From a bacterium (GTDB lineage Bacteria; Bdellovibrionota; UBA2428), in contig JAACVK010000022.1 of NCBI GenBank assembly GCA_009991595.1, positions 14,965 through 78,964 on the forward strand: a stretch of DNA of 64,000 nucleotides. The letters run 5' to 3'. Every line of letters starts with the position of its first letter. Positions within the stretch are counted from its first letter, which is position 1. The translations under genes were made by a program, and so were the position numbers. Positions 1-64,000 of this stretch are shown piece after piece. Below the pieces are notes generated by a model. That model had not been told where the DNA came from. It made no database searches and worked only from the letters and a program-made list of their open reading frames with translations.

Positions 1-2
1 GC

Positions 3-344
3 GACCTTAAGGACTTAGGCAAAGCTCTAGACCTGACCCGCCTTCAGTATTTTAAAAACATCTTCCTCCCTGCTATTGCCCCTGCCCTTGTGACTGGCTC
101 TATTACCGCCGTAGGTGGTGGCTGGAACGCCTTAATCATTGCCGAATACATTAAAATTGGAGACAAGCTCTACAAAGTCTTTGGAATTGGTGCCATCATC
201 TCGGAATCGACCTTTGAGTCAGGCGACCGGAATTTAGTTGCCTACGCCCTCTTTTTTATGGTGTTTGTGATAGTGACCATCAACAAACTGTTTTGGCAGC
301 CACTCTACAGCTGGGCTGAAAAAAAGTTTAGAATGGACGATTAA
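3..344 (+). CDS. ABC transporter permease, NitT/TauT (nitrate/sulfonate/bicarbonate) family, 5'-truncated by window edge
   Basis: Frame open from base 3 ([49 protein letters not shown]...), the typical permease C-terminal half; directly upstream of an ABC ATPase. Confidence 0.85.
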
Positions 345-357
345 GAAAGGAGCCCAC

Positions 358-1119
358 ATGAACGAATTCGAAAAAATACTAAGCGTCGAAAATGTTGGGC
401 GCTCTTTTAAAACAAAGGCCGGAAACTTTATTGCCTTAGAGAACATCAATCTAGATTTTTTCGAAGAAGAATTCGTAGCCATTGTTGGCCCTTCTGGCTG
501 CGGGAAAAGCACTTTATTAAAGATCATCAATGGAATGCTTAAACCCAGCACGGGGAAAACCTCCTTTAGAGGGAAAGCCTTAGGTGGAATAAACCTAGAA
601 TGTTCAATGGTTTACCAGAATTTCGGCCTGCTCCCGTGGCTAAGCGTTCTTGAGAATATTGAGCTAGGGCTACTCAGCCGCGAGCTTTCAAACGCTCAGG
701 CTCAAAAGAAGGCCGCTCATTACATTGATAAAGTCGGTTTAGATGGCCATGAAGAAGCCTATCCTCGCGAATTATCAGGGGGAATGAAGCAGCGAGTGGG
801 CTTTGCTCGAGCCTTGGCCATTGAACCCGAAATTCTTCTGATGGACGAGCCCTTTAGCTCGCTGGATCCATTAACAGCCATAAACCTAAGGGAAGAAATA
901 CTGGACATCTGGGAAGATCCTAATCTACGAATAACAACAGTGATTATGATAACTCACCAGATCGAAGAAGCCGTGGAAATGGCAGACCGCGTGATTGTAA
1001 TGGACGGAAGTCCTGGCCACGTCGTCAAGGAAGTAAAGATTCCCCTAGAGCGGCCGCGCAACCGTAAGAGCAAAGAATTCGATCACTATGTAGGAGAAAT
1101 ATTCGAGCTAATCACTTGA
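358..1119 (+). CDS. ABC transporter ATP-binding protein, NitT/TauT family
   Basis: Walker [10 protein letters not shown], signature LSGGMKQR, Walker [13 protein letters not shown]-loop ITH; SD AAGGAG upstream. Confidence 0.95.
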
Positions 1120-1131
1120 AACACTAAGAAA

Positions 1132-1635
1132 ATGGACCACGACAGTAGTAGCAATAAAGAAATACAATCCCTTCCAGCCGCTGGAATATCTGAAACCCTA
1201 GGCCTCTTAGAAGTCATCGATGACCATGGTGGCGAAGAGAAATCTTACAGCCTAGCCTCTGAGCTCAACATCGAAACCGATTCTTTGCTGACGACTATTA
1301 AAGCAGCAGAAATGTTCGGCTTTATCGACACCCCAGGCCGAGACGTCATCTTGACTCCCATTGGCAAGCAAATGATTGAAACCGAGATGAACACCAAAAA
1401 GCAGCTTCTCTTAGAGCAGCTTAGAAAAATAGAACTGTTTGCAAAAGTAAAAGAAGCTTTAGAATCTCAAGAAGAAGAGAGACTTAGTCGTGATGACCTA
1501 CTTAAAATGATTCAAAGCTGGCTCCCCAACGAGAAAGCCGAAGACCAGTTTGAAACGCTCATCAACTGGGGTCGCTGGGGCGAATTCCTCGGCTACAGCC
1601 AAGACGACGACTACGTCTACCTAGACCAAGGTTAA
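1132..1635 (+). CDS. Stand-alone AAA-associated (AAA_assoc_C-like) domain protein of the NitT/TauT ABC system
   Basis: AAEMFGF...LTPIG...QFETLINWGRWGEFLGY matches the domain usually fused C-terminal to NitT/TauT ATPases; follows the ATPase gene. Confidence 0.75.
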   Translation: MDHDSSSNKEIQSLPAAGISETLGLLEVIDDHGGEEKSYSLASELNIETDSLLTTIKAAEMFGFIDTPGRDVILTPIGKQMIETEMNTKKQLLLEQLRKIELFAKVKEALESQEEERLSRDDLLKMIQSWLPNEKAEDQFETLINWGRWGEFLGYSQDDDYVYLDQG

Positions 1636-1684
1636 AGGCGTCTAACACAACGCGCCCCTAAACGTTCCCTAGATCGTTTTTGCC

Positions 1685-1714
1685 TTGGCAGAAGAGAAGA
1701 GACTTTTCTACAAT
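1685..1714 (+). promoter_or_regulatory. Putative sigma70 promoter of thyA (leaderless geometry)
   Basis: TTGGCA-N18-TACAAT ending 7 nt before the ATG at 1722. Confidence 0.5.
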
Positions 1715-1721
1715 TTAGAGC

Positions 1722-2516
1722 ATGCAGGCTTATCACGATTTACTTCTTAGAATCTTAGACGAGGGCACTGAAAAGCAAGATCGCACTGGCACCGGAACCC
1801 TAAGCATCTTTGGCCATCAAATGCGCTTTGACCTCTCTCAAGGATTTCCAGCTGTAACTACAAAGAAGCTCCACTTTCGCTCCATTATTCACGAGCTACT
1901 TTGGTTTTTAAAAGGCGACACCAACATTAAATACCTCCACGACAACCGCGTCACCATTTGGGACGAATGGGCCGACAACAAAGGCAATCTTGGACCTGTT
2001 TATGGCTATCAGTGGCGCAATTGGCCGGGAGCCGACGGAAAGCACTACGACCAAATCGCCCAAGTCGTAGATCAAATTAAAAACAATCCCGATTCTAGAA
2101 GACACATCGTGTGCGCCTGGAATGTAGCTCAAGTTGAAAAAATGGCTCTGCCTCCTTGCCACACCTTGTTTCAATTTTATGTGGCTGAAGGAAAACTCTC
2201 TTGCCAACTGTATCAACGAAGTGCCGACGTGTTTTTAGGCGTGCCTTTTAACATTGTTAGCTATTCACTTCTAACTATGATGATCGCTCAGGTTTGTAAC
2301 CTTGAACCCGGTGATTTCGTTCATACGTTTGGAGACGCTCATCTTTACAAAAACCACCTAGAGCAAACAAAGCTTCAACTTTCACGTAAACCAGGCCCCC
2401 TACCTACAATGAAGATCAACGCTAATGTGAAAGACATCTTTGAATTTAAGTATGAAGACTTTGAATTGATCGATTACGAACCACACCCGGGGATAAAAGC
2501 CCCTATTGCTGTTTAA
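1722..2516 (+). CDS. thyA: Thymidylate synthase
   Basis: DRTGTG, MALPPCH catalytic motif, [15 protein letters not shown]; 264 aa. Confidence 0.99.
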
Positions 2517-2530
2517 AGGAGATTTTTAAA

Positions 2531-3013
2531 ATGAGAGTTCATATACTAATTGCCCTCACAACTGAAAAATGGGTAATGGGTAAAAACAACTCTCTTCCCT
2601 GGCATCTTCCCGAAGATTTAAAACGTTTTAAAAGGCTCACAATGGGCCATCCCATTATTATGGGACGAAAAACTTATGACTCCATTGGAAAGCCGCTCCC
2701 TGGGCGAGACAACATTGTTCTCACTCGAGACAAAAACTTAAAAATTGATGGATGCACAACATGCACAAGCATCGCAAAAGCCTTTGAACGATGCGAATAC
2801 AGGAAAGCAGAAAAAGCTTTCATCATCGGCGGCGCCCAAATCTTAAAAGAAGCTCTGCCCTTGGCCGACGAACTCAATATCACCTGGATTGACAAAGACT
2901 TTGATGGCGATGTCTTTTTTCCAAAATGGAATTTCGACAAATACAAAAAAAGCTCAGAGCAAATTTGCTCTGAGCCCTTTGATCATCGTTACGTAGATTA
3001 CGTTAGAGTTTAA
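2531..3013 (+). CDS. folA: Dihydrofolate reductase
   Basis: LPWHLPEDLKRFK, IMGRKT, LPGRDNIV, IIGG, GDVFFP; follows thyA. Confidence 0.97.
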   Translation: MRVHILIALTTEKWVMGKNNSLPWHLPEDLKRFKRLTMGHPIIMGRKTYDSIGKPLPGRDNIVLTRDKNLKIDGCTTCTSIAKAFERCEYRKAEKAFIIGGAQILKEALPLADELNITWIDKDFDGDVFFPKWNFDKYKKSSEQICSEPFDHRYVDYVRV

Positions 3014-4491
3014 GCCGCCTGCCTTAAACATCTAATCATATCGCTTGCCTCTTCAGCAGAAAAGCCCGCACGCCTCAAAGTATGAGACATTGCCAAATCC
3101 ACCGCAGCAACATCGTCACCGGCTTGCTCTATGGCATTAGCTAAATCTTTTCTTTGAACCTTCAAATCATCTAAACGCTTTTGCGCAGACTCAAGCGGTT
3201 GCCCGCCTTGTGCTTTAAATTTTTCAATCTGAGAAGTAAGAACGGCAATTTCGTCTTCGACGCCTTTATGTAAACTATTTAAAACATCTCGAGCCTTCTT
3301 AGGATCAGCTGTCCTGCTTAAAAGTGAGGTTACACCTTCAAGGGCTTCGTCATCAAAATTAGATAATCTTTTAAGAAGAGCAGAGGGATTCGACCCCAAT
3401 GATCCAGGATGAGCTGCATCAATTTTTCTCATGCTAGTATAGGCCTCAATCAACTTTTCACGACTTGCAGGGTTTTCTAATAGAGGATTATTCGACGCCA
3501 ACCCTCTCAACGAACTATTTTCTTTTCCTACTGCCTTAATGAAATCATCTGCCTCTTCGGCAGAAAGACGACCCGTCTTCATCATATTTTCAATCGACTC
3601 AACCATAGCAGGGCCATGTTTTGCGCCTAGCGCATCGGCCGAATTGAAAGCTCTGCTTGCAACAGGAGCTACGTCAGAAAGTGCTCGAACAGAATTTGCC
3701 GAACTTGCATCTGCAACAGCCTCAAGTGGAGTCCCTCTTTGTAATCTATTCCTAAACAAAGAAGACAAAAGAAAATCTACTTGGCTATCTCCACTCTCAG
3801 GTGGCAGCCTCATGTTACCAGATCCTATGCGGTCCCAATGAGCCGACCAACCAATCACCTGTGATTGCTGCTCTGGAGAAAGTGAATCAAACACTTTCTG
3901 CGCACTGACTGAAGAGTCTTTCACTTTCACATCTCCAAGATTCTTAATTTGGGTGAGCAAGCCAGTTTTCTCTGCATCGGTCACAGCTACCGCTAACTCT
4001 CTTTGAATTTTTGGAAGACTGCTAGCCAAGGCTCTATCAGCATCAGCCTTTGACGTTCGTGACAATGCAGTGAGATAATCACCCAAAACTTGAACGGCAG
4101 CAGGATGGTCTGGTGCTACTTTCAGTTTGCTAGAGATTCGGTTACTAATTAATCTAAACATTTGAGGATCGATGAAATCGGCAAACTTATCTGAGCTAAG
4201 AAAAGCGGCAGGCAAATCTGCAACAATTTGTCTTGGAGAATTTCGAACCATTGAATTCAAGGCAGAAACAACTTCATCATTAGTTTTTAAAGCACGCGCA
4301 GCAGCCTCACCGGCTTTTTCTGTTTTTTTAACAGCTTTAAGGAGAGAGCGTGAGTGAATGCCATCTAATCTTCTAGCAACCCCTTCAAGTAATTCCGTAG
4401 TTTGCCGTGTTTGAGAAAAGCTTGCAGCGGACAAAAAAACTGAAGTTACAGCTATAAAATTTCTAAAGTTAATCAAAGATGTGCTTTCCAT
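3010..4491 (-). CDS. Secreted helical hypothetical protein (493 aa)
   Basis: Long ORF, SD GGGAGAGGGG, signal-peptide-like N-terminus (FIAVTSVFLSAASFS|Q), Ala/Leu/Ser-rich; no recognised domain. Confidence 0.75.
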   Translation of the reverse strand: MESTSLINFRNFIAVTSVFLSAASFSQTRQTTELLEGVARRLDGIHSRSLLKAVKKTEKAGEAAARALKTNDEVVSALNSMVRNSPRQIVADLPAAFLSSDKFADFIDPQMFRLISNRISSKLKVAPDHPAAVQVLGDYLTALSRTSKADADRALASSLPKIQRELAVAVTDAEKTGLLTQIKNLGDVKVKDSSVSAQKVFDSLSPEQQSQVIGWSAHWDRIGSGNMRLPPESGDSQVDFLLSSLFRNRLQRGTPLEAVADASSANSVRALSDVAPVASRAFNSADALGAKHGPAMVESIENMMKTGRLSAEEADDFIKAVGKENSSLRGLASNNPLLENPASREKLIEAYTSMRKIDAAHPGSLGSNPSALLKRLSNFDDEALEGVTSLLSRTADPKKARDVLNSLHKGVEDEIAVLTSQIEKFKAQGGQPLESAQKRLDDLKVQRKDLANAIEQAGDDVAAVDLAMSHTLRRAGFSAEEASDMIRCLRQAA

Positions 4492-4544
4492 TTAAAGCAT
4501 CCCCTCTCCCTCAACGCTAAGCGTTATTAATTCATTATAAGCCT

Positions 4545-4573
4545 TTATCGGCAAAAACAAAGGAAATAATGAG
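4545..4573 (-). promoter_or_regulatory. Putative sigma28 (FliA) promoter of the 493-aa secreted protein gene
   Basis: Minus strand CTCATT-N15-GCCGATAA; perfect FliA -10 element, same CTCA-N17-GCCGATAA layout as before motA. Confidence 0.55.
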
Positions 4574-4598
4574 CCCTGTTTGACGCAATTTCAGCTAT

Positions 4599-7500
4599 TT
4601 ATGGATAAACCTGAGAAAAGTAATTTCGAGCCAAACCGTCGCGCACCTGTTCTGAGAAGTCCTGCATATAAAGGTTTATGGCCCTAGCGCTTAATGTGTT
4701 GGGGCTTTGTTGGGTTGCTAAAAAATCACTTAAATAGCCAATTCTACTTTGTAAATCCTGAATTTCACTCTCAGCCGTAACTTTTCCCGATTGTTTTAAC
4801 AGCTGCATCTGAGACAGTAGTCGTGACAAATACTTTTGAGCAGCCTCATGACTGGTTGTCATCTCGTTCACTGTATCTCGAATCTTCTGAAGCCGAGCAA
4901 ACTTACCGTTCAAGGCAAGCTCTCCAACGGCTGTGTTAAACCCCTCATTGGGTTTGACTGCTTTTCTTAACTCTGGGGAACTAGCTCGTTCACTGAAACC
5001 CTTGCCTTTTTTCAACTCTCTAACTGAATCTAAAGTCTTACTCCAGTCGCCTAATGTTTTGATTCGATCGTGTTGAGAAGTCATTTTCCCATATCGACTC
5101 GACCCCTTCATGATTAAGGCAGGGTTCTCTTTTGCAAAAACCATCAACTGCCCAATCAACTCATTGTCCATACTCTTGCCTGTGTGCTCAACCATTTTCA
5201 CCACATCATCTACAAATTCTTTTGCTCCAGCCTGTAACAAATCTTCTATCTCATCCGAGTTTTTTCCAGTCTTTGCAATGATTTCTCGAACGGCCGTAGA
5301 CCCTCGCCAAGAGTTACGTAAGTTTTTTACCTGCCAAAGGCGCGCCTCTTCCGCTATTTGTTTAACGTATTCAGTAGGGTTTTCTTTCGCGAAAATCTTC
5401 ATATCCCCACCTGCGTCTCTCACGCTTCTTGCAAATGAACCTCTTCCACGAACAGCATCCCCCAGCTCATTCAACACAGGTTTAGCGGTAGCTGCCATCA
5501 CCAACCCCATACCTACATTCACAGAACAAGACAAATAGGACCCCTCTATTACAGATAGCTGATGAACCCACTCGGCCTCACACATGTTCTCTGGTTTGCC
5601 ATCGGCCCCAATCTCCATGCCTTCGGTTTGAGCATTAAGTTTCTCAATACACTCGGGAGCTCCCTGAGTTCCGATGTAGTAACCCGCCCATCCTATATCA
5701 GCGACTTGAGTTGCATAGTATCCAGCCAAAGCACGAGAACGTCCTGCACCAGTTCGAAGACCAGAGGTGATTATGTCCTGACTATAGTTTCCTAATCTCG
5801 TAAGCGACTTTACTTCTGCCGACGCCTTCACCAGGGAACGTAAATTCGCTAGACGCTCAACCTTTGTGCCAGTAGATAGAACTTGCCTTACTTCAGCTGA
5901 TTTTGAAGCCAAAGAAGCACCCCCCTTTGCCAACTGATAAACCAATTTTGCTCCAAGCTTGGTTGCTCCCGCAGCCCCTTTTACCGCTTTAAAGGGCAAC
6001 TTCGCAGTCCATCCAACAAAATTGACCGCCGATCCAAGGAGTCTGGGAAGTGTGGCCACTTTTACCCCAGTAGCAAGAGTTCCCAATCCCATGGTTCCTA
6101 CTGCAATTCCAATATCTATTGCAGTGGTTTTTAAAAGCAAGTCTGCTTCATCGACCGTTCTGCTATAACCTTCACGACAAGTTGTCGCATTGATGAGGTT
6201 AACTGTTTCAAAAGATTTATCGAATTTTTCATCTCCCCAATACTCGGGAGACATTTTGTCCGGCTGGGGATAACCCTCTTTATCTAATTTCACATTTCCA
6301 TGACCATCCAATAACATCGGCTGCTGCCTCTCCAAAAATTGTCTTTGCTCAAATGCAAGCTCGTCAGACTCCGGCGCATGAACCAGAGCCTTCAATATTT
6401 TTTTGCGACACTTTTCTTTATTACTATTTTCTTGAACGCACTCAGCTGCTTCCATGCACTGATTCAACTCTGAAGTTAAAGCCTCTTTACGAACGGCATA
6501 ATCTTCTCGCAAATTCATTTTCAATTTTTGGAGAAAATCTTCTGACTCAAGGTCCTTGGCCTCTGGCGCTAAATGCACATAACCCTTTAGGGTGCTAAAA
6601 TCATGTTGAGTGTAGGTCTGCAGTGGTCCGTTGTAAGTGCCGCGAAACTGAAAGGTTCCGTTCTCTTTCCTCAGTTGTTCGTCAGTATCTCGCCCTTCTC
6701 TGAACAAACTCTTAAATAAATCCGTCTTAGAAGAAAGCGGCAAATCTTTTATGGCTCCCGCCTTAAGAGCATAAGTAGAATCACCCTCCATAGAAAACTC
6801 TGACATTTTCATTTCCAAAAACACAGCTTCTGCATCTTCGCGACTAACACCTTGTTGCATTGCCGCACTAACAAATTCTTTTTGAGCCTCTGGTCCTGTT
6901 ACATTTCTTAAATAGTCTTCTTCTCCATCAATGGCCTGCAGAGCGCCTCGCAAATGCTTTGCGTCTTTAGCAACTAAGTCCACACCTTCAGCTTTGCAGG
7001 CATTATCTGAGACCAAAGAACTCTTCTTTTCAAAAACTCCCGGGAGAACACCACGACGAACGTCAATACCCTCCAAGGGCAGTGCACCGCTATCTTTTAT
7101 TCGACGGTCTAACATGGCAATTCCCTCAACCGCCTTGTTTGCGCAAGACTGCAAGCGAGAAACTGTATAATAGTAATCAACCATCAATAGGCGCTTGCTC
7201 GTTAGCTGCTCAGGAGTGTCCTTCTCACTCTGTTGCCAGTCGGGAAAGCAATCCATTAAAAAACTTTCAGATCCAGGAGAGAAACCCGTTAATTCTTGCA
7301 GGTGCTTTTCAAACTCAGAATTATCCTTAAATCGACTGTTACTGAATTTAGTTTCTTTATCATCATGGCGTCCGACTAAAGCCATACTGCAAGCCTGGTC
7401 GGTTCCAGACAACCAATGCTTAGCCCAACCGGCATCGCCAGGGCGGGCCATGGCAAAACCCTTAGGACAGTGATTTAAAAAACTTCTGCTCTTCTCTCGT

Positions 7501-7670
7501 GCATTAGCTTCAGAAACAGCCTGTCTTTGAGATTCATGCCATTGATGTAGGGCCTGCCCATAACCGGGACCTATTGCCCAGGAGTTCAAGCTTTGTAGTA
7601 AAATTGCATTAATAAAAACAGCAAAGAAGAACCTTTTCCTCACGAGCATATTTCGACAGTCCTTCTCCAT
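4599..7670 (-). CDS. Large secreted Cys-containing hypothetical protein (~1020 aa; start may be ATG 7649)
   Basis: Signal peptide MLVRKRFFFAVFINAILLQSLNSWA, 12 Cys in mature part, central Gly/Ala-rich hydrophobic segments. Confidence 0.8.
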   Translation of the reverse strand: MEKDCRNMLVRKRFFFAVFINAILLQSLNSWAIGPGYGQALHQWHESQRQAVSEANAREKSRSFLNHCPKGFAMARPGDAGWAKHWLSGTDQACSMALVGRHDDKETKFSNSRFKDNSEFEKHLQELTGFSPGSESFLMDCFPDWQQSEKDTPEQLTSKRLLMVDYYYTVSRLQSCANKAVEGIAMLDRRIKDSGALPLEGIDVRRGVLPGVFEKKSSLVSDNACKAEGVDLVAKDAKHLRGALQAIDGEEDYLRNVTGPEAQKEFVSAAMQQGVSREDAEAVFLEMKMSEFSMEGDSTYALKAGAIKDLPLSSKTDLFKSLFREGRDTDEQLRKENGTFQFRGTYNGPLQTYTQHDFSTLKGYVHLAPEAKDLESEDFLQKLKMNLREDYAVRKEALTSELNQCMEAAECVQENSNKEKCRKKILKALVHAPESDELAFEQRQFLERQQPMLLDGHGNVKLDKEGYPQPDKMSPEYWGDEKFDKSFETVNLINATTCREGYSRTVDEADLLLKTTAIDIGIAVGTMGLGTLATGVKVATLPRLLGSAVNFVGWTAKLPFKAVKGAAGATKLGAKLVYQLAKGGASLASKSAEVRQVLSTGTKVERLANLRSLVKASAEVKSLTRLGNYSQDIITSGLRTGAGRSRALAGYYATQVADIGWAGYYIGTQGAPECIEKLNAQTEGMEIGADGKPENMCEAEWVHQLSVIEGSYLSCSVNVGMGLVMAATAKPVLNELGDAVRGRGSFARSVRDAGGDMKIFAKENPTEYVKQIAEEARLWQVKNLRNSWRGSTAVREIIAKTGKNSDEIEDLLQAGAKEFVDDVVKMVEHTGKSMDNELIGQLMVFAKENPALIMKGSSRYGKMTSQHDRIKTLGDWSKTLDSVRELKKGKGFSERASSPELRKAVKPNEGFNTAVGELALNGKFARLQKIRDTVNEMTTSHEAAQKYLSRLLSQMQLLKQSGKVTAESEIQDLQSRIGYLSDFLATQQSPNTLSARAINLYMQDFSEQVRDGLARNYFSQVYP

Positions 7671-7769
7671 AACCTTAACCTTCAGAATATCAGGTCAACA
7701 AATTGACGTTGTTAAAGTTACGTTAAGATTCGGTGAATTCGCCCTATAAGTTACAAATTATCAATAGAT

Positions 7770-7798
7770 CTCAAGCTTGGCAGAAGCTTGGCCGATAA
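7770..7798 (+). promoter_or_regulatory. Putative sigma28 (FliA) promoter of motAB
   Basis: CTCAAG-N15-GCCGATAA, 9 nt upstream of the motA ATG. Confidence 0.7.
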
Positions 7799-7807
7799 AA
7801 CTAACGT

Positions 7808-8680
7808 ATGGGAGCAATTGGTTTAATTCTACTCTTTGTATTCGTTTTCGGCGGATTCGTTCTCGGTGGCGGTGGAAATGCCTTTGGTGTGTTTGCTCAC
7901 CCTGGTGAATATGTAGTTATCATAGGTGCTGCGCTTGCCGCTCTTATTATATCCACTCCAATGAAATACATTGGTGGTGTCTTTAAATACGCTATCAAAG
8001 CTCTCACCATTAAAGATATTGGTAAAGCTGCCTATCTAGAAGGTCTCAAATTAATGTATGAACTTTTTCAAGCACAAAAGAAAGAGGGAGTTCAGGCGAT
8101 TGAGACTCATATTGAAGATCCAGGAAACTCGAAGATCTTTACCAACTACCCAGGCGTTCTCGGCAACCATCACTTAATTGAATTTGTTTGTGACTCCATG
8201 AGGACTTTCATTTCAGGCGGACCATCCCCCTATGACATGGATGACCTTCTCACCGCTGACTTAGAAGTTATGCACGAAGAAGAACATCACATCCCCGCGA
8301 CCATTCAAAGCATGGCAGACGCCCTTCCGGCGATCGGAATTGTGGCCGCGGTTCTTGGGGTAATTGTAACGATGATGAGTATTTCTGCTGGTCCAGAGGT
8401 AGTCGGTGGCAAAGTAGCCGCCGCCCTTGTGGGAACCTTTCTTGGTATCTTTTTGGGTTACGGAATCGTGGGCCCCATTGCAACCCGATTAAACCATTAC
8501 TTCGAATCCGAAGGAAATTATTTTAAAATGTTTAAATCCGGAATTCTCTCTAATTGTAGAGGGCTTCCACCACAAGTTTCTGTTGAATTTGCACGTAGGG
8601 CGATTCCTATTTCAGAACGTCCATCCTTTAAGGAATTAGAAGAAGAATTAAAAGACGTAGGCAACAAGAAGGCGGCTTAA
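7808..8680 (+). CDS. motA: Flagellar motor stator protein MotA
   Basis: 4-TM layout, ADALPAIGIVAAVLG, ALVGTFLGIFLGYG, VEFARR; enteric-type length. Confidence 0.95.
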   Translation: MGAIGLILLFVFVFGGFVLGGGGNAFGVFAHPGEYVVIIGAALAALIISTPMKYIGGVFKYAIKALTIKDIGKAAYLEGLKLMYELFQAQKKEGVQAIETHIEDPGNSKIFTNYPGVLGNHHLIEFVCDSMRTFISGGPSPYDMDDLLTADLEVMHEEEHHIPATIQSMADALPAIGIVAAVLGVIVTMMSISAGPEVVGGKVAAALVGTFLGIFLGYGIVGPIATRLNHYFESEGNYFKMFKSGILSNCRGLPPQVSVEFARRAIPISERPSFKELEEELKDVGNKKAA

Positions 8681-8683
8681 CTT

Positions 8684-9490
8684 ATGGCTGAAGAAGGAAG
8701 CGACGATCAATCAATCGTCATTAAGAAGATCAAAAAAGCTGGACACGGTCACCATGGTGGCGCGTGGAAAGTTGCCTATGCTGACTTTGTAACAGCGATG
8801 ATGGCCTTCTTTCTAGTAATGTGGATCGTTGGTATGAGCGATGCCGACAAGAAGAAAGTTGAAGAATACTTTAACGACCCTTTAAAATATAAGTTTGGTG
8901 CGGAAAAAATCTTTCAAGGTCTTTTCTCTGGGCAAGCTGGCGAACAATTCATGAATCAAGAAAAAAAGGGTGGCGTTGTAGATTCCATCAAACAAGGTGG
9001 AGTCTCTCGCGTTCACCTTTTAGCCCAGGACATAGAAAGTTGGATGACTCCATTCGAGAGCGACATTCTAGACTTCAAAGTCACTCCAGACAGAATTCAA
9101 TTTGCCCTCACTGCGGAAAGCATGTTCTCACCAGGATCAGTCTTATTAAAACCTGAGGCAGAACCCTTGTTGCGACGCATGGCCGAGGTGCTTAAACCTC
9201 TAGATGCTCATTTCATGATCGAAGCTCATACGGACGACTTGCCAGTCGACAACCCCTCCTACCCGACCAATTGGGAGCTATCAGCAATAAGATCCGCAAC
9301 CGTGGTTCGATATTTTATTGATGCCCACTATTTCGACCCCGCTAAGCTTACGGCCATGTCTGCTGGAGAAACCAAGCCCGTAGCTGATAACAGGACGCCA
9401 GCCGGACGAGCCCGCAATCGCCGCATTGATATCTACATCATCCCCCAAGGCAAGACCCATTCAAAAATACGAAGTGCATTAAGTCACTAA
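8684..9490 (+). CDS. motB: Flagellar motor stator protein MotB
   Basis: GAWKVAYADFVTAMMAFFLVMW with the proton-binding Asp; OmpA-like C-terminus (HTD, NWELS, RNRRIDI). Confidence 0.95.
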   Translation: MAEEGSDDQSIVIKKIKKAGHGHHGGAWKVAYADFVTAMMAFFLVMWIVGMSDADKKKVEEYFNDPLKYKFGAEKIFQGLFSGQAGEQFMNQEKKGGVVDSIKQGGVSRVHLLAQDIESWMTPFESDILDFKVTPDRIQFALTAESMFSPGSVLLKPEAEPLLRRMAEVLKPLDAHFMIEAHTDDLPVDNPSYPTNWELSAIRSATVVRYFIDAHYFDPAKLTAMSAGETKPVADNRTPAGRARNRRIDIYIIPQGKTHSKIRSALSH

Positions 9491-9559
9491 TTATTCATGT
9501 TTCAACTTCCTGAACTTGATTCTAGGCACTGGCCTGGATGATTTTTTTCAATTAGACCA

Positions 9560-10768
9560 TTGTGTATGGTTATGTGGATAAGTTTTATACTTTTAGCCCT
9601 AGTGACGGGTGCAATTTGTGGCTTTTTTTTAGCCCGTTCGAACGCTCAAAAAGACAAGCTCGCCTTTGAACAACTATTAAAACAAGAGTCAGCAGCTACC
9701 GCTCGCGCTGAAGAGCTTCAAAAGCGTCTTAGCGAACAAAAGGACGTCTTTGAGAAAAACACCAGTGACCTATTTGAAAAGTTTCAAAATCTTTCACATA
9801 AAATGCTCGATGAAAATACGGAGAAACTTCGAAAAAGAAACGAAGACGGACTCGGGACAATATTAAAACCTTTAAAAGAAAAACTTTTTGAATTCGAAAA
9901 GAAAGTTCAAAGCACTTACGACAACGAATCCCGAGAGAGATTTGCTCTTAAAGAAGAAATTAAAAGAATTGCCGAAATCAATCAAAAGATGACGGCTGAA
10001 GCCTCTAACTTGACCCGCGCCCTTAAGGGCGACGTCAAAACTCAGGGAAACTGGGGTGAGATAATCTTAGAAAGAATCCTTATCTCCTCGGGTCTTCGAG
10101 AAGGAGAGGAATACATCCTTCAGGGCAAAGAAATGAAAATCAACAGCGAAGAGGGTCGCTCCCTTCGTCCGGATGCCATCATTAATCTTCCAGACGACAA
10201 GCATTTAATTGTTGATAGTAAAGTGTCGCTCGTTGCCTTTGAACGTTTGAGCAACAGCGACGACCCAAACCAACAGCAGCTTTACATGAAAGAATTTTTC
10301 ACTTCGGTCGACGCTCACGTCCGCGGTCTTTCCGATAAACACTACGCCTCTGCAAGGGGAGTTAACTCCCCTGACTTTGTCTTCTTGTTCATGCCCATTG
10401 AAGCCGCTTTTTTAACCTATATCAAAGAGAATAAAGAGGGCTTCTCAAGAGCATGGGAAAAGAAAATAATGATTGTTGGCCCCTCTACCCTATGGCCCTG
10501 CCTGAGAACAGTTTCTTCTCTTTGGAAGAACGAAAGACAAAACCAAAATGCTCTTAAGATCGCGCAGCACGCAGGAAGTCTTTACGACAAGTTTGCTAAT
10601 TTTGTCACAGACCTTGAACGAGTTGGAAAATCTATTACCGACGCACAAGGAAATTACGATGCAGCTCTGGCCAAACTAAAAGACGGGAAAGGAAATCTTT
10701 TACGACAAACTGAGCGGCTTCGTGATCTAGGCGCAAAGACAAAAAGAAAACTAGAAATCGAGCCTTAA
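9560..10768 (+). CDS. rmuC: DNA recombination protein RmuC
   Basis: N-terminal TM plus coiled coil, KTQGNWGE, LRPD, IVDSKVSL, DFVFLFMP. Confidence 0.93.
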   Translation: MCMVMWISFILLALVTGAICGFFLARSNAQKDKLAFEQLLKQESAATARAEELQKRLSEQKDVFEKNTSDLFEKFQNLSHKMLDENTEKLRKRNEDGLGTILKPLKEKLFEFEKKVQSTYDNESRERFALKEEIKRIAEINQKMTAEASNLTRALKGDVKTQGNWGEIILERILISSGLREGEEYILQGKEMKINSEEGRSLRPDAIINLPDDKHLIVDSKVSLVAFERLSNSDDPNQQQLYMKEFFTSVDAHVRGLSDKHYASARGVNSPDFVFLFMPIEAAFLTYIKENKEGFSRAWEKKIMIVGPSTLWPCLRTVSSLWKNERQNQNALKIAQHAGSLYDKFANFVTDLERVGKSITDAQGNYDAALAKLKDGKGNLLRQTERLRDLGAKTKRKLEIEP

Positions 10769-11314
10769 CTAGTTTGGGCGACACTCAACCTGAACGCGAC
10801 CCAAGTAGGTCGCGTGTCGCGCGTCTTTCTTGTGAACAAAAACTTCGGCGGCGCCAGCTACTTTTGATCCTCCACCTACAGGAGATGACGTTGACAAGTC
10901 TATAATCAATCGCTCCGCTTCTGCAGAAGGATTCTGTAAATAAAACTGATAGGTATTCAAACTCGCTCCAACCTGACGCTTTCGAACAGAAGAGCCATTT
11001 TTTTCGTTAACAATCCAATAGTCTTGTCCACGATTTACGCTTTCCCAAAGAATTTCATTTTCTGCCTTTTCAACACCAAATGATTGCTTGGTAGAAACGG
11101 ACGGACTTGCCCCAATTTCGGAATTGAGTTTAACCTCGACACCAATCGAATTCAGACCTGTGAGATATTCCTCAGCACTAAACTTAAGCTCGATTTGCGA
11201 GGCCGTTGGACCAATGGAAACACACTCAAAATCAGATTCGGCATCTGCGAATACAGACAGCGCCAATAACACTGACAACGTAAACAATAAGCACTTGATC
11301 CATTCCTTGGACAT
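10769..11314 (-). CDS. Secreted hypothetical protein (181 aa)
   Basis: SD GAAGGGGG, signal peptide ending LALSVFA; Cys near both ends of the mature chain. Confidence 0.7.
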   Translation of the reverse strand: MSKEWIKCLLFTLSVLLALSVFADAESDFECVSIGPTASQIELKFSAEEYLTGLNSIGVEVKLNSEIGASPSVSTKQSFGVEKAENEILWESVNRGQDYWIVNEKNGSSVRKRQVGASLNTYQFYLQNPSAEAERLIIDLSTSSPVGGGSKVAGAAEVFVHKKDARHATYLGRVQVECRPN

Positions 11315-11394
11315 GGCCCCCTTCTAGCACACTGCATTAAAATCTGCCAAATTACTTTGTTTATAACCTCTCTAGGGGCCTCTATAGTGTGTAA

Positions 11395-12057
11395 ATGACC
11401 GCTGAAAACGTCGTAAATCCTCAAAATTACACAGGCCTTCGCGGTCTTCTTCACCGAATCAAAGCCTGGACGGAGGCTCAAGCCCTCAAACCACAAGCCG
11501 TATGGATACTTTTCATATTAGCTTTCTTGGAAAGCTCCTTTTTTCCAATCCCACCCGACGTTCTGCTGGTTGCCATGTGTGTTTCAGCCCCCCAAAAGTC
11601 GCTGAAATATGCTTTTGTTTGCACCTTGGGCTCGGTTCTTGGTGGAATGGCCGGTTATGGCATTGGTCACATGCTTTGGTGGGAAGTGGGCACTCAAAAC
11701 TTTAGCCCCATCGCCCAGGCCTTTTTTGATTATGTTCCTGGGTTTAATCTTCACAAGTTTGAATCGGTTCAAGCTCTTTACGAGAGATTTGATTTCTGGG
11801 TCGTGTTTGCAGCTGGCTTTACCCCCATCCCTTATAAGATATTCACAATCACCGGTGGTGTTTTTAACATCCCTTTCATCCCTTTTGTTTTAGCTTCATT
11901 AGTAGGAAGAGCTGGAAGGTTCTTTTTAGTGGCGGGTTTGTTTTTTGTTTACGGAAAGCAGATCAAGGTTTTCATCGACAAGTATCTCGAAATCCTTTCC
12001 ATTGCTTTTTTACTACTCTTAATTGCAGGCTTTGCTCTTATTAAATTTGCTCTCTGA
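11395..12057 (+). CDS. DedA/YqaA (VTT domain) membrane protein
   Basis: FLESSFFPIPPD, GSVLGG, AGFTPIPYKIF, GRAGRFF. Confidence 0.9.
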   Translation: MTAENVVNPQNYTGLRGLLHRIKAWTEAQALKPQAVWILFILAFLESSFFPIPPDVLLVAMCVSAPQKSLKYAFVCTLGSVLGGMAGYGIGHMLWWEVGTQNFSPIAQAFFDYVPGFNLHKFESVQALYERFDFWVVFAAGFTPIPYKIFTITGGVFNIPFIPFVLASLVGRAGRFFLVAGLFFVYGKQIKVFIDKYLEILSIAFLLLLIAGFALIKFAL

Positions 12058-12917
12058 TGAAACCAGTCGAATGTAACTACAGCATTCCCGGCTTGAAAAT
12101 CACAGGATGGAAAACCGGCAAAGCCACAAAAGGAAGAGTCGTTGCTCTTCATGGATGGCTCGATAATGCCAACAGCTTTATTCCACTAGCAAAGCAGTTC
12201 CCCGAAGGCTGGGAACTCATAAGTTTAGATCTTGCAGGTCACGGCAGCTCTCAATGGAGAGCCGAAGGCTCCAGCTATCACTTCTTAGATTACGTGACCG
12301 ATACTCTAAGGCTTTGCAAACAATTAGAAGATAAGCCCTTGGTGATTATGGGACACTCACTCGGCGCAGCGATTGCAACCATCATCGCCTCCTGCCCACC
12401 CCAAAACCTTAAAGCGGCCGTGCTGATCGACGGACTAGGGCCACTCAGCAATCCCCCCGAAATTTCTCACAAAAAATACACTCAGTTTTTGAAAAGCCAA
12501 GAAAAACTTAGCGCTCAAAAAACCCACTACTATAAGAGCTTTGATGAGATTTTGAACAAAAGACTCAAAGCAAGCCCAATGAACAAAGAGGCAGCCAGGT
12601 TAATTCTGGAAAGAAGTCTCTTAAAAGACACCAATGGCTATAGTTGGAAAAGCGACCCGCGCCACATGGCCAAAAATCCTTCACGCTTAACCGAAGCCCA
12701 AGTCATCAACTTTTTAGAAAACATTCAGGTGCCTACTCTTTTCATCGAAGCCAAAACTGGCGAATACTTCCACTTTCGCTATAAAATTTTAGGCGGAAGA
12801 TTAAAACACACCAAGCACACAACCCACATCACCGTCGATGGCGACCACCACGTCCACTGTGATAACCCAAAGCATGTTGCAAAAGAAATCACTGCTTTCC
12901 TAAATAATATTCCTTAG
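12057..12917 (+). CDS. Alpha/beta fold hydrolase
   Basis: LHGWLDNANSF, DLAGHG, GHSLG nucleophile elbow, C-terminal HHVH. Confidence 0.9.
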   Translation: MKPVECNYSIPGLKITGWKTGKATKGRVVALHGWLDNANSFIPLAKQFPEGWELISLDLAGHGSSQWRAEGSSYHFLDYVTDTLRLCKQLEDKPLVIMGHSLGAAIATIIASCPPQNLKAAVLIDGLGPLSNPPEISHKKYTQFLKSQEKLSAQKTHYYKSFDEILNKRLKASPMNKEAARLILERSLLKDTNGYSWKSDPRHMAKNPSRLTEAQVINFLENIQVPTLFIEAKTGEYFHFRYKILGGRLKHTKHTTHITVDGDHHVHCDNPKHVAKEITAFLNNIP

Positions 12918-13274
12918 AGAAGCCAAGCTTCCAATAAACCAGCCTGTTGACTCGCTGCGTCCTAACGTTCTTTTCTTATTTCACGAAACGCTAAAAACAA
13001 AACCATTCAACGCTACCACAACCTACTCAATCCAAAGTTTATCTACAGTGGCAAAGCCGTTGCTCTGGCAAGCTCTACAACCCACCCTGTTACACAATTT
13101 TTCTACTGCTCAAGAACGCGTGTCTTGCTTGTCCCACTCTTTGCTTTTCAATCAATTCTTCGAAGATTATTTTTTAGATTTTCACGCATTATAAGAAAAT
13201 CTTTTGCCCAAACAAGAAACTTAAGCAGCTTTTGATTTGAACAAACAAATTTTATAGATTGAAACAGTTAAACC

Positions 13275-13832
13275 ATGAAGCAGATACCCACCAAGCCCTT
13301 CTACTATGTAAGACACGGACAAACCGACGCAAATGCAAATGGGTTAACCTGTGGTGGAGACTGGGACCTTCCCCTAAATGAACTTGGCTTGTCTCAAGCT
13401 TCGAAATTGGCGAGTAAGTTACTAAGTTTCAGTCCAAAAATTGAAGAAATCCGCTGTAGCCCGATGATACGAGCCAAACAAACAGCTGAGACCCTTAACT
13501 CCCTTTTAAAAGCGCCCATGTCTATCGTTGAAGGTCTGCGCGAGTGGCGAGTTGGAGATTGGGAAAAGCTTCCATGGGAAAATGTCCCAAACCCTTTCAA
13601 CACCACGGAAGATCCTAGTAACGGTGAAACCCGAGAAGCTTTTGAAGAGCGGGTAACAAATACAATTTCGAATGAACTTAAAAACACAACCAAGACCTTA
13701 CTCTTTGTTTCCCACGGCGCATTTGCTCATGCTCTATTCACCTATCTCGGAATAGAGCAATCCCGCATAGAAAACTGCGAACTTTACCAAGTCGAACCTA
13801 TCGACCACAAATGGACCCTCGTTAAGATTTAG
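13275..13832 (+). CDS. Histidine phosphatase (phosphoglycerate mutase-like) family protein
   Basis: VRHGQT, SPMIRA, LRE, VSHG motifs. Confidence 0.9.
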   Translation: MKQIPTKPFYYVRHGQTDANANGLTCGGDWDLPLNELGLSQASKLASKLLSFSPKIEEIRCSPMIRAKQTAETLNSLLKAPMSIVEGLREWRVGDWEKLPWENVPNPFNTTEDPSNGETREAFEERVTNTISNELKNTTKTLLFVSHGAFAHALFTYLGIEQSRIENCELYQVEPIDHKWTLVKI

Positions 13833-13912
13833 GGATTAAAAATTGCCATTGATAACGAGCTCGACACTAACGACTCACCGTTTCGCAAGGGTTACTCCGT
13901 CACTTTATAGCT

Positions 13913-14437
13913 TTAGAACAAATAGCCAGTAGATAAGCCAAACCTCGTTCTATAAACTCTATCGTCTGCGCTCAAAAAACTCAAAGAGGACAGATAGCTA
14001 AGCTCAACACCAAAGGTCCAATGAGCAGCCAAGTCTATGTCCAAACCTACAAGTGGACCAACGACAAATTCATTGTAGTTTACTTTGGCTCCATCTAAAC
14101 TAAAGTTTGAGTGAGCCAAGCCCATCAAAGCACCTAAGCGGAAGAATGCAGAGTGAAAGGGGATAACATAAGAACCCCCAACAGTGTAAAGATTTACAGA
14201 TGCTCCCGTAACATCTCCGCCACTTTTTCCCTCAACCAAATAGCTCAGTTCAGCCGAACCTTGCGCCCAAAACTCTTCACTGATTCGAGGTTTTGCAATA
14301 AGAGCAAGATCCATAGAGTTCACGTTTTCCCAAAAGGATACTCCTCCACCAAACTCCACGCTGAAGTCCAACGAAAAAGCAGGGGCAGAAAACATTATGC
14401 CAACGAGTAATGAAAATAATTTATTCTTTAGAAACAT
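13913..14437 (-). CDS. Small outer-membrane beta-barrel protein
   Basis: Signal peptide (SAPAFS), alternating beta-strand pattern, C-terminal aromatic GYLF. Confidence 0.7.
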   Translation of the reverse strand: MFLKNKLFSLLVGIMFSAPAFSLDFSVEFGGGVSFWENVNSMDLALIAKPRISEEFWAQGSAELSYLVEGKSGGDVTGASVNLYTVGGSYVIPFHSAFFRLGALMGLAHSNFSLDGAKVNYNEFVVGPLVGLDIDLAAHWTFGVELSYLSSLSFLSADDRVYRTRFGLSTGYLF

Positions 14438-14444
14438 GAACGAA

Positions 14445-14473
14445 AGTTTACATTAGGAATTTTTTCAAGACAA
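14445..14473 (-). promoter_or_regulatory. Putative sigma70 promoter of the beta-barrel gene (leaderless geometry)
   Basis: Minus strand TTGTCT-N17-TAAACT-N7-ATG. Confidence 0.5.
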
Positions 14474-14489
14474 CTAAGCCGCAGTGTCA

Positions 14490-14517
14490 TGCCCAAAAGT
14501 GGCGGCATCTTTGGGCA
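14490..14517. repeat. Short GC-rich inverted repeat
   Basis: TGCCCAAAAG...CTTTGGGCA hairpin beside the larger palindromic element. Confidence 0.5.
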
Positions 14518-14533
14518 AATTTAGCGCAGCAGG

Positions 14534-14644
14534 TTTTACAAAGGATTTTTCTTCCTAACGAGGCTTGAAGGAGCGAAGTGTACATTAGCGAAGCGGTACA
14601 TGAGCGACTGAAAACGAAGTTAGGGAGGAAAAGCCGAAGTAAAA
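14534..14644 (+). repeat. 111-bp imperfect palindromic element (REP/RPE/MITE-like) at the tRNA 3' end
   Basis: TTTTAC/GTAAAA, GGATTTTTCTTCCTAAC/GTTAGGGAGGAAAAGCC and TGTAC/GTACA arms with tandem GA mismatches and a GCGAAGC loop. Confidence 0.7.
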
Positions 14645-14721
14645 TGGCGCACCCGACAGGAATCGAACCTATAACCTCCTGATTCGTAGTCAGGTGCTCT
14701 ATCCAGTTGAGCTACGGGTGC
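14645..14721 (-). tRNA. tRNA-Arg (anticodon ACG, edited to ICG)
   Basis: GCACCCGTAGCTCAACTGGATAGAGCACCTGACTACGAATCAGGAGGTTATAGGTTCGATTCCTGTCGGGTGCGCCA: 77 nt cloverleaf, anticodon stem CCTGA/TCAGG, encoded CCA. Confidence 0.98.
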
Positions 14722-14737
14722 ATTGGCTTAAACGCTT

Positions 14738-15202
14738 TTAGCGCTTTTGTTTGAAAAAATCCACCAAGAGTTGTCGACATTCTTGCTCTAAAACACCTGA
14801 AATGGCCTCAAAGCGATGATTCAGCCGTTCATCGGCCGGAATGTTATACAAGGAGCCCATAGCTCCAAATTTTTGATCGAAGGCCCCGAAAACACAGCGT
14901 TTTATCCGAGCATGTGAAAGCGCCCCAGCGCACATAAAACAAGGCTCAAGCGTGCTCACAACCGTGTAATCACTCAACCTCCACTTGCCTAGCTTTTGAG
15001 AAGCTCCTTTTAAAAGCAAAATTTCCGCATGGCCGGTAGGGTCGTTTAACTGTTCTTTTTTGTTATAGGCTTCAAAAATTATCTCACCTTGATCGTCCAC
15101 CAAAACAGCCGCCACAGGCACTTCGCCCTCAGTTGCAGCTTGCTTTGCAAGTTCAATGGCTCGCTTCATAGGAGCCGTAAACTGAGCTAAATCTAAAGTC
15201 AT
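14738..15202 (-). CDS. tadA: tRNA adenosine(34) deaminase
   Basis: GEVPV, DPTGHAE, TLEPCFMC zinc motifs, FFKQKR tail. Confidence 0.93.
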   Translation of the reverse strand: MTLDLAQFTAPMKRAIELAKQAATEGEVPVAAVLVDDQGEIIFEAYNKKEQLNDPTGHAEILLLKGASQKLGKWRLSDYTVVSTLEPCFMCAGALSHARIKRCVFGAFDQKFGAMGSLYNIPADERLNHRFEAISGVLEQECRQLLVDFFKQKR

Positions 15203-16509
15203 TTAATAACTTCGAGGCCACCCATGTAAGGCTTCAACACCTCAGGAACCGTAACACTTCCATCTTCGTTTTGATAATTTTCAATCACTGCAATAAGCGT
15301 TCTACCAACCGCAAGTCCAGAGCCGTTTAAGGTGTGAACAAAGCGGGTTCCTTTAAATTCAGTTGATTTAAAACGAATGCTAGATCTTCTTGCTTGATAG
15401 TCACTGCAATCTGAACAAGAGGAAATTTCTCTGTAACAACCGCGCTCAGCACCTTCATGAGTGGAGCCAGGCAACCACACTTCGATGTCGTAAGTCTTTT
15501 GTGCATTATTGCCCATATCCCCTGAGCTCAAAAGCATTACCCGGTAAGCAATTTTTAGTTTTTGTAAAACATCTTCCGCATCCGATAGCATTGCTTCAAG
15601 TTCATTTAAGCTGTCTTCTGGCTTACACAACTTAACCAATTCAACTTTATGAAACTGATGCTGACGAATCAGCCCCCTAGTATCTTTTCCGTAAGAGCCC
15701 GCCTCGCTTCTAAAACAAGGAGAAAAAGCCACAAATTTTTGAGGCAAATCTTCCTCAGCTAGCATTTCTCCTGCATAGAGACTCGTTAGCGGAACTTCAG
15801 AGGTCGGAATTAAATAACGATCTTGCCCCTCTAGCTTATAAACATCTTCTGAAAACTTAGGAAACTGGCCTATGCCATACATGGTGGCTGCATTGACAAT
15901 GTATGGAGGAACGATTTCCTGATAGCCTTTGGTCCTATGCAAATCGATCATAAAGTTTGCAAGAGCACGCTCGAGTTGCGCCAAACCAGAGCGCAAAAAA
16001 ACAAAACGAGCACCCGTAGTTTTGGCCGCACGATCAAAATCAATTTGCCCACTAAGCTCACCTATTTCATCGTGAGATCTTGGCTTAAATTTAAACTCAG
16101 GCTTAACACCCCAACCCCTAACAAACTTATTTTCTTTTTCACCTTTACCAACGGGAACGCTTTCATGAGCTAAATTGGGTAGTCTTTCAATGGCAGAATT
16201 AAAAGACGCTTCTGACTCAGTTACCCCAGCCTCAAGTGAGCTAATCTGTTCACCAATGGTCTTGGCCTCAAGCTTTACGGCTTCTGCTTGATCTTTTTTT
16301 CCTTCACGCATTAAGCTGCCAACACTTTGAGACAGCTGATTACGCTTAGCCTTCAACAAATCGGCTTCTTGTTGCTTTGAAACTCTCGCTAATGAAAGAT
16401 CTAGAACCTTCTGGCAGGCCGAAGAGGCTTCATCATGTGAATAGCCTCTCTTTTCAAGTGCAGCTACAAAACCTTTAGGATCTTTTACTATCAATCGCCA
16501 ATCTAACAT
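15199..16509 (-). CDS. serS: Serine--tRNA ligase
   Basis: N-terminal coiled coil, LIPTSE, FRSEAGSYG, RQHQFHKVE, EISSCS, TLNGSGLA. Confidence 0.98.
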   Translation of the reverse strand: MLDWRLIVKDPKGFVAALEKRGYSHDEASSACQKVLDLSLARVSKQQEADLLKAKRNQLSQSVGSLMREGKKDQAEAVKLEAKTIGEQISSLEAGVTESEASFNSAIERLPNLAHESVPVGKGEKENKFVRGWGVKPEFKFKPRSHDEIGELSGQIDFDRAAKTTGARFVFLRSGLAQLERALANFMIDLHRTKGYQEIVPPYIVNAATMYGIGQFPKFSEDVYKLEGQDRYLIPTSEVPLTSLYAGEMLAEEDLPQKFVAFSPCFRSEAGSYGKDTRGLIRQHQFHKVELVKLCKPEDSLNELEAMLSDAEDVLQKLKIAYRVMLLSSGDMGNNAQKTYDIEVWLPGSTHEGAERGCYREISSCSDCSDYQARRSSIRFKSTEFKGTRFVHTLNGSGLAVGRTLIAVIENYQNEDGSVTVPEVLKPYMGGLEVIK

Positions 16510-16527
16510 TTTTTCATCTCTCTATTT

Positions 16528-19434
16528 CTACCTATAGTAAGGAGGCTGAGTTAATCGAGCCCGTATTGCCGCCGCATCATCTGCTTGCGGAAAAAGGTGA
16601 AGATACTTCTCAAAATTATCCTTGGCCAGTCCATATTGTCCCATACGGTCATATACGCGGCCTAGAATTCTATAGGCTTCAGCAACTTTATTGTTCTTAG
16701 CTAAGACTAACTTTGCGGTTTTTTCAGCATTATCAACGTCTTGCATTGCCCAGTAAGCCTGTGACAAACGCAACATCACTCGAGGATCACCACTTATTGT
16801 GTCTTCATACTTTTGAAAAAGCTCGGGCACCTGCTGGGGTAAATTAATTTCAAGCATAAATTCAGCAGCTTCAAGAAAGTTCCTTAAAACACTTGGCCGC
16901 AAATCAAGTTCTCTTTTATAAAACTCAAGGGCCTTATAGCGATCCCCACCCTTTCGGTAGGAACGAGCCACCTTCAAATACAAGTCCGGATAGTCGGGGT
17001 CATTTCGAGCAGCCGACAAGTAGTTTTGAGCGGCTTCAATGTATCGTTCCTTGGCAAAAAACATATCTGCAATTCGCACGCTGGCTTCTGTAGCACCGGG
17101 CCTAACTTTTTTTGCATCATTGTAAAAAAGCAAAGCCTCGTCCCATTTGCCCATTCGCTCATAAACGCTTCCAAGCAAGACCTTCAATTGATAAGCATGA
17201 GGAACTCTTCGAACATAATCCTTGGCAACTTCTAAGGCTTCTTGTGTTTTTCCAGCCTCATAAAGAGCAAAAACATATTCTTTTGCAATAAACACGTTTT
17301 GAGGATCGGCTTTAGTCGCTCGACCCAACTCACGAATGGCTTCACTCATTGGAAGTTTTGCCAAAATTCTACAGCGATAATACAAAAGCTCTGAAAGAAA
17401 ACGAATGGCGCCTCGTCCATGAATGCGGCCTAAGTTAGCGGCTTTCACACAATCATGGTTCTTCTCAACCTCAAAGAACGCTTTGGCTAAAAAGTAGTGC
17501 CCCATACCATCATTGGGAACATTCTTTCTATATCGCTGAAGTGTAGACACCGCCGCATCGAAATCTCTCCCATAAGTTAAAATAATTCCTTCATATTTAA
17601 TGGAGTCGCCTTTTGCTTTTGGATTCTGGACCATTTTGTCATGGAGCTGATAGGCCTCATCAAATCGAAAGTTCGCTGAATCAATCCATATTTTCGAACC
17701 TAATGCCTCTACGTTGGAAGGGTCTCTTTGTAAGATAAAACTGGCATCTCTGCTGGCTCTCTGCCAATCATTATAAAAAATTCCGTAATGTATAACGTGG
17801 ATCAAACTCTCGGAAGGATCGTCTAAAGCAAAAGATAGGTTCTCAAGAAAAGCAATATCCAAAAGATTGCTGGCCTTACGTTCAAGCTTTTTAATGATTT
17901 GGCCACTCATGTTCGAAACACTTAAGCCTTCAGATTCCAAATCCCAAAATTCTTTTGAATCTCCAACGTCCCCAGAAAGTAACAACTTAAAGTTCTCGAG
18001 CGCTTTCTTCTGAGGATCATCTCGCCCAAAGATTCCTTGAAATTGAGAATATTCCTTCCAAGCAACTGCCTGAAAGGCCATTGGGTATAGAGAAGCTATC
18101 GACAACAAGGACAGAAAAGCTTGTTGAGCCTTAGGTATTCCAGACGCACTCGCCCTCCAGTAGTATTCTGCAGCAGATAAGTTTCCAACAAATGATTGAG
18201 GGTCAAACTCTGCCAACTGTTCTAACAATTCCTCAGACTCCTGAGCTCCCTCTAACATTTCTTTACGAAGCTTAGACTGAATATCTAAATAGGGGTTCCC
18301 GTATTCTTTAATGTATAGCTGTGCAGGTTTGTTTCTTCCCTTATCTATAAACTCAATAAAGCTAATCTCATCTAAAAGCCAAGCAACATATTGATCTTGC
18401 TCAAGAGGACTCAAAATTTTGCGAGCTTCACTCCATTTTCCCTGAGCAAAGACCGGTATCACAGAAAGCAACGCTCTTTGCTCTTCATCTAAAAGAGATT
18501 TTTCATTAAGCCGATCTAGTATTTTTTCACCATAGGCGCGTAAAACATCTGCTTTTTTCCTGTCGGCCACTCCGATTGTTTCAGAAACCCAAAACAAATT
18601 CCAAACTCGCCTTGCCCAAAATGTGCTATTTGAAAAAAGAGCTTCTTCTTTTTCCATCGCAACTAAATCTTGAATCCACACATGGGCGCCAAATCCCAAA
18701 GGCAACGACCAACCCGTTGCGGGTGAAACTTCTCCCGGAAGTAGGTTCAAATCTATAGTTCCCAATGCGCCGAATCTATTCAGAGCATTGAAGTAATGAA
18801 GCTGACTATTGGCAGTGACTGAAAAACCTTTGGCATCAAGCTCCTTTATTCTGGGTCTTTCTAAAAGTAGAAAGAGACCTAACAGGCCCAAAGCCACCAA
18901 GGAAAAAACTAAAGGGCGGCTCCCTTTAACCCGAGTTTTTCTCTTGCCCTTCGAAGAAGAACTCTTCCCTGCTAAAGGGTTTTCTCTAACTTCGGTCTTC
19001 TCATCCTTATCGTCACTAAAGGAAGTTGAGCCTGATTTGTCGACCGAAGAACCCTCCAATTGTTCAATGTCCTCACTAAAAGGCATAAACGTCTTTGTTA
19101 CTAAAGAAGCGTCGCCTGTAACACGAGTTGCTTCGGCAGAATCTTCGTCTAGTGCATCTTCAAGACGATCCACCTTGGTGTCTTGATCCATTGCAGTTCT
19201 GGCTGTCTTTTTTCGTTTTTCAGTCCTATCTTCGATCGTCGACTGAATCTGATCAAAAAACTCCGGATCGCTACTTACAACTCTCCAACGGCCTTCTTCT
19301 AGAGAAAGCATTTCCTCTTCGCCTTGAATTTTCTTTAGACGAATAAACTTCAATACATCTGCGCGAGAATACGGCCCATAGATTTTGCCGCTTGGCATTT
19401 TGATTCTAAGAACTTTTCCTTCATCATCACTCAT
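16528..19434 (-). CDS. Membrane-anchored TPR protein with N-terminal GYF_2-like domain
   Basis: YGPYS...W motif at N-terminus, disordered linker, single TM (LVFSLVALGLLGLFLLL), many C-terminal TPR repeats. Confidence 0.75.
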   Translation of the reverse strand: MSDDEGKVLRIKMPSGKIYGPYSRADVLKFIRLKKIQGEEEMLSLEEGRWRVVSSDPEFFDQIQSTIEDRTEKRKKTARTAMDQDTKVDRLEDALDEDSAEATRVTGDASLVTKTFMPFSEDIEQLEGSSVDKSGSTSFSDDKDEKTEVRENPLAGKSSSSKGKRKTRVKGSRPLVFSLVALGLLGLFLLLERPRIKELDAKGFSVTANSQLHYFNALNRFGALGTIDLNLLPGEVSPATGWSLPLGFGAHVWIQDLVAMEKEEALFSNSTFWARRVWNLFWVSETIGVADRKKADVLRAYGEKILDRLNEKSLLDEEQRALLSVIPVFAQGKWSEARKILSPLEQDQYVAWLLDEISFIEFIDKGRNKPAQLYIKEYGNPYLDIQSKLRKEMLEGAQESEELLEQLAEFDPQSFVGNLSAAEYYWRASASGIPKAQQAFLSLLSIASLYPMAFQAVAWKEYSQFQGIFGRDDPQKKALENFKLLLSGDVGDSKEFWDLESEGLSVSNMSGQIIKKLERKASNLLDIAFLENLSFALDDPSESLIHVIHYGIFYNDWQRASRDASFILQRDPSNVEALGSKIWIDSANFRFDEAYQLHDKMVQNPKAKGDSIKYEGIILTYGRDFDAAVSTLQRYRKNVPNDGMGHYFLAKAFFEVEKNHDCVKAANLGRIHGRGAIRFLSELLYYRCRILAKLPMSEAIRELGRATKADPQNVFIAKEYVFALYEAGKTQEALEVAKDYVRRVPHAYQLKVLLGSVYERMGKWDEALLFYNDAKKVRPGATEASVRIADMFFAKERYIEAAQNYLSAARNDPDYPDLYLKVARSYRKGGDRYKALEFYKRELDLRPSVLRNFLEAAEFMLEINLPQQVPELFQKYEDTISGDPRVMLRLSQAYWAMQDVDNAEKTAKLVLAKNNKVAEAYRILGRVYDRMGQYGLAKDNFEKYLHLFPQADDAAAIRARLTQPPYYR

Positions 19435-20915
19435 CTAGCCATCAACTCAGCACTAGAGATTAAACCTTGAAGGTAAGTAAATCCAAACAACACAAGCAGC
19501 GAAAACACTGTTGCCGCAATAGCCGTCAAACTAGCTCCCGAAGATGAAGTCTCTGAATTTGTTTTTTTTGAATCAATTGCTGGATATAAAGCCATTGGAA
19601 CTAGAGATCTTAAATAGAAGCCTAGCCCTAAAAAGGTTCCAATCAATGCCACTGCTAACAGCAAAAATGCTGAATTTTTAGCAAGCACCGACAACAAAAC
19701 ATATTTTGTGAAAAACCCAGGAAGAGGTGGAATTCCAGCCAATGATAACAATGCAAATCCCAACAAAACTAGGTAAAATGGGCTCAACTTGGACTTGAGT
19801 TCCACAAAAGAATTAATTTCTAAATCATCGTCCATGCTTCTTCCCAATCGAAGCAATGCAATTTCATGAACAGCAAAACAGATCAAAACACTAAGCGCAT
19901 AGACCAACAAAAAGCCGATAACACTTGGTAGGACGCTCAAACCATTAGGCAAAACTAATGCGACAAAACCAGCATTCACAACTCCAGAGTAGGCCAACAT
20001 GCGCCTTAGTCGGCTTTGGGTAAGGGCCATGACGGCGCCCAAAACAACGCTCAAGACACCTAACAGTTTTACATATAATGAAACTCCCGGAATGTCCCAA
20101 AGTCCACATTCACTGAAAGCCAAAACAATCGACGAGAACACACTTAACTTCGTTGCTCCGGCCAAAAAAGAGGCAATGGGAGCTGGGGCTCCTTGATAAA
20201 CATCTGCCGCCCAGAAATGAAAAGGAAACAGAGAAACTTTAAAAGCTAATGAACTAAAAACAAGAGCAACGGCCGTAAAGCACAGAAATTGTTGGGGGCC
20301 AGCTGCGGCAGTCATTGCAACCGATATGGCTTCAAATTTGAAAGATCCACTCACAGCAAAGAACAAACTTATTCCGAGCAAAAAGAAACAGGATACAAAA
20401 GCCCCCATCATCAAATACTTCATCGAAGCCTCTAAGCTTTTTTCTCGATTTGAATACAATGCGCTTAACAAATAAGCCGGAATTGATAGCACCTCTAGAT
20501 AAACAAAAAATGCCACCCAATTTCGAGCTGTAGGCAACAAACACATCCCCAAAACACAAATTAGCAAGAGAGCTCCCCACTCAGAATGTCGAGCGTAATC
20601 GGGGCCTCGAACATAGAGAGAGCTCAAGGCAGCAATCAAACAAATTCCGCCAGCAACTATCCTCTCCATGGGCCCGAGCTCCATTGACGACCCCAAGAAA
20701 AAACGTCCTTGGCTTAACAAAGAAGCAAAAAATAATACAGCCGCCCCAGAAAGAAAGCTAAAACTCAAAGTACGTAAAACCAGGTCTTTCGCTCTCATAG
20801 AAGCTGCAACAACAAGCACAGCAATCCCTGCAAATAACAGAATAAAAGGAGAAAGGTTTTTCCAATCGTCCGGCCCTAAATAAAAGATACTCGAATCAAA
20901 AAAATCAATCGGCAT
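19431..20915 (-). CDS. nuoN: NADH-quinone oxidoreductase subunit N (arm 2)
   Basis: YLEVLS, EASMKY, FKVSLFPFHFW, ATK, LAYSG, GIPPLPGFFTK. Confidence 0.9.
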   Translation of the reverse strand: MPIDFFDSSIFYLGPDDWKNLSPFILLFAGIAVLVVAASMRAKDLVLRTLSFSFLSGAAVLFFASLLSQGRFFLGSSMELGPMERIVAGGICLIAALSSLYVRGPDYARHSEWGALLLICVLGMCLLPTARNWVAFFVYLEVLSIPAYLLSALYSNREKSLEASMKYLMMGAFVSCFFLLGISLFFAVSGSFKFEAISVAMTAAAGPQQFLCFTAVALVFSSLAFKVSLFPFHFWAADVYQGAPAPIASFLAGATKLSVFSSIVLAFSECGLWDIPGVSLYVKLLGVLSVVLGAVMALTQSRLRRMLAYSGVVNAGFVALVLPNGLSVLPSVIGFLLVYALSVLICFAVHEIALLRLGRSMDDDLEINSFVELKSKLSPFYLVLLGFALLSLAGIPPLPGFFTKYVLLSVLAKNSAFLLLAVALIGTFLGLGFYLRSLVPMALYPAIDSKKTNSETSSSGASLTAIAATVFSLLVLFGFTYLQGLISSAELMAR

Positions 20916-20918
20916 TCA

Positions 20919-22418
20919 TTACCTCAATATCTCGCCTTGAAGGTTATAGATTATTGTAGCGGAAGCTCGAGCTGTAACGGCAATCAAACCTTGTCCCCAA
21001 AAGCCGAGAACAATCATTGCTATAATCATCGGGATAATTGAACCCCACTCTGAAAAAGATAGTTTTATCGGGTGGCTTTTCAAGACAGAGGAGGTTTCTC
21101 CGTAAATCATTCCGCGAACAATTCGAAGCATATAAACAGCTCCTAATAAAATTCCAAAACACGCAAAGAAAGCAAACCATGGTGATAAAACAAAGGTTCC
21201 GTTCAAAATAAGAAATTCACCAATAAACCCAGGAAGGCCCGGAAGTCCAATGGAGGCCATTACGCTCAAAACAAAAAGCATAGAAAGCCGTGGGTTAACA
21301 ATTCCCAATCCACCGTAGTCAGACAACTCTCTAGTGTGGGTGCGGTCATAGATGATTCCAAAAATTAAAAACAATGCGCCCGTGCTCAAGCCATGGGCAA
21401 TGTTTTGAAACATAGCGCCCTGAAATCCCGCCAACTGAAAACTAAACAAACCCAAAAGCATAAAACCCAAATGGGCGACGGAAGAGTAAGCAATGGTGCG
21501 CTTAATGTCGGTTTGCCTAAGAGCTCCGTAACTTCCTAAAATTATCCCGGCCAAAGCCAAAACCTTCATCGTAAACGAAACAACATCCAAAACGGCGATA
21601 GAAGGAAACAAAGCCAAACACCAACGAGCAATCCCGTAGACGCCAAGCTTTAATAAAACGCCAGCCAAGATCACAGAAGCGCCAGTCGGAGCCTCCGTGT
21701 GCGCATCAGGAAGCCAAACATGAAGAGGCCAAGCTGGAATCTTCACCAAAAAAGCAATCAAAAAGCCGCAGAAAACCCAAAAACGTGGAGACCACAATCC
21801 ATCTCCCAACAAGCCCAACTGGGCAATCGAGTGCCAGCCCATACTTTGAATGTCGGGCTGCACCCACAAATATAGAATGGCAGCCAACATGGCCAAAGAG
21901 CCCAACATGGTGAAGGCAAAAAACTTCAGCGCAGCATAAACTCGGTTCTTAGAGCCCCAAATTCCAATCAGAAAGAACATTGGAATAAGCATGGCCTCCC
22001 AAAAGATATAAAAGACAAAGGCATCAGCAGCCATCAACGACCCAACGCTTGCTGCATTTAAAAGCGCAAACAAGGCTAAATAAGATGAGCTAAGTTTTTC
22101 TTTGCCTAGTGCATATAAAGACAAACAAAAACTTAAAAACACATTAAGGCCTATAAGCGGTAAATTTAAACCATCTAACCCTAAAGCAAAATTAGACTTA
22201 AGCAGTGGAAAGAAATCAGAATTGAAAACAATCGGGAACATCCCGTCAGCGGTGCTTGAACGCCAAAGCAAACAGCTTTGATACAAAAACCAAAACCACG
22301 GCAAATGAAAAACCATGTTTGCCCATTGAGCCGCCTTTTTGTTTTTTCTGAAAGTAAACAATAGAAAGGCGAAAATGGCTGGCCAAAAGATGAGCATAGC
22401 TGTGTTTATAGGGTCCAT
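20919..22418 (-). CDS. nuoM: NADH-quinone oxidoreductase subunit M (arm 2)
   Basis: FWEAML, VKIPAWPLHVWLPDAHTEAPT, LLKLG, FIGE; ATG 22418 chosen for its GGGAG SD. Confidence 0.95.
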   Translation of the reverse strand: MDPINTAMLIFWPAIFAFLLFTFRKNKKAAQWANMVFHLPWFWFLYQSCLLWRSSTADGMFPIVFNSDFFPLLKSNFALGLDGLNLPLIGLNVFLSFCLSLYALGKEKLSSSYLALFALLNAASVGSLMAADAFVFYIFWEAMLIPMFFLIGIWGSKNRVYAALKFFAFTMLGSLAMLAAILYLWVQPDIQSMGWHSIAQLGLLGDGLWSPRFWVFCGFLIAFLVKIPAWPLHVWLPDAHTEAPTGASVILAGVLLKLGVYGIARWCLALFPSIAVLDVVSFTMKVLALAGIILGSYGALRQTDIKRTIAYSSVAHLGFMLLGLFSFQLAGFQGAMFQNIAHGLSTGALFLIFGIIYDRTHTRELSDYGGLGIVNPRLSMLFVLSVMASIGLPGLPGFIGEFLILNGTFVLSPWFAFFACFGILLGAVYMLRIVRGMIYGETSSVLKSHPIKLSFSEWGSIIPMIIAMIVLGFWGQGLIAVTARASATIIYNLQGEILR

Positions 22419-24328
22419 AAGAAAATAGCTCCCACAATTAACGAAGACCAAAAAACAAAGTGCCAAGCGTAGGTCTGAACACTGCCAGTATGAAACAAAG
22501 CCAAGAGCCGTCCGCTTAAACGTGTAAAACGAAACGAACCATTGGCAAGTCCATTAAAGGTAGTCTCGTCTGAAATGCGATTGATAAACCTTCCCGCTTT
22601 CATGGACGGCTTAATTAAAAGCAATTCAAAAGCTTCATCTACATAAAACTTATTGGTGCTCCACTTGTGAAGCGGTTCCGGAAGTATCTTAAACTCCGGG
22701 TTCCTTTGATAGATCTTAAAGGAATAATAAGCCACGGTTAAAGACAGTACGCTAGTAATTAGCATCAACAACCACTCGGCTAGGTGTGACAAGTGAGCCT
22801 GCTCACCAACCCCTACACCATACCAAGAGGAATGAACCCAATCCGTAATTTTTGTGAAATGGCCAAAGACCTCGGGCAACTCTAACCAGCCAATAAAAAG
22901 AGAAAGAAAAGCAAGGACAACAAGCGGCATATACATTAGTGGGTCAGATTCATGAGCCTTTTGAGCATACTCACTTCGAGCGCCCCCCCAAAAGCACAAC
23001 GTGTAGGCCCTAAACATGTAGGCGGCAGTCAATAGAGCTGCGCCTAACAAAAGAATGTATCCAAACACACCCTGTGCAGCAAAAACCTTCGCTAAGATCA
23101 TGTCCTTTGAAAAAAAGCCTGCCGTCAAAGGGAAACCAATAATGGCCAAAGTTCCAATGAGAAAACAAACGTGAGTGATCTTCATTTTATCTTTTAACCC
23201 ACCCATTAATGACATCTCTTGTTTGTGATGCATACCATGGATGACAGATCCCGCCGCCAAAAACAAAAGAGCCTTAAAACAAGCATGAGTTATAACGTGG
23301 AAAAACGCGGCAGCTGGACTGCCCGCCCCAAGAGCAACAAACATAAAGCCAAGCTGACTGACTGTAGAATACGCTAATACTTTTTTCACATCGGTTTGGC
23401 TAACAGCAATTAAAGCAGCAAGCCAAGCAGTAGACATTCCAATCCAAAAAGCAGCATCTACAATCACTGGACTCATAGCAAAAAGTGGCCAGACTCTACA
23501 GATAAGGAATATGCCTGAAGTGACCATTGTTGCAGCGTGGATTAAGGCAGAAACGGGCGTAGGGCCAGCCATTGCATCTGGTAGCCAGATATACAGAGGA
23601 ATTTGAGCAGACTTTGCGGTTGCCGCCCAAAGCAAAGAGCCTGCAAAAGTATACCAAGCCCAGGTAGGAACCCCGCTGCTTAAAAAAGCATAATCATTAA
23701 CTCTTTCCGCCAAGCGACTAATGTCTCCAGTTTGAAAAAAGGAAAAGGCAACAAACAGTGCGATAAGAAAACCTATGTCGCCCACTCGATTTGTAATAAA
23801 GGCCTTCATGCCAGCGGCGGTGTTTTCAGGCTTCTTATACCAGTAGCCAATAAGCAGATAGGAACAAAGGCCAACTCCTTCCCATCCAAGAAAGACAACG
23901 GCCAAATTAGAGGCCAACACCAACACGAGCATTGCTGCAAGAAATAGATTCAAGTATGAGAAAAAGCGCCAAGGGCTCTCTTCCTCTGACAGATAAGAAA
24001 TAGAATAAATATGAATCAACGATCCAATGCCGGTAATAACCAAAAGCATAACTGAGGTAATAGAGGTTAGTTCTAAATTAAAAGGAACATAGACGTGCCC
24101 ACTACTCATCCACGTGAAAAGTGGATCAATCAAAAAGTTTTGCTCTGGCGCAGAATTCAGTCCAGATAACTGGGAACACGCTACAACACTAAACCCAAAT
24201 GCAACTAGACTGGCCAAAGTTGCAACCAAGCCTGAGATCTTTGCACTCTTATTTTGGAGAATCACTCCGTTGAGCACGGCGCCAAGCAAAGGGGCCAGTA
24301 AAATCCATCTCAATCCTTCAAAAATCAT
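22406..24328 (-). CDS. nuoL: NADH-quinone oxidoreductase subunit L (arm 2, normal lateral helix)
   Basis: GWEGVGLCSYLLIG, KSAQIP, WLPDAMAGPTPVSALIHAATMV, HACFKA, SKD. Confidence 0.97.
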   Translation of the reverse strand: MIFEGLRWILLAPLLGAVLNGVILQNKSAKISGLVATLASLVAFGFSVVACSQLSGLNSAPEQNFLIDPLFTWMSSGHVYVPFNLELTSITSVMLLVITGIGSLIHIYSISYLSEEESPWRFFSYLNLFLAAMLVLVLASNLAVVFLGWEGVGLCSYLLIGYWYKKPENTAAGMKAFITNRVGDIGFLIALFVAFSFFQTGDISRLAERVNDYAFLSSGVPTWAWYTFAGSLLWAATAKSAQIPLYIWLPDAMAGPTPVSALIHAATMVTSGIFLICRVWPLFAMSPVIVDAAFWIGMSTAWLAALIAVSQTDVKKVLAYSTVSQLGFMFVALGAGSPAAAFFHVITHACFKALLFLAAGSVIHGMHHKQEMSLMGGLKDKMKITHVCFLIGTLAIIGFPLTAGFFSKDMILAKVFAAQGVFGYILLLGAALLTAAYMFRAYTLCFWGGARSEYAQKAHESDPLMYMPLVVLAFLSLFIGWLELPEVFGHFTKITDWVHSSWYGVGVGEQAHLSHLAEWLLMLITSVLSLTVAYYSFKIYQRNPEFKILPEPLHKWSTNKFYVDEAFELLLIKPSMKAGRFINRISDETTFNGLANGSFRFTRLSGRLLALFHTGSVQTYAWHFVFWSSLIVGAIFLWTL

Positions 24329-24642
24329 CCCTTCAGTCTCCTGTAATCATCTAAAACAACTGAGCCAAAACGTCGGGAAAGAATAACAAAAATTGACAAA
24401 GCAATTGCAGCCTCAGCTGCGGCCACTAAAACAATAAACAAAAACAAGGAGGCCCCATCAGGCGAGGAGTGATGCTTAGAAAAGGTCATCAAGAACAAAT
24501 TCACACCATTAAGCATTAGCTCTAAACACATAAGAGCAATGAGCCCACTTCTTTTACAAAGAAACCCATAAGCTCCAATGGCAAATAGAGCAATTGAAAC
24601 AAAAACATGAAACTCAAGTTCTCCAACAGGAAGGGATATCAC
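24325..24642 (-). CDS. nuoK: NADH-quinone oxidoreductase subunit K (arm 2)
   Basis: ELMLNG and VAAAEAA conserved glutamates. Confidence 0.95.
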   Translation of the reverse strand: MISLPVGELEFHVFVSIALFAIGAYGFLCKRSGLIALMCLELMLNGVNLFLMTFSKHHSSPDGASLFLFIVLVAAAEAAIALSIFVILSRRFGSVVLDDYRRLKG

Positions 24643-25196
24643 GGCTCACCTCGCGATTCATTTGAAGGGCTTCTCACAGATTTCGCCAACATGATTACCC
24701 CTACAATCGCCGCTAATATTAAAAAACCGGTGGCCTGAAATGGAAGCATATATGTGCTTACAAAATTATATGAAATTGCTTTTGCCGAAAGCGCAGTCAA
24801 ATTACTTTCCTGAAGCCCCGGCTCAAAGAGTCCGGGAACAGCCAAAAGAGCGACAACAACAACAAACATCGCCGTTGCAGCAAAAGCTAGTAACGCAACA
24901 CCCTTTTGCCCAGGAATAGCCACACGCGATGGCTTTAGATCCAAAAGCATGACAATAAAAACAAACAAAACTGCTATGGCTCCTGCATAGATAAGTACTT
25001 GAACAACACCGGCAAAGTAGGCTCCTTTTGCAAAATATAAAAAGGCAGTTAAAAAGAGTGTCGCCATCAGGGACAATGCAGAACTCACTGCGCTTTTAGA
25101 ATGCACAACCCCAATAGCAGCGGCCAAGGCCAATATGCCCACAACCACCTGGAACAAATTAACTTGTCCCATTACAACTATACCCTCGCTCATCAA
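24639..25196 (-). CDS. nuoJ: NADH-quinone oxidoreductase subunit J (arm 2)
   Basis: QVLIYAGAIAVLFVFIVML; 5 TM. Confidence 0.93.
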   Translation of the reverse strand: MMSEGIVVMGQVNLFQVVVGILALAAAIGVVHSKSAVSSALSLMATLFLTAFLYFAKGAYFAGVVQVLIYAGAIAVLFVFIVMLLDLKPSRVAIPGQKGVALLAFAATAMFVVVVALLAVPGLFEPGLQESNLTALSAKAISYNFVSTYMLPFQATGFLILAAIVGVIMLAKSVRSPSNESRGEP

Positions 25197-26272
25197 TAAG
25201 CTCCTTTTTGTAGGAAGCTAAAGATCATGGTCCCAATTAAATTTATAGTTGCCAACGGTAGTAGCACTTTCCAGCCAAGACCAACTAGTTGGTCATATCG
25301 AAACCTTGGAAGAGTCCAACGAACCCAAACAAAGACAAACATGAAAAAGAATACTTTTGCAGCAAAGCTTACAGCAGATAAAGCAGACGCAACCCAAGTT
25401 GCTTGGTCGCCGTAAAGGCCTAAACCTTCGACGAAAGAAACCAGCTGGTCTGGTGAAACAAAGGGAATGTTGTATCCACCCAAAAACACTGTAGCCATAA
25501 GTGCAGAGGCTAAATACATCGCTGCATACTCACCCAGAAAAAACAGGCCAAACTTAAGCCCTGAATATTCTGTATGATAACCAGCCACAAGCTCTGTCTC
25601 TCCTTCTGGCAAATCGAAGGGAAGGCGATTGCATTCTGCAAAAACTGAAACCCACATGATAAGAAAAACCAAAGGCTGCATAAAAAAGCCCCAAAAGGCC
25701 AATCTAGACCCAGCCCCTTGTAACGTTACTATTTCACTCAAGTTTAGTGTGCCGTAGCTAACAACCAAGGAAACCAAACAAAGTCCGATAGCAACTTCAT
25801 AGCTAATCATTTGAGAGCCCGCACGAAGCGCCCCCATTAATGAAAATTTGTTATTAGAGGCCCATCCCGCAATCAACACCGCGAAAACGTGAAGGCTTGT
25901 TATTGCCAAAAGGAAAAGAAAGCTCAAATCGCTTTTCACGATCTGAACTGCAAAAGACTCTCCGTTAATTGTAAATGGTTGAGCTATGGGAATCATAGAA
26001 AAGCCAACGATTGGAGGTAGAATAGCTAAAACTGGTGCAAAGATAAAAAGAAATTTACTAGCGCGAGCGGGTTGGTTTTCTTCTTTAAAAACCATCTTAA
26101 TGGCATCCGCCATAGGCTGAAGAAGTCCGAAAGGCCCAACTCGATTCGGGCCTGTTCGCCTCTGCAACCAAGCAGAGCCTCTTCGCTCGACCATTAGGAT
26201 AACAGGGACCCCGGTCAATACGGCAACTCCAACTAGAGGAACTAAAAACAAAGACCACAAAAGAGGGGTCAT
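25193..26272 (-). CDS. nuoH: NADH-quinone oxidoreductase subunit H (arm 2)
   Basis: GPNRVGPFGLLQPMADAIK, QMISYE, NRLPFDLPEGETELVAGY, TLPRFRYDQL. Confidence 0.97.
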   Translation of the reverse strand: MTPLLWSLFLVPLVGVAVLTGVPVILMVERRGSAWLQRRTGPNRVGPFGLLQPMADAIKMVFKEENQPARASKFLFIFAPVLAILPPIVGFSMIPIAQPFTINGESFAVQIVKSDLSFLFLLAITSLHVFAVLIAGWASNNKFSLMGALRAGSQMISYEVAIGLCLVSLVVSYGTLNLSEIVTLQGAGSRLAFWGFFMQPLVFLIMWVSVFAECNRLPFDLPEGETELVAGYHTEYSGLKFGLFFLGEYAAMYLASALMATVFLGGYNIPFVSPDQLVSFVEGLGLYGDQATWVASALSAVSFAAKVFFFMFVFVWVRWTLPRFRYDQLVGLGWKVLLPLATINLIGTMIFSFLQKGAY

Positions 26273-27639
26273 TTTTGAGTTTGCCTTTCTCTAACCAAAG
26301 ACATCAAAGCGGCCATTTGACCTGAAATCTTTGGTAGCGCCGGTTGAACTTCGTCATCAGGCTTCGCGATTGCCTCAAACTCAGGCCGAAATTTTTCAAG
26401 CATAGAAACAACAGGCATCGCACAAGCGTCTGATAAAACACAAATGGTCTTACCAGCCATGTTGTTGCAGGCAGATTTAATCTTGTCGATGTCTGAAAAA
26501 CTGCCTTGACCCATCGTCAATCGCTTCAACATCTTAGAAACCCATTTGGTTCCCTCTCGGCAAGGAACGCATTGTCCGCAGGACTCATGCGCATAAAAAC
26601 GTGCCGTTCTCATTGCCATCTCGGGAATGCTACGTGAATCATCTATAACAATGACCGCACCACTTCCCATCATTGTTTTTTTTGCGGCCAAAGAATCAAA
26701 GTCCATAGGAGTATCAAACTCATCTGCCCTCAATAAAGGTGAAGAACTTCCACCAGGGTAACAAGCCTTAAACTTTCGACCTTCTAGAGGGCCTCCACAA
26801 ATGTCGTTTAAAAGTGAGTTTAAAGGAAGTCCAAGTGGGATCTCATAAAAACCTGGGCGCTTCACATCACCGGACACACATAATAATTTAGTGCCCGCCC
26901 CTCGAGGAGTTCCATTCCCCAATTTTACAAACCACTCTGGGCCGTTATTCAAAATTCCAGGCACATGAGCCAAGGTCTCAACATTGTTTACAATCGTTGG
27001 TCCACCAAACAAGCCGCTAATCGCAGGAAATGGTGGCTTTAATCGAGGTTGTCCACGATCACCTTCAAGCGATTCGATCAAACCGGTTTCCTCACCACAA
27101 ATATAAGCACCTGCACCAGGGTGAACTGTAATGTCCAAGCTTCTCGAGCTTCCAAAAATATTCTCGCCCAAGTATCCAGCCTTGTAAGCCTCTTCTATGG
27201 CTTGCTCTAATCTTTCACGAGCTAATCGCAATTCATAACGAACATAAATATACGCTGTTTTAGAGCCAATCGCAGAAGCCGCACAAATCATGCCTTCAAT
27301 AAGGCGATGAGGAAGGTGCTCCATAATTTGTCGATCTTTAAAAGTGCCTGGCTCGCCTTCGTCGGCGTTGCAAACTAAATAAACAGGCTTGGTTGGGTTC
27401 TTTGGAATAAAGCTCCACTTTACTCCGGCAGGAAATCCAGCGCCACCCAAACCACGCAATCCAGCGTCTTTCACGGTTGTGATCAGGGAGTCTGGCTCAG
27501 CTTTAACAGCACCTCGCGCAGCTTTGTAGCCACCCAATTTTTTTTCAAAAACATCAAGCGTCCAAGACTTAGGCTCTCCGTATCCAGCAATAACAACTCG
27601 GTTCTCTAGGGGATGCGCTTCGTAAATTCGCTGACTCAC
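26269..27639 (-). CDS. nuoF: NADH-quinone oxidoreductase subunit F (FMN/NADH-binding)
   Basis: GLGGAGF, NADEGEPG, GAGAYICGEET, ESCGQCVPCREG...TIC (cluster N3). Confidence 0.96.
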   Translation of the reverse strand: MSQRIYEAHPLENRVVIAGYGEPKSWTLDVFEKKLGGYKAARGAVKAEPDSLITTVKDAGLRGLGGAGFPAGVKWSFIPKNPTKPVYLVCNADEGEPGTFKDRQIMEHLPHRLIEGMICAASAIGSKTAYIYVRYELRLARERLEQAIEEAYKAGYLGENIFGSSRSLDITVHPGAGAYICGEETGLIESLEGDRGQPRLKPPFPAISGLFGGPTIVNNVETLAHVPGILNNGPEWFVKLGNGTPRGAGTKLLCVSGDVKRPGFYEIPLGLPLNSLLNDICGGPLEGRKFKACYPGGSSSPLLRADEFDTPMDFDSLAAKKTMMGSGAVIVIDDSRSIPEMAMRTARFYAHESCGQCVPCREGTKWVSKMLKRLTMGQGSFSDIDKIKSACNNMAGKTICVLSDACAMPVVSMLEKFRPEFEAIAKPDDEVQPALPKISGQMAALMSLVRERQTQK

Positions 27640-28169
27640 GCAACACTCCCCTCTTGAATCCTGTCTTCATAAGAAGCACATGCCCATTTACCAGCGCGCA
27701 AAGCTTCTACAATCTTCTGCAGCTTTTCTAGATTGAGCTCTTCAAAATAATCCCAGTTGTTGGCTTGAATCACGGGGGCAGTCCCGCAACTCGCCAAACA
27801 CTCAACTCGCTCTACACGAAACACTCCGTCTTTAGAGTTTCCAGAATCATCGAGCTCCATGTTTTTTTCCATCCACTCTAAAAGTTGGTCACTCCCCTTC
27901 AAGTAGCAAGTCAAATTATGGCAAACCTGAAGAACATATTTTCCACCCGCTTCAAAACGAAACAGACTATAAAAGGAGGCCACTTCTTTAACGCGAGCAG
28001 GGCTTATATTCATTTTCTCAGCGACATGCTCCATCGCATCCAAGGACAGATACCCCACTTCATTTTGAACGAAGTGAAGCAATGGAATTAAAACCGCATC
28101 TTGAACAGGATATCGAGACTTTAACCATTCAAACTTCTTTTCGAGAGCAGGGGAAAACTTGTAACTCAT
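27636..28169 (-). CDS. nuoE: NADH-quinone oxidoreductase subunit E
   Basis: VASFY, CHNLTC and CLASC [2Fe-2S] ligands. Confidence 0.95.
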   Translation of the reverse strand: MSYKFSPALEKKFEWLKSRYPVQDAVLIPLLHFVQNEVGYLSLDAMEHVAEKMNISPARVKEVASFYSLFRFEAGGKYVLQVCHNLTCYLKGSDQLLEWMEKNMELDDSGNSKDGVFRVERVECLASCGTAPVIQANNWDYFEELNLEKLQKIVEALRAGKWACASYEDRIQEGSVA

Positions 28170-28711
28170 TTTAAATCTCCCTCGGCTTGAACAACTGTAG
28201 AGCCAAAAGGGTCAAAGACAGGTTCGTCCTGACTGCTAACTTCAAACTCCTGCCGATAGTCGACAACAAAATCCTTTCTTAAAGGATGCCCCTTAAAAGA
28301 CGGGGGCAAAAGCATTCTTCTTAAATCAGGATGACCTGTAAAAATAATCCCATACATATCGTAAGCTTCTCGCTCCAGCCAGGAAGCACCCTTCCATAAC
28401 TGGTAAACCGAAGGAAGCTCGGGCTTGGTATCATTTTCAACTCGAGCCACCACGCGCATGCGTTTAGCAGTATCCATAGAGATCAACTCGTAAAAAACAT
28501 TAAAGCGTGGAGAACTTGGATGATCATCGTAAGCGCTTAAGTCTGCCAAATGAACAAACGCACTCTGTTCTAAGCCTCGAAGGTATGCAAGGAACTGTAT
28601 AATTCCCCTTGAGTCGACATACACTTCCCATTCTCCAGAAGAGCTCTCTCTTGCCTCTAAAATTTTAAATTTGCCTTCTGCATCAACAAGCCAAGCAGGT
28701 TTCGAGCTCAT
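28166..28711 (-). CDS. nuoC: NADH-quinone oxidoreductase subunit C
   Basis: WLEREAYDMYGI..GHPDLRR..GHPLRKDF; ATG 28711 overlaps the nuoA stop (ATGA). Confidence 0.94.
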   Translation of the reverse strand: MSSKPAWLVDAEGKFKILEARESSSGEWEVYVDSRGIIQFLAYLRGLEQSAFVHLADLSAYDDHPSSPRFNVFYELISMDTAKRMRVVARVENDTKPELPSVYQLWKGASWLEREAYDMYGIIFTGHPDLRRMLLPPSFKGHPLRKDFVVDYRQEFEVSSQDEPVFDPFGSTVVQAEGDLK

Positions 28712-29085
28712 GATTTCTCCCATTCAAGCGCGCCAGAACGATATTCAAACCATAAGCTCAAAACAAAGTAGAATAAAAAGAATCCCGTGAGGCCCATTGT
28801 AATCCAACCAAGCGCAATCATTTCATCCCAGGCAATAGCAAGGGGTAAAAGAAAGGCTACTTCTAAATCAAACAAAAGAAACAAAATCGCGATCAAGTAA
28901 TATTTAACGCTGACTTTATCACGAGCGTTTCCAGACACCGTCACACCACACTCGTAGGGCTGAATTTTTACACCCTCAAGATTGCGAGGGCCAAGAAATC
29001 TTCCAACAAACAGTGCGCCGCCAGCTACCAAAGAAGCAAAGCCCAGCATGGCTAACAATGGCAATAAAGTTTCGGCGCCGGTCAT
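28708..29085 (-). CDS. nuoA: NADH-quinone oxidoreductase subunit A (arm 2)
   Basis: PYECG, FLLFDLEVAFL; strong SD AAGGAG. Confidence 0.95.
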   Translation of the reverse strand: MTGAETLLPLLAMLGFASLVAGGALFVGRFLGPRNLEGVKIQPYECGVTVSGNARDKVSVKYYLIAILFLLFDLEVAFLLPLAIAWDEMIALGWITMGLTGFFLFYFVLSLWFEYRSGALEWEKS

Positions 29086-29100
29086 CCATACTCCTTAAAT

Positions 29101-30618
29101 CTACATTCCAACAAAAAAGTTCAATGCGTTCTTAGCCACCTTCATAACCGGCTCCCAGTAAATTCCAAGAACCAAGTTTGGCAAGGCAAGCAATACAATG
29201 AAGGCCAAAGATACTCTAGAGTCAAAACTCGTCTTACCCTCAGGCATAGCGACCTCGGCTTCATCTAAATACATGGCTCGAATTATCTTCACATAATAGA
29301 AAAGCGAGATCACGGAATTAAGCGCTGCAATCAAAGCAAAGCCATACATTTCACGCGCCAAAACCGCCGAGAACAAATACACTTTTCCTATAAAGCCCGC
29401 AAAGGGAGGAAGCCCCACCAAGGAAAACAAAAAGATGGCCATACAAGCTGCGTGAATGGGCTTTCTTGAGCCCAGCCCACGAAACTCGCTTATGCCGTCT
29501 CCGCCAAAGCAATCTTCGACCTTAGAGGTAACCCAAAAAGCTCCAAAATTCATGAAACAATAGACAACCAGATAGAAAATGATCGCCGTAAGCCCTTCAA
29601 AACTTTGAGTCGTCGCCCCCATCAAGATGTAACCCGCGTGAGCGATGCTTGAGTAAGCTAAAATTCTTTTGACTGAAAACTGACCTAAAGCAGCCAGGTT
29701 CCCCATGAACATAGTGAAGACAGACGAAATCATTAAAAGTTTAGTCCAGGCAACTGGGCCAACGGTATAAAACGATATAGCGGAAGCACTGCCCATTTGA
29801 GCAACTGCTGCAGCTCCCTCTTGGACCGGCAAACTAAAGCCAGTAATGAAAAACCTCATTAGCAACGCAAATCCAGCGGCCTTAGGAGCCACTGAAAATA
29901 GTGCGGTTACTGGGGTTGGAGCACCTTCATAAACATCCGGAGTCCACATGTGCATGGGCGCGGCTGAAACTTTATATCCAATTCCAGCAAACATTAGGAT
30001 GACTCCTGCCCAAAGAACGTTTGGCAAATCAGAAGTGGCTGTGGAAGAGAAAAACTCTCTTAAAGAGATCAAGTCCATGTGGCCGGTGGCCCCATAAACT
30101 AAGCTCATTCCAAAAACCATAAGAGCTGAAGCCATAGCACCATAAACCACGTATTTCATAGAGGCTTCCACGGAAGCCGTTCTTTCTCTTCGAAATCCCG
30201 CCAACGTAAAGCTCAAAATAGAAACCGTTTCAATCGACAAATACAGCATCAAGAAGTGATTTGATACACCCATGAACATAAGCCCTGTGCAAAGAGCCAA
30301 CAAAATGGAAAAATACTCGGGACGTCGATCAGCATATATCTCTTTTGATTCCATGCTCAAAAGAACACCAAACAAAACAACTATCACCGAAAAAATGGCA
30401 AAGAACAGTCCTAGCGAATCAAATACGATCAATCCGTTAAATGCGTCTTGAGCGGGATGCCCAACCATCGTGGCAAGTAAAACACCAGCTCCGAGCAATG
30501 TCACTATTGAAGAAACAACCGCAAACATCTTGTTTCGAATCCAAAGCCCGCCAACAAGAACAATGATCGCCCCCAAACAAAGCAACATATGGGGGCTAAC
30601 AAGAAACAGTGATCTCAT
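29101..30618 (-). CDS. nuoN: NADH-quinone oxidoreductase subunit N (arm 1)
   Basis: SIETVS, EASMKY, YKVSAAPMHMWTPDVYEGAP, APK, KRILAYSS, FIGK. Confidence 0.96.
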   Translation of the reverse strand: MRSLFLVSPHMLLCLGAIIVLVGGLWIRNKMFAVVSSIVTLLGAGVLLATMVGHPAQDAFNGLIVFDSLGLFFAIFSVIVVLFGVLLSMESKEIYADRRPEYFSILLALCTGLMFMGVSNHFLMLYLSIETVSILSFTLAGFRRERTASVEASMKYVVYGAMASALMVFGMSLVYGATGHMDLISLREFFSSTATSDLPNVLWAGVILMFAGIGYKVSAAPMHMWTPDVYEGAPTPVTALFSVAPKAAGFALLMRFFITGFSLPVQEGAAAVAQMGSASAISFYTVGPVAWTKLLMISSVFTMFMGNLAALGQFSVKRILAYSSIAHAGYILMGATTQSFEGLTAIIFYLVVYCFMNFGAFWVTSKVEDCFGGDGISEFRGLGSRKPIHAACMAIFLFSLVGLPPFAGFIGKVYLFSAVLAREMYGFALIAALNSVISLFYYVKIIRAMYLDEAEVAMPEGKTSFDSRVSLAFIVLLALPNLVLGIYWEPVMKVAKNALNFFVGM

Positions 30619-30619
30619 A

Positions 30620-32176
30620 TCAATTGAGCGTCTCCACTAAGAAGTTTAAAGAAGTCTTCATTAAAGTAATAAAAGGACTTGGATAAACACCAATCCAAAC
30701 ACACAACAAAGCCAATGGAGCCAACACGGCCCATTCATTAGCCCTCATTGGTGCCAAGCCTTCCGCTGGAACCAATTGCCCTGTGGTCATGTCTTTTTCT
30801 TTTGTTGTCCATGGTCCCAAGAAAACTCGTTGAACCATCCACAACAAATATGCGGCGGTTAAAACAATTCCCAATGCCGCAATAATTGTCTCAGTTCTAT
30901 AGACCGGGAATGCCCCTAGAAAAACCAATGCCTCAGAGACAAATCCATTTAAAGTAGGAAGCCCAAGACTGGCAAAGACAGCCAAGGTCCAAACGGCCGT
31001 GATAACGGGCGCTCTTTGAGCAATTCCGCCAAAACCTAGTTCACCATTGTGCTCAATGTAACGATGATGAAGACGATCGTATAAAACCCCCACTAACATA
31101 AACATCATTGCAGAAGACAGCCCGTGATTGAACATTTGTAGAACCGCGCCCTGCATCCCTTCAGGCGTAAAAACGGCCATTCCTAAGATGCAATAACCCA
31201 TGTGGCTCACCGAAGAGTAGGCAACCAGTTTTTTCAAATCGGTTTGGGCCATCGCACAGAAGGCCCCGTAGATAATATTTATAATACCTAAAACAACTAA
31301 GATGTATGAAAAAGCTTGAGTGGCTTGTGGAAAGAGTTGGTAGTTAACTCTCAAAAACCCATACACCCCCATCTTTAATAAAACACCGGCTAGAATAACA
31401 GAAACCGCGGTGGGAGCTTGAACGTGAGCCCAAGGAAGCCAAGTGTGAAAGGGAAAGATTGGCACCTTCACGGCGAATCCAAAAAAGAGTAGCCACCAAA
31501 CCGTTTTATCAAATGGTAGATCAGTTCCAAAGATATGAACCGTATAACCAGACCAGTCCTGGCTAGCTAAACTAATAAGATTAAAAGTCGCTAAGTGATT
31601 GCCAGAAGGATCTCGGCTGTAAAAATACAGAGCGAGCATTCCGACAAGCATCAAGACCGAGCCAAAAAGCGTGTAGAGAAAAAATTTAATAGCAGCGTAT
31701 TCTTTTTTCTCTCCACCCCAAATTCCGACAAGAAAATACATAGGAAGAAGCATTAGCTCCCAGAAAACATAGAACAAGAAGAAATCTAAGGCGCAAAAAA
31801 CACCCAACATTCCCACATGCAAAAGAAGAAACATCATAAAATAGCCTTTTACAAATTTCTTCACATTCCAGCTGGCAAACATACACAAAAAGCTGAGCAT
31901 TGTGCCCAAAAGAATCATCAAGATGCTTATCCCGTCGACTCCAAGATGATATTCAACGTTTATGCTTGGTATCCAAATAGCTTGCTCAATAAATTGGGCT
32001 TCACTGAGTCCAGAATCAAACTGACCAAGTAAGTTTAAAGCCAAAACGAAGGGAACCAGGGTAACCGCTACCGATATCCACTTAATTAAGTTCTCCTGCT
32101 TTGAGGGCACAAAAAGTAGCCCAAAAAAACCAAGCAACGGGAAAAAAATAATCCAACTAAGAATATGTTCAGTCAT
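30620..32176 (-). CDS. nuoM: NADH-quinone oxidoreductase subunit M (arm 1)
   Basis: FWELML, VKVPIFPFHTWLP, LLKMG, DLKKLVAYSS, FVSE. Confidence 0.97.
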   Translation of the reverse strand: MTEHILSWIIFFPLLGFFGLLFVPSKQENLIKWISVAVTLVPFVLALNLLGQFDSGLSEAQFIEQAIWIPSINVEYHLGVDGISILMILLGTMLSFLCMFASWNVKKFVKGYFMMFLLLHVGMLGVFCALDFFLFYVFWELMLLPMYFLVGIWGGEKKEYAAIKFFLYTLFGSVLMLVGMLALYFYSRDPSGNHLATFNLISLASQDWSGYTVHIFGTDLPFDKTVWWLLFFGFAVKVPIFPFHTWLPWAHVQAPTAVSVILAGVLLKMGVYGFLRVNYQLFPQATQAFSYILVVLGIINIIYGAFCAMAQTDLKKLVAYSSVSHMGYCILGMAVFTPEGMQGAVLQMFNHGLSSAMMFMLVGVLYDRLHHRYIEHNGELGFGGIAQRAPVITAVWTLAVFASLGLPTLNGFVSEALVFLGAFPVYRTETIIAALGIVLTAAYLLWMVQRVFLGPWTTKEKDMTTGQLVPAEGLAPMRANEWAVLAPLALLCVWIGVYPSPFITLMKTSLNFLVETLN

Positions 32177-32179
32177 TTC

Positions 32180-34279
32180 TCAAAGTACCCCTATCAATAG
32201 ATAAATTGTGAGAAGAGCCACCGCGGCCACCATCAAATACCTTTGAATCTTTCCATTTTGTAATGTTCTTAAGGAGGCGCCCAAATACTGAGGAACGCTT
32301 CCACCTACACCATCTACCAACACTTCATCTATTACAGTGTCATCAAATTTGCCGATGAACGTTTTCACTACGGCATTCACGTCTTTCCAGCCATCAACCA
32401 AAATTCGATCAATGATCAGATCGTCAAAACGAGCCATCAACCTTGAGAAAGGAAGAAACACTCTTTTTATAAAGACATCTTTATAGAGCCAATCGAAATA
32501 ATAAAGATTATCGATAGCCTTATGAACAAAATTTGGCCAAAGCTTTGCAAGCTTTTCAGCCGGAATAGTTTTGGACTTATACACAAGCCAGCTGAAAACA
32601 ATCCCCAGAGTTGCTAGAACCACAGAAGCGATCATGCCAGGAAGATGCGCCTGGTGAAGCAAATGCTCGAAGTGCTCATCAACCTTAACCACTGGAGCTT
32701 TGATCAACTTAACAAACCATTCGTTTCCACCACCAAGAACAAAGTCTCCGTGCCCCAAAAGGCCGCCCGTGACAGATCCCGAGAATAAAACAGACAAAGA
32801 AAGTCCAGCCAAAACAACCAACGGTAGCCACATATTCCACGGAACTTCATGGGCATGTTCAACATGTTTTTTATCTCCAGCCTCGCCGAAGAAGGTCATA
32901 AACATCAAGCGGAACATATAAAAGGCAGTCAAGCCGGCCGTTAAAAAGCCAGCAATCGGAAGAAACATATGCTCTGGATGTTCGAAACCACCGTAAGCAA
33001 GCGCACTCACCAAAATAGCGTCCTTAGAAACAAAGCCACTAAAGAGCGGAACTCCAGAGATGGCCAGCGTTGCTACAAGCATCGCCTTGTAGGTAATAGG
33101 CAATCTTTTTCTCAAATCGCCCATTTTGCGCATATCTTGTTCGTGATGCATGGCATAGATCACAGCTCCAGAAGCCATAAACAAACAAGCCTTAAAAATT
33201 GCATGCGTAATCAAGTGCATGAAAGAAGCGGTATACGCGCCCACTCCGACGGCCAAAACCATGTACCCCAACTGAGAAAGAGTGGAGTAAGCCAACACTT
33301 TTTTAATATCAAACTGCTTTATGGCCAATATAGCGGCAAACAAAGAAGTGAAAGCGCCCACATAAGCAATTAAAGGAAGAACTCCACCAAGCTCAAGCAA
33401 GGGGAAGGTTCTAATGATCAAATAAACACCGGCAGCCACCATCGTTGCAGCATGAATCAACGCAGAAACGGGAGTTGGTCCTTCCATCGCATCAGGAAGC
33501 CAAACTTGAAGTGGGAACTGAGCAGACTTTCCAACCGTTCCACAAAAAATAAGGAAACCAATAAAGGTTGCTGTCGCAAAACCTAAGGTTTCTCCACCGA
33601 AGGCTCCTTGTTCGATTGCCGCATAAATATCATCAAAGCGGAATGATCCAATTTGAGTGAACAGCGCAAGCATACCAATGAATAAGAGAGTGTCTCCAAT
33701 TCGAGTGGTCATAAAGGCTTTAATAGAAGCATTTGCAGCTGAGGGCTTGTGTCGATAAAAGCCGATCAACAAGTAGGAACAAAGTCCCATGACTTCCCAA
33801 AACATAAAGAGCGTAAACAAGTTGTCAGAAATAACCAGAGCCAACATGGCTGAGGTGAACAAAGACAAAAAGGCAAAAAAAGAAGCGTATCTATATCCGT
33901 CCGACTCTTTTCCATCATAATCGCGCATGTAACCGGTTGAGAACAAATGAATCAAAGTGGCGCAGAGGGTTACCATGAAAAGCATCACGGCGGCCAAATT
34001 ATCCAAACGAACACCTAGCTCTAATTTAAAAGGGTGAGCTGCTGTTCCAGAGTCCAGCCATGTCCAATGAGCCGTAACAACCCAATTTGGATCAAAATTG
34101 CTCCACATATTAGCAAAAATAATTGAGGCACATATAAAAGAGACAAAAATCGCAGAAACACTAACCCAGTCACCCATTCTAGGGAGTCTTTTTCCAACAA
34201 ACGCCTGGATCAAATAAGCCACCAAGGGAAACGCCGGAATCAAAAGGGCAAGTGTTATCAAAGAGTCGTTAGCCATCAT
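32180..34279 (-). CDS. nuoL: NADH-quinone oxidoreductase subunit L (arm 1, extended lateral helix)
   Basis: FWEVMGLCSYLLIG, KSAQFP, WLPDAMEGPTPVSALIHAATMV, HAIFKA, SKD; duplicated FDDxxIDxxLVDG segment. Confidence 0.97.
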   Translation of the reverse strand: MMANDSLITLALLIPAFPLVAYLIQAFVGKRLPRMGDWVSVSAIFVSFICASIIFANMWSNFDPNWVVTAHWTWLDSGTAAHPFKLELGVRLDNLAAVMLFMVTLCATLIHLFSTGYMRDYDGKESDGYRYASFFAFLSLFTSAMLALVISDNLFTLFMFWEVMGLCSYLLIGFYRHKPSAANASIKAFMTTRIGDTLLFIGMLALFTQIGSFRFDDIYAAIEQGAFGGETLGFATATFIGFLIFCGTVGKSAQFPLQVWLPDAMEGPTPVSALIHAATMVAAGVYLIIRTFPLLELGGVLPLIAYVGAFTSLFAAILAIKQFDIKKVLAYSTLSQLGYMVLAVGVGAYTASFMHLITHAIFKACLFMASGAVIYAMHHEQDMRKMGDLRKRLPITYKAMLVATLAISGVPLFSGFVSKDAILVSALAYGGFEHPEHMFLPIAGFLTAGLTAFYMFRLMFMTFFGEAGDKKHVEHAHEVPWNMWLPLVVLAGLSLSVLFSGSVTGGLLGHGDFVLGGGNEWFVKLIKAPVVKVDEHFEHLLHQAHLPGMIASVVLATLGIVFSWLVYKSKTIPAEKLAKLWPNFVHKAIDNLYYFDWLYKDVFIKRVFLPFSRLMARFDDLIIDRILVDGWKDVNAVVKTFIGKFDDTVIDEVLVDGVGGSVPQYLGASLRTLQNGKIQRYLMVAAVALLTIYLLIGVL

Positions 34280-34614
34280 CCTCGCAGCTCCATAACTTGA
34301 TCTGGATCAATGTTTTTCTTAGCGCCAAACACACGCAACACGATTGCCAAGGCAACCGCGGCCTCAATTGCAGCCAAGACTATTATAAAGAGACTAAAGA
34401 TCTGTCCATCTAACCATGGTGAGCTTTGAGCAGAGTCAGCCTTGAGGGCATAAAAAGCAACGAAGTTAATAGCAGCGGCGTTAAGAACCAGCTCAACACC
34501 CATAAAAACTCCGACTGCGTTTCTTCGGGTTAAAATAGTAAATAACCCAAAAACAAAGAACACAGTCGACATTGCCAAATAAATTGTCAAATTATGAGCA
34601 ATTCCCGCAAACAT
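34276..34614 (-). CDS. nuoK: NADH-quinone oxidoreductase subunit K (arm 1)
   Basis: RRN, ELVLNAA, LAAIEAAVALA. Confidence 0.95.
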   Translation of the reverse strand: MFAGIAHNLTIYLAMSTVFFVFGLFTILTRRNAVGVFMGVELVLNAAAINFVAFYALKADSAQSSPWLDGQIFSLFIIVLAAIEAAVALAIVLRVFGAKKNIDPDQVMELRG

Positions 34615-34616
34615 AA

Positions 34617-35141
34617 CTATGAATTACCCCCATCTTGATCCTTTTTGAGAATATTTGGCCTGGCTACAACAATGGCGCCAATAAGACCGAACAAAAGAAC
34701 AATCGCAACATATTCAAAAATCAAAGCATAGGGCCCAGTTAAAGCCTGACCAATACGAATTGTTGTGTTTTCGTAATTTGGTATACGCAATTCACCCCAA
34801 TTTGTGGAAACAAGTAACTTAAACATTCCCAACATGAGAGCGATCGATAAAATGGTTGGTAAAAACATCTTCTTTACCCCATCCAAGAAACGTCTTTTAT
34901 AGATACTCTCCGACATCATCACCGCAAATAAGATCACAACAATAACGCCGCCAACATAAATGATCAGCTGAGCAGCCGCCAAGAAGTCAGCACCTAGCGA
35001 AGCATATACACCAGCCACCGCAAGCAACGACCCAATCAAGGCAACAGCCGCATAAAGAATGTTTGGATGAAGCGCCACGACAGCCGAACAAACAACGCCA
35101 CCTAAAAAGCAAAATACAACAAAAAAATCTAGAAAACTCAT
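34617..35141 (-). CDS. nuoJ: NADH-quinone oxidoreductase subunit J (arm 1)
   Basis: ADFLAAAQLIIYVGGVIVVILFAVM. Confidence 0.94.
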   Translation of the reverse strand: MSFLDFFVVFCFLGGVVCSAVVALHPNILYAAVALIGSLLAVAGVYASLGADFLAAAQLIIYVGGVIVVILFAVMMSESIYKRRFLDGVKKMFLPTILSIALMLGMFKLLVSTNWGELRIPNYENTTIRIGQALTGPYALIFEYVAIVLLFGLIGAIVVARPNILKKDQDGGNS

Positions 35142-36283
35142 CCAGCACCCATCATTCCGCTGATCAGCTCAATCATACTTTGTCCTTTAAATATCCAAAC
35201 CCACAGAGAAGCTCCGACCAAATTAAAGAAGGCTATTGGAATTAGGTATTTCCAACAAAGATCCATTAGCTGATCCACTCGCAATCGCGGAAGCGTCCAA
35301 CGCAACCACATCACCACAAAAACAATGACCGAAGCTTTGCCTAGAAAGATCAAGATCATAAACAACGTTTGAATAAGAGGATCAAGACTTTTACCAGCAA
35401 GAGACCAGCCCAAATGAATGTTTTCTATGTTTACGAAAGGGAGATGCCAACCGCCCAAGAAAATAGCCGCGGCAACACACGCGAACATAATTACATCTGC
35501 AAATTCAGCCAAAGCATATAAACCAAAACGCATTCCACTAAACTCAGTATTAAACCCAGAAACAAGTTCTGACTCGGCTTCAGGCAAATCAAAAGGCGTT
35601 CTATTACATTCCGCCAAGGCGGCTACAAAATAGACAAAGAAGTTTAGAAACAAAAACGGGTTATGGAAAATGTACCAAAAACTACCCGAACCCAGCCAAG
35701 CTTGGCCGTCGACAATTTTGATCATGCTCATCTGCCCAGAAACAACAACCACACTTAATAGAGCGATCCCAAGCGGAATTTCATAAGAGACAATCTGTGC
35801 AGCTCCACGCATTCCACCCAACAAAGACCATTTATTTTCTGACGACCATGCACCCAACAAAATCCCCAGAGAAACCAAGGAGGCGAGCGCCATGACATAA
35901 AAAATTCCAATATCTAAGTCGGCACCGATAACGTATTTCGAAAAAGGAATAGCAGCAAAAGCGCCCAAGGCTCCGGCAGTCACTAAGCCCGGAGCAAGGT
36001 TGTAGATAAACATGTCTGCATTTTTAGTTGCAGTATCTTCCTTAAGAAACATTTTGATTCCATCAGCAAAGAATTGAAGTATCCCGAAAGGGCCTACCCG
36101 GTTGGGGCCAATTCTCTCTTGAAAGTCGGCCGCAACCTTTCTTTCAATATAAGTACAAATCCCACCAATAGGCATTGCGAACCCAAGAATCACAATCACC
36201 GCAGCGGCAATTGAAAAAACGAAAAAGGGCACGTTTGGAGGTATAAAATCGTTCAGACCACTTAAAAACTCGGCAAGGCTCAC
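35138..36283 (-). CDS. nuoH: NADH-quinone oxidoreductase subunit H (arm 1)
   Basis: ERKVAA..GPNRVGPFG, QIVSYE, NRTPFDLPEAESELVSG, TLPRLRVDQL. Confidence 0.97.
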   Translation of the reverse strand: MSLAEFLSGLNDFIPPNVPFFVFSIAAAVIVILGFAMPIGGICTYIERKVAADFQERIGPNRVGPFGILQFFADGIKMFLKEDTATKNADMFIYNLAPGLVTAGALGAFAAIPFSKYVIGADLDIGIFYVMALASLVSLGILLGAWSSENKWSLLGGMRGAAQIVSYEIPLGIALLSVVVVSGQMSMIKIVDGQAWLGSGSFWYIFHNPFLFLNFFVYFVAALAECNRTPFDLPEAESELVSGFNTEFSGMRFGLYALAEFADVIMFACVAAAIFLGGWHLPFVNIENIHLGWSLAGKSLDPLIQTLFMILIFLGKASVIVFVVMWLRWTLPRLRVDQLMDLCWKYLIPIAFFNLVGASLWVWIFKGQSMIELISGMMGAG

Positions 36284-36287
36284 TTCT

Positions 36288-36737
36288 TTAGGAATCCTTT
36301 ACATTTTCAAATCGATGTTTAAAGGCCGCATCTTCTCTCAAAGCCTGCTTTCTTTCAATTGCATCTCTCACCCAATCTATATCTCCTTTTTTCCACTCGT
36401 AGATAAGACCGACCAAAAGAACAAACAAAAAGCCAAAGGCCAATAAAAATATTGGCAATGCTCCACCGTTAATTGCAGCTTCTCTAAAAAGCCTCATTAT
36501 CGGAAAAAGCAATGCAACTTCAACATCAAAAACGAGAAAGACAATCGCAACCAAGTAAAAGCGATTGTTGAACATTACAAACGCTGAGCCAACAGGGTCT
36601 TCTCCACATTCATAGGTGGCTAGCTTTCCCGAATAGGGATAACTAGGCCTTAGAAATTTTGATACAAACAAAATTCCCACAGGCAAAACTGCAGCTAAAA
36701 CAATAAAAGATAAGGCGTTTGCAAACTCTTGGAGCAT
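36288..36737 (-). CDS. nuoA: NADH-quinone oxidoreductase subunit A (arm 1)
   Basis: TYECGEDP, FLVFDVEV; ATG 36737 preferred over the upstream TTG. Confidence 0.94.
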   Translation of the reverse strand: MLQEFANALSFIVLAAVLPVGILFVSKFLRPSYPYSGKLATYECGEDPVGSAFVMFNNRFYLVAIVFLVFDVEVALLFPIMRLFREAAINGGALPIFLLAFGFLFVLLVGLIYEWKKGDIDWVRDAIERKQALREDAAFKHRFENVKDS

Positions 36738-36785
36738 GTTATCGACTATTTTTATCACAGACTGATAAGGTGACAACCAACTGAC

Positions 36786-37802
36786 ATGAAAGAAATAATT
36801 GGAATCATTGGTGCAGGAGCTTTTGGGTCAGCCCTAGGGCACGCTTTTGCTGCGGCGGGTCGCAATGTTTGTTTTTGGGCTCGCTCAAATGAGCTTGTCG
36901 CTGAGATCAATAATCACAGTAGAAACACCCAATATATGGGAGAGGCCCGCTTCAAAGGCACTCCCCCAGAAGCAACTATCAATCTTGAAGAACTAGTGCG
37001 CAAATCGAGCACCCTTGTCTACTGCTGCCCAAGCTCTTGTCTGAATGAAATACTCGACCAACTTAAGCTTCTACCGGACTTTGCCAACAAGGATTTTGTA
37101 AATACAGCTAAGGGATTGGACTTAAAGCACCTTTGCCTATTTGATCAGCGCGTCAAAACAAGGCTTGGAACACACTTTTGGAAGCATCATTTTTCCATGC
37201 TATCCGGGCCAGGATTTGCCAAAGAAATCATCGCAGGTCACCCCACATGCCTAACCCTTGCGGCAAAAAAAAGAAGCACTATAAAGAGGCTCCAAGAAGT
37301 ACTTGGAACCCGCTTTTTTAGAGTTTACGGAACAACGGATTTAACAGGTGTTCAGCTCGGCGGAGCAGCAAAAAATGTCGTTGCAATAGCCGCCGGAATT
37401 GTTGAAGGACTCGGCTTGGGAATGAACACCAAGGCTGCCATCATCAATCTAGGGCTTGGAGAAATGACGCGGCTCGGGGGAAAACTTGGAGCCAAGGCCC
37501 TTACTTTTCGAGGTTTCTCTGGAATGGGCGACCTCGTTTTGACCTGCACCGGTCCACAATCCAGAAACCGCCTGTTTGGATACCACCTAGGCCAAGGCCT
37601 TTCGCCGCAAAAAGCAATTGAAGCAATTGCCTCAACTATTGAAGGAATTCCGACGGCCAAAGCGATCCATGAACTTGCTCTCTCTAAAAAAATTGATCTT
37701 CCCATTTGCGCTGAGGTTTTTAAAATTGTTCACCAAGGAAAAGATCTAGCAACTGGAATTGACGAACTTCTTTCAAGACCACAATTAGATGAGTGGCGGT
37801 AA
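36786..37802 (+). CDS. gpsA: NAD(P)H-dependent glycerol-3-phosphate dehydrogenase
   Basis: GAGAFG, AKG, SGPGFA, KNVVAIAAG, GMGDLVLTC...SRN. Confidence 0.96.
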   Translation: MKEIIGIIGAGAFGSALGHAFAAAGRNVCFWARSNELVAEINNHSRNTQYMGEARFKGTPPEATINLEELVRKSSTLVYCCPSSCLNEILDQLKLLPDFANKDFVNTAKGLDLKHLCLFDQRVKTRLGTHFWKHHFSMLSGPGFAKEIIAGHPTCLTLAAKKRSTIKRLQEVLGTRFFRVYGTTDLTGVQLGGAAKNVVAIAAGIVEGLGLGMNTKAAIINLGLGEMTRLGGKLGAKALTFRGFSGMGDLVLTCTGPQSRNRLFGYHLGQGLSPQKAIEAIASTIEGIPTAKAIHELALSKKIDLPICAEVFKIVHQGKDLATGIDELLSRPQLDEWR

Positions 37803-37810
37803 GCTAAACC

Positions 37811-40800
37811 TTGAAAGCGTTAAAAGGCCTTATAAATACCTCTGCCACTAGCTGGAGATTGTTTGAAAACTTCAGTCCAGGCATCAACCTCGTAGTCGTT
37901 CCCAATCTTTCTTGGGCTTATGACATTCAAGATAATTTAAACTCCTTTGCCGTTGAGCTTCCGTGCTTCGTTTTTCCTGAAATGGAAACCGATTTATTAA
38001 GAAATAGAGGAGTAAGTGAAAGGCGTCGGATTGAACGCATCAGCTTTTTTTCTGGCATCAAACTTAAAACCCCAGGGGTCTATATTCTTTGTGCTGAGGC
38101 TCTTTGTCAAAAAACTCCCAGTCTTCCATTTTGGGATAAGTGTTCTCATTTTTTAAAAATAAACGACACGTTAAGCTGCACTGATCTTGCCGCAAAACTT
38201 CTTAACCTTGGATATGAGAACACCGAGCTTGTTGAGAAGCCCTTTCAATATGCAATGCGGGGCTCAATAATCGACGTTTTCACGCCATTAAACGAAAGAC
38301 CTATGCGAATAGAGCTTTTTGGTGATGAAGTTGAATCCATACATAGTTTCTTCCCAGATTCGCAACGTCGAGACTCTGTAGCTGAAAGCCTTTTCATCCC
38401 ACCCGCAAGAGAATTCATTTTTCCTGTAGACGACGCCAAACGAACATTAGTTAAAAGCCAAATCAGAGGAATCGTTGACGAAGAGGCATGGGAAAGGTCG
38501 AGTAGAAATGAACTGCTAGAAAGAATTGAGCTTCGATCTTTTTTCCCATCTATTGACTACTGGTCGTCTATTATATCTAAAGAGTTTTTTAACGAGGACC
38601 CCTGGGAAATTATTTTCGCTCAAGCTAACTCCATACACCTCTGCGAGCCCCCTCAATCCTTCGTGGCCACTCAAAAGGCAAAAAACCTACAAACAAGAGA
38701 CTTTGAGACAGCTTACATTGAAGGAGAATGGATACCACCCAAGGCTTTCTTCTTTTTAGAAGATGAGTCTCTAAATATTCTAGAAGAATCTAAAGACCTA
38801 CTAACGTTCACTTACGAAAAGCATCTTGACGGAGGGCTTGGTCAAATCTCCACAATGGATTCGCTGATTTCGAAACTAGCCAACTCTCGATCTGACTCAA
38901 ATGAAAACCCACTAAAAAACGTAGCAGAAATACTTAAGGCCGAGAGCAATGGTAGGTTTTTTATATTTCTCTCTACCTCTTCTGATTACGAGAGACTCAA
39001 GTTTTTACTTGGGCATTACGGCCTTGAACTAAATCTTTTCTCATCCCTTAAAGAAGCTATAAGCTCTGAAAAGCGATTCTCTTGCTTACTTGGAACTATG
39101 GCCGCCCCATTTCGCGATGAATCTACTTCTTTTAACTTTCTAAATGACGAGCAAATACTTGGAACCAAAAAGAAGCACTTAGCCTCGAGACAAATTAGCT
39201 CAGCAAAAAGAATTAGCGAGATAAACACAAACACGTCTTTCCTCGGACTTAAGGCAGGCTCGCATGTCGTTCACAAAGACCACGGGATTGCAAAATATCT
39301 TGGTCTAAAGACAATGAGCCTCAATGGTGTGGTTTCAGAATTTATCGAGCTGGAATACTCGGACGGAAAAGTTTTTCTGCCCGTCATAAGACTCTCTCTT
39401 ATTCAAAAATACGCAGGCGGTGAGAAGGTAAATCTAGACCGTCTCAGTACGAGAAGCTGGGAACAGAAAAAGAAGAAAGCCAAGAAGGAACTTCGCTCGA
39501 TTGCGGGAGAGCTACTCGACCTTTATGCAAAGAGAAAATTAGCAAAAGCTCCTATAATAGACGCCGACAAACAGAAAATAGAAACCTTTGCAGCAAGCTT
39601 TCCCTTCACAGAGACTCAAGATCAACTTCAAGCCATTGAAGAATCCATTAAAGATCTTAAGGGACCCTCCCCAATGGATAGACTTATCTGTGGGGATGTT
39701 GGATATGGTAAAACTGAAGTTGCAATAAGAGCTACCTTTTCAGCAATCAGCGCAGGTTTTCAAGCCTGTGTTCTCGTACCCACAACCCTTCTTGCAGCAC
39801 AACATTACAAGAGCTTTGCCGACAGGTTGGGTTCCTTTGGTTTTAAAGTGGCTCTTCTCTCTCGATTTACAAGCAAAGAGGATTCTAAAAAAGCCCGAGA
39901 AGGTCTCGAAAATGGTTCTTTGAATGTAATTATCGGAACTCATAGAGTGCTCTCTAGCGACATCAAATTTAAAAGGCTCGGTTTACTAGTCGTCGATGAA
40001 GAGCAACGCTTTGGCGTTACCCACAAAGAAAAAGTTAAACGTCTAAAAGCCAATGTTCACGTGCTTACAATGACGGCAACTCCAATCCCTCGAACAATGA
40101 ACATGGCTATGTCGGGAATTCGAGACATGTCTATAATTGCAACGCCACCTCAAAGCAGACTTAGTGTGCGCACCCACGTTGCGCGTAAAAAGAAAGCCCT
40201 TATCGTAGATGCCGTTACGCGAGAAATTAGCCGCGATGGGCAAGTTTTCTTTGTCCATAATCGCGTTAAAGACATTGAAAAAGTCTACAATGAGCTTAAG
40301 GAATTGTTTCCGAAGTACACAATTACTTATGTGCACGGGCAAATGAACGAGAAACAATTAGAAGAAAGAATGTTAGCCTTCTACGAAGGAAAAACACAAA
40401 TTCTCATCACCACATCAATCATTGAATCGGGTTTAGATGTTCCCAATGCAAACACCTTGATTATAGATAGAGCCGACATGTTCGGCTTAGCACAGCTTTA
40501 TCAAATGAGAGGGCGCGTGGGTCGTTCAGACAAAAGAGCTTTTGCATATTTACTCATTCCTGAACAAGCGCGCATCACAAGAGATGCAGAAGAGCGACTT
40601 TCTGTTCTAGAGTCTTATCAAGAACTAGGCTCAGGTTTTCATATCGCCTCTCACGACCTTGACCTTCGAGGCTCGGGTGACCTACTCGGCAGAAGCCAAA
40701 GTGGACAAATGTCAGCTCTAGGTTTTGAAACCTTTAATGAAATCCTTCAAGAATGCGTTTCTGAAGTAAAGGGTGAACACCTTGACGAAAGCATTGACCC

Positions 40801-41245
40801 CGAAATCAACATCCCCATCGATATGACTATTCCAGAGGATTACATACACGAGGTGAATTTAAGACTCTTGTTTTATAGACGGCTTTCATCCGTGAGAAGT
40901 GAGTCCGAAGTTCACGAGATAGAACAAGAGATTGAAGACCGGTTTGGCTCTGCGCCCGAAAGCGTGAAGAACTTATTGATTGCAATGGAGCTCAAATGTG
41001 TTTTGAGACGTCTTATGGTAAGAACACTCAGCAGTGGTAAGTCGGGGCTTTTACTCAGCTTCGACTCAAGCACTCCTGTAAAACCAATTAAATTGGTAGA
41101 GCAGATAAGAAAATTTCCAAAGCACTTTCACCTTTACCCAGATGGAAGGCTTGCGCTTTTAAATGTTGGAGCAGTGAGCGAGCCTAAAAAACTACTGCGC
41201 GGCGTTGAAGCTGCCCTCTCTCAAATTGAAAGCTGGTGTGAATAA
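37811..41245 (+). CDS. mfd: Transcription-repair coupling factor
   Basis: RGSIIDVF, VVHKDHGI (RID), GDVGYGKTE, DEEQRFG, TATPIPRT, QMRGRVGR, TRG motif DLDLRGSG. Confidence 0.97.
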   Translation: MKALKGLINTSATSWRLFENFSPGINLVVVPNLSWAYDIQDNLNSFAVELPCFVFPEMETDLLRNRGVSERRRIERISFFSGIKLKTPGVYILCAEALCQKTPSLPFWDKCSHFLKINDTLSCTDLAAKLLNLGYENTELVEKPFQYAMRGSIIDVFTPLNERPMRIELFGDEVESIHSFFPDSQRRDSVAESLFIPPAREFIFPVDDAKRTLVKSQIRGIVDEEAWERSSRNELLERIELRSFFPSIDYWSSIISKEFFNEDPWEIIFAQANSIHLCEPPQSFVATQKAKNLQTRDFETAYIEGEWIPPKAFFFLEDESLNILEESKDLLTFTYEKHLDGGLGQISTMDSLISKLANSRSDSNENPLKNVAEILKAESNGRFFIFLSTSSDYERLKFLLGHYGLELNLFSSLKEAISSEKRFSCLLGTMAAPFRDESTSFNFLNDEQILGTKKKHLASRQISSAKRISEINTNTSFLGLKAGSHVVHKDHGIAKYLGLKTMSLNGVVSEFIELEYSDGKVFLPVIRLSLIQKYAGGEKVNLDRLSTRSWEQKKKKAKKELRSIAGELLDLYAKRKLAKAPIIDADKQKIETFAASFPFTETQDQLQAIEESIKDLKGPSPMDRLICGDVGYGKTEVAIRATFSAISAGFQACVLVPTTLLAAQHYKSFADRLGSFGFKVALLSRFTSKEDSKKAREGLENGSLNVIIGTHRVLSSDIKFKRLGLLVVDEEQRFGVTHKEKVKRLKANVHVLTMTATPIPRTMNMAMSGIRDMSIIATPPQSRLSVRTHVARKKKALIVDAVTREISRDGQVFFVHNRVKDIEKVYNELKELFPKYTITYVHGQMNEKQLEERMLAFYEGKTQILITTSIIESGLDVPNANTLIIDRADMFGLAQLYQMRGRVGRSDKRAFAYLLIPEQARITRDAEERLSVLESYQELGSGFHIASHDLDLRGSGDLLGRSQSGQMSALGFETFNEILQECVSEVKGEHLDESIDPEINIPIDMTIPEDYIHEVNLRLLFYRRLSSVRSESEVHEIEQEIEDRFGSAPESVKNLLIAMELKCVLRRLMVRTLSSGKSGLLLSFDSSTPVKPIKLVEQIRKFPKHFHLYPDGRLALLNVGAVSEPKKLLRGVEAALSQIESWCE

Positions 41246-41286
41246 ATATGTCGTTTAGAATGGAAAGACCTGCTTAAGGAGGCCTC

Positions 41287-42120
41287 ATGTTTAAAGTACG
41301 AAATCATTTTTTAATATTAACCGGAGCTTTGTGTAGTTTTTTAGCTCAAGCGCAAAAAAACAGTGATGTTTTGGCTCGTATTGGCAACAGAACCTTAACA
41401 GTAGGTGAGTTCAAGAATCGCTATGAACAGAATTCAAACTTAAGCCCCGGCGAGAAACCCTCTAAAGAAGAAGTATTAAACAACATTGTCTATTTTGAAC
41501 TAGCTACGCAAGAAGCTCGCAAAATGCGACTCGACCAAGATCCTGGTGTGAAAGATCAAATCGACATTTTGCTCTATCAGGAACTCGTTCGCCGAAAAGT
41601 TCAGCCAGAAATTGATAAACTAAGAGTTTCTGAATCAGAGGTTCTTTCCTTTTACAAAGAAAGCCCTCTTGTTAGAACCAAGCACATCGTGCTCTTGACA
41701 CGCCCAGACATGACCGAAAAAAGCCGCGCTGAGTTAAAAAAGACGGCCGAAGGACTTATGAAGCGAGCAAAAGAGAATCCTTCTAAATTCAGCGAATTAG
41801 CAAAAGAATACTCCGAAGGCCCTAGCGCTAAAACTGGTGGGGATGTTGATTGGGGCGCTCGCCATAAGCTGCTTGAAGAGTTCTATGAGGCAGCCCTAGC
41901 CCTTAAAAAGCCAGGTGAGATCTCTGATGTTGTCGAAACTCCCTACGGCTACCACATCATTCAGCTTCAAGGCATTCGAGAATATAAAGACATCGACAAA
42001 GTCTACAAAAACTTTGTGGTGCGATCGATCAAAGAAAAGCGGGGTAAATCCATTTACGATGCTTATTTTGAAGGCCTAAAGAACGCCAGCACCGTCAAGA
42101 TTAACGAAAGCCTGCTTTAG
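41287..42120 (+). CDS. Periplasmic parvulin (PpiC-type) peptidyl-prolyl isomerase
   Basis: Signal peptide, HIVL, FSELAKEYSE, GGDV, ETPYGYHII; SD AAGGAGG. Confidence 0.9.
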   Translation: MFKVRNHFLILTGALCSFLAQAQKNSDVLARIGNRTLTVGEFKNRYEQNSNLSPGEKPSKEEVLNNIVYFELATQEARKMRLDQDPGVKDQIDILLYQELVRRKVQPEIDKLRVSESEVLSFYKESPLVRTKHIVLLTRPDMTEKSRAELKKTAEGLMKRAKENPSKFSELAKEYSEGPSAKTGGDVDWGARHKLLEEFYEAALALKKPGEISDVVETPYGYHIIQLQGIREYKDIDKVYKNFVVRSIKEKRGKSIYDAYFEGLKNASTVKINESLL

Positions 42121-42159
42121 GACTACAAGAGCGGGCTCAAATGGGCTATTTTCCTAAAG

Positions 42160-43062
42160 ATGTCCGCTAAAAAGCTTATTTTTGCCCCACTATTCTTGTT
42201 CTTTTCATTCGGCCTTAGTGCCAAGACGCTAGATCGGATCGTTGCTATTGTAGGCAACTCTCCCGTTCTTTTGTCTGAAGCCCAAGACCTTGAAAATCTT
42301 TTTAAGAAAAACCCGAACATCGCTAATTTTTATGGTGTTGGTGGAAAAAAAATCACCCAAGACTTAATCGTCGAAATGCTTATCACCGAAGCAGTTGTTC
42401 GACATAGTTTAGAAGAGCTCAATGCCAGCATTCGAGAATCAGATATACAAAAACAAATTCAATCCATTGCGACTCAAAACAAACTCAGCGTGGATCAACT
42501 AAGGTCCAGCCTGAAGCGCGAAGGGATTGCCTTTGACTCCTACAGAAAAAATATTCGACTCCAACTTGAGAAAAAAGCTATTTTTGAAAGAGAGATTAGA
42601 AGCTCCACAACAAATGTGTCTGACGCCGAACTTCGCGCTGACTTTAATCGTCTGGCAAAAGCAGAGTGGAAATTACAGCTTTGGGCGCTCAAGAACTCCC
42701 CCAAAGTATCAAAAATAATGCAAGAAGAAGCTAACAACTTTTCTGGGAGAAAAAAGACCCTCGCTCAGCTTTCAAATGACTATGGCATTCAAGAACTCGG
42801 GTGGGTTAATGCGGACTCCTTAAACCCTAGCTTTCAAAAAGCTCTCAAAAACTCAAAGACAGGTGATGCCGTCGGCCCCATAGTCTTAAAGGATACTGCC
42901 CATGTTCTTTTTGTTGAAGGAATGCGGAAAGGAAACGAAGAACAATTCCAAGCTATGAAAGAAGAGCTTATTCGACGTAAGCAAGGTGCAGATTTAGACG
43001 ATCTTTTTGGGTCTTGGCTTGAAAGAAGAAAAAAAGAAATCAGAGTGGTGGTGAATAAATGA
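42160..43062 (+). CDS. SurA-like periplasmic chaperone (degenerate PPIase domain)
   Basis: Signal peptide, LDRIVAIVG SurA N-terminus, ELGW...GPI..AHVL; mfd-PPIase-surA synteny. Confidence 0.75.
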   Translation: MSAKKLIFAPLFLFFSFGLSAKTLDRIVAIVGNSPVLLSEAQDLENLFKKNPNIANFYGVGGKKITQDLIVEMLITEAVVRHSLEELNASIRESDIQKQIQSIATQNKLSVDQLRSSLKREGIAFDSYRKNIRLQLEKKAIFEREIRSSTTNVSDAELRADFNRLAKAEWKLQLWALKNSPKVSKIMQEEANNFSGRKKTLAQLSNDYGIQELGWVNADSLNPSFQKALKNSKTGDAVGPIVLKDTAHVLFVEGMRKGNEEQFQAMKEELIRRKQGADLDDLFGSWLERRKKEIRVVVNK

Positions 43063-44453
43063 GCATTTTTCGACAATACGACATTCGCGGCGTTGCTGAC
43101 ATTGACCTTAAAAGCGAAATCATTTGGTCTTTAGGGCGTGCTCTAGCCGAAAAGCTCACCGAATTAGGTGAAAAAGGTGTGTTTATCGGACAAGATGTTC
43201 GCGAGTCATCTCCTCGCCTAAGCCAAGCATTAATACTGGGACTCGAAGCTGGTGGAATCAAGACCCGAGCACTTACCCCTGGCCCAACCCCTATGCTTTA
43301 TTTTCTTTGTCACAAAAACCCAAGTGATTTTGAAAGCTCTTCGGGGATAATGATCACCGGTAGCCACAACCCCGCCGAGTACAATGGCTTTAAAATGGTT
43401 TTAGCGGGAAAGACAATCTACGGCGATGAGATAACAGCCCTTGAAGCGCTCACTAAAAAATATCTTAGCTCTGCGCCAACTTCTTTTGATAAAAAATTAG
43501 AGCTTAGAGATCACGAAGATTTATACGTGAACTACCTGAAAGAAAACATTCGAAACCTCGAAGGCAGACTTCACGTAGTTGTTGATGCAGGAAATGGCGC
43601 CGCCGGACCTCTTGCCATCAAGTCTTACGAAGCCATCGGAGCTAAGGTTACTCCGCTCTTTTGCGATTTTGACTCCACTTTCCCAAACCACCATCCAGAC
43701 CCCACCGTTGCCGAAAACTTAGCTCATTTGATATCAAAAGTTAAAGAGGTTGGAGCCGATCTTGGAATAGCTTACGACGGAGATGGCGATCGTATTGGAG
43801 CAGTGACTGCAACCGGCCAGGTTCTATACGGAGATCACCTTGTTCTGTATTTTGCTCGTGAAATTATTAAAGATTGTCCCCATCCAACAATCATTTCGGA
43901 GGTTAAAAGTAGCCAAGTTTTATTCAACGAGCTTCAGAGAATGGGTGCCAAACCTATTATTTGGAAAACCGGGCACAGTCTCATCAAAGCTAAACTCAAA
44001 GAGACTAAGGCAGAACTAGCTGGCGAAATGTCGGGACACATCTTTTTCTCACATAGATATTTTGGTTTCGATGACGCCATTTACTCAGGGGCTAGACTGC
44101 TTGAAGGAATTTTAAACAACACTCCAGAAACTCTCGACCAATTCCTTTCCACCCTCCCCGAGGTGATAAACACTCCTGAACTTCGAGTCGACTGTCCCGA
44201 CGATAAAAAGTTTGGTGTAGTAGATGCCTTTATTAAGATTGCAAAAGAAAGGTATCCAAAAGATGTTTTAGACATCGACGGTGCTCGAATTAAGCTTTTC
44301 AACGGGTGGGGTCTCATGAGAGCCTCCAACACTCAGCCGGTGGTCGTAATGCGATTTGAAGCTGACTCAAAAGAAAACTTAAAGAAGGTCCGAGATACTT
44401 TTGCAGAAATCATTCATTCCATTGATGCGACGTTAGTGGTGCCAACGCTTTGA
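43059..44453 (+). CDS. Phosphomannomutase/phosphoglucomutase (AlgC-like)
   Basis: IFRQYDIRG, TGSHNP, DGDGDR, GEMSGH, RASNTQP. Confidence 0.95.
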   Translation: MSIFRQYDIRGVADIDLKSEIIWSLGRALAEKLTELGEKGVFIGQDVRESSPRLSQALILGLEAGGIKTRALTPGPTPMLYFLCHKNPSDFESSSGIMITGSHNPAEYNGFKMVLAGKTIYGDEITALEALTKKYLSSAPTSFDKKLELRDHEDLYVNYLKENIRNLEGRLHVVVDAGNGAAGPLAIKSYEAIGAKVTPLFCDFDSTFPNHHPDPTVAENLAHLISKVKEVGADLGIAYDGDGDRIGAVTATGQVLYGDHLVLYFAREIIKDCPHPTIISEVKSSQVLFNELQRMGAKPIIWKTGHSLIKAKLKETKAELAGEMSGHIFFSHRYFGFDDAIYSGARLLEGILNNTPETLDQFLSTLPEVINTPELRVDCPDDKKFGVVDAFIKIAKERYPKDVLDIDGARIKLFNGWGLMRASNTQPVVVMRFEADSKENLKKVRDTFAEIIHSIDATLVVPTL

Positions 44454-47029
44454 TAGATAACGAAAACGACCCCATCAAAGTTAGAGGCGCCAAGGAACAT
44501 AATTTAAAAAATGTTTCTATTGATATTCCTACTCAAAAGCTAGTCGTGATTACGGGTCCGTCTGGCTCAGGCAAATCAAGCCTTGCTTTTGATACGATAT
44601 TTGCCGAAGGCCAACGTCGCTACATGGAAAGCCTCTCCGCCTACGCACGTCAGTTTTTGGATCAACTTAGCCGGCCTAACGTCGATATGGTTGACGGCTT
44701 ATCGCCGGCGGTAGCAATTGAACAAAAAACTATTTCTAGTCACCCTCGATCAACAGTAGGAACGGTTACCGGGGTATATGATTTTTTACGGCTGCTTTAT
44801 GCTCGCGTCGGAGAAGTAAAGGATCCTGATACAGGAGAAACCCTAACCGCCCATGATGATCAATCAATTTTTGATTACCTAAAAACACTGCCCGCTGGTG
44901 ACAAGGTTCAACTCTATGGAAGTGTTGTCCGAGGAAAAAAGGGTGAGTTCTTAAGAGAATTCGAACAATGGCGTAGAGCCGGATTCACAAAGGTTCTCAT
45001 CGATAAAGAAATGCGAAGTCTCCACGATCCAATTCTCCTCTCACGATACGCACTTCACGACATTGACCTACTAATCGACACAGTTGTCGCCGGAGCAGAA
45101 GATCTAGAAAAAAGAATGCCCGAAGCCTTCCGGCACATAGACAAACTCGCTGACGGCTGGCTTCGCTGCGTTCATATAAAGACTCAAGAGGAAAAATTCT
45201 TTTCTAGAAAAATTGCATCTTCAACTTCAGACAAAACTTTTCCTGAACTAGAGCCCAGACTATTTTCCTTCAACTCTCCCTACGGAATGTGCGAGAAATG
45301 TCGAGGCGTTGGATTTCTTGAGGTAGCCCATAAAAAGACTTCTCGAATTCAAAAGGGGAAGGGTCGCGACGACATCGAATTCTTAGATGATGAAGAGGAA
45401 AACTTTATCACTTGCACGACCTGCAATGGATCGAGATTACGAGAAGAAGCCGCTTGGGTCTTGTTCTGCGGAATGCCAATCTATGAACTAAGCGGTTTAA
45501 CGGCCAATGACCTTAGCCTCCTCTTTAAGCAAAAACTTAAAACCGACGACAACCCTGTAACGAAACGTATCCTGGAGGAAGTGTTAACAAGACTTCACTT
45601 TTTAGATAACGTTGGAGTTGGTTATCTATCCCTAGACAGAAGAACCTCTACCATATCTGGAGGAGAAGCACAGAGAATTCGCCTTGCAACTCAATTAGGC
45701 TCTCAACTTAGCGGCGTTTTATATGTGTTAGACGAGCCAAGTATTGGCTTACATCCAAGAGATAATGGCAAACTTCTCGGTAGCTTGAAAAGACTGCGCG
45801 ACTTGGGCAACACTGTCCTTGTTGTAGAGCATGACGAAGAGACAATGCTGGCTTCCGACTATTTAATCGACATTGGTCCCGGCGCTGGAATCCACGGCGG
45901 AGAAGTGATCACGAAGGGAATTCCTTCTGAGTTTATTAAGGACAAAGACTCTAAAACCGCCGCTTATCTTCGCGGAGAAAAGCTTGTCACAGAAGACAGA
46001 GAGTGTCGCACCGGAAATGGAAATTTCATTGAGATTTCAGGCTGTAGAGGAAACAATCTTAAAAATGTTTCGCTGAGAGTTCCACTGGGTACTTTTTGTG
46101 TTTTTACAGGCGTTAGTGGGTCAGGAAAATCTTCTCTAGTTAGAGACACGCTTGAAGCAGCTATCGTACAAAAATTCTATCGTTCTGTTCGTGATCCTCT
46201 TCCATTTGATAAACTAAGTGGCCTTCAATCAATTGATAAGATTGTTCACGTAAATCAAAAACCCATCGGAAGACTTCCTAGAAGTAATCCCTCTACATAT
46301 ACCGGACTTTTTAGTTTGTTAAGAGACGTCTTTGCCGACACCCCTGACTCCAAAATCAGGGGCTATAAAGCCGGAACCTTTTCGTTTAATGTGAAAGGCG
46401 GCCGTTGTGATGGATGCGAAGGGGCTGGAAAAAAGAAACTAGAGATGCATTTTCTTCCCGATGTTTTCGTCGACTGCGAAGTTTGTAATGGGACTCGGTA
46501 TCGAAGAGAAGTTCTTGAGGTTAGATACCTTGGAAAGAGCATTGCCGATGTTCTCTCCATGAGCGTAGAGGAAGCTTACGAACACTTTAAAAAGAATCCA
46601 AAAATAGAGGCTAAACTCAGTACACTTTTAAACGTTGGCTTGGGATACATAAAGCTAGGACAGCCTTCCCACACTCTCTCCGGCGGTGAAGCCCAGCGAA
46701 TAAAACTTGCCAAAGAACTTTCAAAAAGAAGCACCGGAAAAACTCTCTATGTTTTAGATGAACCAACAACTGGACTTCATTTTGAAGACATTAAGAAGCT
46801 TCTTCACGTGGTTCAAACCCTCACCGACGCAGGTAACACTGTCTTAGTCATTGAACATAATCTTGATGTTATGGCAGCTGCAGATCATCTCGTTGACATG
46901 GGACCTGAAGCTGGTGAAGGCGGTGGAGAAGTTGTTTTTGAAGGAACGCCAAAACAGATGGCTAAATCCACCCTAACCGCTCCCACTGCCGTAGCCATTC
47001 GCGAATATTTTAAGCGCCGCGCTCACTAA
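44450..47029 (+). CDS. uvrA: Excinuclease ABC subunit A, short variant (859 aa)
   Basis: Two ABC modules (GPSGSGKSS, GVSGSGKSS), SGGEAQR twice, FSFNVKGGRC, C-terminal zinc finger. Confidence 0.95.
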   Translation: MIDNENDPIKVRGAKEHNLKNVSIDIPTQKLVVITGPSGSGKSSLAFDTIFAEGQRRYMESLSAYARQFLDQLSRPNVDMVDGLSPAVAIEQKTISSHPRSTVGTVTGVYDFLRLLYARVGEVKDPDTGETLTAHDDQSIFDYLKTLPAGDKVQLYGSVVRGKKGEFLREFEQWRRAGFTKVLIDKEMRSLHDPILLSRYALHDIDLLIDTVVAGAEDLEKRMPEAFRHIDKLADGWLRCVHIKTQEEKFFSRKIASSTSDKTFPELEPRLFSFNSPYGMCEKCRGVGFLEVAHKKTSRIQKGKGRDDIEFLDDEEENFITCTTCNGSRLREEAAWVLFCGMPIYELSGLTANDLSLLFKQKLKTDDNPVTKRILEEVLTRLHFLDNVGVGYLSLDRRTSTISGGEAQRIRLATQLGSQLSGVLYVLDEPSIGLHPRDNGKLLGSLKRLRDLGNTVLVVEHDEETMLASDYLIDIGPGAGIHGGEVITKGIPSEFIKDKDSKTAAYLRGEKLVTEDRECRTGNGNFIEISGCRGNNLKNVSLRVPLGTFCVFTGVSGSGKSSLVRDTLEAAIVQKFYRSVRDPLPFDKLSGLQSIDKIVHVNQKPIGRLPRSNPSTYTGLFSLLRDVFADTPDSKIRGYKAGTFSFNVKGGRCDGCEGAGKKKLEMHFLPDVFVDCEVCNGTRYRREVLEVRYLGKSIADVLSMSVEEAYEHFKKNPKIEAKLSTLLNVGLGYIKLGQPSHTLSGGEAQRIKLAKELSKRSTGKTLYVLDEPTTGLHFEDIKKLLHVVQTLTDAGNTVLVIEHNLDVMAAADHLVDMGPEAGEGGGEVVFEGTPKQMAKSTLTAPTAVAIREYFKRRAH

Positions 47030-47092
47030 GAGTAAATTGACCGACTAGGTTGATACACTTGTTTGTGTTAAAAAAAGCTCTGGGAGGATTAT

Positions 47093-47407
47093 ATGAAAAA
47101 AACGTTAATCTATTTTTCTGCAATTACAACTGTGCTCACCGTAGGCGCTGGCTACTTTTCCAATAAGGCTTCTGCTAAGGACGGGACAAAGCAAACGGTT
47201 TCCGTAGCTTCTTCTGCCCGATATGCTGCCGACACTTTAAACACACAAGGAGCAGCAGTGCTCTGTGGAGATCCAACTTCTTCTAGCTCTTCTGTAAACT
47301 TGAACAGACTTCTTGAAGACGTTGGTCGATACCACAATCAACGCTTTAATATTGCACCAATGGAAACGACCGCGGGTGTTTGCCTTTTCTTAAGCAGCTC
47401 AAATTAA
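47093..47407 (+). CDS. Small exported hypothetical protein
   Basis: SD GGGAGG, signal peptide ending ASA, two Cys. Confidence 0.7.
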   Translation: MKKTLIYFSAITTVLTVGAGYFSNKASAKDGTKQTVSVASSARYAADTLNTQGAAVLCGDPTSSSSSVNLNRLLEDVGRYHNQRFNIAPMETTAGVCLFLSSSN

Positions 47408-48291
47408 TCTTTAGCTGCAATTTCTTCACCAACACGAACAAGAGTTTCAAAACCTTTGTTCGTGTTTTCAATTAAATCGCCTGAGGGAATAACTCCAGAC
47501 GTGGTGAGCATGATTACAGTAGAGCCACCAAAATGGAAGGCGCCCTTCGGCTCTCCTCGCGCAAAGCTCTCTCCAACTTTTTTAAACTGTTCAATCTCTC
47601 CGACACAAATAGCGCCCACTTCTAAATAGATTATCTCAGAAAAGTTCTTAGTTTCTAAGGAGGACAGTTGTCTTTCGTTCTCTAAAAACACATTGGGAAT
47701 TTTTTCCAATGAAATTGGATTCACGGAATGCAGTCGTCCAGGCAGTTGAGAAAGAGAGCGAAGAACCCCTTCATCGGGAAAATGAAAACGATGATAATCC
47801 ACGGGACAAAGTCTAAAAACCCAGACATGACCGCCTTCAAAGTTGTTCATCTTTACGGAATCTCCAACTAGCTCTTTTAAAGAGAGTTGCTTTCCTTTAA
47901 CGGCCAAAGGAGCCAGAGATTGCTTGATCTCAAAAACAGATAGTCTAGCTTCACAGGGGGATCCAAGAGAGTTCTGCTTTGGGGGGAAAAGACGATACTC
48001 TTCTTTTAACTCTCGAATGAAAAAGTCATCAAAGCTCTTAAAGCCACCCGCGGGTGTGACAAATTTATTCATTGAAATTTTAAAGGCTTTAACAAAGGGC
48101 TCGACTTTATTTTTTGAAAAACTTTGTTTTTGTAAAAAACCGTAAACCTTAGAAACTATCTTTTGAATCCAGTAATTTTTTACAATGACTCGCAATAAGA
48201 AGTTTTCATAGAAAACAGAAATCCATCGGGCTCCATAAACCTTTTCTTGAAAAAGTTCTTTTGTATTTCTGTCTATTATCTGAATTTGCAT
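47404..48291 (-). CDS. psd: Phosphatidylserine decarboxylase (GGST-type proenzyme)
   Basis: FDDFFIREL, RLCPVDYHRFHFP, NERQ, EVGA, FGGST self-cleavage motif; ATG 48291. Confidence 0.92.
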   Translation of the reverse strand: MQIQIIDRNTKELFQEKVYGARWISVFYENFLLRVIVKNYWIQKIVSKVYGFLQKQSFSKNKVEPFVKAFKISMNKFVTPAGGFKSFDDFFIRELKEEYRLFPPKQNSLGSPCEARLSVFEIKQSLAPLAVKGKQLSLKELVGDSVKMNNFEGGHVWVFRLCPVDYHRFHFPDEGVLRSLSQLPGRLHSVNPISLEKIPNVFLENERQLSSLETKNFSEIIYLEVGAICVGEIEQFKKVGESFARGEPKGAFHFGGSTVIMLTTSGVIPSGDLIENTNKGFETLVRVGEEIAAKD

Positions 48292-48328
48292 AAAAAAAGG
48301 CTGCCTCTCTTCAAAAAAAGAGGCAGCC
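48292..48328 (-). terminator. Rho-independent terminator after atpE
   Basis: Minus strand GGCTGCCTCT-loop-AGAGGCAGCC followed by T7. Confidence 0.85.
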
Positions 48329-48344
48329 AAACCTAACTACTAAT

Positions 48345-48644
48345 TTAGATCATGAACGCAATTGCGAAAGCGAAAAGCACCAAAGACTCCATAAGTGCCA
48401 AGCTTAACAACAACGGCGTAAACAAAGGCTTGCCAGAAGCAGGGTTTCTACCGATTCCGTCAAGTGCTGCAGATGCTGCACGACTTTGAGAATAACCTAC
48501 GATGGCAGCTGGCAATGCAATACAAAGAGCTTTTGCCAAAGCAATAGTTCCTTCAGAACCAGATGTCGTCATAGTTGCCACAGCTTCTTCTGCAAACGCG
48601 GCTGATGGTAAAAGTGCTGTTGTTAATAGTGCTAATTTTTTCAT
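48345..48644 (-). CDS. atpE: ATP synthase F0 subunit c with N-terminal signal-like extension
   Basis: GIGRNP loop, LMES ion-binding Glu; SD GGAGG. Confidence 0.95.
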   Translation of the reverse strand: MKKLALLTTALLPSAAFAEEAVATMTTSGSEGTIALAKALCIALPAAIVGYSQSRAASAALDGIGRNPASGKPLFTPLLLSLALMESLVLFAFAIAFMI

Positions 48645-48661
48645 ATATATAACCTCCAGGT

Positions 48662-49471
48662 TTAATGGTCGTCTGCGTGAGCGGTTGCCATACCCACATA
48701 GATCATTGATAACATTGTAAAGACAAAGGCCTGAATGAACGCTACCAACAGTCCCAAAATAAAAACTGGAACTGGACCAACACTGGCAATAATGTGGCCT
48801 ATGATACTTCCAAACACGCCTAAAGATTCGTTCAAAAATCCGGTAAGATCTTTAAACAAATCGTTAACAATTCCGTAAACCGTATGATCGGCATAAATAT
48901 TTGACCTTAGACGGAAGCCTAAAGTGATCGGTCTAACCATATTCGAAACTAGTTCAATGGGGAACATAACAAGCCCTAAGGTTGGAAGTAGAATTCCTCT
49001 AAGGTGACCTGTGTAATCCTCTAAATATTGAAACCCTCGAGCTTTAAAACCAACAAAGTTGTAATAAAGAAAAACGAAAAAACCCATTGAAAGTGTTGAA
49101 TTCAAATTATCGGTGGCCGAGCCAAACCCAGGCAACGATCCCATTAAGTTATTCACAAGCGTCCAAAGAAAAACAAAAATCATCATCGGCAGATAAGCCG
49201 CATAGTGATCTCCAATAATATCTTTAGCTAAGTTCTGAACAAACTCGCCGGGTAGCTCAAAAAGGTTTTTTATACCCAAGTTTGCACTTGGAACTAAGTC
49301 GTTGTCGGACATTTTAGAAGCGTCGCCGCGAGATGAAGCCGCTCGGTAGGCAACGCCTCCAACAATGAGAAGGCCTGCGGTAATCCCTGCAGCCGCAATG
49401 TGCGGATGAGCCGTAATATCTTCATTTCCTAAGAGGTCCCAAACCTTAAAACCAGCTGCCATTTCAGGCAC
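48662..49471 (-). CDS. atpB: ATP synthase F0 subunit a
   Basis: NNLMG, PIELVS..RPITLGFRL..N, IQAFVFTMLS. Confidence 0.95.
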   Translation of the reverse strand: MPEMAAGFKVWDLLGNEDITAHPHIAAAGITAGLLIVGGVAYRAASSRGDASKMSDNDLVPSANLGIKNLFELPGEFVQNLAKDIIGDHYAAYLPMMIFVFLWTLVNNLMGSLPGFGSATDNLNSTLSMGFFVFLYYNFVGFKARGFQYLEDYTGHLRGILLPTLGLVMFPIELVSNMVRPITLGFRLRSNIYADHTVYGIVNDLFKDLTGFLNESLGVFGSIIGHIIASVGPVPVFILGLLVAFIQAFVFTMLSMIYVGMATAHADDH

Positions 49472-49519
49472 TCTTCTAACGTCTAGGAGCTCGATTTGTA
49501 AAAGGATAATTTCTAGAAA

Positions 49520-49843
49520 TTAACTTTGATTTGGAAAGAATTTACTAGCAATTGTGACCAGCAACATCGTTCCCATTAAGCCCACACCAAAGCCAAGAGG
49601 GCCTTTCAAAGTTGGAACCGCTAGAAACACCAGATATCCGGCAAGTGCAAATTGCAAAACCAAGACTATTACACCTAAAAGCATGAAAAAATTAGACTTA
49701 TTGCTCTCTGCTTGAGCCTTAAAAATCATCTTGACGCCAAGCATTAATCCAAGGGTCGAAACCAGACCTGTGGCAACACCAAAGGCCACATCGTTTAGCT
49801 GAAAACTGAATATTTCACTCATCATCATAAGATATCCCTTCAA
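49520..49843 (-). CDS. AtpI-like membrane protein
   Basis: Small polytopic protein between atpZ-like gene and atpB; start uncertain. Confidence 0.6.
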   Translation of the reverse strand: MKGYLMMMSEIFSFQLNDVAFGVATGLVSTLGLMLGVKMIFKAQAESNKSNFFMLLGVIVLVLQFALAGYLVFLAVPTLKGPLGFGVGLMGTMLLVTIASKFFPNQS

Positions 49844-50072
49844 AGACCTTTATAACGTGGAAGATTGAAACTGAAAAAAAGAGGAACATCAAAGAAATTC
49901 GAAAAATTGATTTGAATCCAAAATGATCATCCAACATGGCCCCAAGCCACCAGCCGCCACCTGCGGCTACACCTATTTCTAGCCCAAGGGACATGCCCAG
50001 CCCCAGCAAGAACATCCCGCCTCTTTTTCCTTTAGCTGATTTTTTTAAAGACACGATCAACTTTGCCCTCAA
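49815..50072 (-). CDS. AtpZ/AtpI (ATPase gene 1) family protein; real start likely downstream (e.g. ATG 50015)
   Basis: GLEIG...GWWLGAMLDDHFG motif, 2 TM, upstream of atpB. Confidence 0.75.
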   Translation of the reverse strand: MRAKLIVSLKKSAKGKRGGMFLLGLGMSLGLEIGVAAGGGWWLGAMLDDHFGFKSIFRISLMFLFFSVSIFHVIKVFEGISYDDE

Positions 50073-51333
50073 GACCGTTTTTTAAGGCCGCCCCATGAGC
50101 CGTCGACAAAAAATAAGCTTCGTAAGATGAAGGAGGAATCATTATTCCCTCTTCTATCATTGCCCAGAAATAACGAGAAAACAGCTCATGGTTTATATCC
50201 GTCGCATCACGAGCATTCTCTGGATTATGCTTTCTAAAAAACACGCTAAACATGGATCCCCTTCGAATAACGTTGGCATCAATCTTGTATTTTTCAATGG
50301 CAGATTCAAAAATCGATTGAGTCCAAGAGCCTAATTCTTCCATCTGCGAAAATGGTTCTTCCTTTTCTATCAAATCAAGCATGGCAAGTCCGGCAGCAAT
50401 TCCCACTGGATTACCCGACAAAGTTCCCGCTTGGTAAACTTTTCCCATGGGCGCAAGACACTCCATTATCTCTTGAGTCCCAGCTAAGGCGGAAACAGGC
50501 ATTCCACCTCCCACAACTTTTCCCAAACAGCACAAGTCTGGCTTAATATTGTAGAGCCCCTGTGCAGAGGTTGAGGAAGCTCGAAAGCCACTCATAACTT
50601 CATCTAAAATAAGAACCGCTTTATGGGCCGTGCACAGCTTTCTCAGTCTATCAAGCCATTCAACTTTAGCTGGGATAACACCCATGTTTCCCATAACAGG
50701 CTCCAAAATCACACCAGCTAAATTGTCGCCCTCTTCTTTAAAAAACTCTTCAAGTAAAATCTCACTATTAAAGGGTAGAACTCTTACACTCTCTGCCACA
50801 GATTTAGGTAAACCATCTGAGTCAGGATTCAACTCGTTCGAAAGTGTGGCAATGCCAGAGCCAGAGTCCACCATCAACCAGTCAACATGACCATGGTAGT
50901 GTCCCGAGAACTTCAGAATAACTTCTTTTTTCGTATATCCTCGAGCTAGACGTATAGCTGTCATACAAGCCTCGGTGCCTGAATTCATAGCTCGAACACG
51001 ATCTAAATTTGGGAAGTGTTTTAGCAATCTCTCACTCCACTCAATTTCCACTTCCGTGGTTAACCCAAAACCTAACCCCTTTTTTGCAGCCTCATGAATT
51101 CTTTCCACTATCAAGGGATGCGCATGTCCAAAGAGATGAGGGCCATAGCTTAAAACTAAGTCGATGTATTTATTTCCGTCTAAATCAAAAACATGTGCAC
51201 CGCTTGCGTGAGATGCCAACAAAGGAGTCCTACCCACTCTAGCAAAGCTTCGAACGGGAGAATTCACACCGCCAACAATAACCTTTTGAGCTCTTTGATG
51301 AGCCTGTTTAGATTTTTCTAAAGAAAGCGTCAT
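50032..51333 (-). CDS. hemL: Glutamate-1-semialdehyde 2,1-aminomutase
   Basis: GGVNSPVR, NSGTEA, YHGH, DEVMSGFR, LGKVVGGG, AGTLSGNP. Confidence 0.97.
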   Translation of the reverse strand: MTLSLEKSKQAHQRAQKVIVGGVNSPVRSFARVGRTPLLASHASGAHVFDLDGNKYIDLVLSYGPHLFGHAHPLIVERIHEAAKKGLGFGLTTEVEIEWSERLLKHFPNLDRVRAMNSGTEACMTAIRLARGYTKKEVILKFSGHYHGHVDWLMVDSGSGIATLSNELNPDSDGLPKSVAESVRVLPFNSEILLEEFFKEEGDNLAGVILEPVMGNMGVIPAKVEWLDRLRKLCTAHKAVLILDEVMSGFRASSTSAQGLYNIKPDLCCLGKVVGGGMPVSALAGTQEIMECLAPMGKVYQAGTLSGNPVGIAAGLAMLDLIEKEEPFSQMEELGSWTQSIFESAIEKYKIDANVIRRGSMFSVFFRKHNPENARDATDINHELFSRYFWAMIEEGIMIPPSSYEAYFLSTAHGAALKNGLEGKVDRVFKKIS

Positions 51334-52157
51334 AAGTTTCTTTCTTTCCTTCTTTTTTCTAATGCTTTAATCTTCAACTCCACAACTGCCGGATTTGGAT
51401 AAGCCTGGCTAGCGAGTTTATATAGTTCAATTGCTCTATCTAAATCATCTTTTTCTTCAAAAAGATTTCCCATGGCAAAGAGAGACTCTGCTACCAAAGA
51501 GTCATATTCGGCTCTTCCGCTAAACTGATCATTTACTTTTTTTAACTCTTGTTGGGCCTTGTCCAAATTTCCTGCAGACAGCAAAGCTGTTCCCATGTTG
51601 AGCATTGCTCTTGGTCCGAGCTTGTGTCCGGGAAACTTAGTTAAAAACTCTTGGTATCGAATAGCTGCTGAACTAAACATTTGTGCCTCTTTAAGAACTT
51701 CTGCAAAATTCAAAATAATTTGATCAGCATCATTGGTCTCAAGGCCAAACTCATTATAGATTTTTTGGTATTCTTCAGCTGCTTTTCGAGGATCTTCTAA
51801 GTCTTCTCTATATATGTCAGCGATCAGCCTTAAGGTGCCTATCTTAGAATCTGCTTCATTTGACAAGTTAAATTTTCGGCGTAGTGCCACAATCGCATTT
51901 GCTGGATCTTTAAGTTTGTTCCGTTGTATTTCAGCAATTCGATCCAAGGCGGTAAGCGCCATTCTCTTTTTTGGCTCTATTTCGATGACTTTTGAATACT
52001 CTTCAACAGAACGCTTAAACTGCCCTTGCAAAAAATATTCCTCGCCTAGCTTAAAATGCTTTTCGGGAACATTTAATGAACAACCGAAGACAAGAAAAAG
52101 AGCCGTAGAAAGGCAAACTTTCTTAATGAACAGTTTTGTCCTCAGCGTCAACTTCAT
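51330..52157 (-). CDS. TPR-repeat lipoprotein
   Basis: Lipobox-like LVFGC, multiple TPR repeats; ATG 52157 preferred (overlaps the gyrA end). Confidence 0.75.
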
Positions 52158-54600
52158 CAACTTCCTGCACAACGGCAACCGCATTAACCTGCTCGCCTTC
52201 AGAGACACGAATCACACGCACACCCTGGGTATTTCTACCAATTTCAGAAATGCTCGAAGCCGGCGTTCTAATTAATTGACCAACGTTACTAATGATTAAA
52301 ACATCATCAATGGCTCTAACTTTCTTAACTCCGACAAGCTCGCCAATTTTATCGCTTACTTTAATATTAATGATTCCCGAACCACCACGACCTTGTTTTC
52401 TATACTCAGAACACGGAGTTCTCTTTCCATATCCCTTCGTTGAAATGCTCAATAAAGAGATTTCACTAGCATTAGCGTGGGGAATGATCGCCATATCAAC
52501 AACTCGGTCTTCTTTAGAAAGAGAAATTCCTTTGACTCCGCGAGCGGTTCTTCCCATAGCTCGAACATCAGACTCAGCAAAGCGAATGCTTTGACCGTTG
52601 CATGTTGCTAAAAACACATCATCATTACTCTCACAAAGAGCTGCATCGATGAGCTCATCGCCCTCATCCACGCTCAATGCAATGATTCCATTGGCTCGAA
52701 CATTTTTAAAAGCCATAAGGTCAGTCTTTTTAATTATGCCTTGTTTAGTTGCCATCACAATAAATTTATCTTCAGAAAACTCTGCAACCGGAAGAATAGA
52801 TAATACTCTTTCTTCTTTCTCTAATTGTAAGAACTGAACAATCGGACGTCCACGAGCTGTGCGGCTCATTTCAGGAATTCTGTGAACCTTCAACCAATGA
52901 AGCTTTCCAGTGTTTGTGAAGCAGAGCAAATAAGAAAGAGTAGAGGCTACAAACAAATCGCTAACAAAATCATCATCCGCACCGGTGGCAGCGCCACGAA
53001 TCCCCTTGCCTCCACGACCCTGCGCCTTATAGGCATCTACAGAACCACGTTTCACATATCCAGCTTTAGATACAGTAACAACAACTTGTTCATCTCGAAC
53101 AAAGTCTTCAACGTCATAACCTCGTTCTTCATCATAGGAAATTTCGGATCGTCTTTCATCTCCGTAAATTTCCAAGGCTTCGTTCAACTCTGTTTTAATA
53201 ACTTTATAAAGCTCTTCGTTGCTGCTCAAAATGAGATTAAGCCCTGCAATTTGCTTCATGATAGATTCAAGTTCATCTACAAGTTTTTGCGTTTCTAAAG
53301 CTGTTAATTTTTGAAGCCTCATATCAAGCACAGCTTGTGCTTGTTTTTCACTCATTCCAAAACGGTTCTGTAAGCCACTTCTTGCTGCTTGAGCAGAATC
53401 AGCTTTCTTTATTAAATTTACAACTTCATCAATATTATCGAGAGCAATTTTTAAACCTAATAAGATGTGTTCTCGTGCTTTTGCTTTATTTAATTCAAAG
53501 ACCGTTCTTCGTGTTACTACGTCTGCTCTGTGATCAACAAAGGACTGTATACACTCCTTGAGGTTAAAAAGCTTAGGTCTTCCGTTATCAATGGCCAGAA
53601 GAATAATTCCAAAGCTAGTTTTTAACTGAGTCTTCGCATAAAGCGTATTTAAAACAACTTGGGCTTGTTCACCTTTTTTTAGTTCAATAACGACTCGAAT
53701 ATCATCTCGAGACGATTCATCTCTAAGGTCAGAAATTCCTTCAATCACCTTATCGCGAACATAGTGTGCTATAGACTCAATCCAATTTGCTTTATTTACC
53801 TGATATGGAAGCTCAGTAACAATAATCGCTTCTCGGTCTTTGCCCCAAGCCTCAACTTCAGCTCGCCCCTTCATCACGAAAGAGCCTCGGCCGTATCGAT
53901 AAGCATTTTTAATTCCACCTACATTGGAAATAATTCCTGATGTAGGAAGATCTGGCCCTGGAATAATTTTCATTAATTCTTCAAGATCAATTTCAGGGTT
54001 ATCAACAACAGCAATACAGCCCTTTAGAATTTCTGAAATGTTGTGTGGAGGGATGTTCGTAGACATCCCCACTGCTATACCGCTCGATCCATTCACTAAA
54101 AGGTTAGGAATACGAGTAGGCAGAACCCTAGGCTCTGACATGCTTCCATCATAGTTTGGAATAAAACTAACAGTATCTTTTTCAATGTCCGTAAGAATGT
54201 TTCCACCTAGACGAGACATTCTACACTCTGTGTATCTCATAGCGGCCGCACTATCGCCGTCTATAGAGCCAAAGTTACCTTGACCATCGATTATAGGATA
54301 GCGTTGTGAGAAATCTTGTGCCATTCGAACCATGGCATTGTAAACAGCAGAGTCACCATGCGGATGGTATTTACCAATAACGTCACCCACAACACGGGCA
54401 GACTTTAAGTATTTTTTATCGTAAGTATTGCCAAGCTCATTCATAGCAAAAAGAATTCTTCTATGAACAGGTTTTAAACCATCTCGAACATCTGGAAGAG
54501 CTCGGCCGGCAATAACCGACATGGCATACTCTAAGTATGCTCCTTGCATTTCTTCTTCGAGTTTAATTACTTTAATGTGGTCGTTTTTATTTTCTTCCAT
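52123..54600 (-). CDS. gyrA: DNA gyrase subunit A
   Basis: [22 protein letters not shown], GyrA-box QGRGGKG. Confidence 0.99.
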
Positions 54601-54612
54601 AAGTCAAACGCC

Positions 54613-58168
<3,556 letters not shown>

Positions 58169-58185
58169 CGGTTTTCCATCAAGAC

Positions 58186-59319
58186 TTAAAGTCTCATTGG
58201 CATAACAACAATTCTATATCCTGGATCTTCACTACTCTTCAACAAGGCGGGTTGAAGTTTTTCACCCAGTTCAATTTCAACTTCCTCACCGTGAAGATTG
58301 TTAAGAGCTTCAATGAAAAATCTTACATTGAAGCCTGTTTTAACTTCTTCACCCTCAAAGCGAGCTGAAATTTCATCTTTAGCTTCGCCTAAATCAGGAT
58401 TGTTTGTTGACAGCATAACGCTATCTTTTTTAAAATCAAAAGTTACAACCATTGAACGGTCAGAAACTAAAAGTGCCATTCTTCTTAAACCAATAAGAAG
58501 TTCTTTTCGGTTTGCATACAAACGACTTGGCAAAGCCTTTGGAATTACTCTTTTACAATCTGGGTATTCACTATCAATAGGTCTGATCCAAAGTTTGTTA
58601 CCAGAGACATTTGCTCTAATTAAGTTTTCATCACAAGTAAGTTCAAATTCTTCATCATCACAGCTTTCTAAAAGCTTTCTTAACTCTACAGCACCCTTTT
58701 TAGGGATGATGAGCCCCTTCTTCAAATCGAGATCTCCGATTTCTTCATGTGGTAATTCCATAAGAGCTAATCGATGACCATCTGTTGACGTTGTTTTAAG
58801 AACTTTTTTACCATCCTCACCAACATCTGATTCAAAATAGATACCTGTCAAAGCGTAACGATACTCTTCAGTGCAGATACAATGTTCAGTTTGCTGAAGA
58901 AGCCTTAAGAACATCTTCGTATTCAACTTACCGGTGCTAAGTTGACCTTTTGGCGAAGTTTTAAAATGAGGGAAATTATCAGCAGGTAGTCCTAAAAGTT
59001 TAAAAACACTTTTTCCTGATCTGATTTCTACACGATTGGCATCAATAACTTTGATGAACAAATCTTTTTCGTCATCAGACTCTTTAATGATATCGAACAA
59101 ATTTTTGGCAGGGATTGCGATTCTTCCATCTTGAAGAGTTCTACATGAAACATTTGCACTGACAAAAATTTCTAGATCTGTTGCTGATATTTGTAGAACT
59201 TCTTCTTTTACATCCAACAATGCATGATTCAGGGAAGGCATAGTGTTTCGTCTTTCGACAACACTAAGAGTTTTCTCTAATCCTTTTAGAAGCTCCTTTT
59301 TATCTACATTTATTTCCAT
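58186..59319 (-). CDS. dnaN: DNA polymerase III beta clamp
   Basis: ATDLE, STDGHRL, IIPKK, YPD, GFN, VVMPMRL. Confidence 0.98.
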   Translation of the reverse strand: MEINVDKKELLKGLEKTLSVVERRNTMPSLNHALLDVKEEVLQISATDLEIFVSANVSCRTLQDGRIAIPAKNLFDIIKESDDEKDLFIKVIDANRVEIRSGKSVFKLLGLPADNFPHFKTSPKGQLSTGKLNTKMFLRLLQQTEHCICTEEYRYALTGIYFESDVGEDGKKVLKTTSTDGHRLALMELPHEEIGDLDLKKGLIIPKKGAVELRKLLESCDDEEFELTCDENLIRANVSGNKLWIRPIDSEYPDCKRVIPKALPSRLYANRKELLIGLRRMALLVSDRSMVVTFDFKKDSVMLSTNNPDLGEAKDEISARFEGEEVKTGFNVRFFIEALNNLHGEEVEIELGEKLQPALLKSSEDPGYRIVVMPMRL

Positions 59320-59339
59320 CTTTGACCATCCAAATTGGG

Positions 59340-59582
59340 CATTTGCTCACGATATTACAAGCTTAGTGGCTACATTACTATAAATATTAATAGTTGTTGT
59401 TAATTATAGTTGTCTTGCCGGATATATTGAATAGAGGGACTTAAGTAACTGAAAACAAACATTAATATCTGTGGATAACTCTGTGGATAGGCAAATTGGA
59501 TAACAAGGTGAATAGTGCAATTCATTCATTATCCCCAAGTTATCCACAAAACTATTCATTAGTTATTCACAGGTTGTCCATC
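59340..59582. other. Chromosomal replication origin oriC (dnaA-dnaN intergenic)
   Basis: DnaA boxes TGTGGATAA 59470-78, TGTGGATAG 59482-90, TTATCCCCA 59529-37, TTATCCACA 59540-48, TTATTCACA 59563-71 plus degenerate ones; AT-rich tract ~59370-59470. Confidence 0.85.
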
Positions 59583-60664
59583 AATTGCGAGCGAATTTGA
59601 CCAAGCTGATTCTTAAAAACGGAGTCTTTTTCTTGAAGATTAGAGATAAATTCAGTGCCGTGTAGAATCGTTGTATGGTGTCTGTTACCAAGCGCCTGCC
59701 CTATTGCACTACAACTCATGTTTGAAAGCTCGCGGGCTAAAGACATAACGACCTGTCTGGCTTTGGCTACAGGGGCTTTTCTAGAAGAACCTTTTAAATC
59801 TGATGCTTTAAGTGAGTAATACTGGGCTACAACCGCAATGATATTGTCGATGTTAACGATTCGTCGGTTTTCGCTGATGTAGGATTTGAGAACTTTTTTA
59901 ACTAAATCAGAGGTTATCTCTACATTATAGATGGCGGCATGTGCAGCAAGTTTAGTGAGGCAACCTTCAAGTTCGCGCACGTTCGCTTTAACATAGTTAC
60001 CTATTAGGTAGGCGACTTCATCTGACAAAGGAATATTGTCTGCTTCAGCTCTAGATTTTAGAATGGCCACTCTAGTTTCAAGTTCAGGAGATTCAATGTC
60101 AGCCACCATTCCCCATTCAAATCGTGAAATGATTCGATCATGAACATCGGCAATTTCTTTTGGATATCGGTCTGAAGTGACGACAATTTGTTTGCCTGAA
60201 TCAAATAACGCGTTGAAAACATTGAAAAACTGGTCTTGAGTTGAGTGAGCTCGGGATAAAAATTGAATGTCATCCATCAATAAAATATCCACACCATTTT
60301 GATATTTTTCCTTTAATTCCGTTAGTTTAACGTCCCTTAAGGCTGAAATTACTTCTTCAATAAAGTGTTGAGTTGAGACGTAACAGACTCTTTTTGCAGG
60401 GTCTACGCTAAGTAGCCGATATCCAATAGCTTTTTGCAGATGAGTTTTTCCTAAACCGGTTTTCCCGACAATGAAAAGTGGGTTGTAAACACCTAATTTA
60501 TTGGCAACCGCCATAGCAGAGGCGTGTGCAAACTGATTGCTTTTGCCTACAACAAAATTTTCAAAGGAGTATTTAGGAGTGAGAACTTCTCCAGATACCG
60601 TTTTGACGAGCTTTTCTGAAGGGCTTTCGAGGCTATCTTGTAGCGAATTGAACATTTCTGTCAT
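59567..60664 (-). CDS. dnaA: Chromosomal replication initiator DnaA, lacking domain I (365 aa)
   Basis: YSFENFVVG, YNPLF, GLGKTH, DDIQF, SRFEWG, NVRELEG, HHTTILH; rpmH-dnaA-dnaN synteny. Confidence 0.95.
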   Translation of the reverse strand: MTEMFNSLQDSLESPSEKLVKTVSGEVLTPKYSFENFVVGKSNQFAHASAMAVANKLGVYNPLFIVGKTGLGKTHLQKAIGYRLLSVDPAKRVCYVSTQHFIEEVISALRDVKLTELKEKYQNGVDILLMDDIQFLSRAHSTQDQFFNVFNALFDSGKQIVVTSDRYPKEIADVHDRIISRFEWGMVADIESPELETRVAILKSRAEADNIPLSDEVAYLIGNYVKANVRELEGCLTKLAAHAAIYNVEITSDLVKKVLKSYISENRRIVNIDNIIAVVAQYYSLKASDLKGSSRKAPVAKARQVVMSLARELSNMSCSAIGQALGNRHHTTILHGTEFISNLQEKDSVFKNQLGQIRSQLMDNL

Positions 60665-60731
60665 TATTTTCCTAACCTTTGAGTTCTTTGTTGAAAAGCA
60701 TCCACTAGTTGTGGAATAACCCTTAGCCTAT

Positions 60732-60893
60732 ATGAAACGCACATATCAACCGAGTCGTTCAAAAAGAAAACGTGAGCATGGCTTCCTAAAAAGAATGGCC
60801 AGTCCAGGCGGACGAAAGGTGCTTAGCGCCCGACGTCGAAAAGGTCGCAAGAGGCTTACTGTAAGCGTTTCTTCTAAGACTCGAGTAGTTTAA
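60732..60893 (+). CDS. rpmH: 50S ribosomal protein L34 (53 aa, not in ORF track)
   Basis: Manual translation [53 protein letters not shown]. Confidence 0.98.
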
Positions 60894-61208
60894 ATGAATG
60901 AATACAGGCGCTTTCGACCTACGGGTCGGGGAGTTAGGAAAAGCGGTGTAGTGGTTTGCCCAATTGAGTTTGGTAGCCAGCACCGTCATATGAGACCTCT
61001 CATTGTTTCTATCCCAAGAACCTGTGGCAACTCAGTAAAAAGAAATCGATTGAAGAGAATCTTGAAACATTCTTTGAAGACCTACCTAGGTTCTCTTCCA
61101 GAAGGTAAAGGTCTATGGATACGACTATTACGCCAGCACAAAATTCAAAATCCAGTTACTCCACAGTATTGGAATCGAGTTTTAGAGCAGGCAAATTTAA
61201 GCAATTAG
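60894..61208 (+). CDS. rnpA: Ribonuclease P protein component (divergent)
   Basis: RNR motif GNSVKRNRLKR; directly follows rpmH. Confidence 0.8.
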   Translation: MNEYRRFRPTGRGVRKSGVVVCPIEFGSQHRHMRPLIVSIPRTCGNSVKRNRLKRILKHSLKTYLGSLPEGKGLWIRLLRQHKIQNPVTPQYWNRVLEQANLSN

Positions 61209-61456
61209 TTTTAGACGGATTACATTTATTTTATAAGGTTTTTGTCTTACCGTTTTTGATTGCCATCTCGGGCAATCAAACGCACAGCTGTCGTTTTCAT
61301 CCTACGTGTTCTGTTTATGCAAAAGATTGTATGAAAAATACGAATTTTATTTTTGCGGTTTTTTTAATTACTTGGAGACTGTTGCGTTGTAACCCATTGT
61401 TTCCATCTACTAAATACTTTGACGATGCTCCACAAATGAGAGGTTCTCACCGATGA
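61115..61456 (+). CDS. yidD: Membrane protein insertion efficiency factor YidD (start uncertain)
   Basis: CRFHPTCSVYA and RLLRCNP motifs; between rnpA and yidC. Confidence 0.88.
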   Translation: MDTTITPAQNSKSSYSTVLESSFRAGKFKQLVLDGLHLFYKVFVLPFLIAISGNQTHSCRFHPTCSVYAKDCMKNTNFIFAVFLITWRLLRCNPLFPSTKYFDDAPQMRGSHR

Positions 61457-63084
61457 AAAGAAACTGGTCTATAATTATTGCTTTGATTGCTTTATTGATT
61501 GCTTATGATCTTTTTATATTGCGACCGTATAATCAAAAGCTTGCAGCTCAAAAACAAACCGAGAAAGCTGTTGAACAGAAATCAGATACAACGAATAACC
61601 TTAGCGCAATTCAAAATGAAACAACCAAAGCAGAAGCTTCTTCTGACAATGTTTCAATGAATGTTGTTACAAACGAAATTAATGAATTGAAAGAAGTAGA
61701 AACCTTGTCTCTCGGCTCAAAGAGACAAGTCCGACTTATGTCTAACGGAACATTGGTCAACGCTACATTTAATGATTATTTTCAACGAGGAACTGCAGAA
61801 AAGATCCCCGTTGAGATTTTAAAAGATGGTTTGTCTTGGAGTTCTACCAACCCAGCCGTTCAGAAGTGTTTAAGCAGTCTAAACTATAAAGGTAATTTAA
61901 CTTTTAGTGGCCGTTTCGAAGGCATCACCTGCTCCCTTCAGTATCAACAGGCTTCCGAACAGGAAGGCGTTTATTCGTCGTCTCTTTCTCTTTCTGGAAT
62001 CAAGTCTTTTGAAGGGACCGTATTTTGGCAGCAAGTCGCCCGATTAGGCGAAGGCAATCGTTTTGATTTCAAAATTTTAGATTTTAAGTTAGATGGAGAA
62101 ACAGATGATTTACAGGGCGATAAAGTTTTTGAGACAAAAGTTTTCAAAGGAAAATTAGATTGGTCTTCTTGGGGCGATAAATATTTTACGACGATTGTTT
62201 TACCTAAGGGTAAGTTTAATCCAGACCTAGCAGTTACTCCCATTGATGGAGAGGCTGTCGCTGAAGGCCAAAGGCGTTTTAGAATTGCATATCAATATCC
62301 GCTTGTTGATTTGGGCGAGCAAACCATGGTTTTTGAGTCTGATCTTTATATCGGCACAAAAGACATTTCTGTTTTGAAGAGTATTCGCAAAGACCTAGTA
62401 GACGCTGTGGAAATGGGTTGGTTTTCGGCAGTGGGCCGCTTTATGCTTTGGTGCTTAGAAGAACTTAACCTTTTGTTTAAGAATTTTGGCTGGTCTATTA
62501 TTGCTCTAACCGTTTTAGTTCGCCTAGTCTTTTGGCCATTAAATAGAAAAGTTTTCGAATCTGGGCAAAAAATGAAGGATATTCAGCCCAAAATCGAAGC
62601 TTTAAGGAAGAAATATGGCAAAGATCGAGCGCAAATGGAGCAGTTGAATAGAGAAATGATGGGCCTCTATAAAACTGAAAAGGTGAACCCAATGGGTTCC
62701 TGCATGCCTCTTTTACTTCAAATGCCTATATTTATTGGCCTTTATGGGTCGCTCTCAAATGCTATTGATCTTTACCAGGCCCCATTTGTTTGGTGGATTG
62801 AAGATTTATCCTATAAAGATCCGTTTTACGTTTTGCCGATCCTTTGGACGGCTTCTTTGCTGTTGATGATGAAATTCACTCCACAGCCAACAATGAATCA
62901 ACCGGGAATGCCGGACATGAAAAAAGTAATGTTCGTTATGTATTTTGTCTTTGGTTTTATGGCTAAAGACTGGCCGTCGGGACTATGTCTGTATCTTGTT
63001 GTAAGTAGTTTTTTAGGTACGTTCCAGCAGTTCTTGTTCCGACGATCACAAACTAATCTTCAAACTGTTCAAGAAGGAGCATAA
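61453..63084 (+). CDS. yidC: Membrane protein insertase YidC
   Basis: N-terminal TM, periplasmic domain (DKYF), NFGWSII..VR, NPMGSCMPLLLQMPIF, DPFYVLP. Confidence 0.96.
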   Translation: MKRNWSIIIALIALLIAYDLFILRPYNQKLAAQKQTEKAVEQKSDTTNNLSAIQNETTKAEASSDNVSMNVVTNEINELKEVETLSLGSKRQVRLMSNGTLVNATFNDYFQRGTAEKIPVEILKDGLSWSSTNPAVQKCLSSLNYKGNLTFSGRFEGITCSLQYQQASEQEGVYSSSLSLSGIKSFEGTVFWQQVARLGEGNRFDFKILDFKLDGETDDLQGDKVFETKVFKGKLDWSSWGDKYFTTIVLPKGKFNPDLAVTPIDGEAVAEGQRRFRIAYQYPLVDLGEQTMVFESDLYIGTKDISVLKSIRKDLVDAVEMGWFSAVGRFMLWCLEELNLLFKNFGWSIIALTVLVRLVFWPLNRKVFESGQKMKDIQPKIEALRKKYGKDRAQMEQLNREMMGLYKTEKVNPMGSCMPLLLQMPIFIGLYGSLSNAIDLYQAPFVWWIEDLSYKDPFYVLPILWTASLLLMMKFTPQPTMNQPGMPDMKKVMFVMYFVFGFMAKDWPSGLCLYLVVSSFLGTFQQFLFRRSQTNLQTVQEGA

Positions 63085-63088
63085 ATAT

Positions 63089-63988
63089 ATGTCAAGAATT
63101 GTAAAATCTGCCCTCAATCTATTTGGTATTAAATCTCAAAAGGAAGTTAAGGGAGCTACTTTAGATGGCTTTTTAGAGGAACTTCCAGCGTTGATCGGCT
63201 ACGACATCGAATTTAAGCCAGAGGACCGTGATGATGTCCTCGCCCATTTTGAAATCGTTGGTGAGGAAGCTGAAGAGTTTTTAACTAAGAATTCAAATAT
63301 GCTTGAAGCGCTATCTCATATTAGTATGAGGATTTTAAGGCGTCAGGCAGGAGTTGCAAATGCTGCCTTGGAAGACGAAAAAGACGTGAAAAACTTTAGA
63401 GTAACTTTTGACTCTGATGGTTTCCGAGAAAAGAAAATTGTTAATCTAAAAGATATGGCCGAACGCGCTCGGCAAAAGGTAATTGATGCTGGCGGCAAGC
63501 CATCCTACCTTCCAGCGTTGAGCCCATCTGAAAGAAAAGTTATTCACACACACCTAGCTGACCTTGGTGAAGTCACCAGTGAAAGTATTGGTAAAGGAAC
63601 CTTTAAACGAATTAGAGTGAAGCTTGTTGCTGACTCTAAGCACAGACAAAAACGAGAGGATGGACCACGCAATGATCGTGGCCCTCGAAATGACCGTGGC
63701 CCTCGGGGCGGTGGCGATCGTAACAATAATAATAGAGGTGGCCGTGGCGGACGTAACAACGGACCAAGAAGAGAAAAGCAAGAGCGAGTTAACTTTCCAA
63801 GCGATGTTCAGCCAAACCACTCAAGCGGAGGGTTTAGTTTTGTGAATGATCCATTTGGTGTGTCTGACAATAAGCCCGAAGTAAACGGTAACGTCGCAGC
63901 ACCTATTAAAAAAGAACGAGTAATCGACGACAATATTGGAAATAGACTTGCACCAGGAGAAGATCGTTTCGACCCTCAAGAAGATTAA
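63089..63988 (+). CDS. jag: Jag/EloR-family R3H RNA-binding protein with RGG tail
   Basis: ERKVIH R3H motif, SESIG..KRI; follows yidC. Confidence 0.8.
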   Translation: MSRIVKSALNLFGIKSQKEVKGATLDGFLEELPALIGYDIEFKPEDRDDVLAHFEIVGEEAEEFLTKNSNMLEALSHISMRILRRQAGVANAALEDEKDVKNFRVTFDSDGFREKKIVNLKDMAERARQKVIDAGGKPSYLPALSPSERKVIHTHLADLGEVTSESIGKGTFKRIRVKLVADSKHRQKREDGPRNDRGPRNDRGPRGGGDRNNNNRGGRGGRNNGPRREKQERVNFPSDVQPNHSSGGFSFVNDPFGVSDNKPEVNGNVAAPIKKERVIDDNIGNRLAPGEDRFDPQED

Positions 63989-64000
63989 ATGAGTGAAAAG
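63989..64000 (+). CDS. Start of next gene (MSEK...), possibly mnmE by synteny only
   Basis: ATG immediately after the jag stop; only 4 codons visible. Confidence 0.25.

Follow-up and report, generated by a model that had tools for sequence, protein, structure and literature searches.

Two divergent complex I membrane arms, probably of two different enzymes, in one conserved operon of a Bdellovibrionota family

Complex I genes normally lie in one operon per enzyme, and hybrid complex I enzymes are thought to be selected against. The window analysed here, a stretch of 64,000 nucleotides (contig JAACVK010000022.1) from a Bdellovibrionota genome of the UBA2428 lineage, carries the membrane arms of two complex I types, which we call arm 1 and arm 2. 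The arm-1 cluster comprises A, H, J, K, L, M and N only, and arm 2 keeps C, E and F. Split nuo layouts with nuoAHJKLMN clusters are on record for Bdellovibrionota (Degli Esposti 2015, PMC4758237; the Peredibacter paper, PMC13147790), and the present locus is like them, as far as the accessible text of both papers describes them, in having A, H, J, K, L, M and N in a cluster of their own and the peripheral genes elsewhere. The same text also reports a second nuo set in the same genome, 37-41% identical to the first. That second set, however, forms a separate cluster, whereas here it is fused head to tail with the first; moreover, the portions available of either paper mention neither the 17-gene order, in which arm 2 retains C-E-F, nor a nuoB-D fusion that lacks nuoC. 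In our literature search no paper described a single operon with two nuo sets; the Bdellovibrio supplementary figures (PMC4758237 fig. S2, PMC13147790) may show such an operon.

Two phylogenetically distant complex I enzymes have been found in one genome, encoded in two separate operons (PMC4453560), and a footnote in the accessible part of that paper mentions a strain that has nuoEFG once and the remaining genes twice. Unlike the isozymes presented there, both membrane arms here share one operon and the peripheral genes are distributed over at least four loci. Complex I-like enzymes of 11 subunits that lack the N-module are known as well (Moparthi and Hagerhall 2011, PMC3144371; the Desulfitobacterium study, PMC11238625). 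As the type is defined in the available sections of these studies, arm 1 together with a solo nuoB and a nuoC-D-I group makes up exactly this set, and it groups with such clusters in our trees; in contrast to those one-cluster 11-gene enzymes, the set is split over three loci, with C-D-I preceding a Rieske/cytochrome b operon. Marine actinomycetes have an extra partial nuoAHJKLMN operon beside a full nuo set (PMC6676996), which resembles the extra A-H-J-K-L-M-N cluster seen here but differs, on the accessible text of that paper, in that a complete clade-matched peripheral set is present in our genome.

Layout of the seventeen-gene operon

Seventeen close-packed genes run along the minus strand from 36776 to 19431 in the order nuoA-H-J-K-L-M-N / nuoA-C-E-F-H-J-K-L-M-N. 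This is the set of coupled genes that an earlier, sequence-only reading had proposed, and every open reading frame was recovered in its place and confirmed by Pfam, which called all 17 above the curated cut-offs (E-values 1e-20 to 1e-111) in the order A, H, J, K, L, M, N, A, C (30 kDa), E (2Fe-2S), F (51 kDa), H, J, K, L, M, N. The A, H, J, K, L, M and N genes of both arms are full length, with the Pfam profiles covered end to end. The features are as follows.

36288..36776, minus strand: nuoA1 (PF00507, 9.7e-29), 162 aa from a TTG at 36776
35138..36283, minus strand: nuoH1 (PF00146, 4.2e-110)
34617..35141, minus strand: nuoJ1 (PF00499, 9.9e-30)
34276..34614, minus strand: nuoK1 (PF00420, 1.6e-20)
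32180..34279, minus strand: nuoL1, 699 aa (PF00361, PF00662, PF01010)
30620..32176, minus strand: nuoM1 (PF00361, 1.3e-71)
29101..30618, minus strand: nuoN1 (PF00361)
29086..29100, minus strand: spacer of 15 nt between nuoN1 and nuoA2; AAGGAG 6 nt before the nuoA2 ATG, by direct sequence reading
28708..29085, minus strand: nuoA2 (PF00507, 6.7e-26)
28166..28723, minus strand: nuoC, 30 kDa subunit of the arm-2 set (PF00329, 3.6e-41)
27636..28169, minus strand: nuoE (PF01257, 6.5e-43), sole copy in the genome
26269..27639, minus strand: nuoF (PF01512, PF10589, SLBB), sole copy in the genome
25193..26272, minus strand: nuoH2 (PF00146, 7.6e-111)
24639..25196, minus strand: nuoJ2 (PF00499, 1.9e-28)
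24325..24642, minus strand: nuoK2 (PF00420, 4.1e-24)
22406..24328, minus strand: nuoL2, 640 aa (PF00361, PF00662, PF01010)
20919..22466, minus strand: nuoM2 (PF00361, 7.2e-73); longest frame from a TTG start, overlapping nuoL2 by 61 nt
19431..20915, minus strand: nuoN2, fast-evolving (PF00361, 3.6e-47)
16528..19434, minus strand: gene of a 968-aa TPR protein (TPR families), overlapping the nuoN2 stop by 4 nt

The operon start had earlier been placed at 36737, which is indeed the first ATG of nuoA1, but the frame opens at the TTG 39 letters upstream. Likewise, the true start of nuoM2 may lie further inside than the TTG of its longest frame. Spacing within the operon ranges from -61 to +15 nt, with a 4-nt overlap at eight junctions, and GC content is even (0.43-0.46). 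The look-alikes of the fast-evolving nuoN2 in a protein atlas are all NuoN. The N-terminal 100 or so residues of the TPR protein directly follow nuoN2 in 10 of 11 family loci, and its gene is probably an 18th member of the operon, to which we assign no role.

A scan for terminator-like sites lists none within the 15 nt that separate the two arms. As this gap is so short, holds an AAGGAG and leaves no room for a terminator, we infer that both arms are co-transcribed. A search for sequencing runs that contain the stretch listed none of RNA. Consensus scanning otherwise returned promoter-like sites at chance level (27 against 25.7 expected) and an excess of terminator-like sites (52 against 28 expected), but the latter lie inside T-rich genes for membrane proteins.

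Divergence and clade membership of the two arms

The two copies of each membrane subunit are well diverged, with identities between arms of 35% for A, 39% for H, 24% for J, 40% for L, 35% for M and 25% for N, and with no BLAST match between K1 and K2 at E<=1e-3. Recent duplication of one arm is ruled out by this divergence (24-40% identity) and by the different clades in which the paralogs fall. The proposal that both copies of A, H, J, K, L, M and N had diverged while keeping their key charged residues is borne out. The roles of the proton-channel residues are known from E. coli and Thermus. The Glu of TM5, the Lys of TM7 and the Lys (L, N) or Glu (M) of TM12 are present in all six antiporter-like subunits: E162, K251 and K419 in L1; E140, K237 and E415 in M1; E150, K239 and K408 in L2; and E157, K242 and E417 in M2. 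NuoN1 has E130, K216, K246 and K412, invariant in 13 sequences, and the corresponding E141, K226, K256 and K404 of NuoN2 are invariant despite a mean identity of 39% among 11 family orthologs. In addition, E41 and E84 of NuoK1 are invariant in 11 sequences, E41 and E77 of NuoK2 in 12, and both NuoA copies carry a D-x-E motif (D84 and E86 in NuoA1, invariant in 10 family sequences; D73 and E75 in NuoA2, invariant in 12). Across the family, both arms retain their channel residues without variation.

Per-subunit trees, a check proposed in the sequence-only reading and built here for H and N, place the two arms in different clades. In the H tree (89 rows), H1 belongs to a starred (97) set of 33 rows that contains only H genes following D in 11-gene clusters and the phylum's own H genes following A. 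H2 falls in the other half of the tree with H genes following G, inside a starred (95) set of 21 rows. N1 belongs to a starred (99) set of 39 rows in the N tree, drawn from the same named lineages as the H1 set. Judged by these phylogenies, arm 1 is a member of the clade of 11-gene nuoABCDHIJKLMN clusters without NuoEFG, and arm 2 is a member of the clade of 14-gene NADH-type clusters. Among the matches listed for the named genomes the best identity is 44%, and no close relative is among them.

The peripheral genes sort in the same manner. When the B, C, D and I proteins of the 11-gene clusters in named genomes were compared with our genome, the best matches were its solo nuoB and the nuoC-D-I group on contig C107. 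The I protein of the 14-gene clusters best matched the solo nuoI of the genome, and the D protein of those clusters best matched, in most cases, a fused protein found in relatives.

Peripheral genes and the evidence from relatives

The assembly (90.6% complete, 124 contigs) has one nuoB, solo on contig C67; one nuoD, on C107; two nuoC; and two nuoI, one of them a solo copy above the NCBIfam cut-off (136 bits against 113) and the other divergent. These counts answer the whole-genome check that the sequence-only reading had called for and qualify its statement that C, E and F are single: the operon has one of each, whereas another nuoC is encoded on C107, where nuoC-D-I stands in front of a cluster for Rieske protein, cytochrome b and multihaem cytochrome c. 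The Fe-S cysteine motifs are kept in NuoB and in both NuoI copies. The 11-subunit set of arm 1 is thus complete, with A1 to N1 in the window, B on C67, and C, D and I on C107. For arm 2 the assembly holds C, E and F in the operon and the solo nuoI; three essential subunits, a second B, a second D and G, are missing as the assembly now stands. Within this 90.6%-complete genome we found neither a second nuoB and second nuoD, nor a fused nuoB-D, nor nuoG, the last searched for with TIGR01973 and with a relative's NuoG.

The single nuoB and single nuoD of this assembly, set against paired copies of A, C, H, I, J, K, L, M and N, invite an explanation in which a common quinone module, with its only NuoB and NuoD, accepts either of two interchangeable membrane arms, giving a switchable pump stoichiometry or quinone specificity. 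It also agrees with the syntenic places at which relatives carry nuoBD-nuoG: the flanking genes map near the start of contig C102 and the end of C88, and other genes lie beside them here. With such neighbors in these places, there is no positive sign of a contig break hiding nuoBD-nuoG, although the flanks vary among relatives. We nevertheless consider a shared module quite unlikely. A second B and D occur in 17 of 19 family relatives, as one fused frame of 559-594 aa or as truncated pieces, and the two exceptions are only 66-67% complete. In the other tandem-bearing families of the phylum, all five good genomes have two B, two D and one F. Such counts speak against a shared peripheral arm, which had been offered as an alternative, for the lineage as a whole. 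The genome itself is incomplete, and the intact nuoE and nuoF would need a NuoG, which is missing here too. NuoG follows the fused nuoB-D in two annotated loci, by Pfam, and in all six fetched loci the ORF after nuoB-D has that nuoG as its best BLAST match; since NuoG adjoins nuoBD in relatives, one gap would explain the absence of B, D and G together. Furthermore, the subunits that meet at the interface (H and A against B and D) come from different ancient clades.

The same missing genes could instead mean that the NADH-type enzyme is being lost in this organism, with nuoBD-nuoG truly deleted and the remaining ten genes in decay. Arm 2 does evolve faster, the mean identity within the family being 39% for N2 and 59% for N1, which could reflect weaker constraint, and H2 (0.50) and N2 (0.96) have the longest end branches in their own clades. 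However, none of the ten arm-2 frames is broken or shortened, the channel residues are kept, and H1 also has the longest end branch of its clade (0.21), so that branch length is a property of the lineage rather than of arm 2 alone. Ongoing loss of arm 2 is therefore, in our judgment, distinctly improbable.

The tandem is a constant feature of the family. The 17-gene order, whose retention in relatives had been suggested as a check, shows no change in any of the 11 family loci, which come from nine genera (three of the loci are cut by contig ends), and N1 is present in all 19 family genomes. Other families of the phylum have AHJKLMN-AHJKLMN tandems in which both arms consist of A, H, J, K, L, M and N only. 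These records bear on the prospect that the nuoN1-nuoA2 join is a chimera of two organisms' operons made in assembly or binning. The genome is metagenome-assembled and no independent contig was recovered across the junction: four DNA runs of other studies hold fragments of 100% identity, but their contigs are 150-540 bases long and none spans 29086-29100 with 31 letters to either side. The same junction nonetheless occurs in all 11 independently assembled loci of relatives, three named records (L041, L052 and L108) and other families also show N-then-A junctions, and the even GC content likewise speaks against a join. A chimera, which had been named as a possible refutation of the tandem, has next to no probability.

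Relatives also bear on whether arm 1 belongs to a complex I at all. In the marine actinomycete work, partial nuoAHJKLMN operons are discussed, in the text available, as separate proton pumps (PMC6676996), and arm 1 might likewise be a stand-alone Mrp-like cation/proton antiporter, the role proposed for those extra operons, a reading that suits the lack of any peripheral gene in its cluster. We regard this as very unlikely. Arm 1 includes NuoH and NuoA, which form the quinone-site interface, and the genome carries a full peripheral complement (B, C, D, I) from the clade of arm 1, with intact Fe-S motifs. Neither arm is an Mrp-type antiporter (MrpA/D with B, C, E, F and G, without NuoH or NuoA), as both contain NuoH, NuoA and NuoJ, and a separate Mrp-like (MrpA/D-like) locus already exists on contig C97. 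Moreover, in relatives with arm 1 only, NuoF (TIGR01959) was found in none of five near-complete genomes and a matching NuoD in all five. This suggests that the arm-1 type works without NuoEFG, in a way that is indirect for the present genome, which has one nuoE and one nuoF.

Proposed enzymes and their significance

The operon probably encodes parts of two complete, different complex I enzymes. The H and N trees, the matching B/C/D/I set and the NuoF-less relatives support two isoenzymes, arm 2 of an NADH type and arm 1 without the N-module, as first proposed, over two membrane arms on one peripheral arm. Genes 1-7 (A1 H1 J1 K1 L1 M1 N1) would supply the complete membrane arm of an 11-subunit complex I that lacks NuoEFG and belongs to the Bacteroidota/Ignavibacteria-type clade; the quinone-module genes of this enzyme would have moved to C67 (nuoB) and C107 (nuoC-D-I). 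Genes 8-17 (A2 C E F H2 J2 K2 L2 M2 N2) would form part of a 14-subunit NADH-oxidising complex I, for which the remaining genes would be the solo nuoI and, as in relatives, a fused nuoB-D followed by nuoG; in this organism the latter two presumably lie in the roughly 9% of the genome that is unassembled. Both arms would be expressed as one transcription unit from a promoter upstream of nuoA1, with nuoA2 having its own ribosome-binding site. On phylogenetic grounds, each arm would assemble with the peripheral subunits of its own clade, and the outcome would be one NADH-driven pump and one pump with another donor, possibly ferredoxin-like.

A more speculative extension, which we think unlikely, is that both membrane arms are always made from one transcript and that separately regulated, dispersed quinone-module genes decide which enzyme is completed, solo nuoB with the nuoCDI-Rieske/cytochrome b group for the one and nuoBD-nuoG for the other. 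Such a scheme could include hybrids or an association of the 11-subunit enzyme with cytochrome b. If it were true, a common assembly pathway, rather than an accident of insertion, would account for the very old conservation of the tandem in at least five families.

The layout is unusual, and the enzymes seem to be ordinary representatives of two known clades and no new enzyme type; the literature already contains split nuo arrangements and partial nuoAHJKLMN clusters. Throughout a bacterial family, the hydrophobic subunits of two different complex I enzymes are encoded together in one tightly coupled operon. The same family scatters the hydrophilic subunits, fuses NuoB and NuoD without NuoC, and places the NuoC-D-I of the other enzyme before a cytochrome b complex. 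What makes the locus interesting is its genome organisation and assembly logic, rather than any new way of pumping protons. Should the layout prove functional, the family would offer a natural system for studying how membrane and peripheral arms find the right partners during assembly, and how NADH-fed pumping is balanced in a cell against a pump with another donor.

A seventeen-gene operon with two membrane arms

The host genome is metagenome-assembled (2.96 Mb, 124 contigs, 90.56% complete), and the window lies within its contig C59. ORF calling together with Pfam searches identified the following features:

36776 down to 19431, minus strand: 17 complex I ORFs
16528-19434, minus strand: gene for a 968-aa protein, overlapping the nuoN2 stop by 4 nt

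As transcribed, the 17 ORFs read NuoA-H-J-K-L-M-N (arm 1), then NuoA-C (30 kDa)-E (2Fe-2S)-F (51 kDa, FMN)-H-J-K-L-M-N (arm 2), and all of the Pfam assignments exceed curated cut-offs and cover the full profiles. Genes are spaced by -61 to +15 nt, with a 4-nt overlap at eight junctions. The longest spacer, 15 nt, separates the nuoN1 stop from the nuoA2 start, with AAGGAG located 6 nt 5' of the nuoA2 ATG; it is too short to accommodate a terminator and a promoter. Identity between arm-1 and arm-2 paralogues is 35% for A, 39% for H, 24% for J, 40% for L, 35% for M, and 25% for N, and the two copies of the membrane-arm genes are old paralogues. All six antiporter-like subunits have the TM5 Glu and the TM7 Lys, plus a TM12 residue that is Lys in L and N and Glu in M. 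Each NuoK copy carries two Glu, and each NuoA copy carries D-x-E; the functional roles of these residues are those described for E. coli and Thermus. The sequence-only reading had described one operon with two full, diverged membrane arms that keep their key charged residues; the 17 assigned ORFs, their tight spacing, and the 24-40% paralogue identity confirm the former, and the L, M, N, K, and A copies the latter. Upstream (36737-36830), a divergent gpsA gene starts at 36786 (plus strand). This start is only 9 nt away from TTG 36776, the earliest codon at which nuoA1 could begin, and 48 nt away from the nuoA1 ATG at 36737, so that the operon promoter must overlap either the gpsA coding region or the operon's own leader.

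A NuoN1 orthologue is present in all 19 genomes of the same family, and 11 of these loci, representing nine genera, were fetched for gene order. The tandem order is kept in these relatives: the 17-gene order is identical in 11 of 11 loci, three of which are cut by contig ends. Because these come from independent assemblies, a chimeric nuoN1-nuoA2 join is ruled out. There are no broken frames in either arm; both are therefore under purifying selection, and arm 2 is the faster-evolving (mean pairwise identity among family sequences of 73%, 72%, and 59% for H1, M1, and N1, and of 67%, 58%, and 39% for H2, M2, and N2). NuoN2 (19431-20915, minus strand) is by far the fastest-evolving subunit, with invariant columns at 11% vs 31% in NuoN1. 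Even so, its four channel residues E141, K226, K256, and K404 are invariant (n = 11 sequences). Where M1, M2, and N1 share a conserved His, N2 has Asn.

Affiliation of the two arms

Named genomes were scanned with an alignment of NuoN1 orthologues, returning at least 80 loci. Closest to NuoN1 among the matches listed were 11-gene nuoABCDHIJKLMN clusters, which lack NuoEFG (the N-module), in records of Ignavibacteriales, Kapaibacterium, Bacteroidota, Eisenbacteria, Balneolaceae, and Neomarinimicrobiota. In a NuoH tree (89 rows, quick method, SH-aLRT as the only support), H1 falls within a starred 33-row set that holds only H of 11-gene clusters and the phylum's own H-after-A genes, and H2 in the opposite half, among 14-gene clusters with H after G. 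A NuoN FastTree agrees for N1 and places N2 on a long branch. Moreover, five near-complete genomes from another family carry arm 1 only, with NuoF in none and a matching NuoD in all. Together, the H and N trees and these NuoF-less relatives identify arm 1 as the membrane arm of an 11-subunit enzyme without the N-module. Arm 2 is likewise placed as the membrane arm of the canonical NADH type, and both assignments agree with those first proposed from the sequence.

Peripheral genes and a NuoB-NuoD fusion

Five peripheral genes were found outside the operon in the same genome:

Contig C67, solo: nuoB, after an iscA-like gene; sole nuoB found in the genome
Contig C67, solo: nuoI, above the NCBIfam cut-off, after smpB
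Contig C107 (L008), minus strand: second copy of nuoC, only copy of nuoD, and a divergent nuoI

Across L008:1847-10430, the three C107 genes lead straight into a cluster that encodes a HEAT-repeat protein, a Rieske protein, a split cytochrome b, and a 968-aa multihaem cytochrome c. This placement of nuoCDI ahead of Rieske/cytochrome b genes, present in six of six family relatives examined, suggests that the quinone module of the 11-subunit enzyme is co-expressed with a bc-type complex. The B, C, D, and I of named 11-gene clusters find their best matches in the solo nuoB and the C107 genes, the I of named 14-gene clusters in the solo nuoI, and Fe-S cysteine motifs are intact in NuoB and both NuoI copies. 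A complete quinone module matching the clade of arm 1 is thus present in this genome. A separate locus on contig C97 (7.9 kb) holds two MrpA/MrpD-like antiporter genes, 25-34% identical to NuoL/M/N.

No second nuoB, second nuoD, or nuoG was found in this 90.56%-complete genome. A second B and D occur in 17 of 19 family relatives, as one 559-594 aa frame or truncated pieces; the other two genomes are 66-67% complete. The fused protein is NuoB-NuoD without NuoC between, nuoC remaining in the main operon:

L031:8015-9793, minus strand: nuoB-nuoD fusion gene
L032:7746-9452, plus strand: nuoB-nuoD fusion gene

In the two Pfam-annotated loci nuoG comes next, and the ORF adjoining the fused gene has that nuoG as its best BLAST match in six of six fetched loci. 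NuoCD and NuoBCD are among the fusions described in PMC4758237, and our literature search did not find the term nuoBD in any paper. Since the three genes form one locus in relatives, a single missing stretch of ~3.5 kb would explain all three absences, as well as the intact nuoE and nuoF, useless without NuoG; an assembly gap is the probable cause. The genes that border nuoBD-nuoG in relatives map here to the start of C102 and the end of C88, with other genes next to them, and these borders differ from one relative to another. The solo nuoB of one relative in the family (G015:C3:227196-227532) matches in two pieces with TGA between, which reflects a frameshift or else an error in sequencing.

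Tandem arms across the phylum and proposed function

Among 200 genomes sampled from the phylum, NuoH pairs 7-11 kb apart on the same contig and strand occur in at least five families among the matches listed (f1, f4, f5, f15, and f19). The layout in f4 and f5 is AHJKLMN-AHJKLMN, without any peripheral gene. All five good genomes of the other tandem-bearing families carry two copies each of D and B and a single F, located in separate peripheral clusters, indicating that two arms accompany two quinone modules throughout. The alternative raised earlier, that both arms dock on one shared peripheral arm, is hence unsupported for the lineage. The N-to-A junction also occurs in three named records among the matches listed, two Marinimicrobia/Neomarinimicrobiota and one labelled Enterobacteriaceae (L041, L052, and L108).

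Two complex I isozymes are reported in ~3% of bacterial genomes, usually from different clades and in separate operons (PMC4453560), and 11-subunit enzymes are described as widespread (PMC3144371). A 'split' nuo operon has been defined with Bdellovibrio as example (PMC4758237), partial nuoAHJKLMN operons are reported from marine actinomycetes (PMC6676996), and a 2026 study reports, in all Bdellovibrionota it covers, a nuoAHJKLMN cluster together with another nuo set at 37.5-41.5% identity (PMC13147790). Unlike the isozyme pairs as described in PMC4453560, both membrane arms here share one operon; our literature search returned no description of such an arrangement, though supplementary figures may still show one. 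The finding is real, conserved, and was correctly read from the sequence: the genes belong to two enzyme types already known, arranged in an unusual way throughout the lineage, and not to one enzyme with two arms.

Which genes are present, the clades they belong to, their conserved order, and the gene complements of relatives are established here; the mechanism beyond this is inferred. A single transcript probably spans both arms, with an independent translation start likely at nuoA2, and probably includes the gene overlapping nuoN2, which follows it in 10 of 11 family loci. Its 968-aa product combines a conserved N-terminal domain of ~100 aa with C-terminal TPR repeats, and also has a charged stretch of low complexity and a probable membrane helix; it may serve as an accessory factor or in assembly. 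Each arm would assemble with peripheral subunits of its own clade. This would yield one pump driven by NADH and another fed by a different donor, and the scattered peripheral loci could determine which of the two is made, or in what ratio.

Follow-up and report, generated by a model that had tools for sequence, protein, structure and literature searches.

A two-module lateral helix in NuoL encoded beside a single nuoM in a Bdellovibrionota genome

Long lateral helices in complex I

The lateral helix (HL) of NuoL is described as touching a discontinuous helix in each of L, M and N, and flexible insertions of 6-7 residues are tolerated at several sites of the E. coli HL (PMC3274701). In the 2M complex I (Chadwick et al. 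2018, as cited in PMC9040806, PMC6606698 and PMC7117926), a second nuoM lies beside the first, and NuoL is reported to have an HL longer by one module of ~26 residues (PMC9040806, PMC6606698). Nitrospira moscoviensis CI_1 and Anaerolinea thermophila are examples given in PMC6606698 and PMC7117926. HL insertions are already known from clusters of canonical order as well: Yu et al. (2022, PMC9040806) describe ~26 additional residues in the NuoL of Complex_I_1 and Complex_I_2 of 'Ca. Manganitrophaceae', each with a single nuoM, and ask whether the insertion makes room for an extra pump or marks a cluster in transition. [quoted passage not shown]

The NuoL analyzed here, NuoL1, can be compared with both systems. 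Like the 2M NuoLs, it has an HL lengthened by one module at the same position; unlike the 2M clusters, its membrane arm (arm 1) encodes one nuoM. It shares with the 'Ca. Manganitrophaceae' proteins the HL insertion of ~26 residues in a cluster of usual gene content, but it belongs to another phylum. It also differs from them in that the nuoL1 set consists of membrane subunits only and is fused, head to tail, to another set bearing nuoC, nuoE and nuoF.

The solved NuoL, NdhF and ND5 chains (E. coli 3rko_L, Paracoccus 8qby_L, T. elongatus 6hum_F, Thermus 4he8_L and others) have the same 16-helix fold as NuoL1, with Foldseek TM-scores of 0.70-0.77, and share the Y-F-D, D-x4-D and Q-x-G landmarks of its HL, but each has one module where NuoL1 has two. 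Of 44 PDB sequences that matched, not one has a best stretch extending past query residue 631, and the alignment to 6hum_F skips NuoL1 residues 625-647. MrpA, both that of the same genome (contig C97) and 6z16_A, is likewise antiporter-like, and TM15 and TM16 are again separated by a lateral helix; unlike that of NuoL1, this helix spans one partner and is followed by a NuoJ-like domain. The TM15-TM16 spacer, judged by hydropathy, is ~42 residues in the genome's own MrpA, ~85 in NuoL2 of the neighboring gene set, and 114 in NuoL1.

The nuoL1 locus and its duplicated module

The window, a stretch of 64,000 nucleotides from one contig, carries two consecutive membrane-arm gene sets on the minus strand, both transcribed in the same direction. 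The first consists of nuoA1 (36288-36776), nuoH1 (35138-36283), nuoJ1 (34617-35141), nuoK1 (34276-34614), nuoL1 (32180-34279), nuoM1 (30620-32176) and nuoN1 (29101-30618). The translation of nuoL1 is a 699-aa NuoL: it scores 636.3 bits against the family model NF005141 (cut-off 556) and 631.2 bits against TIGR01974 (cut-off 407.5). The 518-aa product of nuoM1 scores 585 bits against TIGR01972 (cut-off 263.8) and the 505-aa product of nuoN1 scores 385 bits against TIGR01770. As the first-pass annotation had stated, nuoM1 is the sole nuoM of this arm, and the gene order is nuoL1, one nuoM and nuoN, not the nuoL-M-M-N of 2M complex I. There is no nuoE or nuoF in the first set; both lie downstream in the second, which occupies 19431-29085 and contains nuoA2, nuoC, nuoE, nuoF, nuoH2, nuoJ2, nuoK2, nuoL2 (22406-24328; 640 aa, one module), nuoM2 (20919-22466) and nuoN2 (19431-20915).

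The source genome (124 contigs, 90.6% complete) contains eight PF00361 genes, i.e., those for L1, M1, N1, L2, M2 and N2 plus MrpA and MrpD on another contig. It has one nuoB, and its sole nuoD adjoins a second nuoC-like gene and a gene for a NuoI-like 2x[4Fe-4S] ferredoxin; Rieske, cytochrome b and cytochrome c genes are neighbors of these nuoD and NuoI-like genes. A NuoG domain was not found in this 90.6% complete assembly.

HL lies in the 114-residue stretch between the last two transmembrane helices of NuoL1 (aa 567-680, 32240-32581). Its distal anchor, TM15 (aa 548-566, 32582-32638), was placed by hydropathy and falls in a helix predicted by AF2 at 535-568; TM16 (aa 681-699, 32183-32239), placed by hydropathy, alignment and AF2, is preceded by Q674-x-G676. 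Between them are: i) a Y-F-D segment with Asp596 (aa 593-616, 32432-32503); ii) HL module 1 (aa 617-643, 32351-32431), which reads F-D-x4-D and then V-D-G; and iii) HL module 2 (aa 644-670, 32270-32350), which reads the same. The tandem duplication of ~27 aa proposed earlier is borne out. The repeat has a period of 27 residues, and the local BLOSUM62 score between its copies is 57 while shuffled sequences give 17.6 +/- 3.6, none of 20000 shuffles equaling it. The likeness is concentrated in the first 14 residues, nine of which are identical. At the DNA level just 30 of the 81 bases agree, from which the duplication is judged to be old. The Y-F-D segment was also considered as a third repeat and rejected: its score was reached by 3794 of 20000 shuffles against module 1 and by 6352 of 20000 against module 2, and it is used only as a landmark.

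The distance from Asp596 of Y-F-D to Gly676 of Q-N-G, 32250-32494 on the DNA, is 81 residues in NuoL1 and 52 for the corresponding span in NuoL2, the same counts as first given; both are inclusive, the index differences being 80 and 51. The extra length is therefore 29 residues in NuoL1, a 27-residue module plus two, while it is 26 in most relatives. The landmarks Asp596, Asp619, Asp646 and Gly676 follow one another at +23, +27 and +30; one-module NuoLs have the first Asp and steps of +24 and +27, and NuoL2 has its landmarks at +24 and +51 from the first Asp.

An AF2 model of NuoL1 made with a 127-row alignment (pLDDT 90.7) predicts a helix at 592-649, shorter helices at 651-659 and 661-673, and TM16 at 678-698. 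Both modules are predicted to be helical. HL is not folded back in the monomer models, where pLDDT past residue 640 is just 49-67 and drops below 50 within aa 649-660. In Foldseek comparisons, full-length solved NuoL chains superpose on the model at 13-15 A rmsd, and entries with a shorter modelled NuoL chain, from which the HL end and TM16 are presumably absent, superpose at 3.8-5.8 A. The hydrophobic-moment phase along HL differs by ~180 degrees between the modules, as an ideal helix would show with any 27-residue period. Kinks or breaks are implied, under each of the hypotheses weighed below alike.

Spread and descent of two-module NuoLs

The long NuoL was found in 18 of 19 searched genomes of the window's family, at 64-76% identity, and several further families of the phylum have it as well. 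Wherever the locus of a relative continues past the long L (14 loci), the order is A-H-J-K-L(long)-M-N with one nuoM; in a fifteenth (L115) the contig ends just after the long L. Outside the phylum, two modules occur in 17 of 80 loci, each with one nuoM, and the record titles name Bacteroidetes, Chlorobiaceae, Chlorobiales MAGs, Prosthecochloris, Melioribacteraceae, Planctomycetota, Binatia, 'delta' MAGs and Acidobacteriota. One of these loci (L010) belongs, by its title, to a cultured strain, Prosthecochloris vibrioformis DSM 260. A search with the HL of a two-module NuoL from a 'delta proteobacterium' MAG (L028) gave 495 matches; the best 120 were all at least 73% identical and included no Nitrospira.

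Among 111 aligned NuoLs with known neighbors the Asp-to-Gly spans are bimodal, 79 falling at 51-53 residues and 32 at 77-82. The context of these 32 two-module NuoLs is readable: 30 are followed by one M and then N, and two reach a contig edge. No extra gene is conserved in the 32 clusters. The first-pass annotation took an HL extension of this size as a mark of 2M complex I; the size fits, but the specificity fails, because two-module NuoLs adjoin a single nuoM in every neighborhood that could be read. Within the NuoL clade of NuoL1 the extension is the prevailing state. Of the 150 nearest representatives (50%-identity clusters of a 1.84-billion-protein library), 103 have two modules, 27 have one, nine are intermediate, three have three modules, three have large inserts and five are fragments. 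Thus, about two thirds of the nearest NuoL clusters combine three pump genes only with a strap reaching ~40 A beyond that of any solved complex I.

The HL duplication is ancient, and strong purifying selection acts on both of its modules. Across 127 two-module NuoLs in one alignment, Asp619, Asp624 and Asp651 never vary, and Asp596, Asp646, Gln674, Gly676 and Tyr681 are nearly invariant; all eight are invariant in a 55-sequence two-module set. The Q-x-G...Y elbow ahead of TM16 is common to the one- and two-module classes. Module spacing in 96 two-module sequences (95 representatives and NuoL1) is 26 residues in 80 and 27 in 16, and the lineage of NuoL1 shows the same one-residue lengthening in both modules. 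Two modules within one protein resemble each other more closely (BLOSUM 21.9) than modules taken from different proteins do (17.8 +/- 1.0; 0 of 5000 permutations), with control segment pairs giving z values of -1 to 2.4, though differences in rate between lineages could also produce such an excess.

NuoL1 is nothing out of the ordinary among the two-module NuoLs, which form a very large, old clade. In a tree built with FastTree from 522 columns, HL columns excluded (a single run with weak deep nodes), it falls in a clade of 51 tips, of which 46 have two modules and two have one (support 0.86). It is joined there by two-module NuoLs of Prosthecochloris and of MAGs that carry the labels Bacteroidetes, Chlorobiaceae and Melioribacteraceae. 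Taking all 245 tips of the tree together, there are at least 16 changes of module number with gene content unchanged. The two-module clade goes with a single nuoM and with clusters that lack nuoE/F: where nuoA is visible, nuoE/F occur in 0 of 29 two-module clusters as against 28 of 36 one-module clusters, although the clusters are not phylogenetically independent, and the remaining eight of the 36 show that one-module clusters without nuoE/F also exist.

Occupancy of the longer strap

The first-pass annotation had read the doubled strap as the sign of a cryptic extra-pump complex, with either a second copy of NuoM1 or NuoM2 taken from the neighboring set. The result at this locus corrects the latter reading: the doubled strap is a lineage trait, and nuoL1, nuoM1 and nuoN1 supply the arm, so that NuoM2 is not required. 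An L1-M1-M2-N1 arm is the most improbable of the arrangements weighed here. In its favor, nuoM2 is encoded on the strand of nuoM1, ~8 kb further downstream, and the order of first set and then second set recurs in all five family loci in which both are visible (a sixth locus ends inside the second set). As a general answer it finds no support, because relatives with three antiporter-like genes carry the long NuoL. One of them, a 100% complete genome (G027), has exactly three PF00361 genes, encoding L (726 aa), M and N, and a Melioribacteraceae MAG (G042) likewise has exactly three, so a second nuoM is not needed wherever a long strap occurs; in three relatives' loci (L118, L119 and L120) the long-NuoL cluster stands alone, with no second set adjacent. 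Arm 2, furthermore, has its own one-module NuoL2 and needs NuoM2 itself. Hardly more credible is the idea that one of the repeats is a neutral relic that loops out and has no function. The low AF2 confidence around the start of module 2 and the tolerance of E. coli HL for short flexible insertions (PMC3274701) would agree with it; against it, the Asp pairs of both modules are kept in the 127 sequences from many phyla, the duplication has been retained in spite of the divergence of its DNA, and both modules are predicted to be helical. The same conservation suggests that module 2 binds something, and an improbable but more serious proposal is that the partner is not an antiporter: the extra module might bind or bridge a neighboring respiratory complex, a gap filled with lipid, or an as yet unrecognized small membrane subunit whose gene lies elsewhere. 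Two of the nearest representatives (P0176 and P0194) have ~140 hydrophobic residues separating module 1 from module 2, so the strap can accommodate membrane-embedded mass at that point, and the sole nuoD and the NuoI-like gene of the source genome stand beside genes for Rieske, cytochrome b and cytochrome c proteins. The 32 two-module clusters, on the other side, share no extra gene. In established complex I structures a continuous charged axis runs along the arm, and a non-pump spacer would interrupt it.

The choice is then chiefly between three pumps and four, and our tentative preference, a slight one, is for an arm of three, L1-M1-N1, with a longer HL brace. HL module 1 would clamp NuoM as the single module of the solved enzymes does, and module 2 would clamp the paralogous NuoN, or else the path of HL would be kinked; the extra ~40 A would make a longer brace, with the last transmembrane helix anchored further towards NuoK/J/A. 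This arrangement is favored because the gene content agrees with a 1:1:1 stoichiometry, and we know of no case in which one antiporter-like subunit fills two positions. The acceptance of short insertions by E. coli HL (PMC3274701) also speaks for it. Several features point away from three pumps and keep alive the alternative, for which we would give roughly one chance in three, that NuoM is present in two copies. In such a four-slot arm, L1-M1-M1-N1, HL would act as a ruler with one NuoM clamped per module. The extra length (29 residues here, 26 in most relatives) is about the width of one antiporter; module 1 keeps its spacing from the Y-F-D landmark (+23 versus +24 in one-module NuoLs) and module 2 its spacing to Gly676 and TM16 (+30 versus +27). 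With HL described as contacting one discontinuous helix per pump (PMC3274701), the four evenly spaced docking points suggest four subunit widths. The conserved Q-x-G...Y elbow suggests that TM16 docks in the usual place, and the AF2 models, in which HL is not folded back and on which full-length chains fit only at 13-15 A, count on the same side, if to a limited degree at a pLDDT of 49-67. The Asp pairs of both modules are preserved, three of the four residues without exception and Asp646 nearly so; the modules of one protein resemble each other in excess and share a one-residue change; and no extra gene is conserved in the 32 clusters. The absence of nuoE/F from all 29 two-module clusters fits a low-potential donor able to pay for a fourth pump, and the HL insertion described for the 2M enzymes (PMC9040806, PMC6606698) has the same size and position.

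Set against L1-M1-M1-N1 are the want of a precedent for one antiporter-like subunit in two non-equivalent positions, and the fact that it would turn a large share of bacterial complex I into unnoticed four-pump machines. The one-module clusters without nuoE/F also count against it, and the repeated changes of module number at constant gene content can be read either way. If the arrangement L1-M1-M1-N1 were nevertheless correct, and again we would rate this as possible but doubtful, the two-nuoM clusters would be later duplications of a subunit that was already present twice. A large share of the complex I that lacks an NADH module would then pump one extra proton, the assumed proton-to-electron ratio would be off by one proton per two electrons in many anaerobes, green sulfur bacteria and predatory bacteria, and gain or loss of a single 26-residue module would switch an enzyme between three and four pumps.

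The L-M-M-N order itself was not found in the annotated loci. Adjacent M-M pairs, sought as neighboring TIGR01972 or PF00361 matches, were absent among the matches listed for 201 genomes of the window's phylum and for 251 genomes of the phylum of the Prosthecochloris locus, and were also absent from four genomes with three nuoM matches and from five of these 251 with two low-scoring matches. In the three-match genomes the arrangement is not L-M-M-N: a full operon is accompanied, on its upstream side, by an additional (L')-M-N set.

Two membrane-arm gene sets with a single nuoB and nuoD

Two complete membrane-arm gene sets run in the same direction on the minus strand of the window (19431-36776). 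Against these two sets, the genome, which is 90.6% complete, has only a single nuoB, a single nuoD and a NuoI-like ferredoxin gene (contigs C67 and C107 included); no NuoG domain was found in it at this level of completeness. A single quinone module would have to be common to both membrane arms. The two-set order is seen in all five of the family loci that show both sets; the sixth, L122, ends at nuoF.

A nuoC-like gene, nuoD and the gene for the NuoI-like 2x[4Fe-4S] ferredoxin lie with their downstream neighbors on C107 (locus L002, 1847-10430). Directly downstream are genes for a HEAT-repeat protein, a Rieske protein, a split cytochrome b and a multi-haem cytochrome c of 968 aa. This arrangement places the genes of the quinone module in one cluster with those of a bc-type complex.

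Other genes of the same genome

The nuoN2 stop codon is overlapped by the gene immediately downstream, which encodes a 968 aa TPR-repeat protein (window 16528-19434, minus strand) and is followed by that for seryl-tRNA synthetase. The two remaining antiporter-like genes of the genome are those for MrpA (763 aa) and MrpD (497 aa), which together with small subunits form an Mrp-type antiporter operon on contig C97 (locus L001, 2979-7833).

Variant NuoL proteins and nuo loci

Among the NuoL cluster representatives, P0176, P0194 and P0259 (930-1030 aa) carry an insert that separates the two F-D-x4-D modules of the lateral helix. The insert adds ~140 residues in P0176 and P0194, where its hydrophobicity would suffice to form several membrane helices, and ~70 in P0259. 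Three modules in tandem are present in P0198, P0207 and P0278, with an Asp-to-Gly span (Y-F-D to Q-x-G) of 103-105 residues.

In other families of the phylum, three loci (L130, L131 and L132, from genomes G168, G194 and G185, respectively) have a full nuoA-to-N operon with an additional nuoM-nuoN pair directly upstream; in L132 this pair is preceded by a divergent NuoL-like gene (642 aa). In the relative G030, the coding sequence of the long NuoL (L121, 6562-8642) is broken into one open frame of 421 aa and another of 307 aa; a frameshift, a pseudogene or an error in the assembly may explain the break.
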